A DNA stretch of 64,000 bases from positions 32,001 through 96,000 of IMG/VR virus record IMGVR_UViG_3300035670_000068. One strand, given 5' to 3'. Positions 1 to 64,000 of this stretch are shown piece after piece. Source of the stretch: a virus. Numbering within the stretch: position 1 is the stretch's first letter; every line of letters begins with the position of its first letter. Made by a program: the position numbers and the translations under genes. The notes below the pieces were generated by a model that searched no databases, was not told the DNA's origin, and saw nothing but the letters and a program-made list of their open reading frames with translations.

Positions 1-571
1 CAGCGCCCTTCTCTTCCTCGTCGTCGCCCAGGATCGAGTCGATCTCGACCTCGACTTTCTCGGCGGTGAGGTGGGAGAAGTAGCCGGCCAGCTCTTCCTC
101 GTCGATGGGCATGGTCATCAGCAGCTCTTCGGCGCTGCCGATCTCCGGGTCTTGCAGCAGCGCAGAGAAGCGCAGCGCGTCGTCGGAGCCGTAGCGGAAG
201 TTGTCGATCAGAGTCTCGCGCTTGGCGTCGGCATCGCTGATCTTGCCGCGATTGATAACCGGCACTCGGTCGTAGCCCAGAGAGATAGCCGCCATCGTGC
301 GGTGCTGGCCGCCGATGATTTCCAGGGAGCCGTCTTCCAGGGTGCGAACCACGATGGGCCGCTTGATCCCGTCTTTCTGGATCGATGCCTCCAGCTTGAG
401 CTGGTTGATCGGGTCCACGATGTTCGGGTTCCAGGGGTTCGGACGCAGGTCTTTCGGGTTGACCTCTTCCACCTGCATATCGTTGTACGCCAGTGGCAGG
501 TCAGCCGGGGTCAGACCACCCGAGTTCAGGAATGCGTCCAGGTCTTCCAGGTCAGAAAAATCAGTGTTCAT
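1..571 (-). CDS. ParB/Srx-like N-terminal domain protein (3' end outside window)
   Basis: Manual translation MNTDFSDLED...LRPNPWNPN...GIKRPIVVR...EIIGGQHRTMAA; matches the ParBc pattern; not in ORF track because it is truncated. Confidence 0.8.
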   Translation of the reverse strand, partial: MNTDFSDLEDLDAFLNSGGLTPADLPLAYNDMQVEEVNPKDLRPNPWNPNIVDPINQLKLEASIQKDGIKRPIVVRTLEDGSLEIIGGQHRTMAAISLGYDRVPVINRGKISDADAKRETLIDNFRYGSDDALRFSALLQDPEIGSAEELLMTMPIDEEELAGYFSHLTAEKVEVEIDSILGDDEEEKGA

Positions 572-651
572 TGAATTGCCTTGTTGGTGAACTTAACTAA
601 CCACATAGTTATGCTAGAATAACTCTTGACAGTGTTAATCGGAAGTGTTCC

Positions 652-2343
652 ATGTCCAAATTCGTCAAGATTGTGTTCAACCCGGTCATCGCAGCCCTGG
701 TTGAGCCAGATCGTGATGCCAAGCTCCTGGTCAACGATCTTCTGACCTACAAGATCGAGACCGGCATGAAGGGCATGGGCGTAGCTCACGGCTCGATGTT
801 CGATATGAACAAGTGCCGTTTCCCGACAGGCTTCGTTCGCCTGGTCACGAAGAAGCTCGAAGGCGCCGGGTATCGTGTGCAGGTGGTTGGTAAGCCCGCT
901 CCTGAACCTGCAGGCCCGTCCAACCCGGTTGTTGACTCGAACGCGCCGGACCCGCGCTACGACTATCAAGAAGAGACGATGAATCGTCTGGTCGTGCTCA
1001 AGCGCATGATTGCCCAGATCGCAACGGGCGGCGGTAAGTCTCGCACGTTCAAGCTGTGCTGCGAGCGCATCGCCCTCCCCACTCTGTTCCTGACCACTCG
1101 CAAGTCGCTGATGTACCAGATGGCTGCCGGCTATCGAACTGTGAAGTCTGGCCGCCCCGTTGGATTTATCGGTGACGGCCACTGGAAGCCCGAGCCGACC
1201 GGCGTGAACTTCGCCATCGTCGATACCCTGGTTTCTCGTCTTGAGGTCTGCTCTTTCGAGAGCGAGCTGGACAAGGCCGTCACCAAGCACGTCGAGGCGG
1301 TCGAGAAAGAAGTCCAGGCCGCGCTCAAGCGATTCAAGCTGCCGACGAACCCATCGACTCTGCGTCACGCCGACAAGGACACTCTGGCCAAGATCGCCAG
1401 CGTGAGATCGCGCGTGGAGCTTGCGAAGAAGCTCGACGAGAAGGCTCTTCAGGAGAAGATCAAGCGTAAGGTCGAAAAGCAGCAGGCTATTCGCGAAGAA
1501 ACTCTGCAGTTTCTGGCTCAGGTCGGATTCTTGTGCCTCGAAGAAGCGCACGAAGTCTCCGGTCAGGGCTTCTTCGATCTCTGCAACTCGATGCCGAACG
1601 CCCACTACCGCCTGGCTCTGACCGCAACCCCATTCATGAAGGACAGCGAAGAGGCTAATCTGCGCCTCATGGCGGTCACTGGAACGATCGGCATCAAGGT
1701 CAGCGAGAAAGACCTGATCGACCGGGGCATCTTGGCCAAGCCTTACTTCATGATCATGCCGTCGAAGCGCCCAGATGGAGTTTTGCGGGGAACCGCTTGG
1801 CAGGCCGCCTACGAACGCGGAATCGTCTCCAACACGGGCCGCAACATGCAGATCGTCCAGGCTGTTCAGATGGCCCGGCGTTATGGTCTGACCGCGATCA
1901 TCCTGGTGCAGCGAACCAAGCACGGCGAAGAGCTCAAGACCCTACTCAGCAACATCGGCGCTCGAACCGACTTCATCTACGGCGAGAACGAGCAGTCTGA
2001 GCGTCAGGCCGCCCTGGACAAGCTCGGCGCCGGCGAGATCGATGTGCTGATCGGCACCACAATTCTCGACGTTGGTGTGGACTGCCCATCTGTCGGCATG
2101 GTGATTCTCGCCGGTGGCGGCAAAGCAGAAGTGGCTCAGCGCCAGCGAATCGGTCGCGGCCTGCGTGCGAAGAAGTCCGGCCCCAACGTCTGCTTTGTGG
2201 TCGACTTCGACGATGTGTGGAACAACCACACTCACGGCCACTCGGTCGAGCGTCGCAGGATTATCGAATCGACGCCTGGGTTCGCCGAGAACATCGTCCC
2301 CTACTTCGATTTCGAAGGATTGGGCTTCAAGAGAGCCGCCTAA
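652..2343 (+). CDS. Superfamily 2 DNA helicase (UvsW/Rad25-like)
   Basis: Walker A ATGGGKS, motif II EEAH, motif III LTATP, DVGVDCP, motif VI QRIGRGLR. Confidence 0.9.
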   Translation: MSKFVKIVFNPVIAALVEPDRDAKLLVNDLLTYKIETGMKGMGVAHGSMFDMNKCRFPTGFVRLVTKKLEGAGYRVQVVGKPAPEPAGPSNPVVDSNAPDPRYDYQEETMNRLVVLKRMIAQIATGGGKSRTFKLCCERIALPTLFLTTRKSLMYQMAAGYRTVKSGRPVGFIGDGHWKPEPTGVNFAIVDTLVSRLEVCSFESELDKAVTKHVEAVEKEVQAALKRFKLPTNPSTLRHADKDTLAKIASVRSRVELAKKLDEKALQEKIKRKVEKQQAIREETLQFLAQVGFLCLEEAHEVSGQGFFDLCNSMPNAHYRLALTATPFMKDSEEANLRLMAVTGTIGIKVSEKDLIDRGILAKPYFMIMPSKRPDGVLRGTAWQAAYERGIVSNTGRNMQIVQAVQMARRYGLTAIILVQRTKHGEELKTLLSNIGARTDFIYGENEQSERQAALDKLGAGEIDVLIGTTILDVGVDCPSVGMVILAGGGKAEVAQRQRIGRGLRAKKSGPNVCFVVDFDDVWNNHTHGHSVERRRIIESTPGFAENIVPYFDFEGLGFKRAA

Positions 2344-2355
2344 TAGCCCACGAAT

Positions 2356-2380
2356 ACCCCACGAATGCGGGGTTTTTGTT
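2356..2380 (+). terminator. Probable intrinsic terminator
   Basis: ACCCCAC-GAAT-GCGGGGT followed by a T tract after the helicase stop. Confidence 0.55.
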
Positions 2381-2485
2381 GGTGAATCAAAAAAATCTCA
2401 AAAAAGCTGTTGCATACCCGAGAGTCGCTGTGTAAATTTTGCATCGTGTTCAGTAAGCAGTTAGTTAGCGAAGACGGAGACAGCG

Positions 2486-3022
2486 ATGAAGTTCTATGTG
2501 GGCTGCGGCTCTACAGAAGCTCCACCGCAAATCCTCAAGCTGATGTGCAAGCTGGCAGCTCTGATGGATCAACGAGGGTTCACCCTCAGAACCTCAGAGC
2601 AACCTGGGCCGGATGAAGCGTTCAGGCAAGGATCGGGCGGTAAGTTCTTCACCTACCTGGCCGATCAGGACTTCGAAGGGAAAAGCGTGTGGGGTATCCC
2701 CGCCGACATAACCTTCGGTGGAGCACGCTCGGTCCTTGCCCGAAAGCTGAACCCGATGTTTGTGATGCTCCCGGATAGCGAAAAGCGCTGGGAGATCGTA
2801 GCGAATCAGGTGCTGCTCGGTAGCTCAGGCGACGACCTCGCGAAGCTGCTGATTACTTGGACAAAGGACGGCGCGACGAAGCCTGCAGAGTTCACCGAGA
2901 ACACTGGCAACGTCGCAAGGTATCTGAAACTGGCTGATCGCTTCGGCGTGCCGGTGATGAATCTGGCCCGTCGAGATCACCGGGACAAGGCGCTGTCTTG
3001 GCTTGGGTTGAAAAGTAAGTAA
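2486..3022 (+). CDS. Phage DprA/SLOG-like protein
   Basis: N-terminus YVGCGSTEAP...GFTLRTS..GPDEAF resembles phage YAGIGSRETP..LRSGGA.GAD SLOG proteins. Confidence 0.6.
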   Translation: MKFYVGCGSTEAPPQILKLMCKLAALMDQRGFTLRTSEQPGPDEAFRQGSGGKFFTYLADQDFEGKSVWGIPADITFGGARSVLARKLNPMFVMLPDSEKRWEIVANQVLLGSSGDDLAKLLITWTKDGATKPAEFTENTGNVARYLKLADRFGVPVMNLARRDHRDKALSWLGLKSK

Positions 3023-3048
3023 CCGCTTAAATAGAAGGAAAATGTCTC

Positions 3049-3483
3049 ATGCTGGGCAAACTGTTTGGTAAAGGTCGCGAAGCTCGTGCTGCTGTGGCCA
3101 AGCTGGAAAACCGCGACATGATGCAAGCTGCTGTCTACGGCTGCTTCTACGTCGCCTCCGCCGATGGCGAGATCGAAGCTGCAGAGCTGGCGAAGGTCGA
3201 GTCTCTGCTGCGCAACAACCCGGCTCTGTCCGCCTTCGGCGTCGAGCTGAGCAAGGTCATCGATCAGGCCAAAGCTGACTTCCAGGAAGGCGGCGCCCGC
3301 ATCATCCGCATGAACGCCGAGCGCGAGCTGGCTGATCTGGCTCACGATCCGAAGTCTGCCGAAACCGTCCTCAACTTCATGCTGACCGTCTCCGAAGCGG
3401 ACGGCGAGATCGAGGACGCCGAAATGCACGCCCTGGAGCGCGCTGCCGGCAAGATGAACCTGCGTCTCAAGGACTACCTGTGA
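3049..3483 (+). CDS. TerB-family (tellurite-resistance-like) protein
   Basis: Two ADGEIE motifs (VASADGEIEAAE, VSEADGEIEDAE); AAGGA RBS. Confidence 0.85.
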   Translation: MLGKLFGKGREARAAVAKLENRDMMQAAVYGCFYVASADGEIEAAELAKVESLLRNNPALSAFGVELSKVIDQAKADFQEGGARIIRMNAERELADLAHDPKSAETVLNFMLTVSEADGEIEDAEMHALERAAGKMNLRLKDYL

Positions 3484-3734
3484 TCAACAAGATCGCCGGT
3501 GTGTTCGGCACGAAGTTCACCGAGAAGGGTAAGCGGTTCGTCAAGGTTCTGCTTATCGTCTGGGCGCTCTTCATGGTCGTCAGCTTCGTAGCAACCCGGC
3601 TCTTCGCCTGGGGCGTCTGCGAGTGGTACGGCAGTGAGACGGGTCGTGAAGTTCGCTACGCAACCTTCATCGGTTGCATGGTGAAAGTGAACGATACCTG
3701 GGTGCCGCGAAACGAACTTCGCATCGTGCAGTGA
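3480..3734 (+). CDS. Small membrane protein
   Basis: GTGA overlap with the terB stop; one hydrophobic helix. Confidence 0.7.
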   Translation: MINKIAGVFGTKFTEKGKRFVKVLLIVWALFMVVSFVATRLFAWGVCEWYGSETGREVRYATFIGCMVKVNDTWVPRNELRIVQ

Positions 3735-3840
3735 CGGTTTCGAGCCTTTGTCCGCAACAAAGGCTCCATCTGAAAACCTACTGGCTGCTCAAAAGGGCTT
3801 GCCATGACCCGGACTCCACAGTCAGTAGGTTTTCAGATGT

Positions 3841-3917
3841 TGGTGCGTAGCTCAGTTGGTAGTAGCAGGTGACTGTTAATCACCAGGTCGAAGGTTCGAG
3901 CCCTTCCGCACCAGCCA
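3841..3917 (+). tRNA. tRNA-Asn(GTT)
   Basis: Acceptor TGGTGCG/CGCACCA, G discriminator, encoded CCA, anticodon loop CTGTTAA, GTTCGA T-loop. Confidence 0.95.
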
Positions 3918-3929
3918 GTTTGTTTTTGC

Positions 3930-4006
3930 CGGCGCATAGCTCAACTGGACAGAGCATCGGGCTTCTATCCCGTTGGTTGTAGGTTCGAGTCCTACTGCGT
4001 CGGCCA
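3930..4006 (+). tRNA. tRNA-Arg(TCT)
   Basis: Acceptor CGGCGCA/TGCGTCG, loop CTTCTAT, GTTCGAG, CCA end. Confidence 0.93.
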
Positions 4007-4027
4007 CTTGAGATAGAGAGGTTGAAG

Positions 4028-4210
4028 ATGGAAGTGTTGTCTGGCGGTATCGCCACTCTGATGAACGCGCACGACGCCTATAGCGTCAACGCCCCGATTC
4101 ACGAAGCGGAAGGCAATCATGAGCAGGCTCAGTTCTGCCGCGATATGGCTGCCGACCTGCAGCTTTCCATCGTTGCTCTCAAGATGGTTCAGAGTTCCGA
4201 GCCGGTATAG
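4028..4210 (+). CDS. Small hypothetical protein inside the tRNA cluster
   Basis: GAGG RBS, 60 codons, stop lies within the first bases of tRNA-Thr. Confidence 0.5.
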   Translation: MEVLSGGIATLMNAHDAYSVNAPIHEAEGNHEQAQFCRDMAADLQLSIVALKMVQSSEPV

Positions 4211-4276
4211 CTCAGTTGGTAGAGCAGCTGCTTTGTAAGCAGAGGGTCGTGGGTTCGAAACCTACTGCCGGCACCA
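4201..4276 (+). tRNA. tRNA-Thr(TGT)
   Basis: Acceptor GCCGGTA/TGCCGGC, loop TTTGTAA, CCA end. Confidence 0.95.
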
Positions 4277-4283
4277 GAGCAAT

Positions 4284-4359
4284 GCGTAGGTAGCTCAAAT
4301 GGGAGAGCGACGGATTCCAAATCCGTTGGTTGGTGGTTCGACTCCATCCCTGCGCGCCA
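4284..4359 (+). tRNA. tRNA-Trp(CCA)
   Basis: Acceptor GCGTAGG/CCTGCGC, anticodon arm ACGGA-TTCCAAA-TCCGT, CCA end. Confidence 0.93.
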
Positions 4360-4360
4360 G

Positions 4361-4750
4361 ACACCCCTGACCGGGTGGCCCTGAAAGACCTGGATGACTA
4401 CAGGTATCGCTCAGGCTGATGCAGTCGCCCCGAGGGGCTTTCAGCAAGAGAGTGGGCAGTCGAGCGTAAAGCCGCTCAATGCGGAAGGTGAGCTTCCTTA
4501 TCCGAAAGGACGACCGTGGCGACGGGCAACGCAACCCTCCTGGCCGGGTAAAAGACCAGGAAGAGCAACTGCGGTACGTTCGTGGCTGGTGTCATGAGTC
4601 TGCTAGGGTAAGGTGGCTTTCGTGCCGAGCCCAACGTGCAGAGCCGGCCTGCCACCACGAATGAAGGGCGTTTTTTCTCCTTTTACGCCCGAGCAAAGGC
4701 CGGCTACCTCCTGACCTGTCGCCCCGGCAGGAACGAAACTCGCGGGGCTT
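4361..4750 (+). ncRNA. Candidate large structured non-coding RNA (unclassified)
   Basis: No credible ORF; dense hairpins, long-range helices and a crossing pair; sits between tRNA-Trp and a terminator. Confidence 0.6.
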
Positions 4751-4753
4751 CCC

Positions 4754-4800
4754 AGCCCTGGTCTGACACCTCACCCAATCGTCAGACCAGGGCTTTTTTC
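4754..4800 (+). terminator. Intrinsic terminator of the tRNA/ncRNA operon
   Basis: AGCCCTGGTCTGAC...GTCAGACCAGGGCT followed by a T tract. Confidence 0.85.
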
Positions 4801-4968
4801 GTCTGTCAGAAAGCAGCAGCTCGAACAGCGTGGCAAGCGCTCAGATTTGCGCTGTGCTGCGCGATCTCTCTTGACGTGCATCGACGTAGCGCTAGAAAAG
4901 AAAAACGCTCAGAGCGCGAACCCTGAGCGTTTCTGTGAAGCTGGAGATCGATCGTTAGGCGAGCGCTT

Positions 4969-5442
4969 TCATACGAACCCCCAGCTCTCGATATCGAAGG
5001 TCTTGATGCGACCACCAGAGAAGCAGTCCAGCTCGCAGGCCACCTTGACCGCTTCGGTAGCAGACTTGCCCAGAGACATTGCTGCCATCGCGAAGTCTGT
5101 ACCGCTACCGATGGCCACCGGGCTCTCAGTCGGCATGGGGACCAGACGATGCTCCAGGACGAACGCTTCGCCAGTCTCCAGGATCAGCAGGCCGCTCATT
5201 TCACCCGGCTCGAACTCGGGGATCATTTCGCAGTCGTGCAGATCGTTGCCTTCCAGGTGCTTCTTGAGCAGCAGGATCGACTCGTAGCTGCCGGCGCCAG
5301 CGAGAACAGCTTTAACTTCGACACCGTTGGCGCGAGTGACCAGCGGGAAAATCTTCTGGGTGGACTTGGCTGAGATCAGGTTGCCGAGCGTTGCGCGACC
5401 ATCAGCGGCCAGGAACTGTCCGTCGAATGCGACTGTGGTCAT
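4969..5442 (-). CDS. HslV/proteasome-beta-like Ntn-hydrolase
   Basis: Real start MTTVAFDG..LAADGRAT (N-terminal Thr nucleophile), AIGSGTDFA, LDCFSGG. Confidence 0.8.
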   Translation of the reverse strand: MTTVAFDGQFLAADGRATLGNLISAKSTQKIFPLVTRANGVEVKAVLAGAGSYESILLLKKHLEGNDLHDCEMIPEFEPGEMSGLLILETGEAFVLEHRLVPMPTESPVAIGSGTDFAMAAMSLGKSATEAVKVACELDCFSGGRIKTFDIESWGFV

Positions 5443-5684
5443 CAGAAGCCCTCCGGGCAGGCGACAGCGCGAGTGATCGCCATGAAGCCCTTCTGCAGAT
5501 CGGTCGTGCCGATGCTCAGCCAGCGCATATCGATCTGGTGTCCGCCAGTTTGGTAGTGAGTCGCTTCCAGGTAGGTGATCAGGTCTTTCACCTCCTGGGC
5601 CTTGGCCTTGATCTTGTTGATGCAATCGATCTCGTCCTCGGTCAGATCGCGATAGCCCTTGATCAGACGATGCTGATTATCCAT
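5442..5684 (-). CDS. acb2: Anti-CBASS cyclic-nucleotide sponge Acb2
   Basis: MDNQHRLIKGYRDLTEDEI...RWLSIGTTDLQKGFMAITRAVACPEGF closely matches recalled Pseudomonas phage Acb2 (MDNQHKKIKGYRDLS...[27 protein letters not shown]). Confidence 0.9.
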   Translation of the reverse strand: MDNQHRLIKGYRDLTEDEIDCINKIKAKAQEVKDLITYLEATHYQTGGHQIDMRWLSIGTTDLQKGFMAITRAVACPEGF

Positions 5685-5703
5685 TCCGCCACCTACTGCA
5701 AAG

Positions 5704-5721
5704 TAACTAAGTAGTTAGTAT
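5704..5721. promoter_or_regulatory. 18-bp palindromic operator-like site (representative of ~25 copies)
   Basis: TAACTAA-GTAG-TTAGTAT between the divergent acb2 and glutaredoxin genes. Confidence 0.7.
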
Positions 5722-5757
5722 TATATCACTTTGCCGAATATGCCCATAAGGAGCCCT

Positions 5758-6030
5758 ATGTTCACCGTTTATTCCATGCCCAACTGCCCGGACTGCATGA
5801 ACGCCAAAAACCTGCTCAAGCGAGAAGGCATGGAGTTCCAAGAGAAGGTCGCTGGCCAAGATTTCACGCGCGAAGAGCTGGTAGACCTGATCGGCCCGGT
5901 ACGCACTCTCCCGCAGATCACTCGCTCTACCGAAGAGGGTCTGTTTCACATCGGCGGCTATCGTGATTTGGTGGCTCTGATGAACGGCGGAGGCTCTACC
6001 GTGCGCAAAATCGAGCAGCCGGTCGTCTGA
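5758..6030 (+). CDS. Glutaredoxin (NrdH/NrdC-like)
   Basis: CPDC active site, TLPQI, HIGGY; AAGGAG RBS. Confidence 0.9.
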   Translation: MFTVYSMPNCPDCMNAKNLLKREGMEFQEKVAGQDFTREELVDLIGPVRTLPQITRSTEEGLFHIGGYRDLVALMNGGGSTVRKIEQPVV

Positions 6031-6230
6031 TCGTTGTGTCAAAAATTCGCGATGTTGGTTGCTGAAACCTCTTTTAGCCTCTAACGTGCGCGGCCTTTGC
6101 GGTTTGTTCTCCACACTATCCCGCATCCCCGAACCAAGGCAGAACCAGACTTGGTTCGGGTTTTTTCCCGCCTAGACTTCTTCGCGTCTATAACGGTGAC
6201 AGAGCAACCACGAAAAACGAGGTATCTGTC

Positions 6231-6452
6231 ATGCACTTTCTTATCGCAACCAGCCCGCAAGGTCATCGACTGGTTGACTTCGGCGACGAGATCATGAGGC
6301 TCAAAACCTCGATGAACGCCTACCTGGAGAGCCATATCGGCCACCAGCCGGCGATCTTTAACGAAAAAATGGTTCGGGACGCTTTCCTCTGTGACGAGTA
6401 CGGCGTCCCGATTCAAGACGACGGATATCTGATCCGTCTCGACGATCTCTGA
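6231..6452 (+). CDS. Hypothetical protein
   Basis: GAGG RBS, 73 aa. Confidence 0.55.
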   Translation: MHFLIATSPQGHRLVDFGDEIMRLKTSMNAYLESHIGHQPAIFNEKMVRDAFLCDEYGVPIQDDGYLIRLDDL

Positions 6453-6467
6453 CAGGATCGAGGAAGG

Positions 6468-7205
6468 TTAGGCGTTCAGCTTCGCTCTGCTGAGCGCCTG
6501 GCTTGCCAGCTTAGAGACCAGCCCGCCGTTTGCTTTGCTTCTTGCCTGCAGAGCGTTCTCCCGCAAAACAGCCCCCTTCGCAATGAAGTCAGCCACGTCA
6601 TCGTTCAGAACGCTCACGCGCATGGCTTCGTCACGCATGATCAGCAGCTCACCCTCGGACACTTCTCGATAGGGATCGGGGTCGTCTCGATTGATCCGGC
6701 TCTCGATGACCAAGGCTGTAGCGATGCGAGAGATCAGCAGCTCCTGGTCTGCAGCAACCTTTCTGTCGCTCCCAATCGTGACGCTCTTTGTCTTGCCCAC
6801 CAAGGGCGAGTACACGCTGCAATACATGAACGGGGTAGCGTCAACCACCTTCCAGTGCAGCTTCACACGGTCGCTGAGCATGATCGGCTGCGCGTGCTTG
6901 CACTGAGCGTCGTTGCGGTTGACCAGCTTCACTGCTTTGCCGACCTTCTTGAGCTGGCCAAGCTCGGACTCGATACGCCGGATGACTGCAGCCAGGCTTT
7001 CAGCCGGATCGACGCCGGCATCAGATACCGAGCCGGAAATCAGCACCTGACCCTTGCGCTCGATCTTGATCTGCCAGGAATTGCTCTTGTAGTTCCGGGC
7101 GACACCTCGCGGAACGAGCATGAGCCTGTCGTTGACTTCGATTTGACGCGCCGGGAACTTGGTATCGCCGATTACCAGGTGCTGAGCTTGTTTGCTTTCG
7201 GACAT
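6468..7205 (-). CDS. Hypothetical protein
   Basis: 245-aa ORF with AGG RBS. Confidence 0.7.
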   Translation of the reverse strand: MSESKQAQHLVIGDTKFPARQIEVNDRLMLVPRGVARNYKSNSWQIKIERKGQVLISGSVSDAGVDPAESLAAVIRRIESELGQLKKVGKAVKLVNRNDAQCKHAQPIMLSDRVKLHWKVVDATPFMYCSVYSPLVGKTKSVTIGSDRKVAADQELLISRIATALVIESRINRDDPDPYREVSEGELLIMRDEAMRVSVLNDDVADFIAKGAVLRENALQARSKANGGLVSKLASQALSRAKLNA

Positions 7206-7303
7206 TTTTCTACCTGTGTGTTATTCGCTGAGTTTTACGGCCAATATATTTGGCTCTGTTCTATAAAGCGTTATGTCGCAAAGTATATAGTGTTAAAACC
7301 GTT

Positions 7304-7693
7304 TTAGAAACCTTCTTGTCCCCATCCAGTGCCAGGCATTTCGTAGCTGTAGTACAGGCCGATCTCTTCGTAGGTCGGGATCGCCAGTGCGCAGTCATCT
7401 TCCTCTGCAGGGTGAGCGAACCGAGTCTTGCGAATCGGACAGACCGGGAACTCGCCCTTCTCAGTGCGCACCTGGAGAATGCCGTCGCGACCCGAGATCA
7501 CGATCTCACCCTCTGGGTAGAAGTAGTGAGCGATCTTGATCCAGCCAGTCTTCGCTTCTCTGCGAGCCTTTTCTTCTGATTCGCGCTCCTTCCGGCACTC
7601 GTCGCACTCTTCCTTCAGATAGCCGCCCATTTCATGCCCAGAGCGCACAGAGGGCGTATTTGCAGCGGTCGCGTACACGCATTTACAGGTCAT
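7304..7693 (-). CDS. Hypothetical protein (Cys pairs)
   Basis: Overlaps the upstream gene in an operon; CxC and CxxC. Confidence 0.6.
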   Translation of the reverse strand: MTCKCVYATAANTPSVRSGHEMGGYLKEECDECRKERESEEKARREAKTGWIKIAHYFYPEGEIVISGRDGILQVRTEKGEFPVCPIRKTRFAHPAEEDDCALAIPTYEEIGLYYSYEMPGTGWGQEGF

Positions 7694-8102
7694 GTTTGTC
7701 TACCTTCTTGAACAACGTCGGACTGATGGTTTCTTCGCCATTGGTGATCGTCTGAAAGCCTTTGCCTAGCAGGTGATCACGCAGACGATGGTTGTTGATC
7801 GACTCGACCACTACAGCGTCGTAACCCCGGAGGCGAGCGAGCATCTTCAGGTTCTCCAGCAGCTCTTTGAAAATGCTCTGGCTTCTGCGACGAGGGTCTA
7901 CCTCAATGGTCGCTATCGTGATCACCTTCAGCATTTCGCCCTTGCACATGCGAACCTGAGCCCGAGCGTAGAGGTTGATCGGCGCGTAGCAGAGCCATCC
8001 AGACTTGGACGAGAAGTAGTTCTTGGCGCTTATGTCGTCGATCATCTGCTCCACATTGCGAACGATGAACCCGATAGCGCCTTTGGCTTCCAGATCAATC
8101 AT
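7683..8102 (-). CDS. GNAT-like acetyltransferase
   Basis: IATIEVDPRRRSQSIFKELL..YDAVVVESINN resembles GNAT motifs A and B. Confidence 0.55.
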   Translation of the reverse strand: MIDLEAKGAIGFIVRNVEQMIDDISAKNYFSSKSGWLCYAPINLYARAQVRMCKGEMLKVITIATIEVDPRRRSQSIFKELLENLKMLARLRGYDAVVVESINNHRLRDHLLGKGFQTITNGEETISPTLFKKVDKHDL

Positions 8103-8406
8103 GTTTGCTCACCAACCTGTAGATATCCTGCTCGTACAGCGAGTTCGGATAAATCGCTTCGCCCTGAGCCAGACAAGTGTGTATATCGCGCAGCAGCTCA
8201 AGCGCCTTTTCCAGCGTGACTCTCGCCGGTTCCTGGCTCAGCTTGTTGATCTTGCCCTTGAGTCTGGCGATCTCAGCCTTCTGTTCGAAGATTAGCTCCT
8301 GGTCACGCGCCCAAGCCGCTTGCGCTGTTTCGAGAGTGTTGGGAGCTTGTTCGCCACGCGCAAACTGAGCGCTATGTGCTCGCCAATCGATTGGTTTGTC
8401 GGTCAT
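8095..8406 (-). CDS. Hypothetical protein
   Basis: Coupled operon ORF. Confidence 0.6.
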   Translation of the reverse strand: MTDKPIDWRAHSAQFARGEQAPNTLETAQAAWARDQELIFEQKAEIARLKGKINKLSQEPARVTLEKALELLRDIHTCLAQGEAIYPNSLYEQDIYRLVSKHD

Positions 8407-8627
8407 GGCAGTTCCTCAAAGTGGTCTGAGTGAAGCATGTAACGGTTAAGCGACCCTTCGACCTCGACAGCCCAGAAGTCCTCCGAATCGATGTAATCGC
8501 TATCGCTGACCCAGGTGATTTTGGTTTCAGCAGCGCACTTGGCGTCTTCCTCAGAAGTGACCAAACCCCCTCTCCAGCCCTCCCGTGAGAGCTTTACGCG
8601 CTGACCTACAAATGGCTTGCTCTTCAC
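8403..8627 (-). CDS. Hypothetical protein
   Basis: Coupled operon ORF. Confidence 0.6.
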   Translation of the reverse strand: MKSKPFVGQRVKLSREGWRGGLVTSEEDAKCAAETKITWVSDSDYIDSEDFWAVEVEGSLNRYMLHSDHFEELP

Positions 8628-8836
8628 GACAGGTACTCCATAGCAGCGTCGTAAACGGCAGCGGCGTCTTTGCCCGCTTGGACGACTGCTTCGCGAAGCG
8701 CGGCGTCGTCCAATGGGTCGAGATCGCCTTTTGCCACCATGTTCGTCACGATCTCAGTGGCTATCTCGCGTATCCGCTTGGTGCGCTCGTTTGCTTTCTG
8801 TTTGGCAATCGCCGGCTCAATCCAACTATCGTCCAT
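8624..8836 (-). CDS. Hypothetical protein
   Basis: GGAG RBS; first gene of the operon. Confidence 0.65.
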   Translation of the reverse strand: MDDSWIEPAIAKQKANERTKRIREIATEIVTNMVAKGDLDPLDDAALREAVVQAGKDAAAVYDAAMEYLS

Positions 8837-9105
8837 TTTGCTTACTCCGCTTGGTTGTGAAAGGTTAGCTCCGTAGCCCGCTCTCCCCTATTCCCGTTTT
8901 CGTCGTGACTCCCGGCAGTCCCATAACCCGTAGGTTGTGTAAGGGGTGAGGTTCTAGATTCCTCCTGCCGGCTGTGTAAGGACGACTTCCGGGTATTCGG
9001 CTCGCAGGCTCCTGTAGGGCCAGACTGTTAAACTTTTTTCTAAGACTTTGACACTTTGCATATATGCGCAAGTGTTCTAGATTCACACTCGCATATATAC
9101 ATATA

Positions 9106-9285
9106 TTATTGTTCGATAATATCATTCATCGCTTTAATATATAACTTCGCGCTTATTGCTTTAAGTGCGCGCATTTTCATCAGCTCAAACAATTGCGCTG
9201 CAACTTCAAACGATACAACTTTAACGCGATACTTCGTACTAACAATTACGCAGTCAGCGTTAATAACTCGAATATTGATGCTCAT
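9106..9285 (-). CDS. 59-aa protein lacking Gly/Pro/Trp
   Basis: MSINIRVINADCVIVSTKYRVKVVSFEVAAQLFELMKMRALKAISAKLYIKAMNDIIEQ*; GAGAG RBS-like; below the ORF-track cutoff. Confidence 0.5.
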   Translation of the reverse strand: MSINIRVINADCVIVSTKYRVKVVSFEVAAQLFELMKMRALKAISAKLYIKAMNDIIEQ

Positions 9286-9358
9286 ATATAATCTCTCGCT
9301 TATTTAATTATATATCTAGTGAGTTAGCTATTAACTAACTCACTAGATAGTGTACAAG

Positions 9359-9904
9359 TTACTTGCTGTAAACTTCGAGCAATGCTTTCAGAAACGCATT
9401 GCTATAATCGAAAGTTACTTTCTTATCACTTGCGCTGTACTGCGCGAAGCTAAAGAACTGAGCGAAAGTCTTAAAGTAGCTTGCTTGCGTCAGCGTTTCG
9501 TGCTGCATCTCGCGCTTGATCTGTTCGAGCGTCAAGCTAGCGTCGTGCTTTGCTGCGAGTCGCTGCAGCAGCGCGTCAAGCGCTTTGTCGCGTACTCGCG
9601 CAGAGTGCGCGACAGCTTCGAGCATTGCGATAGAACGCTTCTTACACTCGCGCGACTGCTGAGCGAGCTGCTTAGCGTCGAGCTTGTGCGAGTGCAGCAG
9701 CGCTAGCGCTTTTTCGCTCATATCTGCGAGCGCTTGAGTGTAAGTCTCGTGAGTGTGAGCGCGCTTTGCTGTTTTAGTGAGTGCGTCGCGCTCTTCTTGA
9801 GCTTCGACACTTTCGAGCTTTTGCAGCGCTTCATTTTTAACGCTTTCGTGCTCGTTAGCAGCTACAGCGAAAACATTCTTGATTGCTTCGATTGCTTTAG
9901 TCAT
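9359..9904 (-). CDS. 181-aa helical protein lacking Gly/Pro/Trp
   Basis: Start MTKAIEAIK preceded by AGAGAGAG; downstream of sigma70-like promoters; inside the GG/CC-free island. Confidence 0.75.
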   Translation of the reverse strand: MTKAIEAIKNVFAVAANEHESVKNEALQKLESVEAQEERDALTKTAKRAHTHETYTQALADMSEKALALLHSHKLDAKQLAQQSRECKKRSIAMLEAVAHSARVRDKALDALLQRLAAKHDASLTLEQIKREMQHETLTQASYFKTFAQFFSFAQYSASDKKVTFDYSNAFLKALLEVYSK

Positions 9905-10073
9905 GATTTTTCTCTCTCTTGAAAATTGCGCTTTTTGCGCTATTGATTTAAGTTTGATTTTCTTTGCTTCATTGTGCGCGACAGACTGCGCGCAGATAAA
10001 GCATCGATCTAGATTGTTAAAGAGCGTCGAGCTTTTCAGCTCTAGAGAGTGTGTTTCGTCTCTCTTGATGCAC

Positions 10074-10218
10074 AGTTTACAGCGTACAGGAACAGCGTCA
10101 AGCGTTTTTTGAGAAAAAATAGAATTTTTTCGACTTTTTTTAGTGCTCAAAAAATGATCAGTTTTGACTATCTATTACATGCGCGCACGCGAGTAGGACA
10201 GCTAGAAAAGTCTGTCAA
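10074..10218 (-). promoter_or_regulatory. Tandem sigma70-like promoters with A/T-tract UP elements
   Basis: TTGACG-16-TAAACT (10101-10074) and TTGACA at 10218-10213; both preceded by the same AAAAAACGC repeat. Confidence 0.6.
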
Positions 10219-10269
10219 GCGTTTTTTGTGCAAAATAGAAAATTCGCAAAAGTCAAGAAGATTTTTTTG

Positions 10270-10400
10270 GGTGAGGATCATCCGCATCGGCGGGCCGTCC
10301 GCACTTGAGGAACTCCCACGGATAAGGAAGGACCACGGTTGAGGATGATCCGCATCCGGGTCCACAGCCGTGGGTGAGGACGATCCGCATCCGCAGCCAA
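10270..10400 (+). repeat. Three direct repeats of TGAGGA(T/C)(C/G)ATCCGCATC
   Basis: Copies near 10272, 10340 and 10375. Confidence 0.75.
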
Positions 10401-10603
10401 GGGCGATCCTCAACCGAGGATCAGCCGTGGTGGTATGGCGCTCCCGCCACGGGGCTTGTTCATCCGGCAGCCTTATACCTAAAGGCCGCCATAGGAAAAT
10501 TCCTGGGCCACGGCTATCCCTATATAGGCGCTATGGAAACTCCCACGGTGACTCCCGGACTGACAAAAGAGCAGCTGCGGTGAACAACTGCTCTTGGCTG
10601 TGA

Positions 10604-10840
10604 TCAGTATTCAGCGGTCATGCTGACGAGATCATGGGGATCGTCTTGGTAGTAGTCGTCGAACAGCTTGGCGATAGCTCGCTCTTTGTCGGTGAGCACA
10701 ACAAACGGTCGTTCGTTCAGGTGCTCAGAGAAGACTTGAAAGTTGGCAGACGGGATGTGCTCGATGCGGCGTTCGACGATCTCGACGGTCAGCATGTCGG
10801 TGGATTCGTCGTACTGGACTACGGTGATTTCGTTTTTCAT
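10604..10840 (-). CDS. Hypothetical acidic protein
   Basis: 78-aa ORF with GAGA RBS-like sequence. Confidence 0.6.
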   Translation of the reverse strand: MKNEITVVQYDESTDMLTVEIVERRIEHIPSANFQVFSEHLNERPFVVLTDKERAIAKLFDDYYQDDPHDLVSMTAEY

Positions 10841-11075
10841 CTGGTTTCGATCTCTCGGTCTGTTCAGCGTCGAAGTGCGCTGAATCAGAGCGCATTTTAT
10901 CGTGCTGAGAACGGCAAGAGACGGCTCCTAAGCGTTTAGACGAGCTCACCCACGGGTTTTCTCAAACCTCGCTCAAAACGGCTTATAGAGCGTTCTAGAG
11001 GGGTATGCGCGTGGCCGGAATCCGGTGGACTGGACCTTACACGCGCATGGCCTGGTTTATATGGACTGGACCTGG

Positions 11076-11360
11076 TTAGACCAGCTCTTCCAGGCGAACC
11101 GACTTCTTGGACGGTGCTCGGGTCTGGAAGTCTTCCTGAGAAACGGGCTTGTACGTCCCGGCTTCGAGCTCGGCCAGGTATTTTTCCCATTCAGCTTGCT
11201 TGAGGTTGGCGGGTTTCTTACCAGGCTTCTGGTTCAGGATGGGCTTGATGTTTTCAGGGCTGGCGTAGCGGGTGACCTCCCCGCCGTAAATCTGCTCGTA
11301 GCGCTCGGTTTCGTGAGCGAGCATGGCGCGTAGTGCTTCTTTGCTCATGGCTTTACTCAT
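11076..11360 (-). CDS. Hypothetical protein
   Basis: GGGAG RBS, 94 aa. Confidence 0.65.
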   Translation of the reverse strand: MSKAMSKEALRAMLAHETERYEQIYGGEVTRYASPENIKPILNQKPGKKPANLKQAEWEKYLAELEAGTYKPVSQEDFQTRAPSKKSVRLEELV

Positions 11361-11561
11361 GGTTGAAGACTCCCGTTTGGTTTAGCTGATTCATCTGGCA
11401 GCGTCTAGCGCGCTGCTCAGACTTGAGTCTATCAACTATCTAACGGGCTAGTGAGTCTTGCGTAACTAAGCCCTTAGTGCTACCGGGTGCCAAGGGAGCC
11501 GTGGTGTGCCGTGGGTAAGCCTGCTCAAAAGAGAGCACCGTTGTAGGCGCTCTCCGGTAGA

Positions 11562-11798
11562 TCACTGACCAAAAACAGCCGCTGCTGGTTCGATTCGGCC
11601 GTAGTCTATGTCGGCAGCCCAGCACTGAATCTTGCCGTTCACATAGTTCACCGCTTCTTGCAGATTGGTGAACGTCTCATGATCCACCAGCTCGTTGATT
11701 TCGCTGTACTGGTGAAAGTCGTACAAGCCGTTTGCTTTCAAGGTGATCTCGAACAGATCACCCATGAAGTTGGCCTTGAAGATAACCATGTTTGCCAT
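11562..11798 (-). CDS. Hypothetical protein
   Basis: Start MANMVIF after GAGAGAAG. Confidence 0.6.
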   Translation of the reverse strand: MANMVIFKANFMGDLFEITLKANGLYDFHQYSEINELVDHETFTNLQEAVNYVNGKIQCWAADIDYGRIEPAAAVFGQ

Positions 11799-12303
11799 TT
11801 TTGCTTCTCTCGTCAGTGCAGCCTCTAGCGTGCTGCTCGACTTGTATTGTCTCAACTGACAAGCGGCATGAGCTGGCTCCCGGAGAGTGGTAACTGGCTA
11901 GCCGTGGTGCAGCCGTGGGTGAGCCTTATCCTGGGTAGACCTTGGTTCTGCCGTGGCGATGATCCGGGATTTACCGAGTGCCTACTGGTAAGCCGTGGTG
12001 CAGCCTATTCAGGTAGTGCCGTGGCTCACCAGGACTGCCAAGGTGTGCCTTGGAGCTGCCACGGTTGCCGTGGGTATTTCTACGGCAGCGCCTAACCGTG
12101 GCTAATTGGAAACCCAGCCTTATATATAAAAGGCCCTATGGAAAAATTCCCGCGCATGTACATGCCGTGGCGTGTATAGGCAAAAAAATAGCCCGATTAG
12201 AGGGGTTAGCTCTAACCGGGCTCAACAGTCAGTGGTTCGGGGAGACTGACTGAAACGAGAGGGAGGGTATTACAGCGCGCCCCCTGCCTGGCGCTGAAAC
12301 CGT

Positions 12304-12405
12304 TTAGCTGAGCTTGTTCCTGATCTTGACCAGTTCCCGGTGGCAATCGATCAGCTTGAACCAGACCAGTAGTAAGACTATTACACCAAGAGCCACTGGA
12401 ACCAT
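12304..12405 (-). CDS. 33-aa membrane peptide
   Basis: MVPVALGVIVLLLVWFKLIDCHRELVKIRNKLS*; AGG RBS; terminator-like hairpin downstream at 12182-12221. Confidence 0.4.
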   Translation of the reverse strand: MVPVALGVIVLLLVWFKLIDCHRELVKIRNKLS

Positions 12406-12878
12406 TTTGCGACCTATCTCTTTAGGTGCAGACTGGTTAAAAATCTAACCAGTCTATACTCAATCTTTTAGCCAGCTGACTGACGTTCTGTCTGTCTCGC
12501 TGCTCAGTTACTAGAACTATACAGACTGACTAGAGGCTGATCTTGTCTGCCAGGTAGGTAGAACTGTAATTCCAGAGGCATTACTACAGGTTGCCGTGGC
12601 AAAGGATAGAAACCACAACCAGACCAATCTAGTCTCGTACCTGTGTGTACCAGCGCACCCGTGGCCGGAATCTCATGGACTGGACCAAGCCTGGTAGCCA
12701 AGGACCGATGGACTCCTGTTCTGGTGAATGGGAGAGCGGTTAGAACGAGAGCGGGCTGCCGGGTGGTGTAAGAAAAGTTTTAGAACGGCTGAACGCACGA
12801 TGATTTGAATACAACCACCCCACCAATCTTTACTCTTACCTATTACACATCCCCTCTATGGTTCTCCATTTCCTTCCC

Positions 12879-13178
12879 CTATACCCAACCGTCTCTCTTT
12901 ACCAGATTCGTTTCATCCTCTAGCCATACGAAGCTAACCTCTCCTGGTGTTCTCTCACTAGGCATTGGTTGTCTCATATAGGGCGGAGGCTCAATTTCTA
13001 TTGCTGTGCATTGGGTAAGGTGCTTTACCTCTATTGGGTTTGTGACGCCTATGAGGTGCAGCCACAGATTGTCGTCGCTGTCTTGTCCTATGTAGCCGAT
13101 CTTCCAGTCGTGGTACTGGTTGAGCATGATCCAGTAGTGCTTACCGGCTTCAAGGTTCTCTTGCTTGAGTATGTTCAT
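12879..13178 (-). CDS. Hypothetical protein
   Basis: 99-aa ORF in the minus-strand array. Confidence 0.6.
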   Translation of the reverse strand: MNILKQENLEAGKHYWIMLNQYHDWKIGYIGQDSDDNLWLHLIGVTNPIEVKHLTQCTAIEIEPPPYMRQPMPSERTPGEVSFVWLEDETNLVKRDGWV

Positions 13179-13205
13179 TGGCGTGGTTCTTCTATCTCTA
13201 TGGTT

Positions 13206-13667
13206 TCAGACTGCTGCGTACCGGATCAGGTCGAATGCACGCTTCTCGTATTCACCTAACTGCTTGTAGGTTTCCCATGCTTGGGTAACTGTAGTAATCG
13301 GCGGCTCGTACATTTTGCGCATGATCTCTTTTTGGGAGTGAGACAGTCCTTCCCACCAATCCATTGCCAGTTCGTATTCTGGGTGCATGGAGTCAGCCAG
13401 GAGCTCTTCCATTGTTGCTTCACCCGGACCTCTGTGGGCATCGATGATCTCGAACATCTTTTCCATCGTCATGGGTTGAGAAGGCTGATTGGAGGTGAGC
13501 TTGTATTGATAGGTAGAACCGGGCTTGATTGTTCCTTGTCCTGAGCTTGAGAACGACAGGCTGCCTACGATCTCTTCCATGATCGGGATGATCATGTCCT
13601 TGTATTGGCTATCTATGTCGAAATCGATTGAGAGGTTCAGGACGATCCGGTTCTGGTTATCGGTCAT
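13206..13667 (-). CDS. Hypothetical protein
   Basis: Start MTDNQNR overlaps the upstream stop (ATGA). Confidence 0.7.
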   Translation of the reverse strand: MTDNQNRIVLNLSIDFDIDSQYKDMIIPIMEEIVGSLSFSSSGQGTIKPGSTYQYKLTSNQPSQPMTMEKMFEIIDAHRGPGEATMEELLADSMHPEYELAMDWWEGLSHSQKEIMRKMYEPPITTVTQAWETYKQLGEYEKRAFDLIRYAAV

Positions 13668-14152
13668 GAGAAGGCTCCAAAGGCTTGTGGTCTTGGCGGT
13701 GCTTTTGCTGCTGGTACAGGTTGCTCTTCTACCACTTCTCCGTCGATCTGGAACAGGTTTCTCAGGTGGTTGGTCAGGTAGGTGATTTCGTTTCGGTCGA
13801 GCCTTTCTTCTGTGAGCCTTCTCACTAGGATTTGGACGTAGGCTCTCCACGCTATCTTGAAGTCCTTGTATTCACCTGCGTCGGACTGATCCACCACCCA
13901 GACTTTCTTGGTGCCGTTCCATCCCAGGAACACCGGCATTCTGTAGGCTCCGTCGAAGATGAATTTGGCGAAGAACTGGCCATTGCTCTGGCTCATGTTC
14001 ACCGGGATTCCTTCGTCGTCCAGCTCAACGTCCCACAGGTAATGCAAGCCTGCTTCTGCTCTGCACAGGCCTTCTTCTGCCCGATTCATGTGGACCAGAA
14101 AGAACCTGGCGATCTCAGGGACTATCTTGGGATCGTGCTTGAGGTTTCTCAT
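13664..14152 (-). CDS. Hypothetical protein, paralog family A, C-terminal FGAFS
   Basis: Coupled ORF; shared F..AW..F/Y helix. Confidence 0.75.
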   Translation of the reverse strand: MRNLKHDPKIVPEIARFFLVHMNRAEEGLCRAEAGLHYLWDVELDDEGIPVNMSQSNGQFFAKFIFDGAYRMPVFLGWNGTKKVWVVDQSDAGEYKDFKIAWRAYVQILVRRLTEERLDRNEITYLTNHLRNLFQIDGEVVEEQPVPAAKAPPRPQAFGAFS

Positions 14153-14709
14153 GACCAGGTTCCGTATGAGCTTGGTTTCGGTGCTTGTGGCTGTGGCTCA
14201 ACCAGTGGCTTATTGGGGTCTTGAAGCCTGTACAGCTGCATGAGCAAGCGGGCGTCTATCGGGTTGCTGGTTATCGTGTGGCAGAAGCATTCCCAGGCCT
14301 TCTCGAAGGTCGTGAACCGCTGGTCGTCGTTGGGCTCTGTTATCCAGGTGCCGTCTGCGCCGATCTCGTCCGTGCAGACGATCCAGACCATTCTCTCGGG
14401 CTCCCAGACTATCCAGGCCGACCCTAGCCTCTTGCCATATTTGGCTACAGCCAGGGCGAACACACCGTCTTTGGCTACCGGCTCTTCAACCCTTCCAATG
14501 CTGTTCTCCCAGCTCTCGTAGTAGGCAAAGCCTGTGGGCAGCACCAGCACCTCGTCGGAATACTCGAACGAGATCAGGTGAGGGCTGCGCTTCAATTTGG
14601 TCAGGAAGTTCGGGGTGCCATCTACGCAGACCAGAAAGGCGGTTCTATCCCGGATTTCTTCGAACGATATGGCTCTGTTGACCAGGACGTTCTGGTATTT
14701 CTTGCTCAT
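14149..14709 (-). CDS. Hypothetical protein, paralog family A, C-terminal YGTWS
   Basis: Coupled ORF; TFEKAWECF. Confidence 0.75.
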   Translation of the reverse strand: MSKKYQNVLVNRAISFEEIRDRTAFLVCVDGTPNFLTKLKRSPHLISFEYSDEVLVLPTGFAYYESWENSIGRVEEPVAKDGVFALAVAKYGKRLGSAWIVWEPERMVWIVCTDEIGADGTWITEPNDDQRFTTFEKAWECFCHTITSNPIDARLLMQLYRLQDPNKPLVEPQPQAPKPSSYGTWS

Positions 14710-15194
14710 GACCAGGCTCCATAGAGTCTTGGCTTAGGTGTCTTGTCAGGCACTTTGCGAGGTGGCTCTTGAGCAGGTCGAGCCTCATCCCTGGCCAGGT
14801 AAACCAACATGGCCATCTTCATTTCAAACTCTTCGGAGCAAGAGCTGATCAGCTGGGAGAAGGTTGCCCAGGCATCGTGAAAATGGTCGTGGTATTCGTT
14901 CCCGGAGCACCAGCAGTTGCCTGTCCAGTAGACCTGGGCGATCACCTCTTGGTCCCGCACCAGCATGGCGAATCTCTGCTTGGCAGCCATGTTTCTCGGG
15001 ACATAAACCTCGCTGATCCGGGAGTGATCTCGAACCAGCTCCACGCCTTCTACGACCGTCAACCCCTCGTCGTTTCCGATGTGTGTCGTTACCGGCTTGA
15101 GGTTCACCGGCTTGTCGTAGAGGTCTTGACCAGGCTCATTGACCAGCTTTGGAATCATGGAGTGGTTGATCTTGATCCACACCACTTCACTCAT
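14706..15194 (-). CDS. Hypothetical protein, paralog family A, C-terminal YGAWS
   Basis: Start MSEVVW; HFHDAWATF. Confidence 0.75.
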   Translation of the reverse strand: MSEVVWIKINHSMIPKLVNEPGQDLYDKPVNLKPVTTHIGNDEGLTVVEGVELVRDHSRISEVYVPRNMAAKQRFAMLVRDQEVIAQVYWTGNCWCSGNEYHDHFHDAWATFSQLISSCSEEFEMKMAMLVYLARDEARPAQEPPRKVPDKTPKPRLYGAWS

Positions 15195-15715
15195 GAGAAG
15201 GCTCCAAAGCACTCAGGCTTTTTGACGGTCTTGATCTTGGTTGGCTTCACGGCGGTCGTTTGAGCCTTGTAGATTCGCTTCATGATCCTGGCCTGGTCTG
15301 GCTCAAGTGAAACCAGGTCTGCGAACTCTTCCCAAGCCTGCATGAACAACGGGAAGGTCTCGACCTCCTTAGTGGGCACAGCGTTCTTGCTGCCGGCGCT
15401 GACGTTGTTTACAACCCAGCAGCAGCCGTCAGTGCGGTCAGGCTCGTAGTAGATCGAAAACGAGCTCCATGAGCCTTTGGCGTTCTCGAAGCGGATCAAG
15501 GCTACCGGGTTCCAGTGCTCGTCTTGAAGCCTGTCGAACGGGAAGTCCCTGCCCTCTTCCACCTCGACGTTCACGAAGTCCCGTAGGTAGAGAATCTGGT
15601 CGCTGTCGTAAGCGCCCATGCCCTCCATGATGACCTGGTAGCCTTTTACCTCTTGGTCTTCGTTAAGCCAGGTCTCAAGCGGCCCGAGCATCAGTTCGTA
15701 GGACTTGGTGGTCAT
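15191..15715 (-). CDS. Hypothetical protein, paralog family A, C-terminal FGAFS
   Basis: Start MTTKSY; LFMQAWEEF. Confidence 0.75.
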   Translation of the reverse strand: MTTKSYELMLGPLETWLNEDQEVKGYQVIMEGMGAYDSDQILYLRDFVNVEVEEGRDFPFDRLQDEHWNPVALIRFENAKGSWSSFSIYYEPDRTDGCCWVVNNVSAGSKNAVPTKEVETFPLFMQAWEEFADLVSLEPDQARIMKRIYKAQTTAVKPTKIKTVKKPECFGAFS

Positions 15716-15936
15716 GCCCACTCCCCGAACGATTCAGGCTTCGGAGCTGGAATCCGGGATTGCTCGATCTTCTCCACATGGCGATCGATCGCTCGCTTCA
15801 TGAGTTCGGTTTCGCTGGGTATCTGCTTCATCAGGGCTCTGACGGCGGCAGCTCCTACCTCTGGAGGCAGCGGCTTGTGCATGGCCGCCTCCCGACGCTC
15901 AACCTCTTTCATCAGGTAGTCAAAGTAGTCCGACAC
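15712..15936 (-). CDS. Hypothetical protein, C-terminal FGEWA
   Basis: Likely GTG start after AGAGAGG; operator-like site at 15975-15992 upstream. Confidence 0.6.
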   Translation of the reverse strand: MSDYFDYLMKEVERREAAMHKPLPPEVGAAAVRALMKQIPSETELMKRAIDRHVEKIEQSRIPAPKPESFGEWA

Positions 15937-16345
15937 TTCCCAATGCCTCTCTGCGTTTATTAGTAAATGGTTAATAACTAACTCTCTAGTTAGTAGTATG
16001 ACAGTGAGGACTTGGGAATGACAGATCACCTCGTCCGGGAGCCTGTCTCTGGAAACGCTCTATAAGCTCGTCTGACGCTTGCCCATTTCGAAGCGCTATC
16101 TGCGCTCGTCTTTTTCGAGATCGTTCGATACCGCGCAAATCTGAGCGCTTCCCGAGCGCTTCCCTGCTCAGTCATCAGCTCAGTTTTCGACTAGCGCGGG
16201 TCTATGAACAAAATCGCAACTTTTGTTGCGCTCCCGGCAGGCTGAGAGCGTGACTTGGTGCGGGGTTGGAGCTACCCGAGGTGGCATTTTGTGAAGTTCA
16301 AGTTCACAGAGGTTCACGCCTCGGTTGATCATTTTTTGAGCAATA

Positions 16346-16368
16346 AAAAGCCCTCACTAGGAGGGCTT
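16346..16368 (-). terminator. Intrinsic terminator
   Basis: AAAAAGCCCTC-ACTAG-GAGGGCTT. Confidence 0.7.
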
Positions 16369-16371
16369 GGA

Positions 16372-16602
16372 TCACATGGCCATCTTGTATTCGTGGTACA
16401 GATAGTCGAGCAGAATGGCTTTCTTGGTGTCTCTGTCGAGAACCGACCACTGAGCTTCTGCTGGCGAGCCAGAGAAGAACATGGATGCGTTCATTCCGTC
16501 ACCCTGGTCGATGAAGTCCTGGATCAGCCTTACGGAGTCATCGAGGTCGCTGTACTCACAGGCGTCGTCGATCAGCTGCTTGATCTTGGTCAGGTGACTC
16601 AT
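16372..16602 (-). CDS. Hypothetical protein
   Basis: Start MSHLTK overlaps the upstream stop. Confidence 0.65.
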   Translation of the reverse strand: MSHLTKIKQLIDDACEYSDLDDSVRLIQDFIDQGDGMNASMFFSGSPAEAQWSVLDRDTKKAILLDYLYHEYKMAM

Positions 16603-16922
16603 TTCGGACCCCCAGCCTGCAGGCAAGCATAGACTTTGAGGCTGACTTCCAGATCACCGAACTCGTACAGACCGGCCTGGTATCCACCGGCGTCGTAGCT
16701 CTGCAGAACGTCCTCGTTGCGAATCTTGTCGCCAATTCGAACCACGTTCAGCACTCCGCTGATGTGGCGATCTGCATCGACGAAGGCAACCCGGTCGACA
16801 TACACCATCGAGCCATCGTCGCTCTTGTCTTCCTCGACCACCGTGTAGGCGATGCGCTGACCGTTGGTTAGGCAGTACATGCGGCCGGTGTTGAAGGCGT
16901 AGAACTTGTCGTTCATGGTCAT
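16599..16922 (-). CDS. Hypothetical protein
   Basis: GGAG RBS. Confidence 0.65.
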   Translation of the reverse strand: MTMNDKFYAFNTGRMYCLTNGQRIAYTVVEEDKSDDGSMVYVDRVAFVDADRHISGVLNVVRIGDKIRNEDVLQSYDAGGYQAGLYEFGDLEVSLKVYACLQAGGPK

Positions 16923-16998
16923 ACTCCGTTTACCCTTTCTCGCTTGTTTGTTGCTGTTGCGAGCATTTTACAAGCGAGATCGAGGCAGAAGGAGGCAA

Positions 16999-17415
16999 TT
17001 AGGACAGGCTAAGCGGGGGCCATTTGCTCAGATCGACACCGCACATGAGGCTCAGAACACCTTCGGGGATAGGCGAGAACCTGGGGAAAGACTCCTGGAC
17101 CCAATACTCGAAGCGCTGCTGGTCTGGCCAGAACACTCCATGCTGAGCAGCTGGTCCCATCCACATGCGAGCCCGGTAGTCGATGTAGGTGCCATCCGGC
17201 AGTTCGATCCACCAGTGAGTGACGCCAACCAGGTCGTCACCGGACACCGCTTCGTCATCCATGAGCGCGCGGTCAGTGAGTAGGCCTGTGTTGATGTGGT
17301 GATCGATGCCGTTCTTGTCCAGGAGCAGCGATATCACCCTGGACATGCCGTCACATTCCATGTGCCTGATTGGATCGAGGGGATCGAGCCAGGCCTGCAG
17401 CTTATCCACGCCCAT
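16999..17415 (-). CDS. Hypothetical protein (possible transglutaminase-like C-H-D triad)
   Basis: ECDGMS...THWWIEL...YIDY. Confidence 0.55.
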   Translation of the reverse strand: MGVDKLQAWLDPLDPIRHMECDGMSRVISLLLDKNGIDHHINTGLLTDRALMDDEAVSGDDLVGVTHWWIELPDGTYIDYRARMWMGPAAQHGVFWPDQQRFEYWVQESFPRFSPIPEGVLSLMCGVDLSKWPPLSLS

Positions 17416-17798
17416 CAGTCGTGATCCGCAGTCACCGCAGCGTACAGAATCCCTTCTGCGGTCTTCTTGGCCTCTTCCAGCTTGGCTTGCATCCGCGCAA
17501 CCATCTGCCTGTGAGCAGCCTCTGCATCTGACCAGACTGACGTTCTGAATACCGGCTCGAAGTGGCTCGGTTTCAACCTGCCTTCTTCGTGCATGAACAC
17601 CATAGTCTCGAAGAACAGAGGCTCCTGACCAAACCTATGGGACAGGTCGTAGCCCATGAACACAGTGCTGACCCATACATTCTCTATCATGGTCTCAGCG
17701 ACTCGCCGCTCTTCGCTTTGCATGAACAGCACCCATTCCTCTACGGATTCGCAGAGAACCGGCGCCTTGTCCTTGAGAATGTATCGGCCAAATCTCAC
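17415..17798 (-). CDS. Hypothetical phage protein
   Basis: VSTVFMG..H...PLFFETMVF motif; GTG start overlaps the upstream stop. Confidence 0.65.
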   Translation of the reverse strand: MRFGRYILKDKAPVLCESVEEWVLFMQSEERRVAETMIENVWVSTVFMGYDLSHRFGQEPLFFETMVFMHEEGRLKPSHFEPVFRTSVWSDAEAAHRQMVARMQAKLEEAKKTAEGILYAAVTADHD

Positions 17799-18331
17799 TG
17801 CTTCACACCTTCTACCCACCAGTCGATGCTGGAGAACTCATTGGCGTACAGAACAATGTCGTTGTTCGGCATGATCTGCGCCACCTGGAAGCCATCGGTC
17901 AGCCCCAGACCGAATTTTTCTGGCTTGTTGCTTGAGCCAGAGGATATCACCTGCAGCTCACCCGGCTTAAACCCGTTGTTCTCGATGCGCTCGAAGGCCG
18001 CATACTTGAACTTCGGCATCGCAATGAACGGGCAGACCTGGACAGCGTACTCGGCACATTCCTTGTGCATGGGCAGATCAGCGAACAGTCGGTTGGAAAT
18101 ACTGATCGGGCCGCCAACGAAAGCCATTTGACCATCAAGCCTTTGACCGCAAATGCCGCACTTGTGGTTTTTGACCGCATCCACCCACTTGAGCTGATCG
18201 ATCACCCGGAAGTCAGGCTTGCCGTTGACCCACTGAACAGTGTGCGGGATCGGATAACCCCGCTCGTCCTTCTGCAGATCAGCCACGCGAGCAGGCGTTT
18301 CAACCAGGTTCAGGTCTTTCCAGGTTTTCAT
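17795..18331 (-). CDS. Hypothetical protein with a Zn-binding motif
   Basis: CGICG...MHKECA...CPF. Confidence 0.7.
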   Translation of the reverse strand: MKTWKDLNLVETPARVADLQKDERGYPIPHTVQWVNGKPDFRVIDQLKWVDAVKNHKCGICGQRLDGQMAFVGGPISISNRLFADLPMHKECAEYAVQVCPFIAMPKFKYAAFERIENNGFKPGELQVISSGSSNKPEKFGLGLTDGFQVAQIMPNNDIVLYANEFSSIDWWVEGVKQ

Positions 18332-18525
18332 GCTTCAAACCACTCGATCACGGACCAGTCGTAGCTCAGCTCAGAGCCATCCGGGAGGCGCCAGTTGCAG
18401 TCGCTTTCATCGACGGCGACCAGTTCGTGCTCCTGGACGTTCTTGGAGCTGCAGTGCTCAATTCGGCACAACACCTGAGAGCCCGGCTTCGGCTGTTTCT
18501 CAAGAGCCTTGACCCAGCCCATCAC
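18328..18525 (-). CDS. Small phage protein (DUF551-like)
   Basis: WVKALEKQP..G..VL...VIEW pattern. Confidence 0.55.
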   Translation of the reverse strand: MMGWVKALEKQPKPGSQVLCRIEHCSSKNVQEHELVAVDESDCNWRLPDGSELSYDWSVIEWFEA

Positions 18526-18992
18526 ATGAACCTCGCAAGCATCGGCTGTACCTTGCCGAACTTCTCTTTCTCGTAGCCTTCCTGCCAGGGCAGTTTGCCT
18601 TTGGTGTCAGGCCACACCCACTGCACAAACTCGGGCTTCTTCCAACCCATGTCCTCTGCGAAGGCGAAGGCTTGAACCGCATAGTCGTCAGCTCGACCGC
18701 TCTCGACGTTGACCACGCTCATGGGCATGTTGAACCAGTCGTCTTCCGGGCTGAGCACACCAGGGCCGCCACAGCGAGTCTTCTGGTTGACGATCTCGTC
18801 GTAGTAGCGATTCAGGTACGGAGCCACCATTCGCATATCCAGGCCGAACACGATGACTTCCGGGAGTCCGTGCGCAGCGAAGCCGATGGTGTAGGTAAAT
18901 GGCGGCGACTTCTCGTCACCGAAGATGCCGAACAGGTGCAGGCCGCAGCGGTCGACGTTCTGCTTGATATCGCCGTAGTAGGGGGAAATCAT
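18522..18992 (-). CDS. DUF4262-like protein
   Basis: FTYTIG...GLPEVIVFGL...QWVWPD..G.LPW. Confidence 0.7.
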   Translation of the reverse strand: MISPYYGDIKQNVDRCGLHLFGIFGDEKSPPFTYTIGFAAHGLPEVIVFGLDMRMVAPYLNRYYDEIVNQKTRCGGPGVLSPEDDWFNMPMSVVNVESGRADDYAVQAFAFAEDMGWKKPEFVQWVWPDTKGKLPWQEGYEKEKFGKVQPMLARFM

Positions 18993-19062
18993 TTTAGGTT
19001 CTCGCTTTCGATTAACTATGCGCTTAGTTTATCGAAGCGCATCTGGCAAGTGCTGGGCTTTG

Positions 19063-19455
19063 TCAGGGGAAGTAGCTTATTGCCGCGTGAGCAGAGTATT
19101 TCTGGAGGGTGGCGTCGTGGGTCAGCAGGATCATGCCTTCGATCTGAGCCTGGCCAATCAGAGCGCGGTCGAAGGGATCGCCGTGAATGTGAGGAAGGCT
19201 GGAGGCAGCGATAGCGTGATCGGAGCTCATGGCGAGCTCCAGGTAGCCGGCACCAACGAGAGCCGTCCTGATCACCCCAGGGTCGTACATGAAGGCGATC
19301 TTGTTGAGCGCTCGTTTGATGCCGATCTCCCAGATGCTCATGGAGCTGAAATACAGCTCGCCGGGACCGTTGATGATCTGAGGCACGCCGTTCGGAAGAG
19401 CTCCTGGACATACGCAGGCCCAGAGCAGCAGGTGAGTGTCGAGAAGGTACTTCAT
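19063..19455 (-). CDS. vapC: PIN-domain toxin VapC
   Basis: YLLDTHLLLW, SIWEIGIK, HGDPFDRALIGQA. Confidence 0.92.
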   Translation of the reverse strand: MKYLLDTHLLLWACVCPGALPNGVPQIINGPGELYFSSMSIWEIGIKRALNKIAFMYDPGVIRTALVGAGYLELAMSSDHAIAASSLPHIHGDPFDRALIGQAQIEGMILLTHDATLQKYSAHAAISYFP

Positions 19456-19694
19456 AGACCGAACATTTCCTCGATCTCCTTCTGGAACGGCGTGTCGATA
19501 TCATCAGGCACAGGTGGGTAAACCCCAACCAGCATACCCATGCGGCTCTTCTTCTCGGGCTCGTAAGCGACAACCTTGACCATAGGCTTGCCGGCTTTAG
19601 CGATGACGTACTCGCAGCCGCCGCTGACCACCTTCTCGATGACTTTGGACAGGTTTGTCTTGGCGTCGTGGATGTTCATGGTTTCGGTCTTCAT
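19452..19694 (-). CDS. Phd/YefM-family antitoxin
   Basis: NIHDAKTNLSKVIEKV...IAKAGKPMVKVV; overlaps the toxin start. Confidence 0.9.
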   Translation of the reverse strand: MKTETMNIHDAKTNLSKVIEKVVSGGCEYVIAKAGKPMVKVVAYEPEKKSRMGMLVGVYPPVPDDIDTPFQKEIEEMFGL

Positions 19695-19710
19695 GATGAC
19701 CTCCGCTTGT

Positions 19711-19736
19711 GATTAGCTAAATCAGTCTAGCTAATC
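19711..19736. promoter_or_regulatory. Inverted repeat, probable TA autoregulatory operator
   Basis: GATTAGCTA-N8-TAGCTAATC just upstream of the antitoxin RBS. Confidence 0.55.
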
Positions 19737-19790
19737 CATCGCGGCGCGTGAACAGCGTTTCGTCGCAAGAAAAAGCCACCCGTAGGTGGC

Positions 19791-20090
19791 TTATTTGAAC
19801 ACTCGACTGACCGCAGCGTCTGCCGTGATCTCCATCAAGGCCTTGAAACCTGTAAAGACCCCGTTTCGGTGCAGAATCTGGTCGTACATGCCTTCGCTAT
19901 CCCGGTACACAACCGGCGTGTTCGTCAGATCGAAAGCCTCATGAGCTACAGCGATCACATCCTCTGCATCGTTGGTCACGCTCATGGCGCCGCGATTCAG
20001 ATCGACGATGATCAAGCAGCGGCCTTGATCGGTTTCCGCCAGTGTCCAGGTCCACTCAGACCGAGTTTTTCTTGGGCTTTTCAATGCCAA
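19791..20090 (-). CDS. Hypothetical protein
   Basis: SVTNDAEDVI..VVYRDSEGMYD; start uncertain; followed by a terminator at 19771-19791. Confidence 0.6.
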   Translation of the reverse strand: MALKSPRKTRSEWTWTLAETDQGRCLIIVDLNRGAMSVTNDAEDVIAVAHEAFDLTNTPVVYRDSEGMYDQILHRNGVFTGFKALMEITADAAVSRVFK

Positions 20091-20466
20091 TATCCTCTGG
20101 CTCGATGATCAGGTCGTGGAAGGGCTTGAAGTCTTCCGGGTTGTAAACGTGCATTCGCCGCATGACCTGCATCAGTTGGTTCTCGACGCCCAGCTTCTGC
20201 ATCATGATCAGCGAGCCGGCGCATTGCTTCTCGTTGCCGCTCTGTTCGTAGACCTCGTTGCCGTCTTCGTCTTCCGTCCAGGTGCCACCAGTCTTTCGGT
20301 TGTGGACCGTCTTGTGACAGGAGAAGCTGGTCGCTTCCCCCGTCAGCAGGTCTTTGACGATACCCGGAACCCGCTCGGGGTGAAGATCGATAGCCTTGCT
20401 CTTGTCCTTGAGGAACGGGCAGTTGGCACACGGCTTCTTGAGCGAGTAGGGGTTCCATTTAGCCAT
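20056..20466 (-). CDS. Cys/His-rich hypothetical protein
   Basis: PCANCPF...FSCHKT...QCAG. Confidence 0.7.
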   Translation of the reverse strand: MAKWNPYSLKKPCANCPFLKDKSKAIDLHPERVPGIVKDLLTGEATSFSCHKTVHNRKTGGTWTEDEDGNEVYEQSGNEKQCAGSLIMMQKLGVENQLMQVMRRMHVYNPEDFKPFHDLIIEPEDIGIEKPKKNSV

Positions 20467-20773
20467 GATCTTCGGCCTTGATCGTGTGAGATTCAGGGAT
20501 TGGACCGCGAGCAAACTCCCAGCGAGCAACCGGCTGACTTGGCCGCTCAATGCTGTCCAGCCAGTCCTCGACGTAGCCTAATTTCTTGCCGATGAAGTGG
20601 AACATCTGAGCGTCTTTGACGGTCATCCAGCGGAAGAAATTGAGCGGCGAGCCCCCGTAGGTGCTGCGGGTCATCACTGTATCAGACTGACCAACGTACT
20701 CGATCTCCATATAGCGGACCCAATCGTCCCCCCTGATCACGTCGTCTCGTTCAAGGATGCCGATGCTGATCAT
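20459..20773 (-). CDS. Hypothetical protein
   Basis: Coupled ORF. Confidence 0.6.
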   Translation of the reverse strand: MISIGILERDDVIRGDDWVRYMEIEYVGQSDTVMTRSTYGGSPLNFFRWMTVKDAQMFHFIGKKLGYVEDWLDSIERPSQPVARWEFARGPIPESHTIKAEDHG

Positions 20774-21180
20774 ACGCGGCCACCCTTGATATCGCCGCTC
20801 ACAGTTCTGACATTGCCGGCGATGTTCCCACCAGCCTGCACGTCACCGCTCACGGTCTGTACGTCACCGAAGCAGCTCTGGTTCACGCGCACATCGCCGC
20901 TGGTGGTCTTGATATCGCCCACGTCACCCGCAACAGCGACGTAGCCGCTGACCGTGTTCAGGGAGTTGAGCGATCCAGTGACCTCGATGTTGATCGGCCC
21001 GATGTTGCAGAGGCTGTCGATCACGGTCTTGCCGTCGATGATCACGCTGTTGCCGACCACCAGATCACCACCAACGTAGGTGCCGCTGATGTTCACGCCT
21101 TTGATCTCGATCTTGGCTTTGGTGGAGCCGCACAACGATCGGTTAATTTTCGCGAGCAAGCTCTTGAGACGGTTTTCCAT
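20770..21180 (-). CDS. Beta-helix repeat protein (DUF4097/adhesin-like)
   Basis: Repeated (V/I)xTxSGDV units. Confidence 0.7.
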   Translation of the reverse strand: MENRLKSLLAKINRSLCGSTKAKIEIKGVNISGTYVGGDLVVGNSVIIDGKTVIDSLCNIGPINIEVTGSLNSLNTVSGYVAVAGDVGDIKTTSGDVRVNQSCFGDVQTVSGDVQAGGNIAGNVRTVSGDIKGGRV

Positions 21181-21273
21181 TTTCAGTTTCCGATTAGTTA
21201 CTCGGCATGTAAACGCATGGGTAGAACGTAAGTCACCCGTTAGTGAGCGTTTCGGACAAACTAAGGCTAGGCC

Positions 21274-21789
21274 TCAGTCGATGATCTCCGCGATCTCGGA
21301 GAGCTCCGGGTGCTTCGAAAGACGGGGGACAATCAAGTCCAGTTCCTCTTCCGTCAGATCACGGCAGCCCTCACCTTCCCCTTTCGTGATCATGAAGCGC
21401 ACACGGCCGGCGAGCATATCCAGCAGACCGTGATACTGGTCGTGGATGTAGTCGCGCAGAGGGTGGTCAGGCTTCTTCTCAGCCAGCTCCATCGAGATCA
21501 TGGAGAGGGTCATGAGCCAGATTCCGTAGCTCACAGCTTCCATGCTGCAGGTGACGTAGTTGCCGTTGAAGGTGATCGGCTCGACTTCGGTGCTGTCCGG
21601 GAAGACCATGCACACAGCGCCATTCGGATACTTGCGGAACTCCCACATACCGCCCTTGTACTTCTCGCCGCACATCTTGGTCATGAAGTGGTAGGGGTAG
21701 GTGTCCAGAGGAACCGCTATGTCCTCGTAGTGAGTCAGCAGCGGGTTCGACTCATGCGGAAGAACGTCATACGGCTGGATGGTGCTCAT
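21274..21789 (-). CDS. ArdB/KlcA-family antirestriction protein
   Basis: YKGGMWEF...NGA.CMVFP...NGNY...SMEAVS..I..MTLS...YHGL...HPE..EI..IID matches the Antirestrict family pattern. Confidence 0.8.
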   Translation of the reverse strand: MSTIQPYDVLPHESNPLLTHYEDIAVPLDTYPYHFMTKMCGEKYKGGMWEFRKYPNGAVCMVFPDSTEVEPITFNGNYVTCSMEAVSYGIWLMTLSMISMELAEKKPDHPLRDYIHDQYHGLLDMLAGRVRFMITKGEGEGCRDLTEEELDLIVPRLSKHPELSEIAEIID

Positions 21790-21864
21790 TGATCTCTCCT
21801 TGTGATTTTGTTTCTGAGCGTATTGTCTCGCGCTCAGCGCGGCAGCGATACGCTGTCCTTGCGG

Positions 21865-22119
21865 CTACCGTCTTGCGATCCAGCCTACCGGCTCGCTGTC
21901 ACGGTCTTCGAGTCGGTCGAACTCGCTGTGAGCGAGCTCCACATTGTCGAAGCAGAACCTGTTGGCGTAACCGCAGTAGTCAACGTCGGTCACAATAGCG
22001 GTGGTGAACATCAGCTTGATCATGGCCACATAGGTTCCGTCTTCGAGCTGACGCCACCTGAAATACCCGTTGGACGGGTTCTCAAGCTGCCTCTCGATCT
22101 CCGGGACTCGATCAGCCAT
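21865..22119 (-). CDS. Hypothetical protein
   Basis: Coupled ORF. Confidence 0.6.
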   Translation of the reverse strand: MADRVPEIERQLENPSNGYFRWRQLEDGTYVAMIKLMFTTAIVTDVDYCGYANRFCFDNVELAHSEFDRLEDRDSEPVGWIARR

Positions 22120-22501
22120 CGCACTTGCCCGTCTGGAGCCTGTTCAGGAACTTCTGAGAGATAGGCGTTGCAAAGCTCTCGAAGGAGGAAAGGGTGAGCT
22201 TCGTGCCGCCATCACCCTCGGCTCTGCCTCGAATCAAATCAGTCGCTTGGCCGCCTGCAGAGAGTGGGGAGTTGGCGATGAAGCGAATCTCGAAAGACTG
22301 GCTGTAGCCGTCGAACCGGCTATCCAGGCGCCAGTTGAAGCCGCAGTAAGGGTAGGCATTCAGATTGTCGTAGACCTGCTGAGCAGGCATATCGACAGTC
22401 ACAACCTTGTAGGGCTCGCGATGCTCCAAAGGAGCGCCGGCGCAACCGGCTAGAACAGCCCCAACCACAGCAAATCCAAACAGTCGCGCCAGCACCATCA
22501 A
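22112..22501 (-). CDS. Lipoprotein
   Basis: Lipobox LAGC. Confidence 0.7.
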   Translation of the reverse strand: MMVLARLFGFAVVGAVLAGCAGAPLEHREPYKVVTVDMPAQQVYDNLNAYPYCGFNWRLDSRFDGYSQSFEIRFIANSPLSAGGQATDLIRGRAEGDGGTKLTLSSFESFATPISQKFLNRLQTGKCDG

Positions 22502-22818
22502 TTGATCTCCGATCTTTCAAGCAAAACGGCATTGCCGACGATCATATCATCGATGGGTAGAGCCCCCATAAGCGTGACCATCGACGTGGCCACCATGTTC
22601 AGAGGCAGCTTCATGAGCTTGCCTTCCTCGTTGCAGGCCAGGTAGGCGTACTCGACACCGGCGATCTTCAAAGGCTGGGCGAACGTCACAAGCTCCACCC
22701 AGCCACCGAAGAACTCGCGCAGCTTTTCCATGTTGATTAAGCCTTCCTCGAACCAGCCACCCGGAGAGCTCTGGTCGATCATGAAGGCGTTGCCGTTATG
22801 CGGGATTGCAAGCGCCAT
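22498..22818 (-). CDS. DUF3846-like protein
   Basis: GGWVELV...CNEEGKL..LPLN..A...IVGNAVL. Confidence 0.7.
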   Translation of the reverse strand: MALAIPHNGNAFMIDQSSPGGWFEEGLINMEKLREFFGGWVELVTFAQPLKIAGVEYAYLACNEEGKLMKLPLNMVATSMVTLMGALPIDDMIVGNAVLLERSEIN

Positions 22819-22990
22819 AAGTCACCCCACCATCCTTTGCGCCGATCACGTTCTTACGGAACACCGAGCGCTGTCCTTCGTCGAGCGGCCAGTCGATCTC
22901 ATGACCACAGCCAGTACACATCTTCTTGTCTTCACCGTGCAGCAGCACCAGCTCGGAGCACTTGCACTTAGGGCAAACCTTCGTCGTCAT
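22796..22990 (-). CDS. Zn-ribbon protein
   Basis: CPKC...CTGC. Confidence 0.6.
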   Translation of the reverse strand: MTTKVCPKCKCSELVLLHGEDKKMCTGCGHEIDWPLDEGQRSVFRKNVIGAKDGGVTYGACNPA

Positions 22991-23145
22991 CCCCATGTCC
23001 CATACTTGCTTTTGACTTCAAACTCTTCGAGCTCGGCGATGCCGTCCTCGATCTCCTGCAGTTCGTTGGCCCTGGCCTGCAGAACGCCGGCGAGCTCGGT
23101 CAGAACGAACTTGCGCAGCCGCTCTTCGAACGGCGGAAGGCTCAC
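22987..23145 (-). CDS. 52-aa coiled-coil protein ending YGTWG
   Basis: Manual: MSLPPFEERLRKFVLTELAGVLQARANELQEIEDGIAELEEFEVKSKYGTWG*; fills the operon gap with GTGA/ATGA overlaps. Confidence 0.7.
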   Translation of the reverse strand: MSLPPFEERLRKFVLTELAGVLQARANELQEIEDGIAELEEFEVKSKYGTWG

Positions 23146-23354
23146 AGCTCACCTCGCAGCTTGCGAATCCGAGCGACGTTGCGAGCGATGGCATCGATCA
23201 TCACCTGCTCACGCTCCTTGAAGCGATCCAGCGGAAGACCCTGCTTCTCTGCGTCGGCGGTTTGTTCACGCGCAGCCTTGAGGCCCATGCCCAGGACGCC
23301 GCACTTGACGCTCAGAACGAACGCCAGCGGCCAGGTAACAAGGCGGCGCATCAC
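23142..23354 (-). CDS. Hypothetical protein
   Basis: Coupled ORF. Confidence 0.55.
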   Translation of the reverse strand: MMRRLVTWPLAFVLSVKCGVLGMGLKAAREQTADAEKQGLPLDRFKEREQVMIDAIARNVARIRKLRGEL

Positions 23355-23749
23355 TGCGCCGCCAGGCTTACGGAGATCGACCAGGTGTCGCCCTGGAGCA
23401 GCAGCTGCTTGGTGTCCAGGTCTACACCGCCGCAGTCATGACCGAACGAAGCAACGACCGTGTGGTTGTCGCCGCTCTTCGAGAAACTGAGGTGAGTCAG
23501 CTCGATCACGGTGCCGGCGTCGAAGTCACCCAGGAAGGGCTGAACGCCTTTCTCTCGGCTCAGCTCTTCGACCAGGCTCAGCGCCTCGATATCGGAGAAC
23601 TTGAAGGTCTGCTTGTTGCCTGCCTCGTTGGGCACGAACAGCTTCTGGAAGGCTTCCTTCTCAGCAGTCCGGCCCTTGAAGATGATCTTGCCGCTGATCT
23701 CAGCAGGCCGGCTCTGGGTCGCAACCCGGAGTTGTCGTTTCTGTCGCAT
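23351..23749 (-). CDS. Hypothetical protein
   Basis: AGGAG RBS before MRQKR. Confidence 0.65.
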   Translation of the reverse strand: MRQKRQLRVATQSRPAEISGKIIFKGRTAEKEAFQKLFVPNEAGNKQTFKFSDIEALSLVEELSREKGVQPFLGDFDAGTVIELTHLSFSKSGDNHTVVASFGHDCGGVDLDTKQLLLQGDTWSISVSLAAQ

Positions 23750-23757
23750 ATTGGCTC

Positions 23758-24039
23758 CTATGACCATGTTCCAAATTCTTGAGGTCTACTGACCTTCTTG
23801 ACTTGCTTCGGCCTCGATTCGAGGTCGCTGTTCTCAGCCAGGCTGTCGTATTCGTCCAGCGCCATCAGATCGACCTCCTTAGCCTTCTCCATCATCGTCT
23901 TGAAGGCCTCGATGGCTTTCTTCTCCTGCATGGCTTTCATGACAGCCTCATAGGCTTCCTTCTCCACTCCGAGCTTTTCGATGGAATCGATCAGCTCGGG
24001 CATACTGGAGAAAATGCTTTTGCCTTTCCCTCGCATCAC
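23758..24039 (-). CDS. Hypothetical protein, C-terminal FGTWS
   Basis: Coupled ORF. Confidence 0.7.
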   Translation of the reverse strand: MMRGKGKSIFSSMPELIDSIEKLGVEKEAYEAVMKAMQEKKAIEAFKTMMEKAKEVDLMALDEYDSLAENSDLESRPKQVKKVSRPQEFGTWS

Positions 24040-24425
24040 GCAGCCTTCGGAAGCTGACCGCTCTCTTCCAGGAACTCGACGATCACCTGGATCGCTTTGT
24101 CCGTGAACGGAGTCGAGCGCTGATCGACTTCAACAGCCCAGGCACCGCAGCGAGAAAGGTTGCGTGCGTCATCGAGCGCTTCGGTCAGAGTGTTGAACTT
24201 CACCACGTCGAAGCGGACACCCGGCTGCTGCTCGTCTCGGCTGACGCGATACCAGGTGTTCTTGAGCTTGCCGTCCACCGTGCGGATGTACAGGATGCCC
24301 TGGTCATCCGGGTTGACGGTGCTGACAACGTGCGCGACGAAAGAGCCGTACAGCTTGTTCGTCGGGTCAAACTGGAGCGGTTTCGGGTCGCTCACACCAT
24401 CGATCATCACTACCATCTGTTTCAC
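24036..24425 (-). CDS. Hypothetical protein
   Basis: GAGG RBS; operator-like site at 24462-24479 upstream. Confidence 0.65.
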   Translation of the reverse strand: MKQMVVMIDGVSDPKPLQFDPTNKLYGSFVAHVVSTVNPDDQGILYIRTVDGKLKNTWYRVSRDEQQPGVRFDVVKFNTLTEALDDARNLSRCGAWAVEVDQRSTPFTDKAIQVIVEFLEESGQLPKAA

Positions 24426-24484
24426 CTCGTTGCTTTGTTTGTTCTGTTCACAGCATACAGCTAACTAAGCGGTTAGTCATTCTG

Positions 24485-25126
24485 TCAGCTAAAAGACCCG
24501 AACCCTGGAACGCTGCTGGGAACGCTCTCTGAGCGCGTTTCTGTCTGAGCGCTACGCTTGCGCGTAATCGACTGGAGAACGTCACTAGCGAGCGTTTTGC
24601 GCGCTTCCCGACGCTGTTCCTGATCGACTTCTGCAGACTCGCGAACGTATCTGTCGCCGTTGTCCAACCAGGACAGATTGATCGACCATTCAAACTGGCT
24701 TCGCCACTCCCAGCGATTCATTTCGACCTCTGCATAGGCTTCTGCCATGTGCAGCGGCCAATTGTTGACCTTCGCCATGTGCTTGAGCGTGGGTTCCAGG
24801 AAGCCCATGCGCGCAGCGTTGCCGATATGCTTAACCCGGTGGCAGCTCGGGCAAAGGCTGATCAGCCCGGTCAGGGTCTGGACCTTTTTGTCGTCGTCGT
24901 AGTGCCAGATTTCATGGCACTCGACAGGGTGCTTCTTCCCTACCCCGCCGCAGATTTCACAGCGATGACCGGCGTAGACAAAACAGGCTTTCTTGAGCAG
25001 ACCCCACTGACTCTCTGTGATCCTGGCCCGCACGTTGTCGAACCACTGACCGAACGGGACCAGCTCGATGGTCAGCCTGGGCGGATCGAAGGGTTCGAAT
25101 GGGTTTTCAGCGATCATATTTGTCAT
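24485..25126 (-). CDS. HNH endonuclease-like protein, C-terminal FGSFS
   Basis: CEICG...ECHEIW...LCPSCHRVKH. Confidence 0.75.
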   Translation of the reverse strand: MTNMIAENPFEPFDPPRLTIELVPFGQWFDNVRARITESQWGLLKKACFVYAGHRCEICGGVGKKHPVECHEIWHYDDDKKVQTLTGLISLCPSCHRVKHIGNAARMGFLEPTLKHMAKVNNWPLHMAEAYAEVEMNRWEWRSQFEWSINLSWLDNGDRYVRESAEVDQEQRREARKTLASDVLQSITRKRSAQTETRSESVPSSVPGFGSFS

Positions 25127-25376
25127 ACCAGCTCTTGTTGCAGAAGCCGCCGATGTGACCCTCTTCGTTCATTCGAGGGATGATTCCACCTGCAGGGTTG
25201 CCGACGTACTGACAGCCCGTCTTTGCGTCGGTGAACAGCATCAGACCACTGCGGCCGTTCTCCGGGTCAGTGTCGTCTTTGTCCTTGAAGTAGCCATGAA
25301 GGCTGGAAACTACGATGGCGATGATCACCAGCCTGATCAGGTCTTTCTTCACCTGTTTGTAGACTTCCATAGCCAC
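25107..25376 (-). CDS. Membrane-anchored hypothetical protein
   Basis: TM helix, then DAKTGCQY...PR. Confidence 0.65.
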   Translation of the reverse strand: MAMEVYKQVKKDLIRLVIIAIVVSSLHGYFKDKDDTDPENGRSGLMLFTDAKTGCQYVGNPAGGIIPRMNEEGHIGGFCNKSWYDKYDR

Positions 25377-25379
25377 CTC

Positions 25380-25616
25380 TTACGACCAGGAGCCTACAAC
25401 TTCGGATTCGGTCTTCACGGCCTCTTCCTCTGCTGGCTTGTCTTCGATCAGAGCCAGCACATGCACCCGCCCGGCGATGTAATGCCAGTCGTGCTTGTAG
25501 CCGGTTCGCTTGGTTTCGGCAGCACAGTAGTCTTCTGCCTCCTGCTTGGACATGGCGAAGAGACCCATGCTCTTGCCCCGATCAAACACTTCCTGGTCAC
25601 ACTTTTCGGTACTCAT
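25380..25616 (-). CDS. Hypothetical protein, C-terminal VGSWS
   Basis: GGAG RBS. Confidence 0.7.
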   Translation of the reverse strand: MSTEKCDQEVFDRGKSMGLFAMSKQEAEDYCAAETKRTGYKHDWHYIAGRVHVLALIEDKPAEEEAVKTESEVVGSWS

Positions 25617-25673
25617 TTCTGTTCTCCAAATGCCATGAAGCCTGCTTTCGCAGGCTTCGGGCTCTTCCGTTGA

Positions 25674-26441
25674 TTAGGCGGACAGCATCGGCAGCAGCAG
25701 ACTGTCCGGGTTGGCGACGAGCTTCCCACCGTCCTTGCGGGCGAGCTCCAGGACTTGCAGCACCTTCATCAGCTGGGTGCATTGCGAGTTGGCAGTGCCG
25801 ACGCTGTACGGGCGAGCGATGTAGGCGTCACGCAGAGCCTTCGATGTGATCTCGCCTTGCTTGACGAGAATGTCCACCGCGATCTTGGTGTAGTTCGACA
25901 GCGAGGCGCCGTTGCTCAGGTGGGCGTAGAAGTTCACGACCTTCTCCTGAATCTTGATCGGCAGCGCATCGATCTCACCGAGCTTGGCGTCGATGACGGC
26001 TTTCAGATCGTCAGCCGGCAGCTCAGCGTTCTGCATCGTCAGAGCCAGGTAGTCGTTGAGCTTCGCGCCCAGCGCTTTCGACAGCGCTTCGGACTTCTTC
26101 ACACCGGCGACGGTGATGCGCTTGGTGGACGGAGCAGTGCGCTTGGGCTTGGTCGGCTCGATGCTGCCGGTAGCGATGCCTGCAGCGTCATCGACGGGCT
26201 CACCCACTTCGTCCATTTCAGCCAGCGCTTCGTTGCGGGCTTCTTCGATGCTGGCCTGGATGCCAACTTCTTCCAGCTCGTCGTCGCTCAGCTCGGCAAC
26301 GGGCTCTTCGATCACCAGTTCACCGGAGCCATCAGCTTCCAGTTCTTCGAACATGGCTTCCAGCTCGTCCAGTTGATCGAGCGGATCAACGGCAGCGGTG
26401 GTGGTAACAACTTCTTCTTGAACTTTCAGAGCAGCTTCCAT
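25674..26441 (-). CDS. Hypothetical protein, acidic N-terminus and possible winged-helix C-terminus
   Basis: GAGG RBS; strong codon bias. Confidence 0.75.
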   Translation of the reverse strand: MEAALKVQEEVVTTTAAVDPLDQLDELEAMFEELEADGSGELVIEEPVAELSDDELEEVGIQASIEEARNEALAEMDEVGEPVDDAAGIATGSIEPTKPKRTAPSTKRITVAGVKKSEALSKALGAKLNDYLALTMQNAELPADDLKAVIDAKLGEIDALPIKIQEKVVNFYAHLSNGASLSNYTKIAVDILVKQGEITSKALRDAYIARPYSVGTANSQCTQLMKVLQVLELARKDGGKLVANPDSLLLPMLSA

Positions 26442-26566
26442 CTTGAGACACCTCGTATTGGTTTAAGCGTTCTGCGCTTCTTTTGTGTCGCGCTTCAACA
26501 GTTCAAATACTAAAGATCATCCTGCGGCTGATATATAGCGCCGAAAGGAAGCCCGTAGGATTGCCG

Positions 26567-27169
26567 TTACAACACCGGAATCAACGGATCAGATATCACC
26601 AAGTTAGTGCCATCAGTCATGAAGTTAGCCGGATTCTGCAGGTCAAGAAGAACATCGTGGTCGCTCTTCTCGATGTAGTCGGATATCGCCAACAATGCCC
26701 AGGACACCGATGCCGAAAACATCCTTGAAGCCGTCAGGTCTTTCAGCGCTCTCGCATGGGAAAACTTGCCCAACTCCGGCTTCTCTCCAAGCTCGCGCGC
26801 TGCAAGCCTGAAATCAACTGCGCTGGCTACGGCTTTACTCTCCAGAACCATAGTTTCATTTTCCCACTTATCCAGCGGGCGCAACTTGACCACTTCCAGC
26901 AGAGATATTTGACCGTAGTCCTGGCAGTTGAAACTTCCGTAGTCGTTCACCAACTTGGGAACACCTGGCACTCCAGACTTCAAACGAACAAAGTCTGGAT
27001 ATACCGGGTCGCAAGTTAGTTTGAGAACCGTATTGTCGGTGCATTCGTAGACGATTGAATAACAGCCGCGACCGACAATTTTCTTGCCGGTCAGAACTGG
27101 AAACTTCTCAATAATCAAATCCCGGTCTGGGTCGAATGACTCAGTGCCGGATTCACCGAATGCCATCAT
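26567..27169 (-). CDS. Protein-kinase-like fold protein
   Basis: VGRGCYSIVY (Gly loop), VLKLT, DLQNPAN, ISDP. Confidence 0.65.
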   Translation of the reverse strand: MMAFGESGTESFDPDRDLIIEKFPVLTGKKIVGRGCYSIVYECTDNTVLKLTCDPVYPDFVRLKSGVPGVPKLVNDYGSFNCQDYGQISLLEVVKLRPLDKWENETMVLESKAVASAVDFRLAARELGEKPELGKFSHARALKDLTASRMFSASVSWALLAISDYIEKSDHDVLLDLQNPANFMTDGTNLVISDPLIPVL

Positions 27170-27660
27170 TACGACCAGCCCCCGATATTGATGCCTTTCG
27201 CGCTCGCTGCTTCCAGGAGCTCTTCGTCAACATCGATGGCCAGCTCCTTCATCACCGGCGCCAGCTCGTTGCCCTCTTCAACCAGCACCATTTCCCCGTC
27301 CTCGTCTTCGTCGAGGTAGGAGCCTGTGTATTTCAGGAGAACGTCTTCATAGGCAGCCATCGCTGCAGACTTGGTGCGGAAGGTTTCGGTGGCGCCGTGA
27401 TCGATCACCCAGCCCTTGTCTTCCAGGACACTCTCTTCCTCCCACTCGCTCTTGCGAACCTGGAGGCGGGTGCGAACGAAGATGCCGTGCGAATGCCGGT
27501 ATTCGGCGGGGAGCTTCTTGTCGTAGCGACCGATCCACTCAACCGCGATCCAGATGCGGTCGTTGCGGAACTCTTTGATGATCCAGTCCTTGCAGTGGCT
27601 CTTTTCCTCCCACTGCTTCTTCGACAGGCCTTTGCCGTCAATGTCCTGGTAGATGAACAT
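27169..27660 (-). CDS. Hypothetical protein, C-terminal IGGWS
   Basis: AGGAG RBS; operator-like site at 27677-27694 upstream. Confidence 0.75.
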   Translation of the reverse strand: MFIYQDIDGKGLSKKQWEEKSHCKDWIIKEFRNDRIWIAVEWIGRYDKKLPAEYRHSHGIFVRTRLQVRKSEWEEESVLEDKGWVIDHGATETFRTKSAAMAAYEDVLLKYTGSYLDEDEDGEMVLVEEGNELAPVMKELAIDVDEELLEAASAKGINIGGWS

Positions 27661-27837
27661 GATGTTTTAGCTCCTGTAACTAACGGTTTAGTTAGCCATC
27701 CTCTCAAAAAAACGGGCCATATTTCATGCCCGCAAGAGAGATCAAAAATCAGCTAAAACACACGGAAGACGATATTTCCGCGTGTTTCAGTATGTCAATT
27801 TACCGCTAAATATTCAACATCCTCCTGAATTGTGGTT

Positions 27838-28416
27838 CTAAATGCCAACAAATTGACAGGGCTTGTCGAACATGCCGAACTCGATGCCGTTCCAGTAGGC
27901 TTTTTCAAGCACCTCAACGTCGTAATCGGCGGCGTGAGCAGCATCCGGGTCGTAATCAACGCCAGTTGCCCAGCAAAGCTCTCTCAGGTTCGGAACCTTA
28001 CCGAACCCGGTAGATGGTCGGCCTTTCAGCATCGTATCGAACACCTTGATCGGCGGCACTCGATAGCCCAAACGAATCAACTCCAGGGCGATGAAGGGTG
28101 CGTCAAAACCTTCGCCATTATGGGCGACAAAAATCTGACACATGGACATGATCTTGTGGACCTTCGGGGCAACATCCTCCCAAACCGGGCAGCCACGCAG
28201 GTCAGTGATCGAAATCCCATGCACTGCTTGAGCGCCTGGATCGATATCACGCATGGGGTTGATACGCTGATTCCAGGTCGAGCCGACCTTGCGCTTATCG
28301 CCCGTCGCCGGGTCGTATTTCCAGACACCGAAAGCTACTTCGATGATGCGGTGGCCGGACTCCTGGCTCAAGCCAGTGGTCTCGATATCGCCAACGCAGA
28401 TGTTGATGGTGCTCAT
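27838..28416 (-). CDS. DEDDh 3'-5' exonuclease (DnaQ-like)
   Basis: DIETTG, VAHNGEGFD, AHAADYD. Confidence 0.92.
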   Translation of the reverse strand: MSTINICVGDIETTGLSQESGHRIIEVAFGVWKYDPATGDKRKVGSTWNQRINPMRDIDPGAQAVHGISITDLRGCPVWEDVAPKVHKIMSMCQIFVAHNGEGFDAPFIALELIRLGYRVPPIKVFDTMLKGRPSTGFGKVPNLRELCWATGVDYDPDAAHAADYDVEVLEKAYWNGIEFGMFDKPCQFVGI

Positions 28417-28865
28417 ACCAGCTCCGTAAAGCCGCGCTTTGTCAGTCCTTCTGCCAGCTCGTTGAAGTGCTGGCAGGCCCATTTGTACTCGTCATCTGCC
28501 GAGTCGTTCTTGATTTCCTTCGTGGCCACGCGAACATCAGGCTGACGAACGATCGCAGTCATCAGCACTCGGCCAGACTCGCGATCCAGCTTGAGGATCA
28601 CGATGCGCTCAGCGGTGTAGAAGGCACGAACATCGCCGGCATCGATGTGCGACAAGCTCATGCGGCGCTCAGACGCCCACCTGCTGTACTCGTCTGGAAT
28701 CAGGCCAAGAAGAGCCATATCCAGGGCGATCAAAGCATTGAAGAAGGCGTTGTCGCTCAAGCACCCGCGCTTGTACTGGTTATCGAGCCAGGAATAGGCC
28801 TCACCAGCTTTGCGAGTAAGCTCTTCGGACAAGCTGAAATCTTCTGCCTGCATGACCATGATCAC
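28413..28865 (-). CDS. Hypothetical protein
   Basis: Coupled ORF; start uncertain. Confidence 0.6.
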   Translation of the reverse strand: MIMVMQAEDFSLSEELTRKAGEAYSWLDNQYKRGCLSDNAFFNALIALDMALLGLIPDEYSRWASERRMSLSHIDAGDVRAFYTAERIVILKLDRESGRVLMTAIVRQPDVRVATKEIKNDSADDEYKWACQHFNELAEGLTKRGFTELV

Positions 28866-29075
28866 GCACTCGCCAGCCGACGCTTCTGACGAATCCGGCT
28901 GCACTTCGAATGGTTAGTGGTGGCGTTACGGTGCCTGCCGCAAACGTCGCAGTAGGAATTGCACGCCTTCACGATGCTGCGCATACGCAGCGGGACAACC
29001 TTGAACTCTTGCATATTGGAACTCACTCACTCGTTACTGATTTATTATGACAGCGCTACGACGGCAGGGGTTGGG

Positions 29076-29432
29076 TCACAGCCCTGCCCTCTCTTCTGCT
29101 GCCAGGAGAGCGTCACGACGCTTCGAGAAGCCGATGCAGGCGACGTTCTTGCCGCACGGCTCGCCCGTTGGGTAAACAGCCACGCTATCCGGGTCATCGA
29201 CAGCCTGAGCGTTCTTGATCATCCAGTCGGGCAGACAGGAAATGCTCGGGCTCTGCTGGTTCTCGTCATAGACCCAGCAAGTGACCTGGCGAACCTTGTC
29301 GTGGCGCACACTGACGTAAGGGAACGGCTCGTTGATCGACTTGTGGCGAGCTTCACGAAGGCGCTCAGCGTCAGTTTGAGGCTTGCAGCCGGCGATAATC
29401 AGAGCAGCGGCGATCAGGATCAGGCGCTTCAT
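29076..29432 (-). CDS. Lipoprotein
   Basis: Lipobox IAGC. Confidence 0.7.
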   Translation of the reverse strand: MKRLILIAAALIIAGCKPQTDAERLREARHKSINEPFPYVSVRHDKVRQVTCWVYDENQQSPSISCLPDWMIKNAQAVDDPDSVAVYPTGEPCGKNVACIGFSKRRDALLAAEERAGL

Positions 29433-29824
29433 GAGAACATTCCTATGCCGAGCTTCTCGGCGTTCTGAGCGATTTCCAGTCGAACAGCTTCGACCAGGCG
29501 CTCCAGGGTTTGACGATCCAGAGCCAGGTCTTTGCCGACTCGCTTCATGACCGCGATGAACTGGCCCTGCATAGCGTCACTGGACGCCAGCAGCGCTTCG
29601 CGAACCATGCTCTCGATCATGGCCTCGTCGGAGATCACCTTTTCGAGAGCTCGACTCACCGCAGCCTTGATCACCAGCTCGTTGCCGGTGATCACCTGGT
29701 CGACCATTCGATTGACCTGAACCTTGATCTGAGAACCGCTGCCGAGCATGGCGTCGCGGATTGCCTGGTGAGCAGCAGCCTCAACTGTGCTCTGCAGGCC
29801 GGTGATGGTCAGAGAATCAGTCAT
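29429..29824 (-). CDS. Hypothetical helical protein, C-terminal IGMFS
   Basis: Coupled ORF. Confidence 0.7.
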   Translation of the reverse strand: MTDSLTITGLQSTVEAAAHQAIRDAMLGSGSQIKVQVNRMVDQVITGNELVIKAAVSRALEKVISDEAMIESMVREALLASSDAMQGQFIAVMKRVGKDLALDRQTLERLVEAVRLEIAQNAEKLGIGMFS

Positions 29825-30086
29825 CAGCCCTGATCTCCAACTTGCCCCCGTTCTTCTCCATGCTCGACTTCGCGGCGAGGATCATGCAAACGTCCTCTTC
29901 GGTCTGGCTGTAGCCTGCAGCGCACTTCGCAGCCATCGGATCGATGCCAGCTTCGATTGCGCGGTTGATGGTGTTCAGCTCAGCTTCGGTTTCCTGGGAC
30001 TTACAGGAAGCGATCTGACCCACAGCGATAGAGAGGGAGATAACGGCCGCGACACCGAATATCGTCCAGCCTTTCGTTTCGTCCAT
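29817..30086 (-). CDS. Membrane-anchored hypothetical protein
   Basis: N-terminal TM helix. Confidence 0.65.
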   Translation of the reverse strand: MDETKGWTIFGVAAVISLSIAVGQIASCKSQETEAELNTINRAIEAGIDPMAAKCAAGYSQTEEDVCMILAAKSSMEKNGGKLEIRADD

Positions 30087-30087
30087 T

Positions 30088-30306
30088 TCAGATGCCTTTA
30101 CGGGTGTTGATGATTGCGCGGGCTTCGGTGCGATAGAAGCCGGCCGGGAGTTCGCGGATCAGGTCTTCCAGCTCGTCGTCAGGCTTGTCTGCCAGGTTCG
30201 CGACGATGGGCTCCAGGAGATCATCCTGAGCCGCATTGAGTTGGCTGATCAGCAGCTCGATCTTGCGAGCTTGATCGAGGCGCAGTTTGCGTTCTTGCAG
30301 TTCCAT
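30088..30306 (-). CDS. Hypothetical protein
   Basis: Coupled ORF. Confidence 0.6.
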   Translation of the reverse strand: MELQERKLRLDQARKIELLISQLNAAQDDLLEPIVANLADKPDDELEDLIRELPAGFYRTEARAIINTRKGI

Positions 30307-30608
30307 CAGATCACCGCCGTCATTGTCTTGGAGCCATCGCCGCTCTCGGTGGTGATCATCATCGGAGCTGCGCGACCGCCACGACGCAGGAAGGTGACGC
30401 AGCCGGCGAACATCTTGTTGTGATTGCCATCGCCATCCGGCACCAGGGAGGTGCAGAGCAGGTTGGAGCAGTCCTCGCCGTTCGGGCCTTCGCCATCGTG
30501 AGCAATGTCGAAGCTGGCCATCATGGCGATGCCGTTCTCCTGGCAGATTTCGATGATCTGACGCATCAGCGGGCTGATTTGGGCGTCGTAGATTTGTTCC
30601 TTGTTCAT
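30306..30608 (-). CDS. Hypothetical phage protein
   Basis: MNKEQIYDAQISPLM..II.IC motif. Confidence 0.7.
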   Translation of the reverse strand: MNKEQIYDAQISPLMRQIIEICQENGIAMMASFDIAHDGEGPNGEDCSNLLCTSLVPDGDGNHNKMFAGCVTFLRRGGRAAPMMITTESGDGSKTMTAVI

Positions 30609-31309
30609 GCTACTTTGACCTCGATGGGCGCCAGGTCAGCGAGGAAGCTGCGGACCTGTTCGGCGTTGACGTTGGACGGGAGAGTGGCTGGTTGATGCTT
30701 GCCGACGACTTCCAGGATCAAACCCTTGATCTCCGGCAGCTTCTCGATCAGCGACTCGACGTTGTGCGTGGACTTCACGACTTCATGAACGCCACGCAGC
30801 GCATCGAAGCTGGCCGGAGCTTTCGAGAATTTTTCGAAGACCTGGGAGCGGAAGTGAGCTGCGATCTTGGCCAGGTTCTCGCTGCCCTGCAGGCGAACAG
30901 CAACGTCTGCCATCAGATCGGCCGGGTACTTGATATCGTCGGTCTCGAAATTGACCAACACGGTATGGAGAGTGCAGTCGCTCCAGAAAACACCCAGGTG
31001 CTCACCCAGGAAGCGCCAGTCGCCACTGCCGAAGCTCTGGTGCATATCGCGGAACGAGTCGTTGCCGCCGATGAAGGCGTCATCGAGGTTCAGGTGAGTG
31101 AGTGCTTTGACCAGACCGGCTTTGTGCAGAGTCTGCCAGCTGTTGTGAAGCTCGCCGTGACCGTACAGCTCCTGGTAGAAGGCTTGGGTTTGATTGCGTA
31201 CCGCCTGACGCAGAGCATCGCGGTCAATCGCTTTGAGGATCGCGCTCTTGAAGATCGCCTGCATGATCGACTTCTTCATGGCGGCGCTGAGCTTGGTCTT
31301 TGCAGACAT
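30605..31309 (-). CDS. Hypothetical protein (possibly Nmad5-like)
   Basis: AGGAG RBS; C-terminal NVESLIEKLPE resembles the Nmad5 T.K.L...WPE motif (weak). Confidence 0.6.
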   Translation of the reverse strand: MSAKTKLSAAMKKSIMQAIFKSAILKAIDRDALRQAVRNQTQAFYQELYGHGELHNSWQTLHKAGLVKALTHLNLDDAFIGGNDSFRDMHQSFGSGDWRFLGEHLGVFWSDCTLHTVLVNFETDDIKYPADLMADVAVRLQGSENLAKIAAHFRSQVFEKFSKAPASFDALRGVHEVVKSTHNVESLIEKLPEIKGLILEVVGKHQPATLPSNVNAEQVRSFLADLAPIEVKVA

Positions 31310-31388
31310 TGGCTTACTCCTGATTGTGGTTTATGTGTAACTAACTGCTGACTGAGATTATCAGTCAGCAGTTACGGGACAGCAAGCG

Positions 31389-31955
31389 TTAAAGAGTCAA
31401 CGCCCTGATCTCTTCCACCCGCTGAGCCAGGTCAGAAGAGCGGATCGTGGAGAACTCGATGCCGTTGGCCGAGAGGATGCCGCGCAGGATAGTGTCCAGC
31501 TTATAGCTGTAACCCCAGGACAGATTCGCACGCATCTTGTCGGTGCTTCCTTCGACGAAGCACTGATTCGGCAGAACAACCAGCTTGTCGAAGAACTTGA
31601 CGTAGTTGCCCAGACAGTTGCCCAGGTAGTAGGAAAGCATGGCCTCCTGCTTCTCGGTCAGCTTGTCGTAGGTGTCAACGTCAGCCAGCGTGTAACCCAT
31701 CAGATCGATTGGGGTTCTATCAGTGATAGCGTTCTCGCCGGCGTAGCTCTGCCACTCGACACGCAGCTCGTTGAGGATCGCGTACTGGACCTCCAGGCGC
31801 TCGTCGAATGTCATGCGAACAGCCGGGTCTTTACCCAGGCGCTTGTAAACGTCGGAAGTCGAGGTCTTGCAGAAGTGGTAGCCGAGCTTGTCGGCTACCT
31901 CCTGAGCGAGAGTCGTCTTCCCGGTGCCGTGAACACCGATCAGACCGATCATCAT
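31389..31955 (-). CDS. P-loop NTPase / nucleotide kinase (AAA_28-like)
   Basis: GVHGTGKTT, ITDRTPID. Confidence 0.8.
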   Translation of the reverse strand: MMIGLIGVHGTGKTTLAQEVADKLGYHFCKTSTSDVYKRLGKDPAVRMTFDERLEVQYAILNELRVEWQSYAGENAITDRTPIDLMGYTLADVDTYDKLTEKQEAMLSYYLGNCLGNYVKFFDKLVVLPNQCFVEGSTDKMRANLSWGYSYKLDTILRGILSANGIEFSTIRSSDLAQRVEEIRALTL

Positions 31956-32617
31956 GCCGAGACTTCCTCTACCAGCTTGGTGTTCTCGACGACAGCTTCC
32001 AGGACGATCTTCGTCCAGGGCTCCAGCTCCAGACCGGATTCGAGCAGTTCGGTGGCGGTCATCGGCGCCAGCACTTCCAGCTCTTCTTCGTTGGCCTTCA
32101 CGGTCATGCCCTTCGGCAGCAGAGCGGTCAGGATCACACCGACGTGGACCCGACCCACTTCGTTGGAGTTGTCGATCAGCAGGCCGTTGTCGAACATGCT
32201 GATTTCTTCGGAAGAGGCACCTTCGAAGATCAGCTCTTCACCCAGCTCGCGGGTGGCGGCGTTGCCGATGGTCTGGAACAGATCGACCACGCTGTCCTGG
32301 TGGACGATATCAGCCAGGTCGATGTGGCCACCGAAACCTACGCTGACCTTGCCAGCGAGACGACTTTCACCGACGCCCTGGTTGCGACGATACGGGATGA
32401 AGACGGTCTTCTCTTCGTCAGCCACAGCCAGGCAGACGTAGGGGATGATCTGACGGTAGGCTTCGTCCTGCTCCAGCTGGGCGCGCTCACGGATGATCAG
32501 GTCGCTGTTGGCGTTCTGCACGAACGAAGCCATGCTGACCTGGCTCAGACCTTCCGGCAGTGTGTTCAGCGAGCCAGCGGCCATTGCGAGGATGAATTGC
32601 GGGTGTTTCTTCTGCAT
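31952..32617 (-). CDS. NUDIX-family phosphoesterase
   Basis: EQDEAYRQIIPY, ESRL..KVSVGFGGH, ATRELGEEL. Confidence 0.8.
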   Translation of the reverse strand: MQKKHPQFILAMAAGSLNTLPEGLSQVSMASFVQNANSDLIIRERAQLEQDEAYRQIIPYVCLAVADEEKTVFIPYRRNQGVGESRLAGKVSVGFGGHIDLADIVHQDSVVDLFQTIGNAATRELGEELIFEGASSEEISMFDNGLLIDNSNEVGRVHVGVILTALLPKGMTVKANEEELEVLAPMTATELLESGLELEPWTKIVLEAVVENTKLVEEVSA

Positions 32618-32633
32618 TGGTAGATGCCTTGTG

Positions 32634-33449
32634 TTAGACCAGTTGGTCGAGGGTGTGATGAAGGAAGTTGATCTCAGCCAGGGATTCGAGCCGGATCAGG
32701 AACTCGTGACCGTTGGCGAGAATGCGGATCGCATTGCGCTCACGTTCACGGGTGTAGCGGGTGACAGTGCTCAGGTGGAAAGCGTGCTCACCATCCACAG
32801 CTTTGATCTTGAGGAAGCCAGCAGGCGTCACTCGAACAGCAGTCGGCGCGAACGACATGCGGTCGTAGATGAACTCGAAGCGGCATTTTGCCTTCAATGA
32901 GTCCGGCTTGCTCAGAACAACGGTCTTCTCGACGACCTGGCTGTAGGTGCTGAGCATCTTGGCGTTGACCAGATCGCAGACGGTCTTGCCTTCCGGGAGA
33001 TCGATCTTCACCTTCAAGTGTTCTTCCGCAAAGCATTCCTGGTTTGCGTCAACCGTCGCCACATAAGCCACGTCGATCTTGTGGTCGCTGGAGAAGAACT
33101 CCTGGTAGACCGACTTGCCGCCGATGATGGTGTAGCCACACAGACCAGCAGTGTTCGCGAAGACGCCGGCGTCGATGATCGCGTCGTCCAGGCTCTGCGC
33201 GTAATACACATGCGGGATCGGCTCGTCATCGAGGCAGCCATTGGCGCTGATCACGATCATCGGACGCTCAGCAGTGGGCTTGAAACCCACGCCGATCATT
33301 TCGTTGGCAGTCACGCGGCCGACGATCAGGACGGTGCGCTTGGTGAACTTCTTGAAGTTCGCCATATCTTCTGCGGACCAGAAGGCGAGCTGGCCGTCGA
33401 AGCCGATCAGGCCGTCAGAGGTGCAGCAGATTGAGAGTTGTCGAATCAT
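32634..33449 (-). CDS. Dihydrofolate reductase with C-terminal extension
   Basis: GLIGFDGQL..W..EDMANFK..T...IVGRVT, IIGGKSVY; adjacent to thyA. Confidence 0.8.
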   Translation of the reverse strand: MIRQLSICCTSDGLIGFDGQLAFWSAEDMANFKKFTKRTVLIVGRVTANEMIGVGFKPTAERPMIVISANGCLDDEPIPHVYYAQSLDDAIIDAGVFANTAGLCGYTIIGGKSVYQEFFSSDHKIDVAYVATVDANQECFAEEHLKVKIDLPEGKTVCDLVNAKMLSTYSQVVEKTVVLSKPDSLKAKCRFEFIYDRMSFAPTAVRVTPAGFLKIKAVDGEHAFHLSTVTRYTRERERNAIRILANGHEFLIRLESLAEINFLHHTLDQLV

Positions 33450-33456
33450 GGCAGCC

Positions 33457-34437
33457 TCACACTGCAATCGGGGCTTTGATAGCCGGCAGCGGGCTGTAAC
33501 CGATCAGCTCGATATCGTCGAAGGTGTAGTCCTCTAGGCGATCACGCTTGGTCTTGATCTTCACCTTCGGATAGATGCGAGGAATCTGACCCTCTTCCAT
33601 CCGTTTCAGCTGTTCAGTCACCTGCTCCTGGTGATTGCCGTAGATGTGGCAGTCGCCGCCGACCCAATGAAGGTTCATCGGGTGCATATCGACCGTCTTG
33701 GCCATCAGGTAGGTCAGGAGCGAGTAGGAAGCGATGTTGAACGGGACGCCCAGGAAGAAGTCGGCCGACCGCTGATACATCTGGCAGGACAGACCCAGGC
33801 GCGGAACACCGGCCTCGTCCATCAGCTTCATTTCGTACTCTTCGGCTGCGATTCGAGTGTGGTTGCCCCAATCGATGCCGTACTCGCCAGAGATACGCAG
33901 CCTGGCGCGGTAGTCCAGCTGCTCGACGTAGAACTGGAACATGGCATGACAGGGCGGCAGCGCCTGCAGGCCGTTCTCAGCGTTCTCCTTCGGGCTGAAC
34001 TTCGGATCGGGCAGAACAGCCGGGTTCCAGGCGCTGACAATGTGACGACGGCTGAACGGGTCGTTCTTGAGGTTGTTCACCAGCTCAGCGATCTGGTCTA
34101 CATGAACGCCGGCACCAGGGCATTCCCAATTGCGCCACTGAGCGCCGTAGACCGGGCCAAGCTCGCCCTCTTCCGTCGCCCACTCGTTCCAGATACGGAC
34201 GCCGTTCTCCTGCAGATACTTGACGTTGGTGTCGCCGCTCAGGAACCACAGCAGTTCGTGAACAACGGACGGCCAGTGAATGCTCTTGGACAGCAGCAGC
34301 GGGAAATCGCGGCTGATGTTGAAATCCATGTTGCGGCTGAACACCGAGATAGTCCCGGTGCCAGTGCGATCTGGACGCTCGGAACCAATCATCTTGATTC
34401 CGTTGAGCGTGCCCAGGTATTCGATATCGTGGTGCAT
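33457..34437 (-). CDS. thyA: Thymidylate synthase
   Basis: [49 protein letters not shown]. Confidence 0.97.
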
Positions 34438-34449
34438 CTAACTAAGCCC

Positions 34450-34755
34450 TTAGTGAGTCATGGCGACAGGTTTATCGGAGCAAGCCTGAGCGATAGCCAG
34501 AGGCTTGCAGTATTCGTCGGCAATCCGCTGCTCGTCCTTGCCGTTGAAGATTGCTTTGCAGGCGTAGAAACGATCGTTCACCTGCTCAGCCTTGCCCTGG
34601 GGGCATTGAAACGTCACCTGCTGGTCTGCGAGCGCCAGGGTGACAGTCTCGTACTTGTTGGCATCAGCAAGAGCTGCAATGGAGCTCAAGCCGATGCCAG
34701 CGATCAGGGTTACAACTGCAGCCCGGTTGCAGGCCACTCGAACCAAACTACTCAT
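34450..34755 (-). CDS. Exported hypothetical protein
   Basis: Signal-peptide-like N-terminus, Cys residues. Confidence 0.55.
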   Translation of the reverse strand: MSSLVRVACNRAAVVTLIAGIGLSSIAALADANKYETVTLALADQQVTFQCPQGKAEQVNDRFYACKAIFNGKDEQRIADEYCKPLAIAQACSDKPVAMTH

Positions 34756-34840
34756 AGTCGTCTTCCTTAATTTAACCAAAAAGACTCTTTGTTTGTTTCA
34801 AGGCCAAGCGCCAAATCTCGGCCCGGTGTTTCTTCCAAAC

Positions 34841-35089
34841 TTAGCAGTCACAGCCGCTACCTTCTTCGCAGTAAGCCTGGTCGCAATCGCTATACTCTTC
34901 GTCAACCTCGAAGTCGTCGCTGTCTTCGCTCACCCATGTATCGTCTTGGTCGGGCTCGTCTTCGTCCAGCCGGGTCTCGTCAGCCTCTTCGTAGGAGATC
35001 GAGTAGTGCATCGTCTCAGCTTCTGCAGCCACAACTGCAGTATCAATAGACAGAACAAGAGCGATAGCAACCGCGACCCGCTTAATCAC
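34841..35089 (-). CDS. Exported, highly acidic small protein
   Basis: Signal peptide, D/E-rich body, Cys-rich tail. Confidence 0.5.
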   Translation of the reverse strand: MIKRVAVAIALVLSIDTAVVAAEAETMHYSISYEEADETRLDEDEPDQDDTWVSEDSDDFEVDEEYSDCDQAYCEEGSGCDC

Positions 35090-35413
35090 TTACTTTTCCT
35101 CGTACACATGGAGAACAAAACCCCCGTCCGAATAGAGAACGGTGTTCTTGAAGGTGTACTCGTCCCTGAGCATCTTGGCAGCTACCGGGTTCAGTATGAC
35201 GCCGGTAGCTAGCAGAACGAACTTGCGAACGGTCTTGTGCGGGGTGTGAGGGTCAACCCAGGCCCAGCAGCAGAGATCGTCACCTTGAGCTTCCACGCTG
35301 ACTACTTCTGCCCCAATTGGCATATCGACCAGCGTCACGCCCAGGCCGTTATGCTGACCAGGGCGCATGAAGCTGTTCATCGGGATTTGATACTTGAAGA
35401 GTGCCAGATTCAT
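35090..35413 (-). CDS. Hypothetical phage protein
   Basis: GGAG RBS; operator-like site at 35427-35444 upstream. Confidence 0.7.
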   Translation of the reverse strand: MNLALFKYQIPMNSFMRPGQHNGLGVTLVDMPIGAEVVSVEAQGDDLCCWAWVDPHTPHKTVRKFVLLATGVILNPVAAKMLRDEYTFKNTVLYSDGGFVLHVYEEK

Positions 35414-35441
35414 ATTTACTCCAAAGCGTCTAAGCGCTTAG

Positions 35442-36188
35442 TTAGATTCTACGCAGAGAAGAACGGGCTGTCATCTGCTCCCGAGCTTTACCAATGAGCT
35501 GCCGGGTGACGATCTTCATGCCACGCCCGAACAGCATCATCGACTGCACCAGGAGCTCTTTCGGGCTTTCTTCGACGACCTGACGAGTAGCAGCGGCCAT
35601 AGCCACATCAGATATCGGCTCTACAGTCTCAGCCTTAACTCTGGGCTTTCTGTTCATGATCCTGCGACCGTTAGACTGCTCGATGTAAGCCTGCTGAGCC
35701 GCCCCTTTGCAGACGGCCATAGAGGCGGCAACGTATGCGGAGCCATCAGCCACTTGCGTAACCTGGTCAGACTCCCACTCTGTAAAATCGATTGGCGTGA
35801 CTACAGGCTCTTCTTTGCAACCGATGCTCTTAGCGACGTAGGCTGCAATTTGATCCACCTGGCTTTGCGGGATGAATTTGCTAGCGTAGAGCCACAACTC
35901 GCATTGCAGAGTCTCCCGATTCTCGTTCGGCTTTAGCAAAATCATGAAGTCGGGAATGTTCTGAGCCTCTTTACCCAGAACGCTTCTGAACGAAGCTGTC
36001 GCCTTGTTAGAGATCACGCTTTGAGCTGGCGAGCGCTTGGTCAGTGGCCCGTGATCAAAATGAGGAAATTGAATCCGGTGGACAGCCGCGTCTTCTCCAC
36101 TCTGGCGCGCACTCATGTAGTTGAGCGCCGTGTACACGCGAGCGTGCGGAGTCATTACCGGCCAGGACATTCTTGCTTCTGTTGCCAT
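35442..36188 (-). CDS. Hypothetical protein
   Basis: 248-aa ORF. Confidence 0.65.
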   Translation of the reverse strand: MATEARMSWPVMTPHARVYTALNYMSARQSGEDAAVHRIQFPHFDHGPLTKRSPAQSVISNKATASFRSVLGKEAQNIPDFMILLKPNENRETLQCELWLYASKFIPQSQVDQIAAYVAKSIGCKEEPVVTPIDFTEWESDQVTQVADGSAYVAASMAVCKGAAQQAYIEQSNGRRIMNRKPRVKAETVEPISDVAMAAATRQVVEESPKELLVQSMMLFGRGMKIVTRQLIGKAREQMTARSSLRRI

Positions 36189-36247
36189 GTTTTCGATTCT
36201 CTGTGTAAGGGGAAGTTGGGACTTCGAAAAATTTTCGGCGGCGAAAA

Positions 36248-36448
36248 TCAGTTCCTGGGCTTGGGAATGAAGTCAGGCACGCACGACAGGTTTTCGCGGT
36301 ACAGGTAGCAGCGAACGCCATCGCCCTGAACCTCGTCGATATCCTTTTCACCGAACTCGATCATGACCTTACCGATCAGCGCGACCAGCTGGTACAGGAT
36401 GAATAGCGTCAGCAGAACGCCGAGAAGAATTTGGTTGAACTTGCTCAT
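36248..36448 (-). CDS. Small membrane protein
   Basis: GAGG RBS; TM helix. Confidence 0.65.
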   Translation of the reverse strand: MSKFNQILLGVLLTLFILYQLVALIGKVMIEFGEKDIDEVQGDGVRCYLYRENLSCVPDFIPKPRN

Positions 36449-36463
36449 GTTTCACCTCTGAGA

Positions 36464-36490
36464 GAAAGGGCGACCGAAGTCGCCCTTTTT
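36464..36490. terminator. Bidirectional-type terminator
   Basis: AAAGGGCGAC-CGAA-GTCGCCCTTTT. Confidence 0.75.
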
Positions 36491-36494
36491 ACGA

Positions 36495-37493
36495 TCAGTC
36501 GAAGGACAGCGGGGCGTCCTCGTACTCGATCACCTTGTCTTCGAAGAAGTTGGTCTCGATGCCGTGCTCGCGGAGATAGGTGTTGGTCCACTCCAGCGGG
36601 TCTTTGGTGACTTCCGGGAAGACCGGCTCCAGGCCGACAGCACTCACAACCATGTTGGCGTTGTGCATGACGTGGCCATCGACGATGTGGTCAGTCAGGC
36701 CCAGGATGCCACCTTCGATGATGTGCTTGCCCCAGGCCATTTCCATCAGCGCCGCTTCTTTGATGATCTGCCGGCAGTCTTTGAGGACTTGCGGGGTGAA
36801 CAGCTCGGGGCGTTCGGCTTTCAGGTCGCGCCACATGCTGTTGAAGATACGCAGGTGGCTCATTTCATCGCGGTTGATGTAGCGGATGTTCTTGGCGGCG
36901 CCGGCCATCGAGCCACGCTTGTGGACGACGTAGAACACCTTGAAGCCGAACTGGAAGTACACGCCTTCGAGAGCCTGGTTGGCAGCGATAGCGCGGACGA
37001 AGTTCTCGCCGCTGTAGTCGTCGCCCAGGATTTCAGCCATGCGGATGATGTGCTCGTTCTTCTTGCGGAGCAGTTCATCGGTCATGAACAGGTTGTAGGT
37101 CTCGACCGCATCCATTTCGAGGTTGGTGATCATGCGGTCGTAGGTCAGAACGTGGATTTCTTCATCGTAGGTCTGACGGACCAGAGCCATCCGGTATTCC
37201 GGCGCGGTGATGTAGCGACCGATGGAGTTGGCCAGGGTGTTGAGCTGGATGCCGTCCAGGTTGGACAGGAAGCCCAGGTCTTTCTGGATCGCTCGCTTGG
37301 TCTTGGCGTCGAGCTTCTTGTACTGGTTCAGGTCGTCCACAAGCGGCACGTCCCAATGGAACCAGTTATCACGCATGGATTTCTCCATGATCTCCAGCGG
37401 AGCGCGGTATTTCACCGGGCTCATTTGCATCAGCTTGTCTTGCGGGCCGTCGATGATGCGACGGTCTTCGAGGGAAATGAACTCAAGGGTCAT
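36495..37493 (-). CDS. nrdB: Ribonucleotide reductase class I beta subunit
   Basis: Metal ligands NLDGIQ, EEIH..TY, LEGVYF, RDEMSH; TNFFE tail. Confidence 0.93.
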   Translation of the reverse strand: MTLEFISLEDRRIIDGPQDKLMQMSPVKYRAPLEIMEKSMRDNWFHWDVPLVDDLNQYKKLDAKTKRAIQKDLGFLSNLDGIQLNTLANSIGRYITAPEYRMALVRQTYDEEIHVLTYDRMITNLEMDAVETYNLFMTDELLRKKNEHIIRMAEILGDDYSGENFVRAIAANQALEGVYFQFGFKVFYVVHKRGSMAGAAKNIRYINRDEMSHLRIFNSMWRDLKAERPELFTPQVLKDCRQIIKEAALMEMAWGKHIIEGGILGLTDHIVDGHVMHNANMVVSAVGLEPVFPEVTKDPLEWTNTYLREHGIETNFFEDKVIEYEDAPLSFD

Positions 37494-37777
37494 TACTTCT
37501 TCTCGCACTTCTCGGTGTAGTTGAAATCACAGTCCTTCTCGGACGACCCGCCGATAAACAGCGGGAGCCAGGCGTTGCTCGGGGCATGAACCGGAGTGGC
37601 GCTGCTCGAAGATCGAGCCTTAACGATCGGAGGCTTCGCTTGAACTGCAGGAGCTGGTCGAGCGACTACCACCGGCCTGGGTGCAATCACCACAGGGCGA
37701 GCGACAACAACGGGTGCTGCTTGAGCAACCTGAACAAGAGCTGCGGTGATCACCGCAGCCAGAAATTTCATCTTCAT
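37493..37777 (-). CDS. Exported Pro/Ala-rich small protein
   Basis: Signal peptide; PVVVARP repeats. Confidence 0.6.
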   Translation of the reverse strand: MKMKFLAAVITAALVQVAQAAPVVVARPVVIAPRPVVVARPAPAVQAKPPIVKARSSSSATPVHAPSNAWLPLFIGGSSEKDCDFNYTEKCEKK

Positions 37778-37788
37778 TGGCTTCTCGA

Positions 37789-38718
37789 TCAGTGAACGGT
37801 CTTGCTGGCCGGGAACGGGATCACGTTGTCGGTGACAACCTGGCCGGTCGAGTTGCAGGCTTCGCAGTCGGGGTTGCCGCAGCCCTCCCCTTCTTCGAGC
37901 TTGTCTTCGGCGCTGAGAGTCGGGATCGGGCCGAGCACTTCGGTCAGCAACTGGCTGGAGCGCATGGCGAACAGGGTCTGGACAGGTGCCGGGCTTGCGA
38001 TAGCGCTGATGACCGAGATATCGCGGGCGCCTACGATCAACTCGCGAACGCCGGTCATGGAGAAGGCGAAGTTGTCCGGGTCACACATGCGCTTGGTGGC
38101 GATAGCTGCGATAGCGCCGATGATGGCGGCCAAAACGGCAACCTGCGGGCCTTGAGCCTTCATATCTTCGCTCATTTGAGTAGCGACTTCGGCTTGCTCC
38201 AGGGCGAACGCTTCGGAGCCGCCAGCGATTGCGGACCAGTGTTCAACCAGCTTGGACAGCGGGCCTTCCACCTTGACCAGCTTGTAGCCGGTGACTTCTT
38301 CGCCGCCTTCGGTCGCGATCTTCTCGGCGCGAATCTTCTCGACCAGAGCCTTCGACTCTTCGTCGAGCTCGCTCTCTTCGCCTTCGAACTTGATGTGCTT
38401 GTCGATGCCATCGAGGGTGATGGCATGAGCCAGCTTGGCCATGCGCTTCGAGAAGAAGTCCATGTACAGGCCGGTCAGCTTGTGCTGAGCCTGAGCCAGC
38501 TCTTCGCCGTCGCTGCGAGCGTCAGCCTCTGCAGGCGTCTGGATGTAGTAGTTGACGTTGGCGATCAGCAGGTCGCGAGTCGCTTGAACGAAGGCAGGGC
38601 CGTCGCTGCTTGCGATCAGGCGGTTCTGCATGAAGCCTGGAACCAGGAAGTCGATGACGATCTCCTGGATCGATTCGTTTTCTTTGGGCTGGAACATCGC
38701 CGGATCGGGCTTTTTCAT
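37789..38718 (-). CDS. Hypothetical acidic protein
   Basis: 309 aa; CxxxxCxxC near the C-terminus; operator-like site at 38734-38751 upstream. Confidence 0.75.
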   Translation of the reverse strand: MKKPDPAMFQPKENESIQEIVIDFLVPGFMQNRLIASSDGPAFVQATRDLLIANVNYYIQTPAEADARSDGEELAQAQHKLTGLYMDFFSKRMAKLAHAITLDGIDKHIKFEGEESELDEESKALVEKIRAEKIATEGGEEVTGYKLVKVEGPLSKLVEHWSAIAGGSEAFALEQAEVATQMSEDMKAQGPQVAVLAAIIGAIAAIATKRMCDPDNFAFSMTGVRELIVGARDISVISAIASPAPVQTLFAMRSSQLLTEVLGPIPTLSAEDKLEEGEGCGNPDCEACNSTGQVVTDNVIPFPASKTVH

Positions 38719-38876
38719 CTTGATCTCTCTAGATAACTAAGTAGTTAGTGCTCGGGGGTATGTGAGGGTTCACGTCCCGCCCGCTCTTTTTTGCTTGCGT
38801 GAGAATTATCACTCAGCAGTTAGTTAAAAGAAAGAGCGGGAGACTAGCCCCCGCTCTCTTGCCTATCAGCTACCGC

Positions 38877-41123
38877 TTACTGGCAGGCTTCGCACTCAAA
38901 ACCCTCGACAGCCGGAGCCGGCGCTTTCTTGAGGATGTTGGCGTCTTGGCTCTGCTGCTCGGTGGCTTTCTGGATGCGCAGGTAGTAGGTCGTCTTGACG
39001 CCCTTCTTCCAGCAGCGGCGATACCAGGCGTCCAGGTCTTTGCCGTTCTTGCCCTTCGCCATGAAGATGTTGAGCGACTGAGACTGGTCGATCCACTTCT
39101 GACGCACAGCTGCGGCATCGATGGAGTATTCCTGGCTCACTTCCCACACGGTCTTTTCCAGCTCCGGGCGGTTGTGCTTGCGCAGCGGGCTCACCTGGAC
39201 GAACACACCGGACAGGTTCTCCTTCACGGTTTCGCGCTCGTTGATCGGCTCGATGCAGGCGGTGGTGCCAACTATGTTGGAGATCGTCGCGGTCGGCGCA
39301 ATCGAGGTGATGTTCGAGTTGCGAATGCCGGTGGTCTTGACCTTGTGGCGCAGGAAGTCCCACTCGGTCTTGCCGAACACATGGCAAGTCTTGTCGCGGG
39401 CGTGGTCGATGGTCAGTAGACCCTGACTCCAGGTCGAACCCTTGAAGGTCGGGTAGGCGCCGCGCTCGATGGCCAGATCAGCGGAGGCGTCGATGGAGTA
39501 GTAGGAGATTTCTTCGAACAGGCGGTCAGCCCAATCGATATGCTCCTGGCTGTCCCAATCGATACCGCACTGAACCATCGCTTCCTGGTAGCCCATGACA
39601 CCCAGGCCGACCGGGCGATGCTGCAGGTTCGACCGCTTGGCTTCTGCAGTCGGGTAGAAGTTGATATCCACCACGTTGTCGAGCATCCGAACAGCGGTGC
39701 GGACGGTCTTGCGCAGCTTCTTGCTGTCGATCTGACCGTTCGGCAGCACATGGCGAGCCAGGTTGATCGAGCCCAGGTTGCAGACGAACACCTCGTCCTT
39801 GCTGTTGTTCAGGGTGATCTCGGTGCAGAGGTTGGAGTTATGGATCACACCAACGTGAGCCTGCGGGTTGCGGCGGTTGCACTCGTCCTTGAAGGTGATC
39901 CAGGGGTTGCCGGTGCGGAACAGCTTGTCCAGCAGGTAGCGCCACAGGTGCTGAGCCTTGACCACCTTGCGAGCCAGACCGGCAGCTTCTGCTTTCTCGT
40001 AGGCGGCCTTGAAGGCGCTGCCGTACAGATCGTGCAGGCTCGGCACATCGTTCGGGCAGAACAGAGACCAGTCGCCATCTTGATCCAGGCGCTCCATGAA
40101 CAGGTCAGGAATCCAGCCAGCCGGGAAGATATCGTGAGTACGCAGGTGCTCGTCGCCGGTCTTGAGCTTGAGGTCGCAGAACTCGTAGATATCCGAGTGC
40201 CACATCTCCAGATACGGAGCGAAGGCGCCCTTGCGCTTGCCGCCCTGGTTCACCGCGACGGCCACGTCGTTGTAGATTTTCAGGAACGGAACCACGCCAG
40301 CGGATTCGCCGTTGGTGGACTCGATGATCGAGCCTGCAGAGCGAACCGGAGTCCAGGAGGTGCCGATGCCGCCTGCGAACTTGGACAGCATGGCGTTCTG
40401 CTTGAAGCCCAGGTCGAAGATTTGCTCCAGGTCGTCCGGCACCATGCCGCCGTAGCAGCTGGACAACTGCGGGAAGCGAGTCGCGGCGTTGAACAGTGTC
40501 GGAGTCGAAGCCATGTAGTCGAACTCGGACAGCACGTCATAGAACTCGACGGCGCGGTCGGTCGGGTTGTCTTCGTTCAGCGCCAGGCCCATCGCTACAC
40601 GCATCAGGAAGTGCTGCGGCAGCTCGTAGGTCTTCTTGCGCTTACCGACGATGGCCGGCTCTTTCAGCAGGTAGCGGTCGTTCAGGGTACGAATGCCCTG
40701 GAAGGTGAAGTAGAAGTCGCGCTCGGGCTTGATAGCCTGGTTCAGCGCGCTCAGGTTGAAGCGACCGTCCACCAGGCGCTCGTCGATCTGGTTGAACGAA
40801 CGGCCCTTGCTCAGATAGGACATGAGGGTCGGGTACTCGATGCCACCGCCAGTCACCTCTTTGTAGATGGACTGCAGGGTCAGGCGAGCGGCCACGAAAT
40901 CGAAGTCCGGCTGCTTGGCAGAGATCAGACCGGAGGCGGTCATGATCAGAGCGTCAGCGATCTCTTTGGTACTCATGCCGTCGTAGAACTGGATGTTCAG
41001 GTTGGCTTCGAGTTCGCTTTGGCTCACGTCCAGGCCCTCGCAGGCCCAGGCTGTGTGCGCTTGAATCTTGGTCGGGTCAAACGGCTTCACATCGCCGTTC
41101 GCTTTTACAACGTGCATTCGCAC
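38877..41123 (-). CDS. nrdA: Ribonucleotide reductase class Ia alpha subunit with ATP cone
   Basis: N-terminal VVKANG ATP cone, STPTLFN, QLSSC, SNLCTEI, VCNLGSINL, IAPTATIS, KTTYY, C-terminal CEAC. Confidence 0.97.
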   Translation of the reverse strand: MRMHVVKANGDVKPFDPTKIQAHTAWACEGLDVSQSELEANLNIQFYDGMSTKEIADALIMTASGLISAKQPDFDFVAARLTLQSIYKEVTGGGIEYPTLMSYLSKGRSFNQIDERLVDGRFNLSALNQAIKPERDFYFTFQGIRTLNDRYLLKEPAIVGKRKKTYELPQHFLMRVAMGLALNEDNPTDRAVEFYDVLSEFDYMASTPTLFNAATRFPQLSSCYGGMVPDDLEQIFDLGFKQNAMLSKFAGGIGTSWTPVRSAGSIIESTNGESAGVVPFLKIYNDVAVAVNQGGKRKGAFAPYLEMWHSDIYEFCDLKLKTGDEHLRTHDIFPAGWIPDLFMERLDQDGDWSLFCPNDVPSLHDLYGSAFKAAYEKAEAAGLARKVVKAQHLWRYLLDKLFRTGNPWITFKDECNRRNPQAHVGVIHNSNLCTEITLNNSKDEVFVCNLGSINLARHVLPNGQIDSKKLRKTVRTAVRMLDNVVDINFYPTAEAKRSNLQHRPVGLGVMGYQEAMVQCGIDWDSQEHIDWADRLFEEISYYSIDASADLAIERGAYPTFKGSTWSQGLLTIDHARDKTCHVFGKTEWDFLRHKVKTTGIRNSNITSIAPTATISNIVGTTACIEPINERETVKENLSGVFVQVSPLRKHNRPELEKTVWEVSQEYSIDAAAVRQKWIDQSQSLNIFMAKGKNGKDLDAWYRRCWKKGVKTTYYLRIQKATEQQSQDANILKKAPAPAVEGFECEACQ

Positions 41124-41369
41124 TCCTTACATCATGTGGGGGTTTATGGGTTTCTCTGAACCCAGATATTGTATCTGCTAACTAACGATTTAGTTAGCAG
41201 GTTAGTTAAACGGGATCGACTAAATTTTTCAGCCAGTCGATGACTTCCTTGTGAGCAGTCACCTTGCAGCCCGATTGCCAGTCGATGAACATGAACAGCG
41301 GAGTCAGAGCCAGTGCGAAGGGGAGCATGACCAGAGCCGCTACTACCCGCGCAAGCCTGTTCAGCGCTT

Positions 41370-41927
41370 TCATGCTGCTACCCGCCGCATCATCGCAACG
41401 ATGGCCTGGAACTCGCTGTTCTGCAGACCGGCGTTGATCGCGCCGATGGCGTCAGCCATGTGCTCGTTGTCATCGATCAGACGACCCCTGCTGGTCAGCC
41501 ATCCGGCGTTCGGGAACAGATTGAAAGCCCAATCGATCATTTCCCGCTTCGTGGCGTTCTTGTCGTCCACTGCGGCGATCTTGACCTCGTTTGGCGTCAG
41601 CTGGATCACCGGAATGTCGAGTGCAGCGACCAAGGCCATGCAGGCGCCGTAACTCATCATTGCCCGAGCAGACTGACTGCCCACGGGCATTTCAACGAAT
41701 GCGATACGGGCGCTCTTCTCTGCCTCCTTCAAACCAAGATACTGCGCACGGCAGCGGTCGAGGTCATCGGAGTTTTTCCGCGTGGTCTTGGACTTTGCGG
41801 CAGAAGTCTTGACGAGGCTGACTTTTTCAACCTCAAAACTCATTGTATCTAAGTCCAATTTGGCATGTGCGAAACCGAAGTTTCGCAATGCCGGGTCAAC
41901 ACCTATTACCTGGATGATATTGCTCAT
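41370..41927 (-). CDS. RuvC-like Holliday junction resolvase
   Basis: IGVDPALRNFG, FVEMP, P.EVK, K.EMI, HMADA. Confidence 0.85.
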   Translation of the reverse strand: MSNIIQVIGVDPALRNFGFAHAKLDLDTMSFEVEKVSLVKTSAAKSKTTRKNSDDLDRCRAQYLGLKEAEKSARIAFVEMPVGSQSARAMMSYGACMALVAALDIPVIQLTPNEVKIAAVDDKNATKREMIDWAFNLFPNAGWLTSRGRLIDDNEHMADAIGAINAGLQNSEFQAIVAMMRRVAA

Positions 41928-41931
41928 GCTC

Positions 41932-42717
41932 TTATCCAAACATGCCAATGGGATACTTCGCTTCTTCGGTTTCGATAACGCCCACGCCAACGTATGTGTC
42001 CTGTTCGCCACTTACGCCGAAGAAAGAGAAGCCGTTTTCAAATAGGAACTTCACGGCCTCTTCGATTGAGGCCAGATATTCCGAGTTGTGTGTCATGAAC
42101 TCGATTACCGGGCCTCTGCGCTTTTGCAGCCAAGCCTTGTCGAGCATTTCCCCATAAGGGGCCATGTACATTTCTTCAAATACGGTGTCGGTTTGCGGAT
42201 CACGACGCTTGCGGCCTTTGTAGAGAAGTCCGACGCCCTGTTTCTTGTCCGTCTCGAAGACCGAAATACCCTCAAGCCGGCACTCGCGAAGGTCCACGAA
42301 CATCATGTTGCGGCGCTCAAGCGGGCCGGACACTTCGCCTTCCGAATCCAGCCAGCCGGCGTGCAGAGAAATCCGCTCGCGGTTGCCTTCCAGGTGAGCC
42401 AGGTTGGAGCTGGTCCCACGAACTGTCTGGAACCAGCTATAGCAGTCCTTGTGGCGCTCGATCATCTTGGAGAGAAGGTGCCGAACGTCTCGAACCTTCT
42501 CGGAGTCGGTGATCTCCGACAGCTTTGTCAGCACCTCTTCATGAGCGCTAACCAGGAACAGCGCGTAGTCGGAGAGAAACGTATTTTTGATCTCCATGCG
42601 CTGATCAATCACGTCGGCAATGAAGTCATCCGAAGCGTTGTCCAGTACGTCTCGCATGGAGGTCAAAAATGCGGGGAGAGTTTCCCCTTCGAGTAAATAC
42701 CCCTTCAAACTAAGCAC
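41932..42717 (-). CDS. Hypothetical protein, C-terminal IGMFG
   Basis: 261-aa ORF; start uncertain. Confidence 0.7.
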   Translation of the reverse strand: MLSLKGYLLEGETLPAFLTSMRDVLDNASDDFIADVIDQRMEIKNTFLSDYALFLVSAHEEVLTKLSEITDSEKVRDVRHLLSKMIERHKDCYSWFQTVRGTSSNLAHLEGNRERISLHAGWLDSEGEVSGPLERRNMMFVDLRECRLEGISVFETDKKQGVGLLYKGRKRRDPQTDTVFEEMYMAPYGEMLDKAWLQKRRGPVIEFMTHNSEYLASIEEAVKFLFENGFSFFGVSGEQDTYVGVGVIETEEAKYPIGMFG

Positions 42718-42721
42718 TTAG

Positions 42722-43444
42722 TTACCCCCAAGTTCCAAAGTTTTCAACCTTCTCGTAGCGCTTATTCGCCTCTTCGAGAGCCTTCCGGCGCGCTTCTTTC
42801 GGTCTGAGCATCCGGTGTAGTTGCTCGAAGGCACCCTTCACGCGCTCGGCGTTATTCGCGTGAGCAACCAACTTCTGAACGTAAGCCTTCAACTCTGGCG
42901 AGTAGTCGCCCAGGTCAGAAAGGGCGATGGCCAATACTGCCGAGTTGTGCTTGTTGACCACGTTGACCTGGTGCGACGGGAAGTCCTTGTGCGGCCAGGC
43001 TCGGAAGGTAATCACGACCTCGTAGCTCATGAGCTTCGCGGCGACCGGGTAGAACGCCCAATCTTCTGTGAAGGCGACGTTCACCGGGTTCAGCTTGGCG
43101 TCACCGCCGATCACGCTGAACTTGTGGTTCGGTTTACTGGGCGAGAAACCAACGCCAAGCGTTTTCTCGAAAACATTGGTCAGCTCGCAGACCAGGTTGA
43201 TATAGGCGCTCTCGTTCAGCTCGATGATCTCGTCGCCTACATGAACGTCCTCTTCCGCCAGGGTTCTCAGCGCTTCAATCACCGGCGCTGAGCCAAGCTT
43301 CGATCTACCGACCCGGAACGAGGTGTCTCGCCCGGTGCGGTAGTGTCGGATCAGGTCTTTGTTCAGAAGAGCTCGGTTGAACTCTTCTTTGCGGTCCTCC
43401 CACTGCTGATCCAGTGGGATCGCTCCATGTCGAATCAGAGGCAT
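42722..43444 (-). CDS. Hypothetical protein, C-terminal FGTWG
   Basis: GGAG RBS; overlaps the sbcC end. Confidence 0.75.
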   Translation of the reverse strand: MPLIRHGAIPLDQQWEDRKEEFNRALLNKDLIRHYRTGRDTSFRVGRSKLGSAPVIEALRTLAEEDVHVGDEIIELNESAYINLVCELTNVFEKTLGVGFSPSKPNHKFSVIGGDAKLNPVNVAFTEDWAFYPVAAKLMSYEVVITFRAWPHKDFPSHQVNVVNKHNSAVLAIALSDLGDYSPELKAYVQKLVAHANNAERVKGAFEQLHRMLRPKEARRKALEEANKRYEKVENFGTWG

Positions 43445-45372
43445 ACGGACTCCAGATAAGACTTGCCTCCCTTCTTGGTGATGGTGATCGAGTTGCGAAT
43501 CCAGTCACGCAAGTCGCTGTGGCTAATTACAAGGACAGTCCCCTTGTCGTGGGACTTCTCTTCCAGGATCGTCATCAGTCGCTCCAGACCAGCCGGGTCC
43601 AGGGCGTGATCGATCTCGTCTGCGATGAAAATCTTGATCGGCTTGCTGGCTCTGCTCGACACCAGGTCTTGTAGCGCCATTGCGCAAGCCAGGCGAACCT
43701 TCCGCTTCTCGCCACCCGACAAGCCCTTGAACGACTCGGCGCCTGTTGCAGACACCACGTCGATGCTGAACTTCTCGCGCAGCTCACCCTTCGAGGTGGT
43801 GCTGATCGTCGACCAGACGGCGGTGATGTTGCCGTCAGTGAGCGCAGACAGGTAGTGAGAGGTTCGGCTGTTCAGATACGGCGTCACTGTGTCCAGGATG
43901 TGCGCTCGAACACCTGCAGGGCCGAACACCCGGACGGCTTCTGCAGCAACGTCAGCCTTGATCTGAGCTGTCTCCTGGTGAGCCTCAAGCGCTTCGAGGT
44001 TTTTCTCAGCCTTGTCGATGGACTCGCGAACATGGCTCAGCATCTTGAGGTAGGGGTTTTCCTGTTCCTCGATCTGCTTGCACTCAGCTTGAGCCCGAGC
44101 GAGCCGAGCCTTCTTGTCCTGCTCGTTCCGAAGGGCGGTCTGGAGCTTCGTGCGCTTAGCGCTCAGAGCTTCGATTTCAGCGACGGTAGCGCTAACGTCT
44201 GTCATCGTAGCGACGAAAGCAGAAAGCGCATCAGAAGCGAGCCCAGCGCGTTTCTCAGCGTCTTCCAGCTCAGCTCTCAGACGTTTAGCTTCATGAGCTT
44301 TTTCCAGGGCGACTTTCTTGGCAGCATCTTTCGCACCGGCAACGTCAGTCGCCTCGATCACATGACCGCACTCACCGCAGGGCGAGCCCACTTTGGCGTC
44401 AGCGTGCTCGAAGGCGTGCTTGGCTTTCTGAGCGTCAGCCAGGGCGCGGTCGTAGTCACGCTTGGCGGTGATTACAGCCGAGCTGGTGTTGTGAGCATCC
44501 CGGCGAAGATCGGCTTCTTTCTTCTTCTCTTCTCCAACAGAAGCGATCTGCCCCTGCAGGTCCAGGATTTGAGAAGCGATCTCGACCAGCTTGCTCTCGA
44601 TCTTGCCTTCCATAGCCGGGTCAATCGAGCCAGAGATATCGCGGAGCTCGATTGTCTTGGCTTCAACGTCGAGCTTGCGCTTCGCTTCGAAGGCGTCGCG
44701 GTTCTTCTCGGCTGTTTCCAGCTGATCATCCAGAGTGGTGATTGCAGCTCTGGCACTTGCGATCTTGCCGCTGATCTCTGCGAGGGCGTTCTTGGCGTCA
44801 GAGTGCTTGGTCTTGGCCGCTTCGAATGCAGCCTGCAGGCCGTTGATGCCAGCTGCTTCTTCGACCAGGAGCTTGAGCTGCTTGTCGGTCATGCCGGGTA
44901 GATCAGGCATTGCCTCCTGACCGGCATAAATTGCGCTCGCGAACACCTCATGAGTACAGCCGATGACCTTGTTGACGACTTCCTGGGTGAGCTTGTCGGT
45001 GCCTTTGGTGAGGTCTTTCCAGCTCTCCCCTTCCTGAATCTCCAGGCGCAGCATGTTCTTGTAGGCCTTGTCCTTGCGGTAGCGGCTCACTCGATACACG
45101 GCGCCGGCTTCGTCCAGGAGCTCGACGACAACCTGGGTGCCCTTCTTCTCGGTGCGGTTGACCACAGCATCGCCAGTTTCACCGCGAGCCGTCTCACCGT
45201 AGAACGCCCAGCAGAGCGCTTCGGCAACAGTAGACTTACCGGCTCCGTTCGAGGCCTGGCTGCTGTCGTCTTCGTTGTTGCCTTGAATCAGGATCAGACC
45301 CTTGTCGTTCAGCGGCAGAGCAGCTTCGCCAACGGCCATGAAGTTCTTGATGGACAGATTGAGGATTTTCAC
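43435..45372 (-). CDS. SbcC/Rad50 (gp46-like) ATPase
   Basis: NGAGKS, coiled coil with CGEC hook, LSGGE, ADE, ISH. Confidence 0.93.
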   Translation of the reverse strand: MKILNLSIKNFMAVGEAALPLNDKGLILIQGNNEDDSSQASNGAGKSTVAEALCWAFYGETARGETGDAVVNRTEKKGTQVVVELLDEAGAVYRVSRYRKDKAYKNMLRLEIQEGESWKDLTKGTDKLTQEVVNKVIGCTHEVFASAIYAGQEAMPDLPGMTDKQLKLLVEEAAGINGLQAAFEAAKTKHSDAKNALAEISGKIASARAAITTLDDQLETAEKNRDAFEAKRKLDVEAKTIELRDISGSIDPAMEGKIESKLVEIASQILDLQGQIASVGEEKKKEADLRRDAHNTSSAVITAKRDYDRALADAQKAKHAFEHADAKVGSPCGECGHVIEATDVAGAKDAAKKVALEKAHEAKRLRAELEDAEKRAGLASDALSAFVATMTDVSATVAEIEALSAKRTKLQTALRNEQDKKARLARAQAECKQIEEQENPYLKMLSHVRESIDKAEKNLEALEAHQETAQIKADVAAEAVRVFGPAGVRAHILDTVTPYLNSRTSHYLSALTDGNITAVWSTISTTSKGELREKFSIDVVSATGAESFKGLSGGEKRKVRLACAMALQDLVSSRASKPIKIFIADEIDHALDPAGLERLMTILEEKSHDKGTVLVISHSDLRDWIRNSITITKKGGKSYLESVCL

Positions 45373-46442
45373 AGCTCGACCGCCTCTACTTCATTCATGA
45401 TTTCCTCACAGAGCTTGGAAACTTCCTCTTTGTGAAGACCGATGTTGTGCGTCACCCACTCTTCGATGGACTGGCGAATAGTCGGGGCGCTGCTGACGGA
45501 CACCGCTCGGGTGGTCGCTGCAGTCTTGGGAACCGGGATTGCTTGCACGACGCAACCAACTGCATCGAGAGCCATAACGTGATCGCGGATCATGGTCACT
45601 TCCTCGTCGGAAGCTGAGCCCAGGCGAACACGCACGAAGTTGCCGGCGCACTTGTCTGCCGCCTCTGCAACGTCCCAGGAGCTGTCGTAGTCGATGAACT
45701 TGGGCGCCTTGCTCTCGTAGAAGAAAACCCCCTCGTCGTTGACGATGGAGTAACCCGCTTTGGTGTTCACGTCGTTCCAGGTCTGGTGAGTCAGAGCGCC
45801 TACGCTGTAGACCTTCCCGCTCTCGAACGACTTGTGGTTGTGGTAGTGGCCACAGAAGACTCGCTTGAAGCCATGCTTGGCCAGCTCAGCAGCCCAGAAG
45901 CCATGATCAGGAAGCCCTGCAATCACGCCGTTCACCGGGACATGCAGAACCAGGGTCCACTCATGCTCAGCGCCACTCAGCTCGGTGAGGATCGATTCGA
46001 TCTCGGCGCGTACCCGGTCCATGCTGTCGTACCAGGGAATCATGGCCACCTTCTCGTCACCGAACAGCTTGGGTTCAGAGACGACAATGACGCCATCGAT
46101 CGTGCGCAGCGCTTCGCAGGCGCTCGACATAGCCTCAGAGTCACGCGACTCCAGGTCGTGATTGCCGGTCAGCACGCGAATGCACAAGCCATGCTTGTTG
46201 GTCAGCTTTCTGAATAGGTCGATAGCGGGGTTGAGGACGGTCGGGCTGACAGAGCCGCGAACGTGAAAGAGATCGCCCGCGATGTACAGCGTCTTGCCGC
46301 CATTCGCTTTCACCTTCATGCCGGCGTTTTCGATCTCGTCGAGAATGTGGCCGAGACGGCTGTTCAGCCCGTCAGCTGTCGTCGTTGCGAATTGGCTCCA
46401 GTTGTGCAGATGCACGTCGGAGCAGATACCGAACGGTTTCAT
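45369..46442 (-). CDS. SbcD/Mre11 (gp47-like) nuclease
   Basis: SDVH, GDLFH, GNHD, GHYH. Confidence 0.92.
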   Translation of the reverse strand: MKPFGICSDVHLHNWSQFATTTADGLNSRLGHILDEIENAGMKVKANGGKTLYIAGDLFHVRGSVSPTVLNPAIDLFRKLTNKHGLCIRVLTGNHDLESRDSEAMSSACEALRTIDGVIVVSEPKLFGDEKVAMIPWYDSMDRVRAEIESILTELSGAEHEWTLVLHVPVNGVIAGLPDHGFWAAELAKHGFKRVFCGHYHNHKSFESGKVYSVGALTHQTWNDVNTKAGYSIVNDEGVFFYESKAPKFIDYDSSWDVAEAADKCAGNFVRVRLGSASDEEVTMIRDHVMALDAVGCVVQAIPVPKTAATTRAVSVSSAPTIRQSIEEWVTHNIGLHKEEVSKLCEEIMNEVEAVEL

Positions 46443-46539
46443 TGGTTAGTGACTCCTGTTTGACTGCTGTCAGTGTAACTAACTTGTGAGTGATTTTGTA
46501 TAGCGGAAAGACGGTATCCGAGCAGATACCGTCAGGTTG

Positions 46540-47022
46540 TTACTTGCGCTTGAGATAGATTACCGAGAACGAGTCAGCGTTCGCCAGGTAGTTCGGGCCG
46601 TACATATTGCGGATGCGTCGCTTGAGTTCGCTGGCGGGCTTTTCGTGCGGCTCAGCGATCATTAGGTGGTTGTGCTGCGCGTGCTCCTTGAGCATTTCAT
46701 CCTTGTCGCCGCAGTGAACCGCTTTGACGATAGCCTCACCGACCTTCAAGCCTTCCCTGTTCAGGAGTCCAATCAACTGACCGGGTTTGACTCGACGGGA
46801 CCAGGCTGAGCCCAGGCGGAAGGTGTTGAACTCGTCACCCATGCCGTCGAGCTTCTTGAACGGGATCACCGGCTGATAGTCGGTGCAGACCTGCACCTTG
46901 TCGCCTTTGATCGAGCAGGATTGGCAGTTGCCACAGGCGTCACACAGTCCACTTTTCATGTGGTAGAACTCGGCGTCAACGACCTTCAAATGGCGCAGAT
47001 TACTGTTTATTGGTTGAGTCAT
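46540..47022 (-). CDS. Hypothetical protein (Cys cluster, possible ASCH/PUA-like domain)
   Basis: CDACGNCQSC; TFRLG...VKPGQ. Confidence 0.6.
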   Translation of the reverse strand: MTQPINSNLRHLKVVDAEFYHMKSGLCDACGNCQSCSIKGDKVQVCTDYQPVIPFKKLDGMGDEFNTFRLGSAWSRRVKPGQLIGLLNREGLKVGEAIVKAVHCGDKDEMLKEHAQHNHLMIAEPHEKPASELKRRIRNMYGPNYLANADSFSVIYLKRK

Positions 47023-47094
47023 GTTTCACCTACAAAGCAAAAGGGCGGAATGCCCGCCCTTTTGTTATAGGTGACTCACAGGTTAGTGAGTGAT

Positions 47095-47457
47095 CTATGC
47101 CTTACCAAACCGCGCTTCTGCCGCAGCGAGCCTTTTTTCGAGGCTCTGTCTCAGCTTGCTCGTCTTGGGCCTGTAACCCATTGCGCGACGAATGATGCGG
47201 ACGGCGAAGAACAGGAAGATGCACAGTGCCCAGGTCTGCATGAAGCCAGGCGTCTGCCAGCCAACCGGCAGGAAGGTCAGGTACACGCCCAGGCCGAACT
47301 TGGTCAGCAGGGTCCAGTAGATGACTGCCGGGATCAGTGCGAGAGCGCAGATGACGCCCACGAAGATCGAGATCGCCAGTACGAAGGCGCCCAGGATCAT
47401 CAGCAGTGCGCCAAGCGCCAGACCTACAACCTTCACACACTCAAGAAACGCCTTCAT
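47095..47457 (-). CDS. Membrane protein
   Basis: Several hydrophobic segments. Confidence 0.65.
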   Translation of the reverse strand: MKAFLECVKVVGLALGALLMILGAFVLAISIFVGVICALALIPAVIYWTLLTKFGLGVYLTFLPVGWQTPGFMQTWALCIFLFFAVRIIRRAMGYRPKTSKLRQSLEKRLAAAEARFGKA

Positions 47458-47458
47458 T

Positions 47459-48556
47459 TCACTCACCTTTTGCCAGTTCGGTGGAGAGATCGGACTCAGC
47501 AACGTCTTCGGGAACGTCCTCGCTGCTGTCGTCCACCAGAGCCATGAGCTTCTTCATGGCGTCGGGATCGGTCTGCAGATGCGCAACCAGGGCGGCCTCG
47601 AAATACTTCTTGCCCTCCCACTCGATGCGCTTGCCGTCGCGAACCATGAAGCCTTTGCGCAGCAGAAAGTCCACAGTCGAGCCGATCACGTCGATCAGAG
47701 CGCCGCCACCTTCCTTGAACAGCACACGCCACTTCGCTTTCTGGAACGGGCGAGCGACCTTGTTCTTGACGATGTTGGCGGTGATCTCCTGGCCGCTGAT
47801 CTGCTTCTCGTCGCCGGTCTTGCCGTTGGTGATCATCTTGCGACCCAGGCTGATGCGGATCGAGGCGTAGAACTCTGCAGCCTGGCCACCAGGAGTAGTG
47901 GTCGGATCGCCGAACATCACACCCGGCTTCATGCGAATCTGGTTCAGCAGCAGGACGGTCATGTTGTAGTCCTCTGCGAACTGCGCCAGGATCGGGTAGC
48001 TCTGAGAGGTGGCGGTCGCCAGGGCCAGCTTGTCGCGCATGTTGTAGTCGCCAGCAGCGCGACGGTTGCCCTTCTCGTCGTACAGCTTGTCGTGCGGGAT
48101 CATCGACGCCACAGAGTCGAATACCCACACCAGCGGGGCGTCGTCCGGGATCAGCTTGCGCTTGCGCACTTGCTCGGCGAAGGTCACAGCGATCTGGATC
48201 GACTCTTCGAAGGTCTGCGGACGCTTGTACACGAACAGACCAGTGTTCGGGTCGGTCTCCATACCCAGGCTGGCGGCGAGCTTCGGATCGAAGCTGCGTT
48301 CGTGGTCGCTGAAACCGGCGATACCGCCAGCTTCTTGGGCCGCCTTCATGATCATGGTGGCGATGAAGGTCTTACCAGAAGAGGCTGGACCGAAAATCTC
48401 GATCACTCGACCACCAGGGATGCCGTTCTCGTAGCTAGCAGACAGAGCCTTGTTCAGCTCCGGGATGCCGGTGTCGAGCCAGTTCTTGATGCCTACTTGC
48501 TCAGCGTTCTCACCGATGATGCCGGCGAGAGCTGCAGCCAATGCAGTCTTGGTCAT
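47459..48556 (-). CDS. recA: RecA/UvsX-like recombinase
   Basis: GRVIEIFGPASSGKT, DSVA, NQIRMKPGVMFGDPTTTPGG, KNKVARPF. Confidence 0.93.
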   Translation of the reverse strand: MTKTALAAALAGIIGENAEQVGIKNWLDTGIPELNKALSASYENGIPGGRVIEIFGPASSGKTFIATMIMKAAQEAGGIAGFSDHERSFDPKLAASLGMETDPNTGLFVYKRPQTFEESIQIAVTFAEQVRKRKLIPDDAPLVWVFDSVASMIPHDKLYDEKGNRRAAGDYNMRDKLALATATSQSYPILAQFAEDYNMTVLLLNQIRMKPGVMFGDPTTTPGGQAAEFYASIRISLGRKMITNGKTGDEKQISGQEITANIVKNKVARPFQKAKWRVLFKEGGGALIDVIGSTVDFLLRKGFMVRDGKRIEWEGKKYFEAALVAHLQTDPDAMKKLMALVDDSSEDVPEDVAESDLSTELAKGE

Positions 48557-48574
48557 TTTCTTGATCTCTCAGGT

Positions 48575-49540
48575 TTATTTGGCGAACTTTTCGAACGCCT
48601 GTTTCCATGCAGCCTCGTTCTTCACGATGCTCGCGAAGCTCAGCTCATGGCATTTATCGATGAAGCCATCCATGTCCATTGGGGAATGGGACTTGACGAT
48701 CTTCTCGATGATCTCGGTAGAGCGGTGGCGCTTGGACAGGAGGTTCATCAGCTGCATGTTGCGCTTGAAGATTTCCAGGCCATCGCCATAGGCGAAGTTG
48801 CTCAGCTTCTTGCGCCAGCGAGACAGCTCTTCCGGCAGGTCGCCCTTCTCGAACTCGCCGCTTGCATGGCTAGCGTGAGCGCCGGACCACTGGATGAACT
48901 TGGGGATGCTGCCGTACAGCTGGAACAGCAGAGCAAGGCACTTCTCCCCTACCCCTTCGACGCCGTTGATGTTGTCGCTGGAGTCGCCCAGGACAGCTTT
49001 CGCTTGGCTGAACAGAACGGGGTTGGCGTAGCCGGTCTTCTCTTCGAAGCTCATGGCAGTGATCAACCGGCCCTCTTCGCGAGGATCGAACCAGATCACG
49101 TCGGGGCATACGAGCTGGAGCCAGTCCTTGTCGCCGCTGACCAGGACGATCTTCTGACCAGGCTCGCGGTTGTGAACGATGGCAGCGCCCAGGTCGTCAG
49201 CTTCTTCACCTTGAGCCATCCACTGAGCTACGCCCAGCATCGAGAGCATCTTGCGAATGACCGGCGTCTGCTCCTTGTACGCAGCGCGAGACTTGACCTT
49301 CTCAGGACTGTCGTCGCGTTTGCCTTTGTACTCGGGGAAGATTTCGTAGCGCCACTTGGCTCGGGAGTCCCACAGAACGATCAGCTCGGAGGCGTCTTGA
49401 CCGAAACGATCGATCACCGCCTTGATCATCTTGAGGGTGAAGAAAATTGCTTGGACTTGCTTGCCGTGAACGGTCAGCTCGCGAACGCTATGGGCTGCAT
49501 AGCCGATGGAGTTGCCGTCGATGACAATCTTGGTGCTCAT
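48575..49540 (-). CDS. 5'-3' exonuclease / flap endonuclease (RNase H-like)
   Basis: IDGN, YKGKR, EADD, SGDKDWLQL, GDSSDNINGV.GVGEK. Confidence 0.92.
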   Translation of the reverse strand: MSTKIVIDGNSIGYAAHSVRELTVHGKQVQAIFFTLKMIKAVIDRFGQDASELIVLWDSRAKWRYEIFPEYKGKRDDSPEKVKSRAAYKEQTPVIRKMLSMLGVAQWMAQGEEADDLGAAIVHNREPGQKIVLVSGDKDWLQLVCPDVIWFDPREEGRLITAMSFEEKTGYANPVLFSQAKAVLGDSSDNINGVEGVGEKCLALLFQLYGSIPKFIQWSGAHASHASGEFEKGDLPEELSRWRKKLSNFAYGDGLEIFKRNMQLMNLLSKRHRSTEIIEKIVKSHSPMDMDGFIDKCHELSFASIVKNEAAWKQAFEKFAK

Positions 49541-49615
49541 ACTCGACTCCTGGATGAAGTGAGGGGCCGTTAAGCCCCTCACATTGCTTTGCCTAACTCA
49601 CTTGTTAGTGAGGTA

Positions 49616-50431
49616 TTAGCCCAGCAGTTCATCCAGCTCGTCGAGGTCGTCCATGTCCAGGTCAGCAGGCTTGGAAGCCGAGCCGCTTACCGGGATATAG
49701 TCGGCGTCTTCCGCGTCGGACATATCAGCCAGAGCAGCGCTGCTGCGCGAAGCAGGCAGAGCAGTGGCCGGCGCCGAGACGCCGATGATAGTGCCGATTG
49801 CGTTCAGAGCTTTCAGCTGGCCAGCGGAGTTTTCCTGAGCAACGAACTCGTCCAGGTTCACCAGGTTCACCAGAACCGCTTTGTTCACCGGAGTGGACTT
49901 CGCGCTCGGGAGAACGGTGTAGCTGGTATCCAGACCAGAGCCTTCACGCTTGATCTTGATATCGATGCCGCTGTCCAGGTCGGTGATATCACCGTATTCC
50001 TTGACCAGTTCGCAGATGGACTCGAACACACCCTGACCAACTTCGAGCACCTGGACTTTGGTCGGCTCGGAGCCGGTCAGGTGCAGGACGTTCATCAGGT
50101 AGCGCTGGGCGGAACCAGCTTTCTTGAGGTATTCGGTCATCTTGTCGTCGGTGGAAACACCGAGCGACTTCTTGATGCACTCGCAGACTTCACAGGGCTT
50201 ACCGAAGGTCTTCTCGGTGCAGACGTAGACCGCTTCCGGCTTGTCACCGGAGGCCGGCGACTTGATGAAGTGGATCGCCCAGTCGTGCCAGAACTGCTTG
50301 TCGTCACCACCGCGCCAGCCAGGCAGGATGCGATAGCGATGATCACCGGCTGCCGGTTTCAGAGTCGCTTGACGCGACTTCTTGGCTGCCATTTCTTTCT
50401 GCTTGTTCTGGATCAGTGCGAGAATATCCAT
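49616..50431 (-). CDS. gp32-like single-stranded DNA-binding protein
   Basis: RILP, H..C..C..C Zn site, G.DIKIKREG.GLDTSY, acidic tail. Confidence 0.75.
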   Translation of the reverse strand: MDILALIQNKQKEMAAKKSRQATLKPAAGDHRYRILPGWRGGDDKQFWHDWAIHFIKSPASGDKPEAVYVCTEKTFGKPCEVCECIKKSLGVSTDDKMTEYLKKAGSAQRYLMNVLHLTGSEPTKVQVLEVGQGVFESICELVKEYGDITDLDSGIDIKIKREGSGLDTSYTVLPSAKSTPVNKAVLVNLVNLDEFVAQENSAGQLKALNAIGTIIGVSAPATALPASRSSAALADMSDAEDADYIPVSGSASKPADLDMDDLDELDELLG

Positions 50432-50553
50432 AGTTTTTACGCCTCGTTTCGGATGTTGGGATTTTTCGAATCTTCGAATCTTCGGATTTTTCAGACTCAC
50501 CAACTAAGCAGCTCGCCGTAACTAACTGCTTAGTGATGTTTGTAGTCTAACAG

Positions 50554-51066
50554 TCAGTCGCACGAACTGCTAGAGGTAGAACAAGAGCTGCCGCTATCGC
50601 TGCTCGAACTGCCGCCCCAGGAGCTCGAACTGCCGCAACTGCGGGAGCTTTCGTAGCTGCTGGAAGAGCTGTACGACGGCTCACAGGAGCTGCTGCGCGA
50701 AGAGCGGTCGTCGTCCAGGTTCAGCGGGTTTGCCGGGTTCAACGGATGCGACACGCTCATGGGGTTCAGCGGGTTGCTCAGATCGTTGTCATAGCGACGT
50801 GCCGGCGTTGCGTGCGCGGTCGGCTTCGGTTCGCGTCGAGTCGCAGGTGCAGCCTTTGCGACCGGCTTCGGTCGGCTGATCTGATCAACACGAACAGGCG
50901 GAACAACCAGATCGCTGGCGAAGGTAGGAGCTCGACGAGCCTCGATCTTCTTCTCCAGCTCACGGATCGCCTGTTGGCGCACGCGGTTGGTGTCGCGATA
51001 GATGGCATAGCCAACAGCTACAACAGTGAGCAGTGTGGCGCCGCCCAGGATCAGTTCAGTGTTCAT
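50554..51066 (-). CDS. Membrane-anchored protein with Ser-rich tail
   Basis: N-terminal TM helix, NPLNP repeats, low-complexity Ser tail. Confidence 0.65.
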   Translation of the reverse strand: MNTELILGGATLLTVVAVGYAIYRDTNRVRQQAIRELEKKIEARRAPTFASDLVVPPVRVDQISRPKPVAKAAPATRREPKPTAHATPARRYDNDLSNPLNPMSVSHPLNPANPLNLDDDRSSRSSSCEPSYSSSSSYESSRSCGSSSSWGGSSSSDSGSSCSTSSSSCD

Positions 51067-51980
51067 GCGGTTTTACCCAATGCTGCGAGGGCGGCTGCGC
51101 CCGGATGTTCTTTGGTACGGACGCTGCCCTGCGCTTCTGCACGCAGATCGGCGCCAACTTGGATCAGCATGTCCCGGCGATGGCGGAAGCTGTCAGCGGC
51201 AGACTTGACCATTTCGGCAATAGCCTTCGCTTCGTGCTTGCGCATCAGGGTCTTCTGATACTTGGTGTCCTTGATGATCGCGGACTTGATCATGTTCTCG
51301 GTCGCTTTCGTACCGGCGCTGGCGAAGGCGTCGCGATACTTCTGATCCAACTGAGCTTCAACCAGGTCAACCTGTTGATCTGCGCGGTCAGCCTGGAACT
51401 GAGCCTTGTGTGCGAGCATCGAGTAGTGGGCGAACAGTGAGGCTTGGCGGGTCATCGCCAGACTGATGTTGGTCTGAGTGAACGCCAGGTCTTCGCGAAG
51501 CTGATCCGGGTCAATGTAGGTCCGCAGGTCAGAGCTGGGGGAGAAATCGTCCACCACCTCTTCACGCTTCGGTTCGACCGGCTCGGGCTTGGTCGGCTCA
51601 GCAGCTTCGACGGAGGCGAGTAGAGCTTCGACTTCATCGACCTCTTCACCGATGCCTTCTTCGATCAGCGCCAGCTCTTCGGCTTGCTGTTCTTCGGTCA
51701 GCTCGCGGGCGGCGATCACGTTGTCCTGGGGCAGCTCGGTCAGAGCTTCTTGAGCCAGGTCTTCTGCAGTCACCTTCTCGGCGACTTCCGACTGCGGCTG
51801 CTCGATCTCTTCCAGGGCGGCCAGATCAGCCTCGTCCAGCTCGATCTCCGCTACCGGCTCTGCAGCCTTCGGCGCTTCAACTACGGGCGTGGTTTCGGCT
51901 GCAGCGATTGCCTCGATATCTTCATCGAGACCGGCAAGCAGCGCCTCCAGCTCGTCGATTTCTACTTCGGGTTTGGACAT
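51063..51980 (-). CDS. UvsY-like recombination mediator with long acidic N-terminus
   Basis: C-terminal helical domain K.TE.MI..AI.KD..Y...F.HR..ML; context beside the SSB and recA genes. Confidence 0.6.
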   Translation of the reverse strand: MSKPEVEIDELEALLAGLDEDIEAIAAAETTPVVEAPKAAEPVAEIELDEADLAALEEIEQPQSEVAEKVTAEDLAQEALTELPQDNVIAARELTEEQQAEELALIEEGIGEEVDEVEALLASVEAAEPTKPEPVEPKREEVVDDFSPSSDLRTYIDPDQLREDLAFTQTNISLAMTRQASLFAHYSMLAHKAQFQADRADQQVDLVEAQLDQKYRDAFASAGTKATENMIKSAIIKDTKYQKTLMRKHEAKAIAEMVKSAADSFRHRRDMLIQVGADLRAEAQGSVRTKEHPGAAALAALGKTA

Positions 51981-52037
51981 TTCTGTGCCTCGTTCTCGTT
52001 GTTTCTGCGACTATTAACTAACTATTTAGTGAGGGGC

Positions 52038-55000
52038 TCAAGTAAAAATCTCTGCTACCTGAGCGAATACCGCATCGAGCAGTCCTTGTTTCGAACCGTC
52101 GAAGGCGATTTGTGCAGGGTTGAGTCCAAAGACGATGGTGCAATCCATCTTCGGGTCATAGTGGCTCTTGCCCACCAGCTCTTCCCATCCACCTTTCACC
52201 TCCGGGACCAGGTGTCGAATCGTCTTCGTACCCAGCGCCACGATGACAGGCGGTTTAAGCAGCTCGATCTCTCGACGCAAGTATCCTGCGCAGCCGTTGA
52301 TCATGGAGTTCTCAAGCTCCATTTCCTTCGGCTTGCGGGCCTTTATCAGAGAGGTCATGTAAACGTCCTTCATCTTGAAGCCATGCTTGTCCATCGCTTC
52401 TTTGATGTAGCCGGCCGTATCGCCCACGCCGAACATGCCCTTCTCTTCCTCTTTCCAGGTCGGCATGTCGGTGATCAGCATCATGCGGGGCTTCTTACCC
52501 AGCGAGGGGTTCGGGTGCGTCAGACCGCCCAGCGGGCAAGCAGAGCAAGCGCACGTCTCGTCCACGATCTTGACCAGCTCACCCGCGACATACGGGTCAA
52601 CCATGATCACCCGCTCAGCCTTCACGTTGTTCGTGACGATACCCGGCAAGAGCTCCTTCTGATCACGAAGTCGATCAGGGTGCCTGGCGTCAGGCTGAGT
52701 AGGCTCGATCTCTGCGAAGGCGCCCACTTTGTCCAGGGACTCTTGGACCCTGACGTTGCAGGATCGTCTGTTCACCCGCGCAATGAAGTCAGCCTTGTCT
52801 TTGAACGGGCCGCCCTTTCTCGCCTCCAGGATCGCCTGCGCGCCTGTTTCGGATAGACCCTTGATCGCTTGGAACGGCGCGTACAGCACCTTCTGCCCGC
52901 GACGGTGGTCATAGCCAATCTCGTAGCGGTCGGAAGACTTGTTGATGCTCGGCGGCACGATGTTGATTTCGTGCTCCAGGGCGTCTTTAGCCAGGCCCTG
53001 CAGGCGGTCTTCTGCCAGGATGCTCATGCAAGCGGCGAAGAAAGCCTCCGGGTGGTAGGTCTTCACCCACATCGTAATGTAGGAGATCAGGGTGTAAGCG
53101 GTTGCGTGCGACTTGTTGAAGGCGTAGCCGGCGAACTTCTCGATCTGCTCGAACAGGTTGGTGGCCACCAGGCGGTCCAGGCCCGAGACAGATTCACAGC
53201 CATCGACGAACTTGTCGCGCTGCTCGGCCATCTTGATCGGGTCTTTCTTACCCATGATCTTGCGCAGCCCGTCCGCTTCGGCCATCGAGTAGCCTGCCAG
53301 GTCTCGGGCCACCTGCATCACCTGCTCCTGGTACACGATGACCGAGTAGGTTTCGCGAAGTGCAGGCTCTACGCTCGGGTGGATGTACTCGGGCGACTCG
53401 AAGCCTCGCTTGATCTTGACGTACTGATCCATCAGACCGGATTGCATCGGGCCTGGTCGATAGAGCGCTGTGGCAGCTGTTAGGTCGTCGAAGGTCAAGT
53501 TGCCCTCGCTGCCCAGGTCTTTCAGCAGCCGTCGCATACCGCCCGACTCGAACTGGAATACACCGAACGTCTTGCCGGCTGCGAACGAGTCGAGAACCTT
53601 TCTGTCATCCAGGCGCAGCGTCGTGAAGTCGACCTCGACCCCCGTCTGTTCCTTGATGTAGCTCTTGGCCAGGCGCATCACGTCCAGGTTGGAAAGACCC
53701 AGCACGTCGAGCTTGATCAGACCGAAGTCCTCGACCACGCGCTTGTCCCAATTCACGACGTTCATGCCTTTGTCGTTCTTGAGGACGGCTCGATTCGCTA
53801 CCGGCTCGCCGGCGACGATCACGCCCGCTGCGTGCTGAGCGAAGTTACGGAAGCAGCCCTGCAGACCGACAGCCGTTTTCCAGACGGTCGGGTTGGCAAT
53901 GGCGAAGCTCTCCAGCTCGGGCACCATCGCGACCGCTTCTTCAATCGGGATCGGCTGACCCGCTTCTTTCGGGACCAGCTTGGAGCAGTCGTAGTCGGAC
54001 TCGCTCAGACCGTGCGCCTTGCCAGTCTCGCGAATCGCGCCCGCGCCCGCGATGGTGTTGTAGTTGGCGATACAGGCTACCCGGTCCTCACCGAAGTGCT
54101 CGACCAGGTGCTCAACCACGTCCTGACGGCGGCTCGACATAAAGTCGAGGTCGATATCGGGAAGGTCGATACGCTCCGGGTTCAGGAAGCGCTCGAAGAT
54201 CAGGCCGAAACGGATCGGGTCCACGTCAGTGATGCCCATCAGGTAGGCGACAAGCGAACCGCCGACAGAGCCCCGACCTGGACCTACTGTGATCTCGTTG
54301 CTCTTCGACCAGTCCACGATGTAGCTCACCAGGAGGAAGTAGTCCTCAAAGCCCATGCGGTTCAGAACGCCCAGCTCGTACTTGAGGCGATCTCGATAGA
54401 CCGGAATCTGCGATGCGTCAGGCTTGTAGCCAAACACCTCTTTCGTCAGGCGCTTCGACCAGCCCTTTCTGCACTGCTCAACCAGGGCAGCCAGCGGATT
54501 CGGGGCCATTTGCGGTAGGCTGACGGGCATCTTGTCCCACTTGTAGGTGGTGCAGATGAAATACTGGTCGGTGGCGTCTTCTGCGCGATCAAAGACCACT
54601 TTCAGATCGGACTCGGCGTAACCGAACTTGGTCAGGCGCTCGATGGTCTGGTTGATCTCGTAGCGCATTTCACCCGGCGTCAGAACGTGCAGGTCTTCTG
54701 CTGGCTCACGGCGGAAGGTGTCAGTGACCTTCTGGTGATCCAGGATGCAGTTCATCGTGTTGCGGAAAGCCACCTCGCCTTTGCTGTTCAGCGTGGGCCT
54801 GGTGATGATCGATCCAAAGCCCCAGCGGCCAATCGCCTCGCAGGCCTTTGCGTTGTGTCTGTCGTAGTACAGCGAGTTCACGGGAACGAGCTCTACGCAC
54901 GCGGCAACGTCGCTACAAGCGTCGGCAATCTTCTTGCACTTGTCGTATGCGTCTTTCATGGAGAACACGCTGTACGCACTTCCCAGCGTCATCCCGATGT

Positions 55001-55412
55001 TGCCCCGCTTGAAGACCTCAAGCACCTCGTCGAGCGAGAGCTGGGGTCGCGCCGGCTTCTTGCAGCGATGATCCTCTCTGTTCGCCAGGGTCAGCAGACC
55101 GATAATGTCCTTGAAGCCTTCTTCGTTGTTCGCCATCAGGGTTGGCATGAAGAACGGGTTCGGTGCTTTGCGCGGCTCACCACGCTTCGCTGCCACCCAA
55201 TTCAGATCGTCCACGACATACACCTGGACGGCCAGGCCGATATCGACACCATCAGCCTTCTGACTCAGGATCGGCATCGCGTCGATACTGTGAACGTCAC
55301 TGACAACCAGGCCTTCCCAGCCCGCTTTCGCTACGTCCTTGACCAGATGCTCGGGATTGCAGATCGACTCCCCGAGCGAGAAGTGCGTCTTGGCTCCGAT
55401 CAGAACCTTCAT
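52038..55412 (-). CDS. dnaE: DNA polymerase III alpha (DnaE) with C-terminal UDG4-like domain
   Basis: GPGRGSVGGSLVAY, FERFLNPER..LPDIDLDF, HAAGV, KLDVLGL, FQFES, YQEQ, FNKSH; tail CSACPL...LRREIELLKPPVIVALG. Confidence 0.95.
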   Translation of the reverse strand: MKVLIGAKTHFSLGESICNPEHLVKDVAKAGWEGLVVSDVHSIDAMPILSQKADGVDIGLAVQVYVVDDLNWVAAKRGEPRKAPNPFFMPTLMANNEEGFKDIIGLLTLANREDHRCKKPARPQLSLDEVLEVFKRGNIGMTLGSAYSVFSMKDAYDKCKKIADACSDVAACVELVPVNSLYYDRHNAKACEAIGRWGFGSIITRPTLNSKGEVAFRNTMNCILDHQKVTDTFRREPAEDLHVLTPGEMRYEINQTIERLTKFGYAESDLKVVFDRAEDATDQYFICTTYKWDKMPVSLPQMAPNPLAALVEQCRKGWSKRLTKEVFGYKPDASQIPVYRDRLKYELGVLNRMGFEDYFLLVSYIVDWSKSNEITVGPGRGSVGGSLVAYLMGITDVDPIRFGLIFERFLNPERIDLPDIDLDFMSSRRQDVVEHLVEHFGEDRVACIANYNTIAGAGAIRETGKAHGLSESDYDCSKLVPKEAGQPIPIEEAVAMVPELESFAIANPTVWKTAVGLQGCFRNFAQHAAGVIVAGEPVANRAVLKNDKGMNVVNWDKRVVEDFGLIKLDVLGLSNLDVMRLAKSYIKEQTGVEVDFTTLRLDDRKVLDSFAAGKTFGVFQFESGGMRRLLKDLGSEGNLTFDDLTAATALYRPGPMQSGLMDQYVKIKRGFESPEYIHPSVEPALRETYSVIVYQEQVMQVARDLAGYSMAEADGLRKIMGKKDPIKMAEQRDKFVDGCESVSGLDRLVATNLFEQIEKFAGYAFNKSHATAYTLISYITMWVKTYHPEAFFAACMSILAEDRLQGLAKDALEHEINIVPPSINKSSDRYEIGYDHRRGQKVLYAPFQAIKGLSETGAQAILEARKGGPFKDKADFIARVNRRSCNVRVQESLDKVGAFAEIEPTQPDARHPDRLRDQKELLPGIVTNNVKAERVIMVDPYVAGELVKIVDETCACSACPLGGLTHPNPSLGKKPRMMLITDMPTWKEEEKGMFGVGDTAGYIKEAMDKHGFKMKDVYMTSLIKARKPKEMELENSMINGCAGYLRREIELLKPPVIVALGTKTIRHLVPEVKGGWEELVGKSHYDPKMDCTIVFGLNPAQIAFDGSKQGLLDAVFAQVAEIFT

Positions 55413-55984
55413 TGATTGCCCCTTACTACAAAGCAGCCATCTTGCTCCAGGATGATCCCGAGCTTCTGAACTGCCGCGATAACAATCGACGCCTGGGAAG
55501 ACGCCGTTCCGTTGGTGTAATCGAACGCTCGCTTCAAAGCCTCGATGAAGGCCTGGCGAGTCGTTGGGCCGGCGATCAGCAGATCGAACAGAACCTCGAC
55601 AGTCGCTGGCTTTTGACCGCGCATCGAGTTCACACCGGCGAGCAGACTCTTACGATGGTTGACCCCCACCTGGATCATCGCTCGCGCTGTGCGGGCCGCA
55701 TGATTCGGCAGGCTGGAGATCAGGGCCTCGACTGCTTCTGGCAGTTTTGGCTTGTTGCTGGCGGCTTGTTGAGCCTTCTCTTCACGCTTTGCGGCCTTTC
55801 TCTTGACCGCCTCTTCTTGCATGAGCTTTACCAAGCTGTCAGTTCCGACAATCTGCGACAGCTGGGCAATGGATTCTTTGGCGGCTTCTCCGCACGCCTC
55901 TTTGTAGCTGCAGGTTTGGCAAACCTGGGAGCGCACGTTGTAGGTCACTGCAAAACCGAAACAACCTGGCTTTTCAAACTGCAT
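55409..55984 (-). CDS. Hypothetical protein with N-terminal Cys cluster
   Basis: PGCFG...CQTC...C; GGAG RBS. Confidence 0.7.
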   Translation of the reverse strand: MQFEKPGCFGFAVTYNVRSQVCQTCSYKEACGEAAKESIAQLSQIVGTDSLVKLMQEEAVKRKAAKREEKAQQAASNKPKLPEAVEALISSLPNHAARTARAMIQVGVNHRKSLLAGVNSMRGQKPATVEVLFDLLIAGPTTRQAFIEALKRAFDYTNGTASSQASIVIAAVQKLGIILEQDGCFVVRGNQ

Positions 55985-56582
55985 GGTCAAGCTCCAGGCG
56001 CTTAACCTCTTCCTTCGCCCTGGACAACTCGCTGCTGCTAACACCAATCGCTGCCATCAGAGAGGCTACGAAGTTCAGGTTCAGCTCTGGCGGGTAGCGC
56101 TCGTCGATACCCAAGCTGCTTGCCATCTTTCGCTTTGCCTCAACTGCTGCGAACTGGTCTTTGATCTCCTTCGGCGGGTTCAGCAGAAGCTCTGCCATCA
56201 ACTTCGCTACCGGAGACAGCGCGTTCATTGCCTCTTCAACTCGCTTCCCGGCTTGGAACTCAAGCTCAGGGTTTTGGCTCTCGTCTTCCACGAAATCCAG
56301 AACCGAAAGGTCGTCATCGATCTCCAGGCTCTGCGTGCGTTCATCGATCATTCGACCAAGCATGTTGTGGAAGTGGTGGTTCGCTGCGACGTTGAAGTAG
56401 GTGGAAAAGGCCCAGCCCTTTGTTGGATCGAACTTCTTGAATGCGTAGATGAAAACCATGAAGCCCTCTTGAACCAGGTCGTTGTAGTCCATCGACACAC
56501 CAGCCTTCTCAAAACTCTTCGCCCACTTTCGTGCAACGTAGTGGACAAGCGCTTGATGGTTCAGAGGGTTCATGGGCAGCAT
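55974..56582 (-). CDS. Phage RNA polymerase sigma-70-like factor
   Basis: Region 2 pattern LVHYVA...DLVQEG.....A..KFDP.KG..FSTY. Confidence 0.8.
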   Translation of the reverse strand: MLPMNPLNHQALVHYVARKWAKSFEKAGVSMDYNDLVQEGFMVFIYAFKKFDPTKGWAFSTYFNVAANHHFHNMLGRMIDERTQSLEIDDDLSVLDFVEDESQNPELEFQAGKRVEEAMNALSPVAKLMAELLLNPPKEIKDQFAAVEAKRKMASSLGIDERYPPELNLNFVASLMAAIGVSSSELSRAKEEVKRLELDHAV

Positions 56583-56611
56583 CCTTGCTATTTCACCGAT
56601 TAGTTAGAGCA

Positions 56612-57829
56612 TCAGCCGAAGATACGCTTCGCGATACCCAGCGCTGCTTCACGCTCTGCATCCGGCAGGCGGTTGGCGTAGGCGTACTGCACGCCCTCAA
56701 CGAAGTCACCCTTCATCATGCCGACGCGAGCCATGTTGATCGCTACACGCGGGCCGATGGTCAGAGACACTTGGTTCGGGAACGCCTTCACGCGAATCTC
56801 GTCAGCGAACTGGCGAATCTTCTTGGCGTCGTCAGCGTGCAGACCAGTGGCTGCGCTGATCATCGCGACTTCCTGCTTCTCTGGCGGATAGTCCACCTTC
56901 GCTACCAGGCCGAAGCGCTCGATGGTCGCAGCGTCTTGCACCAGGGTCGCTTGATACAGGCCGGTCTGGTCGCCAGTACCGTTGGTGTTGCCGGTTGCAG
57001 CGAAGCAGAACAGCGGGTGCGGCTTGATCATGCGCAGATGGGCCGGAGCGTTCTTGATGATCAGCGGCTCACCTTCGAGGATCGCTTGATAGGCCGACAG
57101 GACGGTCGGGCTGGAGCGGTCCATTTCGTCAGCCAGGTAGAGCCAGCCGTTCATCATTGCCAGCGGCAGCGGGCCAAGCTCGAACTCGGTGACGCTGATC
57201 GCATTGCCGTTCACGTCGATGTGCTTCTTGACCACCCACTGACCGACGATGTGGCTTTCTTCGGTATCGACAGTGTGCTGGAAGCGGAACAGACGACGGT
57301 TGGTGCCTGCGCAGATTTGCTTGAACACAGAGGACTTGCCGACGCCCGAGTGACCGTACAGGAAGATCGGCGAGCGCAGCTCAAGGCCCATCATGATGGT
57401 CTTGGTGAGTTCCGGGTTCAGGATGTAGTTCTCGTTCCACTCCGGGACCAGGTAGTCGTGCTCGTCGGAGCGGTTGTCGCGGCTGATCGGGATCGGGTTG
57501 CCGGTCTTGGTGAAGGCCGACTTGGTGGATTTCGGGAAGCGGAAGGCTTCGTGGAAGAACACCTTCTCGATATCAGCGTGACCGCTTGCAGCCGGCTTGG
57601 CAGCAGGTGCAGCTTCTTCACCGCTAGCAGCCTTCTCTTTCTCTGCGCGCTTTTCGCGGGCGATGCGCTCAGCGGTTTCGCTCAGCAGCGTGGCTTCCGG
57701 GAAGCGCTCGCGATACTCAGCCAGGGTGCAGGTTTCGCTCGCACCGTCGCCGTGTGCGGACTTGAGGTGGGTTGGGATGCTGTGTACTTCTTCGCCACAG
57801 ATTTGGCACTTGATCTTATCGGTAGACAT
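56612..57829 (-). CDS. MoxR/CobS-like AAA+ ATPase
   Basis: N-terminal CQIC..H, GHSGVGKS, LADEMD, ATGNTNG, ATIERF. Confidence 0.9.
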   Translation of the reverse strand: MSTDKIKCQICGEEVHSIPTHLKSAHGDGASETCTLAEYRERFPEATLLSETAERIAREKRAEKEKAASGEEAAPAAKPAASGHADIEKVFFHEAFRFPKSTKSAFTKTGNPIPISRDNRSDEHDYLVPEWNENYILNPELTKTIMMGLELRSPIFLYGHSGVGKSSVFKQICAGTNRRLFRFQHTVDTEESHIVGQWVVKKHIDVNGNAISVTEFELGPLPLAMMNGWLYLADEMDRSSPTVLSAYQAILEGEPLIIKNAPAHLRMIKPHPLFCFAATGNTNGTGDQTGLYQATLVQDAATIERFGLVAKVDYPPEKQEVAMISAATGLHADDAKKIRQFADEIRVKAFPNQVSLTIGPRVAINMARVGMMKGDFVEGVQYAYANRLPDAEREAALGIAKRIFG

Positions 57830-57923
57830 TTCGGTGAAGCTCCTTGATTGCGTTTAAAAGTCACTAATTAGTTAGTGATGCTGCGCATGATAAGCACAGC
57901 ATCACGGGAAAACAACACTGTTT

Positions 57924-60071
57924 TCAGGCGGACATGAGGGCATCGCGCAGCTGATTCAGGACGATGCCTGGCAGCTCTTCCACGTTGTCCAGCTTGACGT
58001 TCTTGCGGTAGAAGTGGGACACCGAGTCGGAGCAGATGCCGATGCCGACGATGTTGGTGCCTTCCTTCTCGATGCGGGCGACGGTCTGCTTCAAGTGGTT
58101 GTTCAGCTTGGAGCTCGACACGCTCGCAGCCGGCATACCATCGGAGAAGACGATCATCATCTTGCCTTTCGGCTTGCCCTTGTTCGCGGCTTTGCACAGC
58201 CGTTCGTAGGCGTACTGCACAGACTCGCCATCGACGTTGTTCTGGAGCGCACCGCGAATGTGGTAGTACGAGGCCATCCGCTTCTTCTGCTCAATGCCGA
58301 AGCGTTCGTCGAAGGACTTGAACACTGGCATACGGATGGGCTCGGTTCGATCCCAGCTGCGACCGTGACTCCACTCGTCGCTCAGCTCCCGATACAGCTT
58401 GCGGCCTTCGTCGCTGTCGTAGTCGCCAGTAGTGAAGCCGATCACTTCGTTCGCCACGCCCAAGCGAGTCAGAACCTCGCTCACTACCCAGGCCGCGCAC
58501 ATGGCGGTGAAAATCTTCCGCCCTCTCATGGAGCCAGAGCAGTCAACCACCAGGGAGACGGCAACGTCTCGGGTGCGGTGCTCGATCTTCTTCTTGAAAA
58601 TCTTGTCGTCACCGGCAGTCAGGCGATAGAGGTTGTTCGCGGACATTTTCCCCTTGTTCTGACCCTGCTGCCAAAGCGACTTGTTGCGCGCAGTGAAGGC
58701 ACGCTCCAGCTGACGTGCGACCGGGCCAACCATACCGTCGATAGCCTTCTCGATCTCGGTCATCCAGGCAGGGCTGTAGCTGCTAGGGATTTTCGGGGGC
58801 TCGATCTGGTCCCACTCGCGGGTAAAGATCGTGTAGGTCTCGTTCTCCATTTCGGAGGTACACAGCTCAGTGACGTGCTGGGCGAACTCGGTGCCCATAT
58901 CCTGAACCTTGTTCCAGTCGAACTCGGCCAGCATCGAGGCGCCGCCTCGCTCGGACTGGATGACCTCTTCGTCTTCTTCCATGTCCTTGCGCTCGGACTG
59001 GTCGGAGTGACCGTCAGCGCCTTCTTCGAGCTTGTGCGGCTCGTCGTCGGACTCTTCATCGTCAGACTTGCCTTCGGCTTCTTCACCTTCGTCTTCCGAC
59101 TCTTCGCCCTCTTCCTCGCCTTCCTCGCGCTCTTCGGGGGCCTCTTCGCCCTCTCCTTCCTCACCGGAAGAGCCTTCTTCGTCGCGCTCTTCCTCTTCAC
59201 CAGAGCCACTGCCAGAGCCCTTACCGCCCGAGCTCGAACCTTCCTCTTCTTCGTCAGATTCGCCCGAGCCACCGCCCTCCCCTTCTTCGCTACCAGCGGG
59301 AGACTTGTTCTTGCGACCGCTGGAACGCCCGCCAGCAGCTTTCATTCCGCCCTTGCCCTTGCCGCTCTTCGACTTGTTCTCGTCGCCGAACGGGTTGTGA
59401 CCGTCGCCCTCCAGGGGCTCGCCTTCTACGACGTTGCGAATCTGCTTCGCCATTTCGTAGGCATCTTCGGGCTTGGTCATGCTGCCAATCTTGGAAGCAA
59501 TCGGGTCGAGCTCCTTCTGGATGCCGGCGATCAGCGACCACTTGTCGCTCATGTAGTCCTTGAAGAACTCTTGACCGCCCCAGGCGCGCAGAGCGGGAAT
59601 CGCGAGCACCTGGAACAGCTGCTGCTCACTGGCGCCGTTCGCGAGCGCTTCTTTCAGCTTGGGCTCGATGAACTTGTCCACGAAGGCCTGGTGCATGTGG
59701 TTCAGGTTCTGACGCGAACCCGGAAACGCCTTCGTCATGCTCTTTTCACAGAACAGCGATTCGATGGGCTTGTAGATGCCTTCCAGCTTCTCGTACTTGG
59801 AGCGCAGAGCAGAGCGCGGGTCTGCGTATAGAACTTTGGCGATCTCGCCATCCAGGAAGCCCTGAACGGCATCGATCAGCTCGTCGGAGGCGTCGTCCGG
59901 GATCATCGGGAGATTGACTCGCGACGGCTTCATGGTGTGCTCGTCGTACTTGACGAAGGCCTGAACACCGGCCTGAGTCACAGAAACTTTGTCGTCGGTC
60001 AGGATTTTCGCGATCTTGGTGATCGATTCGCGAATCACCTGGATGCGCTTGGCTTTGGCGCTGCTGCTCAT
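57924..60071 (-). CDS. CobT-like vWA-domain protein
   Basis: Acidic linker, MIDAS DCSGSM, NVDGE, FSDGMP. Confidence 0.88.
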   Translation of the reverse strand: MSSSAKAKRIQVIRESITKIAKILTDDKVSVTQAGVQAFVKYDEHTMKPSRVNLPMIPDDASDELIDAVQGFLDGEIAKVLYADPRSALRSKYEKLEGIYKPIESLFCEKSMTKAFPGSRQNLNHMHQAFVDKFIEPKLKEALANGASEQQLFQVLAIPALRAWGGQEFFKDYMSDKWSLIAGIQKELDPIASKIGSMTKPEDAYEMAKQIRNVVEGEPLEGDGHNPFGDENKSKSGKGKGGMKAAGGRSSGRKNKSPAGSEEGEGGGSGESDEEEEGSSSGGKGSGSGSGEEEERDEEGSSGEEGEGEEAPEEREEGEEEGEESEDEGEEAEGKSDDEESDDEPHKLEEGADGHSDQSERKDMEEDEEVIQSERGGASMLAEFDWNKVQDMGTEFAQHVTELCTSEMENETYTIFTREWDQIEPPKIPSSYSPAWMTEIEKAIDGMVGPVARQLERAFTARNKSLWQQGQNKGKMSANNLYRLTAGDDKIFKKKIEHRTRDVAVSLVVDCSGSMRGRKIFTAMCAAWVVSEVLTRLGVANEVIGFTTGDYDSDEGRKLYRELSDEWSHGRSWDRTEPIRMPVFKSFDERFGIEQKKRMASYYHIRGALQNNVDGESVQYAYERLCKAANKGKPKGKMMIVFSDGMPAASVSSSKLNNHLKQTVARIEKEGTNIVGIGICSDSVSHFYRKNVKLDNVEELPGIVLNQLRDALMSA

Positions 60072-60180
60072 GCTTGAGACTCCTGGTTGTGTTTAATCGC
60101 CTAGTAACTAAGCGCTTCGTTAGTATGATGCAGAAATAGAAACGGGAGCGCAATGCTCCCGTTAGGCCAACCGCTAATGC

Positions 60181-60366
60181 CTATAAGGCGATGACAGCTG
60201 CGCCAGAGTCAGCGTCCAGCTCGTTCAGAACCACCAGGCTGGCGTTTCCTTCGTCACCGCTCGTCTTGAAGATGGTGAGTCCACCAAGATGAAACTCGCC
60301 AGCAGCATTCTCCAAGAGATCAAGGGCGTCCTCGTAGGACACCTTGTTTACGCACAAGCTCATCAC
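60181..60366 (-). CDS. Small hypothetical protein
   Basis: GGAG RBS; followed by a hairpin at 60142-60162. Confidence 0.5.
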   Translation of the reverse strand: MMSLCVNKVSYEDALDLLENAAGEFHLGGLTIFKTSGDEGNASLVVLNELDADSGAAVIAL

Positions 60367-60773
60367 TTCTCCATAGCCCTTCTATGGGGCTTCCAGTTTC
60401 AGCTGATTGCTTCGATGTGAAGCGCTACGCATTTTGACAGATCGCCCAGCAAGTAACTAGATGGTTAGTTGCTGGGGATAGCGAAATCCATAACGAACCC
60501 CCTATCTGTGTGAAGAATGGTAGCAATGAGCCAGCGGGCGATTCAAGCGGTGACACCTGTAACAAATGTGAAATTTTTGGTCCGATATCGGGTTGACAGG
60601 CGACGAATGACCTTGATTTTTCTGATTTTTTCCATTTTTAGGCTTTGGAACCTGTGATTCATTGATTAGTTAGTCACCACGCTATATCTTTACTAAGCCC
60701 TTAGTTAGACCCTACAGGGCTCACAATAATAGAAAGCACTAAGCTGAACCAGAAAACTTGTGGAGAAAATGCG

Positions 60774-61310
60774 ATGACCAACACCAGACAAGCCCGAGTA
60801 GTCTTCAAAAGCGAGACTGCAGACCTGGTACGCCAGATGATCGATGCTCAGGTTCGCAAGAACCAGGACGAGATCGCGAAGGAAACCGGGTTCGAGCGCT
60901 CGAACGTACTGACCATGATCAAGCAGGGCCGTACCAAGATGCCGCTCGACAAGATCGAGGCTTTCGCAAAAGCGTGTGGTCAGAAGCCCGACAAATTGTT
61001 TCGTACCGCCATGCGTGAATACAACCCGGTCGTGGCCAGACTGATAGGCACCATCTACAAAACCCCGATGTTCGAAGGCGCCGAAGATATCGTGCAGACC
61101 TTCAACGAAGCCCTGACCGAAGCCCTGACCGAAGCCAAGCGCGAGCACCGCGATGCAGCTGCAAGCCCGAGCGATGCGGCTCAAGTGCTCCGACTGAACG
61201 CCTCCCTGGATATCTCGGGTAGCAAGAAGGCGGACCTAAAACGGTTCGTAAAAACCAATTTGGTGAAGGTGATGGCAGGCGATGAAGAGGTTGCTAAGTT
61301 CACTTCCTGA
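60774..61310 (+). CDS. XRE-type HTH regulator, candidate immunity repressor
   Basis: QDEIAKETGF...NVLTMIKQGRTKMPLDKIEAFAKA; divergent from the replication arm; operator-like site at 60690-60707. Confidence 0.75.
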   Translation: MTNTRQARVVFKSETADLVRQMIDAQVRKNQDEIAKETGFERSNVLTMIKQGRTKMPLDKIEAFAKACGQKPDKLFRTAMREYNPVVARLIGTIYKTPMFEGAEDIVQTFNEALTEALTEAKREHRDAAASPSDAAQVLRLNASLDISGSKKADLKRFVKTNLVKVMAGDEEVAKFTS

Positions 61311-61326
61311 TACCAAACCAGGACCG

Positions 61327-61358
61327 AAAGCCCGCTTCTAAACAGAGCGGGCTTTTTT
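61327..61358 (+). terminator. Intrinsic terminator
   Basis: AAAGCCCGCT...AGCGGGCTTTTTT. Confidence 0.85.
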
Positions 61359-61457
61359 ATGCGCGCCTGTCAGACTTGCGCGTAGCTGCGATTTCTACCA
61401 GAATCGTGAAAACGGCAGCTACGCCGTATGAAACGAAATCAACAATCTGGGGGAGTC

Positions 61458-62657
61458 ATGACCGAGATCGGTAATGAAACTGAGCTGCTGGCTATTGAGC
61501 AGAGTATGGGCACAAACAACGCCGGTCTGTTGTTTGAGCAGTTTGCCATAGACGGCAACGCAGACCTGGATGCAGCCAGAACCCTTATCACCCACCCAGA
61601 AGACCGCAAGAAAGCTCGCACCTGGGGCATCAACGAAGCGGCCCCGATGATTGGGCGCTCTATCAGCTATATCCGTCAGAACGAAGCCGACAGTGTAATC
61701 CGGGATGAACAGGGCCGCTGGCACTTCACACTGGGCGATATCAACCGTCTTCGCGAAAAGTACGGCACCCTCTACAAGCGCCCAGCCGGCTCCAAGGCTA
61801 TGGTCCTCGCGATCAGCAACTTTAAGGGCGGCGTAGCCAAGACCACCACTTGCATTCACCTAGCTCAGAAGGCCGCGATGGAAGGTCTTCGCGTCCTGGT
61901 TGTCGACCTCGATCCGCAGGCCTCGACCACCTTCAACATGGGCAGCGTGATCCCGGATATCGAAGTAGGCAAGCGGGACATTATCAACGACTCGATGATC
62001 GTTGACCCGCAGATGATCCAGACGGCCGTCGTTCACACCTACTTCCACAACATTCACCTGATCCCCTCGAACCTGCACCTGCAGGAGCTCGACGTTGTTT
62101 TGCCCAATGCGGAAGTCAACAACAGCGCGCAGCTTGGCCACCCAGCTTATCGCCTGGCCAACGCCCTGGATGTGATTCGCGAGGACTACGACCTGATCAT
62201 CCTGGACTGCGGCCCGAACATGGCTTCGGTTTCGGTCAACGCAATGACCGCTTGTAACGGCCTGATCGTTCCGCTTCCCCCACAGACCTTCGACCACGCC
62301 TCTTTCGTGATGCTCAGCTCTTCCCTGGCCAGCTACTTCAAAGCGACAGGCAAGGAGCTGGACTACCTGCGTCTGCTGATCACTAAGCATCCGGGTAGCC
62401 AGAGCAAGGGCGCTGCGCTGATCGAGCAGAAGATTCGCCGCATGTATGGCAGCTACGTCCTGAACAACGTGGTCAGCATGACCGCCGAGATTCAGAAGGC
62501 CAGCTCTGAAATGTCCACTGTGTACGACCAGGCTGCAAACAAGAACAGCCGTCGTACCTACCAGCGCGCAATCGAAATCCTGGACGCCGTGAACAACGAG
62601 ATCATCGGCGACCTCAAGATCATCTGGGCGCGTCAGGCTCGGGAGGCAGCTAAATGA
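61458..62657 (+). CDS. parA: Type Ia plasmid partition ATPase with N-terminal HTH
   Basis: KGGVAKTT, VDLDPQAS, LDCGP. Confidence 0.93.
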   Translation: MTEIGNETELLAIEQSMGTNNAGLLFEQFAIDGNADLDAARTLITHPEDRKKARTWGINEAAPMIGRSISYIRQNEADSVIRDEQGRWHFTLGDINRLREKYGTLYKRPAGSKAMVLAISNFKGGVAKTTTCIHLAQKAAMEGLRVLVVDLDPQASTTFNMGSVIPDIEVGKRDIINDSMIVDPQMIQTAVVHTYFHNIHLIPSNLHLQELDVVLPNAEVNNSAQLGHPAYRLANALDVIREDYDLIILDCGPNMASVSVNAMTACNGLIVPLPPQTFDHASFVMLSSSLASYFKATGKELDYLRLLITKHPGSQSKGAALIEQKIRRMYGSYVLNNVVSMTAEIQKASSEMSTVYDQAANKNSRRTYQRAIEILDAVNNEIIGDLKIIWARQAREAAK

Positions 62658-63646
62658 TCGGGAACGAAGAAGAGAGAGCCCCCGGAGTCTTCGGCATTTT
62701 TGCCCAGGAGATTCAACAGGGGCAGCCCCCGAAGGGCGGAAAAGGACTCCAGAAAGTCCACAGAGATTTGCCGGCCACTGCGCCGGTTTCTGTCATTACG
62801 CCGCCCTCCCCTACCGTCAAGCCGAAGCCTGCTCAGAAGGTAGAGGCTGATGCTTCGGACGATACGGTCTATCTGCTCGACCCGAATGACATTGAGCCCT
62901 GGGCCTTCGCAGACCGTCCCGAGCATGAGTTCGGAGACCTGACGAGCCTGACCGAGAAGATTCGCGTTCACGGCCAGGAAGTCCCTGCTCTGGTTCGTCC
63001 AGGCAAGGTGAAGGGCAAATACGAGCTGATCTACGGTCGCCGTCGCTGGACCGTCTGTAAAGACCTGGGTATCAAGCTCAAAGCCTTCGTCCGCTCCATC
63101 GATGACCAGGAAGCACACGCTCGGATGGTCATCGAGAACGAGCGCGACCCGGTTTCTACCTGGGCGAAGGCCATGAACTACAAGAAGGTCATCGAGGCCG
63201 GGGTCTACCCGTCCGAGTCTGCTCTTGCTGCGAAGCTGGGCATTCACCGGGCGTCCCTGAGCAACATCATGGCCTACAACCGCATTCCTGAGCCCGTCGT
63301 TGAAGCTCTCGGCCCTCAGTGTATGTCCGGGATGGGCATTCACACGGCTAAAGCGATCCTGGCCGCTTCGAAGTCGCCAGAGGACGTTGAAGTCCTGGTC
63401 AGCAACGCGAACAAGATCGTCTCTGGCTCTTTGACTGGCGACAACATCCTCAAGCTGGTCAACAAAGCGAAGGAGTCCAAGCCTCGCGAGACCAAGATCG
63501 TCACCGACGACAGCGGCCGCAAGCTGTTTTCCCTGCGTACAACGGGTCGCGGCATGACCGAAGTGATGTTCTACCAGGAAGCGGTCAAACAGTTCGGTGG
63601 CGACGAAGCCTTTGTTAGTAAAATCAAGGGGTTATTCTCTAAATGA
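62654..63646 (+). CDS. parB: Plasmid partition protein ParB
   Basis: GQEVPALVR, LIYGRRR, IENER, HTH SESALAAKLGIHRASLS. Confidence 0.93.
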   Translation: MIGNEEERAPGVFGIFAQEIQQGQPPKGGKGLQKVHRDLPATAPVSVITPPSPTVKPKPAQKVEADASDDTVYLLDPNDIEPWAFADRPEHEFGDLTSLTEKIRVHGQEVPALVRPGKVKGKYELIYGRRRWTVCKDLGIKLKAFVRSIDDQEAHARMVIENERDPVSTWAKAMNYKKVIEAGVYPSESALAAKLGIHRASLSNIMAYNRIPEPVVEALGPQCMSGMGIHTAKAILAASKSPEDVEVLVSNANKIVSGSLTGDNILKLVNKAKESKPRETKIVTDDSGRKLFSLRTTGRGMTEVMFYQEAVKQFGGDEAFVSKIKGLFSK

Positions 63647-63660
63647 GAATCATTCTCTCA

Positions 63661-63750
63661 ATGTTGTACCCCCTACAACATGGTCCCTGGTCGATGTTGT
63701 ACCCCCTACAACATCTACCTGGACCCCCAATGTTGTACCCCCTACAACAT
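63661..63750. repeat. parS-like centromere: three identical 21-bp palindromes
   Basis: ATGTTGTA-CCCCC-TACAACAT at 63661, 63694 and 63730, directly after parB. Confidence 0.8.
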
Positions 63751-63805
63751 CGAACTGAGACCCCTCACCCGCTAGACCGAAACCCACAAGACACCAACCA
63801 CACAG

Positions 63806-63830
63806 AACCCGCCCCCAGGCGGGTTTTTTT
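63806..63830 (+). terminator. Intrinsic terminator
   Basis: AACCCGCC-CCCA-GGCGGGTT plus T tract. Confidence 0.8.
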
Positions 63831-63848
63831 ATGCCTGGAGAAAAGTGC

Positions 63849-64000
63849 ATGAAGAGCCGGAATGTTATCTGCTCACCGCAAGCGCTTACTTATCTGAAAG
63901 ATCGGAAAGAGTTTCGAATCGTCCCTGCTCCAATCTGGCGTCATGTTCAGATGAATGACCAACTCAGTATCGAGAGCCGCTTTTTGTGGGGAGTTCTATG
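63849..64000 (+). CDS. 5' part of a gene, possibly an HTH replication initiator (truncated)
   Basis: GGAG RBS; MKSRNVICSP...FRIVP..IW....LS..SRFLWGVL open to the window end; sits next to parABS. Confidence 0.45.
   Translation, partial: MKSRNVICSPQALTYLKDRKEFRIVPAPIWRHVQMNDQLSIESRFLWGVL

What the first reader, a model, noticed from the sequence alone, without database searches (positions are those of the whole stretch)
4361..4750. Candidate ~390-nt pseudoknotted non-coding RNA at the end of the tRNA operon
Seen: it starts right after the tRNA-Trp CCA and ends at a strong terminator, with no credible ORF. Hairpins include ACCTG/CAGGT, GCCCC/GGGGC inside GCTGA/TCAGC, GAGCG/CGCTC, GGAAG/CTTCC, TCC-GAAA-GGA, CCTGG/CCAGG and GGGCGT/ACGCCC. 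A long-range helix CGTTCGTGG(C)TGGT (4577-4590) pairs with GCCACCACGAATG (4651-4663). It is crossed by a perfect 9-bp pair, AGCCGGCCT (4642-4650) with AGGCCGGCT (4697-4705), which implies a pseudoknot or a conformational switch. The 5' CCCC can close with the 3' GGGG. Established: large ornate phage RNAs such as GOLLD and ROOL occur next to tRNA genes. I cannot assign this one to a family.
Basis: partly seen in the sequence, partly recalled or inferred. Interest (0 to 1): 0.8.

Follow-up and report, generated by a model that had tools for sequence, protein, structure and literature searches.

The report
Conserved phage RNA motif after tRNAs
The gene-free stretch behind this Pseudomonas-type phage's tRNA genes starts with a roughly 95-base folded RNA that recurs in at least six other phage lineages and matches no described RNA family, but I found no support for the proposed single 390-base pseudoknotted RNA.

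Summary
The window is part of a 110-kb Nickievirus-like phage. Bases 4361-4800 are non-coding, follow tRNA-Trp and end in a 14-bp terminator.

Only the first ~95 nt (4386-4479) show selection. They form a three-hairpin module:
- hairpin 1, invariant: ACCUG / RAUGNNUA / CAGGU, then AUC;
- hairpin 2, variable;
- the junction ARUGG;
- hairpin 3, with loop UANAGC.

The module recurs in seven independent lineages (six phage or viral contigs and one bacterial MAG). All 12 pairs of hairpins 2 and 3 show compensatory changes. Three lineages carry it inside or beside tRNA arrays. In two, a sub-threshold abiF-like hairpin (the abiF motif is the RNA antitoxin of the AbiF toxin) abuts it. Rfam 15 has no match for the module.

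The 3' 270 nt is alignable with nothing. It folds no better than shuffles (z -0.6). A perfect 9-bp helix like the 'pseudoknot' pair appears in 36% of shuffles.

Best reading: a small stable RNA released from the tRNA transcript, probably a protein-binding counter-defence decoy. The function is inferred, not shown.

Earlier notes of this scan report lone abiF RNAs and strings of small RNA modules in other phages' tRNA arrays. A sequence look-up found this module only in a second note on this same stretch.

The parts
3841..4359 (+). tRNA array: Asn(GTT) 3841-3917, Arg(TCT) 3930-4006, a 62-aa ORF 4022-4210, Thr(TGT) 4201-4276, Trp(CCA) 4284-4359
   Evidence: ARAGORN; Rfam tRNA 61-66 bits; ORF list; weak phrog_3376 match for the 62-aa ORF
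4361..4385 (+). 5' spacer between tRNA-Trp and the module. It holds GCCC (4378-4381), which can pair with GGGC (4454-4457) as a short closing helix P0 (tentative).
   Evidence: P0 appears in the local minimum-energy fold here and in L180's copy. It is no better than shuffled flanks.
4386..4479 (+). Conserved three-hairpin RNA module. Hairpin 1 is 4388-4392/4401-4405 with loop GAUGACUA, followed by AUC 4406-4408. Hairpin 2 is 4410-4450, with nested GCUGA/UCAGC and GCCC/GGGC. GAGUGGGCA is at 4450-4458. Hairpin 3 is GAGCG/CGCUC 4462-4466/4473-4477 with loop UAAAGC 4467-4472.
   Evidence: Covariance model R1, built from two other phage lineages, hits here at 41.8 bits, E 7e-7.
4480..4753 (+). Lineage-specific 3' extension: small hairpins GGAAG/CUUCC and UCC-GAAA-GGA, then a predicted multi-branch domain closed by CCG-GGCGACGGG (4514-4526) with CCUGUCGCC-CGG (4715-4727).
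   Evidence: Helices listed. z = -0.57. Not alignable with the only long-form relative, L008. The 9-bp helix is of chance quality.
4754..4800 (+). Intrinsic terminator: 14-bp stem AGCCCUGGUCUGAC/GUCAGACCAGGGCU, 13-nt loop, then a U6 run
   Evidence: 0 of 200 shuffles reach a 14-bp stem. The consensus scan missed it because its loop exceeds 8 nt.
4901..5499 (-). Convergent unit: HslV-like peptidase gene 4972-5499 with its own terminator 4934-4901
   Evidence: phrog_1040, E 1e-38; terminator scan; homologs
5445..5684 (-). Acb2/Tad1-type anti-defence sponge gene just upstream of the HslV-like gene. This is context, not part of the RNA.
   Evidence: Pfam PF24729, 55.3 bits against a cut-off of 27

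Best explanation
Bases 4361-4800 are the non-coding tail of the phage's tRNA operon. The first ~95 nt (4386-4479) are a copy of a conserved, apparently undescribed phage RNA module with three parts. (1) An invariant 5-bp hairpin with loop RAUGNNUA, followed by AUC. (2) A hairpin of free sequence and length, followed by ARUGG. (3) A 5-bp hairpin with loop UANAGC. Shown: the module is under selection for its fold on this strand, and it is repeatedly embedded in transcripts that tRNA-processing enzymes cut. Inferred: it is released as a small stable RNA by the cuts that mature the neighbouring tRNAs, and it acts in trans by binding a conserved protein through the invariant hairpin 1. Most likely it is a decoy that disarms a host RNA-binding defence factor. 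Lone abiF antitoxin RNAs sit in other phages' tRNA arrays and may play that role. The remaining ~270 nt up to the terminator is lineage-specific sequence. It may hold further small hairpin modules, but I found no evidence that it forms one large conserved fold or a pseudoknot.
For: Non-coding: no family match for any ORF. Across homologs the spacing between conserved blocks is 44, 15, 37, 20, 21, 21 and 36 nt, so the frame is not kept, and L043 has an in-frame stop six codons after the loop AUG.

Homologs: seven lineages found by pattern scans and confirmed with model R1 at 31.6-98.7 bits. Three sequences that share the full 20-nt hairpin-1 string by chance score 21 bits or less.

Covariation: 100% of 123 cells are paired. 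All 7 pairs of hairpin 2 and all 5 pairs of hairpin 3 change on both sides. 0 of 500 shuffles reach the observed values, and slid controls pair at only 22-44%.

Strand: G-U pairs are present, and all seven copies are co-oriented with their flanking genes.

tRNA link: the window's copy lies after tRNA-Trp. L180's lies mid-array, 6 nt before a tRNA. L178's lies between tRNAs.

Link to a known RNA antitoxin: in L180 and L028 an abiF-like hairpin (33.8 and 18.9 bits, both below the gathering score of 37) abuts hairpin 1. In L180 its outer stem is predicted to enclose hairpins 1 and 2. In L028 this is by eye only, because the fold there did not predict it.

abiF hairpins without an annotated Abi_2 gene in the 3-kb stretches I read lie in the tRNA arrays of Thibault, S-SZBM1 and Mimi. 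abiF RNA neutralises the AbiF toxin by direct binding (bioRxiv 10.1101/2025.04.15.648962; PMC12737573).

Context: an Acb2/Tad1 sponge gene lies 650 nt away.
Against: No expression or processing data could be obtained. The window's own copy has no abiF motif. None of 30 gammaproteobacterial Abi_2 loci carries the module, although at least 11 of the 20 scanned against Rfam carry abiF motifs, so it is not a usual AbiF antitoxin. No host locus carrying the module beside a toxin or defence gene was found, so there is nothing known for it to mimic. In L043 and L170 it sits directly before a ribosome-binding site, which fits a cis role as well. The family is small (seven lineages), and the alignment used for pair counts was fitted to the structure. 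The long form (module plus 230-270 nt plus terminator) is kept in both related phages (window and L008), so the 3' part may matter after all.
Confidence: 0.45

Rival explanations
1. The module is a cis-acting RNA-processing or stability element, possibly a new self-cleaving ribozyme. It would cut or protect polycistronic transcripts at tRNA-RNA or gene-gene junctions.
For: About 35 invariant nucleotides in a ~70-nt core, including a stem that never covaries, resemble catalytic cores. The module always lies between co-transcribed units with no terminator of its own: before a tRNA in L180 and L178, before polA in L043. Established knowledge: small ribozymes such as hammerhead, twister, pistol and hatchet cluster in phage intergenic regions.
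Against: No match to any Rfam ribozyme, even at E 10 on short stretches. No candidate cleavage site or conserved pseudoknot could be identified. tRNA-flanked copies need no extra cutter, because RNase P and 3' trimming already act there.
Confidence: 0.2
2. One reading: the whole 4361-4750 is one large ornate RNA with a long-range closing helix and a pseudoknot or switch, a functional analogue of GOLLD or ROOL.
For: The related phage L008 keeps a long form of about 330 nt with the same order of module, multi-branch domain and terminator. Its 3' domain folds with z = -2.7 and the whole with z = -4.6. Both long forms can pair GGCCCU in the 5' flank with a downstream GGGGCU. Phage genomes rarely keep 270 nt of junk.
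Against: The window's 3' part has z = -0.57, and the whole without the terminator has z = -1.26. A 9-bp helix occurs in 36% of shuffles. The 3' parts of the window and L008 do not align. The module is autonomous in five other lineages. No GOLLD or ROOL match was found.
Confidence: 0.12
3. The module is a riboswitch-like cis-regulator of the downstream gene.
For: In L043 it ends ~30 nt before the polA start codon and in L170 ~15 nt before a start codon, next to the ribosome-binding site. The conserved junction and loop nucleotides look like an aptamer.
Against: In the window and in L008 it is followed by a terminator and a convergent gene. In L180 and L178 it is followed by tRNAs. There is no common downstream gene and no conserved expression platform.
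Confidence: 0.08
4. It is a DNA-level site (a protein-binding palindrome, an origin or a recombination site) or a small coding gene that starts at the loop AUG.
For: Hairpin 1 is a perfect 5-bp dyad that is invariant in sequence. There is one copy per genome. Every copy has an ORF starting at the loop AUG that begins M-x-T-G-I.
Against: Hairpins 2 and 3 keep pairing while changing sequence completely, with G-U pairs that would be A-C on the other strand. Orientation always follows the flanking transcription. The peptides run from 6 to 67 aa with no conservation beyond the invariant nucleotides. Synonymous codons are never used despite very different GC contents.
Confidence: 0.04

Closest known systems
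abiF RNA motif (Rfam RF03085; AbiFr, RCd22), the RNA antitoxin of the AbiF/Abi_2 HEPN toxin
   Same: Both are small protein-sized hairpin RNAs with sequence-invariant parts. Lone copies occur inside phage tRNA arrays. In two lineages (L180, L028) an abiF-like hairpin and this module are physically fused.
   Different: The window's RNA has no abiF motif. The module's sequence and three-hairpin layout differ from the 37-nt abiF hairpin. It was found beside none of 30 Abi_2 genes.
Phage T4 stable RNAs rnaC and rnaD (species 1 and 2 RNAs)
   Same: Both are non-tRNA stable RNAs of unknown function encoded at the 3' end of a phage tRNA operon, directly after the last tRNA.
   Different: There is no sequence or structure match: model R1 gives 9.5 bits in the T4 region, and not at rnaC or rnaD. 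The lengths also differ, 119 and 139 nt against a ~95-nt core within 440 nt.
GOLLD and ROOL large ornate RNAs
   Same: They are phage-associated and often lie next to tRNA genes (PMC5737381).
   Different: No covariance-model match. Here only ~95 nt are conserved. There is no evidence of a large multi-domain conserved fold.
Pseudo-ToxI of phage phiTE, an RNA antitoxin mimic (from my own knowledge: Blower et al., PLoS Genet 2012)
   Same: It is the precedent for a phage carrying an RNA that mimics a host type III antitoxin to escape abortive infection. That is the mechanism proposed here.
   Different: Pseudo-ToxI is a tandem repeat that copies a known host antitoxin. Here there are no repeats and no known host counterpart.

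Membership tests
GOLLD (RF01998), ROOL (RF03087), RNase P RNA, tmRNA and other Rfam 15 families | Covariance-model match at or near the family's gathering score | tested here: not met
   Only the four tRNAs pass the gathering score in 64 kb. At E up to 10 on 4250-4900 nothing relevant appears; the best hits are SNORA77 at 19.5 bits and Pseudomon-1 at 16.9 bits, both on the terminator. ARAGORN finds no tmRNA.
abiF RNA motif (RF03085) | Hairpin with the conserved loop CUCUCAACGAU and the 3' bulge CAAAUC inside an outer stem | tested here: not met
   No match in the window region at E up to 10, nor in the whole 110-kb genome. Relatives L180 (33.8 bits) and L028 (18.9 bits) carry it next to the module, both below the cut-off of 37.
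abiF RNA motif (RF03085) | Lies upstream of an Abi_2/AbiF toxin gene (or is a lone phage copy) | tested here: not met
   No Abi_2-like ORF lies near 4361-4800. The module is absent from 30 Abi_2 loci.
The new three-hairpin module (this report) | Invariant hairpin 1 (ACCUG/RAUGNNUA/CAGGU), then AUC | tested here: met
   Window 4388-4408. Identical in all 8 sequences.
The new three-hairpin module (this report) | Variable hairpin 2, then ARUGG, then a 5-bp hairpin 3 with loop UANAGC | tested here: met
   Window 4410-4477. R1 gives 41.8 bits. 12 of 12 pairs covary across the family.
Type III toxin-antitoxin RNA antitoxin (ToxI-like) | Tandem direct repeats, with an adjacent endoribonuclease toxin gene | tested here: not met
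   No tandem repeats in 4300-4900. No toxin-like neighbour.
Riboswitch or cis-regulatory leader | Aptamer followed by an expression platform and a regulated downstream gene | tested here: not met
   In the window the RNA ends in a terminator facing a convergent gene.
Stable RNA of a phage tRNA operon (T4 rnaC/rnaD type) | Encoded on the tRNA strand directly after the last tRNA, with no ORF | tested here: met
Stable RNA of a phage tRNA operon (T4 rnaC/rnaD type) | A discrete stable transcript is detected | not testable with these tools

The most novel reading that the evidence does not exclude
The three-hairpin module is a new functional RNA class with an intrinsic activity or a specific, widespread protein target. 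One possibility is the antidote-mimic of a still undescribed RNA-controlled defence toxin, which phages fuse with an abiF hairpin to make a two-headed decoy. The other is a new small ribozyme. In either case, phage tRNA arrays would serve generally as launch pads for such RNAs.
Probability: 0.22. Interest if true: 0.85.

Novelty: new variant of a known kind. Interest (0 to 1): 0.6.

Why it matters
Phage tRNA arrays are usually read as codon-usage aids or as spares for tRNAs cut by host defences. This stretch adds a conserved non-tRNA RNA that uses the same transcription and processing route. It recurs in viral contigs ranging from a GC-rich Pseudomonas-type siphophage to an AT-rich contig and a 189-kb jumbo-phage contig, and in two lineages it is fused to a hairpin resembling a known RNA antitoxin. 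If it is a decoy, it points to an unknown host factor that many bacteria share. If it is catalytic or ligand-binding, it is a new RNA class. Either way, about 35 invariant nucleotides in a 70-nt core give a compact target that can be tested directly.

Tried and rejected
- Rfam at gathering and at E up to 10 gave no family for the window RNA.
- blastn of 4361-4800 against phages and plasmids found no match.
- The TerB neighbour as a query in viral contigs found nothing.
- A 31-nt exact pattern from the 3' part found nothing.
- One viral scan was wasted on a mis-specified pattern, one N too many. It returned only coding chance hits.
- The strict type-A pattern in viral contigs and metagenomes returned only the known lineages plus one coding chance hit.
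- A pattern leaving the hairpin-1 stem free found no member with a different stem, only two coding chance hits.
- Of 119 stretches sharing the hairpin-1 stem strings, only the four with the RAUGNNUA loop have the downstream blocks.
- Closing helix P0 is predicted in two members but is no better than shuffled flanks.
- A kissing interaction between loop 1 and loop 3 is possible in L043 and L008 but not in the window (by eye).
- tRNA-like, T-box-like, HDV-like and rRNA-mimic readings were considered by eye and dropped for lack of the defining elements.
- T4 rnaC and rnaD do not match the model.
- The module as part of ordinary AbiF loci: 0 of 30 loci.
- Nickievirus phages (nickie, ZY21, phiK7B1, Nican01, hairong) have a different non-coding stretch at the same site and no module.
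- The genome search cannot draw relatives for a virus record.

Full report
**Setting.** The window is bases 32001-96000 of a 110,316-bp virus record with direct terminal repeats. Its helicase (652-2343) is 65-68% identical to those of the Pseudomonas syringae phages nickie, Nican01, ZY21, phiK7B1 and hairong of genus Nickievirus. The gene order around the finding is:
- helicase;
- DprA-like gene;
- TerB-like gene;
- an 84-aa membrane ORF;
- tRNA-Asn and tRNA-Arg;
- a 62-aa ORF;
- tRNA-Thr and tRNA-Trp;
- the gene-free stretch 4361-4800.

Facing this on the other strand are an HslV-like peptidase gene with its own terminator and an Acb2/Tad1-type sponge gene.

**The observation.** tRNA-Trp ends at 4359. 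The stretch ends in a 14-bp stem (4754-4794) followed by a run of six U. That stem length was never reached in 200 dinucleotide shuffles. No ORF on either strand has a PHROGs or Pfam match.

The thermodynamic case for a large fold is weak:
- The whole 440 nt gives z = -2.9, but without the terminator the 393 nt give z = -1.26.
- The 3' part 4483-4753 gives z = -0.57.
- The other long-range helix has a longest perfect run of 7 bp.

**Homologs.** Neither blastn nor Rfam found anything. Synteny did. A 108-kb viral contig (L008, helicase 73% identical) has, between its TerB-like and HslV-like genes, a 330-nt gene-free stretch ending in a terminator. The two stretches share only their first part: AGACCUG-NAUGNNUA-CAGGUAUC, a hairpin of unrelated sequence, GAGUGGGCA, and a hairpin with loop UAAAGC.

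Pattern scans then found the same arrangement in unrelated DNA:
- **L043 (and its variant L168):** an AT-rich viral contig, between a sliding-clamp gene and a DNA polymerase I gene.
- **L028 (also L070, L073):** a 52-kb phage, in a long gene-free gap.
- **L170:** a gammaproteobacterial MAG, after a RusA-like ORF and 15 nt before a start codon.
- **L178 (also L179):** a 189-kb jumbo phage, between tRNAs.
- **L180:** a 67-kb contig, in the middle of a tRNA array, 6 nt before a tRNA.

Each genome searched has one copy.

**Test of the fold.** I built a covariance model from L180 and L170 alone. It recovers the window's copy at 4386-4479 with 41.8 bits (E 7e-7) and the other lineages at 31.6-56 bits. 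Three sequences that share the entire 20-nt hairpin-1 string by chance, all coding, score 21 bits or less.

On the eight-sequence alignment:
- All 123 cells form standard pairs.
- All seven pairs of hairpin 2 and all five of hairpin 3 change on both sides.
- No shuffle of 500 reaches the observed values.
- Sliding the partners by one to three columns drops pairing to 22-44%.

The alignment was fitted to the model, which favours pairing. The stems are nevertheless entirely different sequences in each lineage, as the raw sequences show.

Hairpin 1 never varies, in stem or in loop consensus. A scan that left its stem free found no member with another stem. Of 119 stretches sharing the stem strings, only the four with the RAUGNNUA loop had the downstream blocks.

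**RNA, not protein or DNA.** The distance between the conserved blocks is 44, 15, 37, 20, 21, 21 and 36 nt, so no reading frame is kept. L043 has a stop six codons after the loop AUG. The invariant nucleotides never use synonymous codons, even though GC content differs widely. G-U pairs occur, and all copies point the same way as the genes or tRNAs around them (and the context calls). That argues for a transcript rather than a DNA site.

**What the rest of the stretch is.** The 3' 270 nt of the window and the 3' 210 nt of L008 do not align. L008's 3' part does fold well (z = -2.7), and both long forms can pair GGCCCU in the 5' flank with a downstream GGGGCU. A function for the long form is therefore not excluded. 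I could not test it:
- Closer relatives exist, as HslV-like proteins at 62-83% identity, one on a 110-kb contig labelled Ectopseudomonas mendocina.

In five other lineages the module stands without any such extension. The Nickievirus phages proper have, at the same site, a decayed tRNA-like gene followed by a different conserved ~250-nt non-coding stretch.

**Lead to function.** In L180 the 26 nt just before hairpin 1 match 25 of 26 positions of the consensus of the Rfam abiF motif (33.8 bits, cut-off 37). L028 has a weaker copy at the same place, at 18.9 bits. In L180 the predicted fold uses the abiF motif's outer stem (CCC with GGG) to enclose the abiF hairpin plus hairpins 1 and 2. For L028 this is my reading of the sequence only.

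The abiF RNA is the antitoxin of the AbiF/Abi_2 HEPN RNase and neutralises it by direct binding (bioRxiv 10.1101/2025.04.15.648962; PMC12737573). Canonical abiF hairpins with a 24-nt identical core lie inside tRNA arrays of cultured phages: Mycobacterium phage Thibault, Synechococcus phage S-SZBM1 and Arthrobacter phage Mimi. In all, 51 phage records matched. No Abi_2 gene is annotated in the 3-kb stretches I read around those three.

This agrees with earlier notes of this scan on other genomes, which report lone abiF RNAs and strings of small RNA modules in phage tRNA arrays. I saw those notes only after reaching the same point. So phage tRNA arrays do carry small RNAs that plausibly act as decoys, and this module is twice fused to an abiF-like hairpin.

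Against a direct AbiF link:
- The window has no abiF motif.
- Of 30 gammaproteobacterial Abi_2 loci, none has the module.
- At least 11 of the 20 loci scanned against Rfam have abiF motifs.

**Verdict.** The stretch is a non-coding tail of the tRNA operon. Its first ~95 nt are a member of a conserved three-hairpin RNA motif that I could not find in Rfam 15 or in the papers I searched. The most likely mechanism, at roughly even odds, has three steps. The module is released by tRNA processing, it is stable, and it binds a conserved protein through the invariant hairpin 1, probably as a counter-defence decoy. All three steps are inferred. T4's rnaC and rnaD are the closest positional analogues but are unrelated in sequence and fold.

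Noticed in passing
L184 1501-1524 (Mycobacterium phage Thibault); L185 1501-1524 (Synechococcus phage S-SZBM1); L186 1501-1523 (Arthrobacter phage Mimi): Canonical abiF antitoxin hairpins with a 24-nt identical core lie inside the tRNA arrays of cultured phages of very different hosts, in unannotated gaps. No Abi_2 gene is annotated in the 3-kb stretches read. 51 phage records matched. They may be decoys against AbiF.
   Followed up: partly
L181 1501-1596 (same place as L180 9227-9322); L182 1501-1598 (same place as L028 1854-1951): An abiF-like hairpin and the three-hairpin module are fused. In L180 the abiF outer stem appears to enclose hairpins 1 and 2. That would make a composite RNA from two separable modules.
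   Followed up: partly
window 5445-5684 (-) and 4972-5499 (-): An 80-aa Acb2/Tad1 hairpin-domain protein (PF24729, 55 bits) lies directly upstream of an HslV-like peptidase gene, convergent with the RNA. An anti-defence sponge is therefore in the immediate neighbourhood.
   Followed up: partly
L004 2865-3345 (-), L005, L006, L003 9551-9870: At the same site, Nickievirus phages carry a tRNA-like gene with a variable, partly decayed anticodon arm. It is followed by a conserved ~250-nt non-coding stretch and a terminator, with no Rfam match. Phage hairong has the tRNA-like gene but lacks the stretch.
   Followed up: partly
window 3766-3838: A long near-perfect hairpin (CAUCUGAAAACCUACUG... pairing with ...CAGUAGGUUUUCAGAUG) lies immediately before tRNA-Asn. 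The nickie group has an analogous ~120-nt hairpin upstream of its tRNA-like gene. It could be a processing signal or another small RNA.
   Followed up: no
L178 (-) about 11800-12130 (also L179): In a 189-kb jumbo-phage contig the module lies between tRNAs. It is followed by a further tRNA and then a sequence that starts like a tmRNA (GGGGACGAAUUGGUUUCGACG).
   Followed up: no
L187-L206 (gammaproteobacterial Abi_2 loci): In at least 11 of 20 Abi_2 loci an abiF motif lies about 120-150 nt upstream of the toxin gene. L200 has a second copy downstream on the other strand, and L192 has two copies upstream.
   Followed up: no
window 4022-4210 (+): A 62-aa ORF sits inside the tRNA array (weak phrog_3376 match). 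L008 and phage nickie each carry an ORF at the corresponding place (111 aa and 58 aa); I did not test whether they are related to it.
   Followed up: no

Follow-up and report, generated by a model that had tools for sequence, protein, structure and literature searches.

A minus-strand phage transcription unit kept free of GG and CC dinucleotides, and the cell factor it may be evading

The window analysed here is a 64,000-nt stretch (positions 32,001 to 96,000 of IMG/VR record IMGVR_UViG_3300035670_000068) of a Pseudomonas-type phage genome of 110,316 bp. Between window positions 9020 and 10089 neither GG nor CC occurs for 1,069 nt. This island is a single insulated transcription unit on the minus strand (Table 1) and is probably expressed first, as an immediate-early unit, to judge solely from its promoter-like sequences. 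The spacer of the proximal promoter P1 holds the last sense-strand CC before the island (GG at 10089 on the plus strand), and transcription would start near 10067. In the AT-rich zone upstream the plus-strand CC-free gap continues, spanning 9020-10282, and up to 10268 the sole sites are two plus-strand GG, at 10089 and 10196, the second of which follows a TTGACA with a poor -10 hexamer. The hairpin behind the lead gene overlaps an internal promoter-like site (9334..9307) detected in the promoter scan. At the 3' end, the GTCAAAGTCTTAGA motif, which occurs once in the genome, reads as a -35-like TTGTCA with a 17-nt spacer and a weak -10, and GG/CC return immediately past the island (GGCCCTA). 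The CCTTACACA boxes of the adjoining leader agree with the DnaA-box consensus TT[AT]TNCACA (taken from bioRxiv 10.1101/866236) at 7 of 9 positions, a likeness in sequence only; the genome holds four copies, all on one strand, and related loci carry 2-5 copies at the same place. On the promoter side, the non-coding repeat block is built from the repeat families D2, D4, D6, D9 and I1, and 19 of the 27 genome copies of CCACGG/CCGTGG are found within window positions 10316-12659. An Rfam scan of window positions 8300-12900 returned nothing credible.

Table 1. Features of the GG/CC-free unit and its surroundings, in window coordinates and in sense order.
Feature	Position	Strand	Content or basis
Half-protected neighbouring unit: gene of a 78-aa acidic protein (10840..10604), leader and terminator (10592..10563)	10555..10927	-	
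GG/CC-rich non-coding repeat block	10283..10560		Repeat search; just upstream of the island in the sense direction; three GAGGATGATCCGCATCC-like repeats, CCACGG/CCGTGG boxes, 41-nt module recurring at 12115
AT-rich upstream promoter zone	10089..10282	-	Sense strand: no GG, few CC
Second A-tract and CGCTTGACA element	-35 at 10218..10213	-	Repeat D8 at 10097 and 10214
Proximal promoter P1, TTGACG-16-TAAACT	10101..10074	-	Promoter scan; predicted sigma-70-type
5' leader of the island mRNA	9905..10066	-	Ribosome-binding site GAGAGAG instead of GGAG; repeat D10
Lead gene, 181 aa	9904..9359	-	ORF; no Gly, Pro or Trp
Palindrome/hairpin, 18-bp arms (I3)	9313..9349		Directly past the stop codon of the lead gene
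Cargo gene, 59 aa	9285..9106	-	ORF; no Gly, Pro or Trp
Island 3' end	9022..9105	-	Conserved motif GTCAAAGTCTTAGA at 9039-9052
Two CCTTACACA boxes	8930..8985 (at 8936 and 8973)	-	In the GG/CC-rich leader 3' of the island

About 102 GG and CC dinucleotides were expected in the island from its base composition and none was observed (Poisson P ~5e-45). The next longest gap in the window, two shorter in-island gaps set aside, measures 89 nt. When all dinucleotide classes were compared over the whole genome, this was the single island of its kind, and no other class showed a gap of comparable length. Genome-wide, GG and CC are mildly depleted (o/e 0.78-0.81). The GC content is 0.44 in the island vs 0.56 in the window, and the steps GC (o/e 2.28) and CG (1.65) are over-represented in the island; relative to the genome AG rises from 1.18 to 1.38 and CT from 1.07 to 1.23, while GA and TC are depleted. 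GATC occurs in the island, as do the palindromes GCGC (25 vs 2.4 expected), CGCG (15), AGCT (13), TCGA (12) and CTAG (7). When the 181-aa protein was recoded 2,000 times following the codon usage of the genome, GG/CC averaged 53 and never fell below 32, compared with the observed zero. The phage purges motifs generally, 28 of the 64 six-base palindromes being absent genome-wide, GG/CC-containing ones among them; general restriction-site avoidance was ruled out as the cause of the island, in which four-base palindromes are enriched. Unstructured mRNA was likewise rejected as a reason, the predicted folding energy of the island mRNA being -348 kcal/mol vs -255 for shuffles (z = -10.7) and -288 for GG/CC-free shuffles.

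A sequence-only reading made beforehand had described an absence of GG and CC over some 1070 nt from 9022, G and C still common as GC and CG with GATC present, a 181-aa and a 59-aa ORF devoid of Gly, Pro and Trp, rewritten ribosome-binding sites and abrupt borders. All of this held up: the two ribosome-binding sites read GAGAGAG and GAGAGA in place of GGAG, and the change at the borders is abrupt to the nucleotide. Its placing of both remaining GG in promoter spacers was right for 10089, in view of the good promoter whose spacer includes it, and only partly so for 10196 with its poor -10. Chance or an assembly artefact, another possibility to be considered, is ruled out because independent GenBank phages and metagenome contigs carry the same island.

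The AF2 model of the lead protein (pLDDT 94.9) predicts an N-terminal long helical hairpin followed by a C-terminal winged-helix domain with the order H-S-H-H-S-S. Residues 102-181 matched best to TubR (Z 8.1, rmsd 2.4 Å over 74 residues), and the winged-helix matches to TubR, AntR, SarA, MarR and CadC together covered Z 6.8-8.1 and rmsd 2.4-3.1 Å over 69-78 residues; since these Z values are middling, we take them to indicate a shared fold only. The lead gene thus looks like one for a winged-helix protein of a regulatory or DNA-binding type. Its sequence matched no Pfam family at E < 0.1 and no PHROG family, and Foldseek E-values were 0.1-0.6; 18 close and 45 remote relatives were identified. 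The 59-aa cargo protein was modelled with three short strands and one long helix (AF2 pLDDT 87.8), has 13 relatives at 72-100% identity and found no match in a PDB fold search, Pfam or PHROG. The scans of Pfam and PHROG with the neighbouring proteins gave no family either.

Ten related loci keep a ban over 0.66-1.5 kb at 36-60% protein identity, one of them (L009) being leaky with a few sites. The known hosts are pseudomonads, and only six nickieviruses are present among the GenBank phages. Nothing further came from querying viral contigs with P0050, P0024 and P0040 as single proteins or from the profile queries A2 and A3, which were too divergent, and a metagenome scan returned redundant loci only. 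The lead gene evolves with a dN/dS of 0.15-0.32, and dS between lineages ranges from 0.45 to saturation, so that synonymous sites are near or past saturation; selection therefore maintains the ban. The sequence-only reading had proposed to ask whether substitutions among homologues avoid creating GG/CC, and the ban is indeed kept in related islands across this synonymous divergence. Cargo genes of apparently unrelated types (59/63 aa, 73 aa, 99-108 aa and 110 aa) are all GG/CC-free; the ban attaches to the slot rather than to any one gene. The motif-free zone suggested earlier is accordingly supported as a zone kept by selection; the cassette inside it is proximal to the promoter, is probably the first to be expressed and has small genes that can be exchanged. 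On the tree of the lead protein family the presence of the ban requires at least 3 changes, and 9 by parsimony, and it appears from this tree to have been gained or lost repeatedly; locus L016 holds a member of the same family without any ban.

The borders of the islands follow transcription signals, a point that emerged from the comparison of loci. A P1 element (TTGCAC-16-TAGAAT/TAATAT) is conserved in nine related loci, and in these GG/CC-free DNA starts at or before the -10 hexamer of P1, past which 646-1,095 nt are without sites. The last GG/CC lies within the P1 spacer in 6 of 10 phages, and in L011, L013 and L014 the ban starts 25-150 nt upstream of P1. Every related island has a strong GG/CC-free hairpin after the lead gene, its stems made of GC and CG steps only. 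In an alignment of eight loci, GG/CC return 15-34 nt after the start of the 3' motif in seven, and in L012 the first GG/CC stands 10 nt ahead of it; in L011 and L015 the motif is contained in an 18-19-bp hairpin, and its pattern found no match in Nican01 and phiK7B1.

The neighbouring 78-aa unit obeys the ban on one strand: its sense strand contains no GG and 25 CC, which makes it the second-longest plus-strand CC gap of the genome (372 nt vs 149 nt for the next), and the first GG is back 7 nt past the T-run of its terminator. Sense GG is banned and sense CC free also in the upstream gene of L009, the lead gene of L019 and the divergent 97-aa gene of L015, as well as in leaders of the window, L011 and L014, so that five or more units show a one-stranded ban. 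Every half-protected neighbouring unit thus bans sense GG, equal to template CC, whatever the gene orientation, a strand rule newly recognised here. A second new point comes from L017, where each of the 11 GG that survive belongs to GGA and each of the 13 surviving CC to TCC, two words that are reverse complements of each other. Taken together, borders at transcription signals, the sense-GG rule and the tolerance of GGA/TCC favour a strand-aware reader of DNA over a desert of double-stranded PAM or restriction sites. A Cas3-direction model of the strand bias was ruled out, since the repeats that separate the 78-aa unit from the island are full of CC on the relevant strand.

The explanation that we tentatively prefer is an insulated immediate-early unit that is kept GG:CC-free by continuing selection against a cell factor recognising this step. 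A factor in the infected cell would recognise GG:CC, and one hit would be enough to stop the unit. Since a two-letter word cannot be removed from 110 kb, it would be purged solely from the unit that is needed before other functions, which would amount to immunity by target absence. The proposed order runs from terminator hairpins through stacked host-type promoters, the winged-helix gene and a hairpin to exchangeable small cargo and the conserved 3' element. The reader would most likely act on DNA in a strand-aware manner, with 5'-CC-3' on one strand as its target (5'-VCC-3' in one lineage), and the hit may leave behind a nick, an adduct or a complex that is tightly bound. On the template strand such a hit would abort the transcript, which would explain why sense GG is banned everywhere and sense CC only in the core unit; the ban on both strands within the core unit is accommodated only ad hoc. 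For the GG/CC-full rest of the genome to survive until a counter-measure is in place, the DNA would have to enter in stages, or the reader would have to be slow or inducible.

We put forward with a little more reserve that the reader is an undescribed nucleic-acid-targeting activity, specific for GG:CC (GGB:VCC in one lineage), strand-aware and active in the first minutes of infection, which phages may counter by a target-free first unit. To our knowledge, no bacterial reader with GG:CC or VCC specificity has been characterised, and we found no published account of such GG/CC-free islands. [quoted passage not shown] Modification of virion DNA at GG/CC such that host RNA polymerase is blocked was weakened as a candidate, because the purging of six-base palindromes that contain GG/CC is what unmodified DNA would show.

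If the reader acted on RNA, identical borders would be expected, and the ban would again fall primarily on sense GG. Here an endoribonuclease or RNA-binding factor, belonging to a host defence or to the phage's own host shut-off, would recognise GG (and CC) in transcripts, and the earliest mRNAs, being site-free, would survive and be translated. Such a factor would fit borders that are those of the transcript, with the -10 of the promoter at one end and the 3' hairpin at the other, a 78-aa unit free of GG exactly until its terminator, a ban on the sense strand in either gene orientation, ribosome-binding sites rewritten to GAGAG, and promoter spacers that are untranscribed and may hold sites. 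We nevertheless consider it unlikely. The symmetry of GGA and TCC in L017 is natural for duplex DNA, whereas RNA would need two unrelated motifs or a protected antisense RNA; the predicted hairpin stems are site-free as well, though a single-strand-specific RNase should tolerate GG:CC pairs there; and in the three loci named above the ban begins upstream of P1. Avoidance of CsrA/RsmA, which recognises GGA, is excluded because GGA is the tolerated word in leaky lineages. We know of no RNase specific for GG/CC.

The sequence-only reading had inferred a PAM desert or motif-free zone that protects a first-injected or first-expressed anti-defence cassette. In a PAM desert, the CC/GG PAM read by type I-F (or NGG-type) CRISPR-Cas would be kept out of the unit so that the first-needed cassette cannot be targeted; a Cascade roadblock would account for the strand bias. 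The avoided word equals the I-F PAM in size and sequence, the known hosts are pseudomonads, and the layout, with variable small genes and a conserved HTH-type gene behind a promoter, is reminiscent of acr-aca operons. The mild genome-wide depletion of GG/CC resembles that reported for P. aeruginosa phages (PMC12174588), and in T5 CRISPR is effective solely on first-entering DNA (bioRxiv 10.1101/866236). Depletion of CC, the type I-F PAM, in P. aeruginosa phages is, however, statistical and genome-wide in the published work, never absolute and local (PMC12174588, PMC4246573). Sites in the P1 spacer of 6 of 10 phages would permit targeting of the promoter, and the half-protected units are strictly one-stranded while type I/II cleavage is strand-blind. 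A plain double-stranded I-F/NGG desert is not supported by these observations or by the restriction of L017 to GGA/TCC. CC PAM readers are not known to show such a tolerance; those known to us do not read the base flanking CC. A further point against the desert is that the product of the lead gene is predicted to be a DNA-binding protein with a winged helix and is not recognisable as an anti-defence protein; the cargo proteins matched no Pfam or PHROG family. We regard the PAM desert as quite unlikely.

We give only small weight to the reading of the island as a T5-like first-step-transfer segment, a tip that enters first and waits. The reader would then be a nuclease, either one that degrades host DNA and is the phage's own or co-injected, or any nuclease of the host. 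Injection would be stopped by the 3' element and the CCTTACACA boxes, with the winged-helix protein licensing the remaining genome to enter. The PhageTerm class of Nican01, 'DTR (long)', is that of T5 (PMC11256456), and the stacked promoters look like those at the leading ends of the T7 and T5 genomes. The 3' cis-element is highly conserved and occurs once in the genome, the DnaA-box-like repeats recall the T5 injection stop signal, and second-step transfer in T5 needs the small DNA-binding protein A2. Against this, the first-step-transfer DNA of T5 itself bears no GG/CC ban: positions 1-9600 show o/e values of 1.14 for GG and 1.03 for CC with a longest gap of 99 nt, and Gly, Pro and Trp are normally represented in the pre-early proteins. 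The first 100 kb of SSU5 are free of such a ban too. Contig ends near the island (L012, L013) proved uninformative as physical termini, the G001 terminal repeat being a 127-nt assembler overlap, and Nican01 has no published terminus coordinates. The one-stranded neighbours and the GG/CC-rich repeats lying between the island and the 78-aa unit also fit poorly with a simple motif-free tip.

Self-avoidance is very improbable. The winged-helix or another phage protein would nucleate on the CCACGG/iteron blocks and spread on GG/CC DNA, its own operon being site-free against silencing; related to this is a physical behaviour of GG/CC-free DNA in packaging or ejection. Dense GG/CC-rich repeat blocks do flank the island, and the best fold match of the C-terminal domain, TubR, is a centromere-binding protein. 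Binding to double-stranded DNA cannot, however, explain one-stranded bans bounded by terminators, structural or affinity effects need no absolute ban, and L016 has a relative of the lead protein family without any ban. Least credible is a mutational scar, by which a CC-specific cytosine deaminase or similar damage on heavily transcribed DNA would convert CC to CT/TC on both strands in each generation: the enrichment of AG/CT, the depletion of GA/TC and the AT-richness of the island agree with it, but the borders are abrupt to the nucleotide, purifying selection accompanies a ban that stays absolute across saturated synonymous divergence, G and C are still abundant as GC and CG, and a deaminase on the exposed non-template strand predicts that sense CC is lost first while the primary ban is on sense GG. 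The deaminase scar and packaging need offered as alternatives in the sequence-only reading both fit poorly.

A dinucleotide ban that costs three amino acids and a normal ribosome-binding site is an extreme signature of selection. It implies a GG:CC reader for which neither the described defences nor the described host-takeover systems account, and it may mark the genes that a large phage must express ahead of all else. For tracing the reader by genetics, concrete starting points are the strand rule, the survival of GGA/TCC and the existence of natural relatives that either have or lack the ban. If the island stands at the entering DNA tip, the principle of a vulnerable leading region known from T5 and T7 would extend to a new phage group and a much shorter motif; if the proposal of an undescribed reader is true, the islands would be a genomic footprint by which the reader and an island-encoded counter-measure could be found.

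Compared with known systems, the island shares with PAM depletion and restriction-site avoidance that selection removes short words read by defences, as also seen in the missing six-base palindromes of this genome; the published cases are genome-wide and statistical, whereas the island is local, absolute, bounded by a unit, partly one-stranded and tolerant of sites in promoter spacers. It resembles acr-aca operons in that one short operon behind a strong early promoter combines a conserved HTH-type gene with small, exchangeable partners whose fold is unknown. The gene order is the opposite, since the conserved gene leads in the island, and the island proteins gave no Acr/Aca match in the Pfam and PHROG scans. 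We are aware of no dinucleotide ban described for acr loci.

Like the island, which probably is expressed first, the first-step-transfer DNA of T5 and BF23 groups the earliest genes in a small block that has strong host-type promoters and adjoins conserved non-coding repeats; these contain DnaA-type boxes, which the CCTTACACA boxes resemble in sequence. The T5 segment extends over ~10 kb without a dinucleotide ban, whereas the island's ban is two-letter and absolute, with three amino acids lost and a strand-specific component. No homologue of A1, A2 or dmp was recognised among the island and neighbour proteins in the Pfam and PHROG scans. In T5, the action of EcoRI and CRISPR is confined to first-step-transfer DNA (bioRxiv 10.1101/866236), and as only this DNA is vulnerable, absence of targets there protects the whole phage. 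In Autographiviridae, similarly, absence of a type I restriction-modification motif from the leading region, which is injected first and enters by transcription, suffices for escape even if the motif is present elsewhere, and these leading regions are variable and carry anti-defence genes (PMC12455610). Stacked early promoters are common to such T7-like leading regions and the island; the T7-like case concerns a 6-7-nt bipartite restriction-modification motif with a known reader, whereas the word of the island is 2-3 nt long and belongs to a 110-kb siphovirus of another lineage.

GG and CC were both absent from window positions 9021-10088, a gap of 1,069 nt with none of the ~102 sites expected from base composition; leaving aside two shorter gaps within the island, the next-longest GG/CC-free gap in the window measured 89 nt. 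Up to position 10268 just two plus strand GG were found, at 10089 and 10196, and Gly, Pro and Trp were missing from both the 181-aa lead gene and the 59-aa gene behind it, all of which confirmed the description given by the sequence-only reading. Its further claim that AT richness is not the cause also held: GC content was 44% in the island and 56% in the window, and because GC and CG steps were over-represented in the island (observed/expected 2.28 and 1.65, respectively) we are dealing with a single-step ban. Short palindromes (GCGC, CGCG, AGCT, TCGA) were abundant and the ban is therefore specific to GG/CC. The virus record is complete (110,316 bp, of which the window covers 32001-96000) and contains no second such island and no comparable gap for any other dinucleotide class. 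Rewriting the 181-aa protein with the genome's own codon usage (2,000 trials) gave a mean of 53 and a minimum of 32 GG/CC as compared to 0 in the real gene; the constraint thus extends beyond amino-acid content to the choice of codons and their junctions. For the island mRNA (9040-10066, minus strand), much more structure was predicted than for shuffled sequences (MFE -348 versus -255 kcal/mol, z = -10.7; GG/CC-free shuffles, -288 kcal/mol), likely because adjacent G and C are possible only as self-complementary GC/CG runs.

Parts of the GG/CC-free unit and its upstream region, in sense direction (window coordinates)
Feature	Coordinates	Strand	Placement
GG/CC-rich repeat block	10560-10283		first part in sense direction
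AT-rich zone with two A-tract + CGCTTGAC elements		minus	after repeat block
Proximal promoter P1 (predicted)	10101..10074	minus
Leader, 160 nt, with GAGAGAG ribosome-binding site		minus	between P1 and lead gene
Lead gene, 181 aa	9904..9359	minus
Palindrome with 18-bp arms			after lead gene, before 59-aa gene
59-aa gene	9285..9106	minus
Conserved 3' motif GTCAAAGTCTTAGA	9052..9039	minus	last island part

Promoters, terminators and DnaA-like boxes were called at consensus level. P1 is conserved (TTGCAC, 16 nt, TAGAAT/TAATAT), and in 6 out of 10 phages the last GG/CC sits within its spacer, with the next 646-1,095 nt past the -10 hexamer being site-free; for the remaining phages, the start of the island is 25-150 nt upstream of P1. 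At the 3' border, sites reappear 15-34 nt past the start of the motif in 7 of the 8 loci in which it was matched, and L012 has its first site 10 nt before the motif; the pattern was unmatched in the nickieviruses Nican01 and phiK7B1. Terminator-like GG/CC-free hairpins were found just upstream of P1 in several phages. Based on these borders and hairpins, the island is, as far as predicted signals tell, a transcription unit that is insulated from its surroundings and served by stacked host-type promoters, and it is probably expressed first. Related phages carry zero, one or two small cargo genes behind the lead gene, belonging to apparently distinct families (59/63 aa; 73 aa; 99-108 aa ending in YAH/FAH; 110 aa) that all obey the ban, and strong hairpins right behind the lead-gene stop codon keep it with stems built from GC/CG steps only. 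What carries the ban is therefore the slot (the transcription unit) rather than any single gene.

In the window, GG/CC are back immediately past the 3' motif, followed by two CCTTACACA boxes. These lie in a GG/CC-rich leader (8860-9020, GGCCCTA...) that is conserved in related phages and for which an Rfam scan was empty; CCTTACACA has four copies in the genome, on one strand only (window -3565, 8936, 8973 and 36202), and may represent weak DnaA boxes or part of a structured 5' leader. On the upstream side, 19 of the 27 genome copies of CCACGG/CCGTGG fall within 10316-12659, distributed over two non-coding blocks (10316-10548; 11902-12170). The blocks have in common a 41-nt module (at 10468 and at 12115) as well as several shorter repeats and resemble paralogous regulatory or iteron-like modules upstream of early units.

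The 181-aa protein matched no Pfam or PHROG family and had 18 close and 45 remote relatives, every one on phage-sized contigs. In its predicted fold (pLDDT 94.9), a long helical hairpin at the N terminus is followed by a winged helix at the C terminus; residues 102-181 align domain-wide to TubR (Z 8.1, 2.4 Å), AntR, SarA, MarR, CadC and Csa3 with weak Foldseek E-values, which supports a shared DNA-binding fold without family membership. The 59-aa protein (13 relatives) was predicted to form three short strands and one long helix (pLDDT 87.8), for which the fold search returned no structural match. Pfam and PHROG scans returned no known anti-defence or other family for the lead, 59-aa, cargo or neighbouring proteins. 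A 139-aa ORF (7683-8102, minus) situated downstream of the island, a few genes away, gave a weak GNAT acetyltransferase match below the family cut-off (Pfam E 0.015). The window also encodes a plus strand tRNA cluster (3841-4359; Asn(GTT), Arg(TCT), Thr(TGT), Trp(CCA)) and Nican01 carries tRNAs for Met, Asn, Gly, Asp and Trp. A tRNA-Trp, for an amino acid missing from the island proteins, is thus supplied by both phages.

At the DNA level, GenBank relatives were limited to nickieviruses (112-kb P. syringae siphoviruses, ~66% identity), with homologous GG/CC-free gaps of 1,083 nt in Nican01 and 1,115 nt in phiK7B1. Eleven viral loci with relatives of the 181-aa protein were recovered: L010-L014 (50-60% protein identity) have islands of 0.9-1.5 kb, L015 (36%) has one of 0.66 kb, L009 has a leaky island with few sites, and L016-L019 (36-38%) are without island. 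Nican01, phiK7B1 and L010-L015 thus keep the ban at this locus despite their divergence. An attempt to extend the trait to SSU5 (first 100 kb) was negative. Between island-bearing lineages dS ranged from 0.45 to saturation and dN/dS from 0.15 to 0.32; purifying selection therefore acts on the lead gene as a real protein, and the ban owes its persistence to active maintenance rather than inheritance. At most one Gly/Pro/Trp was present in 32 of 61 full-length family members, and on the maximum-likelihood tree this poor state changed at least 3 times on well-supported branches (9 by parsimony).

Neighbouring units revealed a strand rule, which is new here. The genome's second-longest one-strand gap (372 nt without plus strand CC, 10555-10927) spans a 78-aa gene on the minus strand together with the leader and the predicted intrinsic terminator of that gene, and the first GG reappears 7 nt past the T-run; the mRNA of this unit has 0 GG versus 25 CC. 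Avoidance of sense GG with CC kept was likewise seen in the leaders of L011, L014 and the window, in the gene that lies upstream of the island in L009, and in the L019 lead gene, which has 15 GG (13 of them GGA) versus 32 CC. The seeming exception, L015, was resolved by a divergent minus-strand gene that is GG-free on its own sense strand; this 97-aa gene (4363-4656) adjoins the island, lacks Gly, Pro and Trp and is sense GG-free over 524 nt with CC present. In all half-protected units, the banned word is sense GG (i.e. template CC), whatever the gene orientation; only in the core unit are both GG and CC banned on the sense strand.

The most fitting reading of the island is that of a target-free immediate-early unit. 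As it is impossible to purge a two-letter word from 110 kb, the phage would have purged it just from the unit that must work ahead of its other functions. The postulated reader would act on DNA in a strand-aware manner, and a template-strand hit at 5'-CC-3' (a nick, adduct or bound complex) would abort transcription; the GG/CC-rich rest of the genome would survive only given staged DNA entry or a slow reader. One DNA reader would yield the transcript-shaped borders, the primary sense-GG ban, the reverse-complement symmetry in L017 and the site-free hairpin stems. For the added sense-CC ban of the core unit there is only an ad hoc explanation, we know of no such GG:CC reader, and we put the model forward tentatively.

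In the leaky L017/L023 lineage, the few sites left in the lead and second genes were GGA in 11/11 GG and TCC in 13/13 CC, a finding which is new here. As GGA and TCC are mutually reverse-complementary, the avoided word in this lineage is GGB:VCC, a symmetry natural for duplex DNA. Avoidance of CsrA/RsmA-type GGA binding is excluded by this tolerance. The ban is graded among distant relatives: L017 (4760-5764) tolerates GGA/TCC alone, L019 (4851-5852) bans GGB on the sense strand only and L016 is fully normal, making the three natural comparators in the search for the reader.

An RNA-level nuclease reading the word would fit the island borders and the strand rule, but neither the GGA/TCC symmetry nor the site-free hairpin stems, and is doubtful. 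A type I-F PAM desert, which fits in word and host genus, is improbable, as it accounts neither for sites within P1 spacers nor for one-stranded units and the GGA/TCC tolerance; to our knowledge, CC PAM readers do not read that flanking base, and such tolerance is not among their known properties. The strand rule is unpredicted by any plain double-stranded PAM or restriction desert. Of the proposals in the sequence-only reading, a motif-free zone, here one kept by selection, is thus supported and a plain double-stranded PAM desert is not. Still less probable is a T5-like first-injected DNA tip, which would be compatible with the target-free unit as the reason for its timing: Nican01 was classed as 'DTR (long)' (PMC11256456), and the conserved 3' element and DnaA-box-like repeats recall the T5 injection stop, but T5's own first-step-transfer DNA has no GG/CC ban. 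A deaminase scar, also raised by the sequence-only reading, and avoidance of the phage's own DNA-binding protein were both judged unlikely.

Across the 110,316-bp genome, 28 of 64 six-base palindromes are entirely missing (391 copies expected in total), including AGATCT (0 versus 43 expected), GACGTC (0 versus 40) and CCATGG (0 versus 29), and CTCGAG (1 versus 69) and AAGCTT (1 versus 37) are nearly so. The missing set has members with and without GG/CC; Nican01 lacks 16 of 64, 11 of which are also missing here. This unusually thorough, lineage-specific loss of restriction sites indicates that the phage DNA is unmodified and under heavy nuclease pressure, which the lineage habitually answers by site removal.

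PAM depletion as published is statistical and genome-wide (PMC12174588, PMC4246573), and our literature search turned up no description of a dinucleotide ban that is both absolute and local. In T5, EcoRI and CRISPR strike only the first-step-transfer DNA (bioRxiv 10.1101/866236), and in T7-like phages a leading region without the type I restriction-modification motif suffices for escape (PMC12455610). As a target-free immediate-early unit, the island would follow the same published logic. T7 and T5 likewise have stacked host-type promoters at their leading ends, like those predicted at the island.

Follow-up and report, generated by a model that had tools for sequence, protein, structure and literature searches.

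The C-terminal tail described here is, judged from sequence comparisons, a real short linear motif, and it appears to be a so far undescribed address label that a single partner reads. The tail is selected as a peptide, and we think it fairly probable that it docks the proteins that carry it on a single reader, more likely encoded by the host. All carriers would be gripped by this one protein, and the tail would bring DNA-handling accessory proteins to it at replicating or broken DNA; the beta sliding clamp, through an unconventional site, is one candidate for the reader, besides some other replisome or repair hub and a protease. The literature yielded no description of the motif, in agreement with the earlier note that drew attention to it.

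Carriers of the tail in the phage genome

The window, a stretch of 64,000 nucleotides (positions 32,001 to 96,000 of IMG/VR record IMGVR_UViG_3300035670_000068), was scanned in six frames with the regular expression G.[WF][SAG]-stop, applied to stop-to-stop ORFs of at least 30 aa (n = 1178). Thirteen of these end in G-x-[WF]-[SAG] and the remaining 1165 do not. All 13 carriers are on the minus strand, and they are exactly the tailed ORFs named in the earlier note, with the same stop coordinates and sequences.

13664..14152, minus: carrier, 162 aa, first of four weak tandem paralogues, tail ...PRPQAFGAFS (ORF scan, BLASTP)
14149..14709, minus: carrier, 186 aa, tandem paralogue, tail ...PKPSSYGTWS (ORF scan, BLASTP)
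14706..15212, minus: carrier, 168 aa, tandem paralogue, tail ...PKPRLYGAWS (ORF scan, BLASTP)
15191..15721, minus: carrier, 176 aa, tandem paralogue, tail ...KKPECFGAFS (ORF scan, BLASTP)
15712..16029, minus: carrier, about 105 aa, start uncertain, tail ...PKPESFGEWA (ORF scan)
22987..23145, minus: carrier, 52 aa, tail ...SKYGTWG (ORF scan)
23758..24039, minus: carrier, 93 aa, tail ...SRPQEFGTWS (ORF scan)
24485..25126, minus: carrier, HNH endonuclease, 213 aa, tail ...VPGFGSFS (phrog_5200, E 7e-49)
25380..25616, minus: carrier, 78 aa, tail ...EVVGSWS (ORF scan)
27169..27660, minus: carrier beside DnaQ, 163 aa, tail ...INIGGWS (ORF scan, orthologues, structure model)
29429..29824, minus: carrier, 131 aa, tail ...LGIGMFS (5/5 orthologues tailed)
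41932..42717, minus: carrier between SbcC and RuvC, 261 aa, tail ...YPIGMFG (ORF scan)
42722..43444, minus: carrier directly after SbcC, 240 aa, tail ...ENFGTWG (ORF scan, orthologues)

A 14th carrier lies past the end of the window (genome 100096-100920, tail SAWGAFG). The gene caller missed the carrier at 15712..16029, and the called carriers of this genome, as the term is used below, number 13. Across the whole 110,316-bp genome 14 of 154 genes are tailed, about 1 in 11. Among 154 genes, amino-acid composition predicts 0.13 tails and the internal frequency of the same pattern 0.25 (binomial P ~1e-24). The four tandem genes at 13664-15721 are weak paralogues (BLASTP E 1e-3 to 2e-6), and to this extent the earlier description of the carriers as mostly unrelated needs qualification; the other carriers have nothing in common except the tail, and about 11 independent carrier families are present in this genome.

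The core of the tail is an aromatic or hydrophobic residue followed by Gly-x-[Trp/Phe], to which the phage's own clade adds one small residue (S, A or G) before the carboxy-terminus. The preceding residues are often [K/R]-P-x-x, the own-clade tail reading [KR]-P-x-x-[FY]-G-x-[WF]-[SA]; other clades have Y-x-x-[N/H]-P-x. The tail is placed at the end of a flexible linker rich in Pro, Glu and Lys, in which Pro is enriched 1.95x and Glu 2.09x, as the Pro/charged linker noticed earlier would lead one to expect. In a structure model of the carrier at 27169..27660, residues 1-130 are folded (pLDDT 80-90) and are followed by a low-confidence linker and tail (tail <50).

The carriers to which a name can be given comprise WGR nick-sensor-like, Mu Gam/Ku-like and HNH proteins. 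Carriers without a name occur in the primase-ligase block and the SbcCD-RuvC block, and small early proteins are numerous among them. Within four genes on either side of primase, ligase, RuvC and SbcCD there are 1.2-1.4 carriers against 0.4 expected; around cobS/cobT the value is 0.16-0.28, which is no enrichment. None of the 38 genes in the structural and packaging block is tailed, compared with 13 of 115 elsewhere. The tail is also absent from this phage's DnaE, DnaB, primase, SSB, RecA, SbcCD and NrdAB, so that the earlier statement that the core replication enzymes lack it holds.

Conservation and lineage-specific forms

The tail is present throughout a family of 90-120-kb DnaE-type siphophages that includes Nickievirus, the Rhizobium RHph phages and uncultured relatives. 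In 26 genomes there are 181 carriers among 3630 proteins, where about 7 would be expected, and they fall into about 90 unrelated clusters; each genome of the own clade has 9-14 carriers and most other relatives have 3-11. Enrichment over background, proposed earlier as a check on the motif, is thus found in the single genome and in the family, and retention in orthologues, proposed with it, is nearly complete: by orthogroup, 13/14, 11/11, 11/11, 6/6, 6/6 and 5/5 members are tailed. Orthologues of the carrier at 27169..27660 are tailed in all 11 genomes that have one, and those of 42722..43444 in 6 of 6 at about 28% identity. The gene that relatives have in place of 41932..42717 ends in IG[GSE]W[AS]. 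In one alignment (A5), no C-terminal residue is invariant except the Gly and the Trp. Matches to the extended pattern P.[FWY]G.[FW] number 44 at the terminus against 23 within 830,000 internal residues, and some two thirds of the internal ones belong to a single conserved orthogroup; none lies 2-5 residues before a protein end. These comparisons show that, among the genomes examined, the tail is kept on orthologues, is confined to the very end of the protein and occurs only on non-structural proteins.

The form of the tail is a property of the lineage. [FY]GxW[AS], FGRF, WG[ST]W and WG[ILM]F are each lineage-specific, with Arg, Ser/Thr or Ile/Leu/Met at position -2. The six genomes of the own clade have only the form with one extra residue. 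Among the other 20 genomes, 15 use only the form that ends on the aromatic, and five, in the region of the tree that holds G006, G007, G008, G010, G012 and G014, also have one or two other-form tails. G006 is the single tail-poor genome among the 26. As read from these alignments, the distribution shows that the tail form changes lineage by lineage on all carriers together. Hosts are known for few relatives, and the effects of host and phage on tail form are therefore inseparable. Because the tail is kept by orthologues, switches form in step and sits on a flexible linker, it probably acts as an address label.

Candidate readers and alternative explanations

The same extended tail is found on two Resolvase-domain proteins (serine recombinases) encoded by Cereibacter azotoformans contig G026:C31, which end ...Y-K-D-N-P-N-F-G-R-F and ...Y-T-N-D-P-L-Y-G-A-F. 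The contig matches plasmid p4 at the recombinase gene. Relatives of these recombinases end in NPFFGLF, DPNFGRF or FG[LST]F, and ordinary resolvases of 206-231 aa are without such an extension. The plasmid carries CRISPR-Cas I-U, toxin-antitoxin and Tn3 genes; phage genes, CobS/CobT and HslV are all absent from it. Since the tail is present on recombinases of a plasmid devoid of phage genes, a conserved host protein is a likelier reader than one of the phage. The earlier proposal of a phage-encoded label that docks on one receptor survives in its second half, and its first half fits poorly with these recombinases. It is also conceivable that the recombinase genes came from a phage of this family by capture, or that the tail has another purpose there. 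The case for a host reader comes from one plasmid lineage. A further point against it is that P-x-[FY]-G-x-F-stop was matched by no chromosomal protein when the 4.4-Mb Cereibacter genome was scanned.

Four further features of the window enter into the discussion of the reader.

57924..60071, minus: CobT-like vWA protein, 715 aa, candidate reader (MIDAS motif DxSGS invariant, 26/26 genomes)
56612..57829, minus: CobS-like MoxR AAA+ ATPase, 405 aa, candidate partner of the vWA protein
25674..26441, minus: conserved 255-aa protein, weak candidate reader
4969..5625, minus: HslV-like peptidase

One specific version of the host-reader idea, to which we give a modest chance, is that the host beta sliding clamp reads the tail as an unconventional binding motif. 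Having DnaE and DnaQ but no clamp of its own, the phage would attach its accessory proteins for repair and replication to that of the host, in the way of transposases, polymerases and Mu MuC; the carriers handle DNA, and the annotations of nickie and RHph_N1_10 include no clamp. The QLGLF end of E. coli Pol II fits hydrophobic-G-x-F-COOH, and in the WG[ILM]F form position 4 is hydrophobic. Known clamp motifs are likewise short, usually C-terminal past an unstructured stretch, and used by mobile-element proteins (PMC4549789, PMC12867686). However, N, G, D, E and A dominate at position 1, where the Gln that defines clamp motifs is not common; most lineages have Arg, Ser/Thr, Gly or Ala at position 4; terminal Trp is as common as Phe; and the tail is confined to the terminus, while clamp motifs function at internal sites as well. 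The beta-clamp pocket is highly conserved, which fits lineage-specific forms poorly. Finally, the phage DnaE has a canonical clamp motif, Q[KIL]EL[LM]PG, at about residue 920, which we take to be the position of QADMF in E. coli alpha, so that the host clamp is probably used; a polymerase with a Q-type motif places the tail in a different class. By its residues, the tail is not a canonical beta-clamp motif.

A reader encoded by the phage seems rather unlikely. The CobT-like vWA protein would capture the tail, its terminal carboxylate on the MIDAS metal and its aromatics in a neighbouring pocket, and the CobS-like ATPase would remodel or release the client. The pair is found in 26/26 genomes, and no CobN-like substrate partner was seen for it. 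vWA domains have been proposed to capture extended peptides for MoxR partners (PMC7159879), the MIDAS face of CobST is free for a partner (bioRxiv 10.64898/2026.10.09.757910), and several repair factors have basic-patch/Pro/Trp motifs to which the vWA domain of Ku80 binds (PMC4831024). A phage-encoded reader that co-evolves with the tail would account for the lineage-specific forms no less well than a host one. Nevertheless, the pair is intact in the nearly tail-less G006 and absent from the Cereibacter plasmid with tailed recombinases, and carrier genes are not enriched near cobS/cobT. The 255-aa protein has an acidic, disordered N-terminal half and a tandem winged-helix C-terminal domain; in the own clade its gene always adjoins the orthologue of 25380..25616. 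Among phage relatives it is missing only from G006, and it was undetectable in the Cereibacter genome.

We see an equally slim prospect that the tail is a degradation tag for host Lon, HslUV or ClpXP or for the phage HslV, which would keep early proteins and potentially harmful DNA-acting proteins short-lived. The C-terminus of SulA, which ends in Tyr-His, is a recognition site for Lon and HslUV, and the ssrA tag read by Mesoplasma Lon ends in YAFA. An aromatic tail exposed on a flexible linker, as in the model of one carrier, would suit such a role, as would carriers that are early or that cut or bind DNA, the plasmid recombinases included. On the other hand, known protease tags are less specific than a conserved ten-residue pattern in which the Gly is invariant and the form depends on the lineage, and conserved replication and repair accessory proteins are tailed in every orthologue. 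The phage HslV, suggested earlier as the reader, is excluded on phyletic grounds: it is missing from 14 of 22 further relatives, among them G009, G016, G011, G020 and G010, which have 6-11 tails, and from G002 too. A degradation tag would yield the same sequence pattern as docking.

It is very unlikely that no protein reads the tail and that it is a membrane or DNA anchor of basic residues and aromatics, or a capsid packaging signal. The own-clade aromatics do follow a basic patch, and the tail is present in unrelated mobile elements and hosts, but upstream residues are acidic in many lineages, and the invariant Gly, the fixed spacing and a lineage-specific position -2 under synonymous variation point to a shaped pocket. 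With 0/38 structural and packaging genes tailed, and carriers that lie in replication, repair and early regions and are DNA-handling where named, the capsid co-packaging suggested earlier finds no support.

The notion that translational coupling produces the tail incidentally, through the in-frame reading of a GGAG-like Shine-Dalgarno sequence that precedes an ATGA stop/start overlap by seven bases, is scarcely tenable, even though 7/13 window tails end NNA-TGA with GGA or GGG at -4 and tail and overlap are associated (odds ratios 2.2-6.9), because most coupled gene ends are tail-less (22/28 in this phage, 26/34 in phage nickie), about half of the tails are uncoupled (7/13 called carriers lack the overlap) and all four Gly codons are used (GGA 22, GGG 15, GGC 16, GGT 19), GGC and GGT as frequently as GGA and GGG. 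No ribosome-binding sequence explains the Trp/Phe or the aromatic preceding Gly, and the residues are kept in orthologues at 25-30% identity. Uncoupled cases include 42722..43444, with no coupled gene downstream, the HNH carrier at 24485..25126, with no ATGA overlap, and 23758..24039, which stops with TAG and is followed by a gene with its own TAGGAG ribosome-binding site. Rhizobium phage tails vary synonymously and end TTC-TGA/TAA/TAG with no overlap. As the earlier note had argued from synonymous variation, now confirmed in the DNA of the window tails, and from such uncoupled cases, the codon and orthologue comparisons show that selection acts on the tail peptide and not on an overlapping ribosome-binding signal.

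Resemblance to known terminal peptides

The same core is found in the end of the eukaryotic and archaeal ribosomal stalk, ...MGFGLFD, an aromatic-Gly-x-aromatic plus one residue at the very C-terminus which inserts from a flexible acidic linker into the hydrophobic pockets that several partners offer (PMC3280276). Biologically the two are unrelated, and a single protein family carries the stalk end; this is a chemical analogy only. The SSB tail, an acidic run ending I-P-F, likewise has a flexible linker with a hydrophobic Phe tip; it is read through a pocket into which the terminus fits, and it organises proteins of replication and repair. Its polarity is reversed: SSB is one carrier with many readers, while the phage tail has many carriers and presumably one reader. 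The phage's gp32-like SSB has its own acidic tail, ending ELLG. HbYX and HslU C-terminal tails dock on the proteasome or HslV, a protease ring gripping a terminal peptide, and share with the own clade a penultimate aromatic; in most clades, however, the aromatic is last, and HslV does not co-occur with the tails. A vWA domain would similarly grip a terminal peptide in vWA-MoxR capture (PMC7159879).

Ku-binding and XLF-like motifs (APLF, WRN, MRI, XLF, PAXX) have a basic patch followed by conserved Pro and Trp/Phe and recruit several repair accessory factors to one hub; the XLF-like motif is typically C-terminal, and a hydrophobic vWA-domain pocket receives the KBM (PMC4831024). These motifs are not homologous to the tail and belong to another kingdom, the phage Gam/Ku-like protein is itself a carrier, and other phage clades are acidic, not basic, upstream. 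Among phages, gp43, gp33 and gp55 of T4/RB69 have C-termini that bind the gp45 clamp, and T7 has acidic tails ending in Phe. The principle is alike in these systems, several phage proteins using a common C-terminal tail to reach one phage replication protein, but there are three or so carriers and the reader is known and phage-encoded, whereas here there are 9-14 carriers per own-clade genome, no phage clamp, and tails on plasmid recombinases as well.

The beta-clamp motif (QL[SD]LF or QLxLxL; polymerases, transposases, phage Mu MuC) differs from the phage tail, which has no Gln at position 1, an invariant Gly, a mostly polar or small position 4, common Trp, strict terminality and lineage-specific forms, and in that the phage DnaE has a separate canonical motif. 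Yet it too is a hydrophobic peptide of five to six residues, mostly at the extreme C-terminus past an unstructured stretch, carried by many unrelated DNA-handling and mobile-element proteins and read by one hub (PMC4549789, PMC12867686).

Tailed proteins in the phage genome

A set of 13 proteins ending in G-x-[WF]-[SAG] had been listed in the earlier note, and a six-frame scan with the expression G.[WF][SAG]-stop returned exactly those 13 and none of the 1165 other ORFs of at least 30 aa. A fourteenth carrier, as we call a protein that ends in this tail, lies just past the window end; the phage genome is 110,316 bp long, of which the window covers bases 32001-96000. In all, 14 of 154 genes are tailed. 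By composition 0.13 would be expected, and by the rate at which the pattern occurs inside proteins 0.25 (P ~1e-24), so that the enrichment over background is borne out. The observation is real and highly non-random. The description of the carriers as mostly unrelated holds in part: the first four are weak tandem paralogues, while the remainder have the tail alone in common.

Window 13664-15721, minus strand: four tandem carrier genes, a weak paralogue family with a Trp-rich core (...W.V.....F..AW..F...)

All four paralogues end in [KR]-P-x-x-[FY]-G-A/T-[WF]-S and matched no known family. A family match is absent for most carriers of this genome; one is an HNH endonuclease. None of the 38 genes of the structural and packaging block is tailed, compared with 13 of 115 elsewhere. 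In a structure model of the carrier at 27169-27660 the body is confident (pLDDT 80-90 to about residue 130), and the linker and tail are modelled with low confidence.

The tail might have been a by-product of translational coupling, with a Shine-Dalgarno-like sequence placed before an ATGA overlap. Indeed, 7 of the 13 window tails end in NNA-TGA, where the downstream ATG overlaps the stop and a GGA or GGG codon lies seven bases upstream, and tail and overlap are modestly associated (odds ratios 2.2-6.9). This association arises because the operons that hold carriers are tightly packed and because carrier genes finish in codons like TCA or GCA. The coupling explanation fails, since the tail is missing from 22 of 28 ATGA-coupled gene ends in the same genome and from 26 of 34 in the Pseudomonas syringae phage nickie, and the tail-less coupled ends of this genome have their Shine-Dalgarno-like bases in other frames. 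The remaining six window tails are closed by TAA or TAG, the next gene having its own ribosome-binding site, or have no gene after them; tails and ATGA overlaps with an in-frame GGAG thus do not coincide throughout. Over the six genomes of the phage's own clade the Gly codons are GGA 22, GGG 15, GGC 16 and GGT 19, and neither the Trp or Phe at -2 (TGG 44, TTC 22, TTT 6; positions count from the C-terminus) nor the aromatic before Gly is explained by any ribosome-binding sequence. With most coupled ends tail-less, six window tails uncoupled and all four Gly codons in use, these counts show that selection acts on the peptide, as had been argued, and not on an overlapping ribosome-binding site.

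A family-wide trait with lineage-specific forms

The closest named relatives of the phage belong to the genus Nickievirus, phages of Pseudomonas syringae; Rhizobium phages of the RHph_N1_10 type are remoter, with an identical gene order in the replication block. Non-structural genes encode a DnaE-type polymerase, a gp32-like SSB, a UvsX/RecA-like recombinase, SbcCD, RuvC, NrdAB, a 5'-3' exonuclease, a sigma-like factor, a CobS-like MoxR ATPase, a CobT-like vWA protein and an HslV-like peptidase, while DnaQ, DnaB and primase were assigned from synteny and similarity to annotated relatives. The annotation of RHph_N1_10 includes RepC and ParA. Family elements of ~117-118 kb are found as separate contigs in cultured Rhizobiales assemblies, namely Phyllobacterium myrsinacearum AN3 (L253/L272, a 118,187-bp contig) and Shinella zoogloeoides (protein P0032, a 117-kb contig), which is compatible with carriage as an episome or phage-plasmid, or with a contaminating lytic phage.

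For comparison we took 25 further genomes, comprising nickie, RHph_N1_10 and 23 uncultured contigs (91-121 kb) retrieved via SbcC and DnaE, to give 26 in all; genes were called with one script. Of the 3630 proteins in the 26 genomes, 181 end in hydrophobic-G-x-[WF] followed by no more than one small residue, where ~7 would be expected. They fall into ~90 sequence-unrelated clusters, 61 of which hold a single carrier. Orthologues conserve the tail: it is kept in 13/14, 11/11, 11/11, 6/6, 6/6 and 5/5 members of the orthogroups.

The form of the tail depends on lineage. Only the form with the extra small residue occurs in the own clade, and 15 of the other 20 genomes have only the form that ends in the aromatic; G006, G007, G008, G010, G012 and G014 have, besides, the extra-residue form on one or two proteins. 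In one orthogroup alignment ...GGWS is present in 5/5 own-clade members and ...G[AS]W in 5/5 others, the only invariant C-terminal residues being Gly and Trp. Position -2 also varies by lineage, synonymous codons being free: it is Arg in the Rhizobium-type phages (FGRF), Ser or Thr in another group (WG[ST]W) and Ile, Leu or Met in a third (WG[ILM]F). Preferences extend upstream. The short form has Y at -10, N/H at -7 and P at -6, whereas in the own clade K/R at -8 (40/81) and P at -7 (26/81) precede the W/F, other clades having N/H-P and acidic residues instead. Matches to the extended pattern are terminal in 44 cases and internal in 23, and none lies 2-5 residues from the end. About two thirds of the internal matches belong to one conserved ATPase-like orthogroup.

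Genome 29127-30086 (L032:9127-10086), just before the window start, minus strand: ABC-ATPase-like protein of 319 aa with internal S-P-[VM]-Y-G-[IV]-W

This internal motif, the source of most internal matches, lies ~37 residues before the end of the protein in every orthologue examined and could be due to chance or be a built-in look-alike of the tail.

The tail is short, lies in a disordered region, is conserved in orthologues while its flanks vary and appears on unrelated proteins, the properties of a short linear motif. Its conservation, lineage forms, terminal position and flexible linker therefore suggest a docking motif for one partner whose pocket varies by lineage, and we infer a common reader for all carriers. 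A search for relatives of one WGR-domain carrier gave matches confined to this phage family.

One relative, G006 (IMGVR_UViG_3300028031_000001, L124-L129; 108.6 kb, 40% G+C, DnaE 48% identical), has almost no tails. It also lacks the winged-helix protein considered below, one ParB-like gene, both ABC-ATPase-like genes, ligase and NrdAB. The genome represents a natural loss of the system, perhaps following a change of host. When relatives of G006 were sought, G006 itself was the sole match.

A second, separate C-terminal tail system exists in the same phage.

Window 49616-50503, minus strand: gp32-family SSB with the acidic C-terminal tail ...DDLDELDELLG, of a type conserved among relatives

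Tailed plasmid recombinases and candidate readers

The pattern NPNFGRF-stop was scanned over 185,579 bacterial genomes. The 41 matches are about the number estimated to arise by chance, and 7 of them end real ORFs of at least 60 aa. Among the carriers brought to light are two on a contig of Cereibacter azotoformans.

L286:9183-12977 (contig G026:C31): two tailed serine recombinases (Resolvase-domain), 3 kb apart, flanking a GIY-YIG nuclease gene

They end in ...Y-K-D-N-P-N-F-G-R-F and ...Y-T-N-D-P-L-Y-G-A-F; the Tyr at -10 and the entire tail of the second lay outside the search pattern. Close relatives end in NPFFGLF and DPNFGRF, and a group at 38-41% identity ends in FG[LST]F after a basic patch, whereas ordinary resolvases (206-231 aa) have no such C-terminal extension. 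The first recombinase is found, 100% identical, on the 43.9-kb plasmid p4 (NZ_CP090026.1, 25289-26068), and the second, judged by position, is presumably at p4 22304-23098. Plasmid p4 carries CRISPR-Cas I-U, toxin-antitoxin pairs and a Tn3 transposase; phage genes, cobST and hslV are absent from it. Two further recombinase genes of p4 are, from their coordinates, ~195 and 231 aa, the length of ordinary resolvases. A scan of the Cereibacter genome for P-x-[FY]-G-x-F-stop returned no chromosomal protein. Two more proteins ending in NPNFGRF, of 238 aa (L252, a 63.8-kb contig of a Mesorhizobium MAG) and 164 aa (L255, a Halothiobacillaceae MAG), have at most one gene in their surroundings in common with the phage family and are possible additional carriers outside it.

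The tail therefore also exists outside the phage family. Its occurrence on recombinases of a plasmid without phage genes, cobST or hslV speaks against the address-label system being phage-encoded, as first proposed, and favors a reader supplied by the host, with the caution that the recombinase genes may come from a phage. We lean towards a host-encoded reader.

A reader encoded by the phage itself we regard as unlikely, although it has candidates. The sequences make one of the CobS/CobT-like pair, a MoxR AAA+ ATPase (56612-57829) and a vWA protein (57924-60071), which could read the tail: the pair is present in 26/26 genomes with an invariant MIDAS motif, vWA domains have been proposed to grip extended peptides on behalf of MoxR ATPases (PMC7159879), and motifs of the basic-Pro-Trp type dock in a vWA pocket of Ku80 (PMC4831024). 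Against it, G006, alone in being tail-poor, retains an intact pair, and the surroundings of the two genes show no enrichment of carriers. The case for another candidate is weak.

Window 25674-26441, minus strand: conserved winged-helix protein of 255 aa; its N-terminal half is long, acidic and disordered, and its C-terminal domain, a tandem winged helix, is modelled with confidence

This protein is missing only from the tail-poor G006, lies in the midst of carrier genes and is built like a hub. The link is weak because G006 has lost several other genes as well and because the protein is undetectable in the Cereibacter genome. Weak structural neighbours of its winged-helix domain are CzrA/SmtB, MukE, SelB and the N-terminal domain of T4 MotA. 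Two other conserved proteins (246 and 305 aa) had no match to solved structures or the Atlas, and neither looks clamp-like. Core-protein alignments were also scanned for columns acidic only in the lineage with Arg at -2; the 13 columns that emerged are scattered and form no cluster. The best of these is in DnaB, where we take it that it may be near the Walker A loop, and is probably irrelevant.

The HslV-like protease, also put forward in the earlier note as a possible reader, is excluded.

Window 4969-5625, minus strand: HslV-like ORF of 218 aa, with the family match from residue 59; orthologues are 154-183 aa

G002 and 14 of 22 further relatives have no member of its family (phrog_1040), and among relatives without HslV, G009, G016, G011, G020 and G010 hold 6-11 tails each. 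The tail also departs from the HbYX type (hydrophobic-Tyr-X): its aromatic is W or F, and outside the own clade, in most genomes, this is the last residue and follows one that is mostly small or polar. An HslV-type peptidase requires an N-terminal Thr, and the true start of this ORF is probably internal. That there is no protein reader, or some other arrangement, we consider improbable.

Possible site of action and comparison with known docking motifs

Within four genes on either side of primase, ligase, RuvC and SbcCD there are 1.2-1.4 carriers, against 0.4 expected. The carriers that can be named are WGR-domain proteins, a Mu Gam-like protein (in relatives) and HNH endonucleases and, outside the family, the serine recombinases. 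These neighbourhoods and identities therefore point to action at DNA ends, nicks and replication forks. No description of the tail was found in the literature searched, papers mentioning these phages being judged by title and abstract, in keeping with the first impression that it had not been described; what is new is the motif, how broadly it is distributed and that plasmid recombinases bear it.

As a whole, we tentatively propose that phages and plasmids of Proteobacteria may share an undescribed recruiting code, in which a terminal aromatic-Gly-x-aromatic tail would be read by a host hub, or by an unmapped site on a known hub, would be borne by whole sets of accessory DNA-handling proteins (~9% of the genes of this phage) and would take lineage forms that track the reader. 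The tail on plasmid serine recombinases suggests that such a host-aimed code is common to mobile elements. If so, mobile DNA would meet the replication or repair machinery of bacteria at a new point, and host range might depend on the code, since the lineage forms could set the hosts in which the accessory proteins of a mobile element work. These forms are a natural specificity series for mapping the pocket. Given one reader, ~14 proteins without known function here, and ~180 in the 26 genomes, would be linked to one another, and a single pull-down could assign all of them to a pathway.

It is of interest to compare the tail with two known motifs. The beta-clamp consensus Q-L-x-L-F is mostly C-terminal, with conservation of Gln 1 and of hydrophobic residues at positions 4 and 5 (PMC4549789, PMC12867686). 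Agreement is seen at position 5 of the tail (F 92, W 89). At position 4 most tails have A, S, G, R or T, and I, L or M appears in one lineage form only. In place of Gln 1, the residue before the first aromatic in the 181 tails is N (29), G (28), D (28), E (19) or A (19), and Q is outside the seven commonest. The tail is not a canonical clamp motif, because the Gln is absent and position 4 is polar or small in most lineages; it may be an unconventional mode of clamp binding. No clamp was seen in the phage, and its polymerase has a canonical motif of its own.

Window 52638-52661, minus strand: conserved Q[KIL]EL[LM]PG inside DnaE, residues ~918-925 of the gene at 52038-55412

We take residue ~920 to be the position of the internal clamp-binding QADMF in E. 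coli alpha; the DnaE C-terminus, QVAEIF(T), is conserved as well. The phage polymerase therefore probably uses the host beta clamp, but through a motif other than the tail. The second comparison is with Ku-binding and XLF-like motifs, which consist of a basic patch, Pro and Trp or Phe near the C-terminus. The own clade has K/R-P and then W/F; the other clades have N/H-P and acidic residues. The Ku-binding motifs are read by the vWA domain of Ku, while in the phage relatives the Gam/Ku-like protein is itself a carrier.
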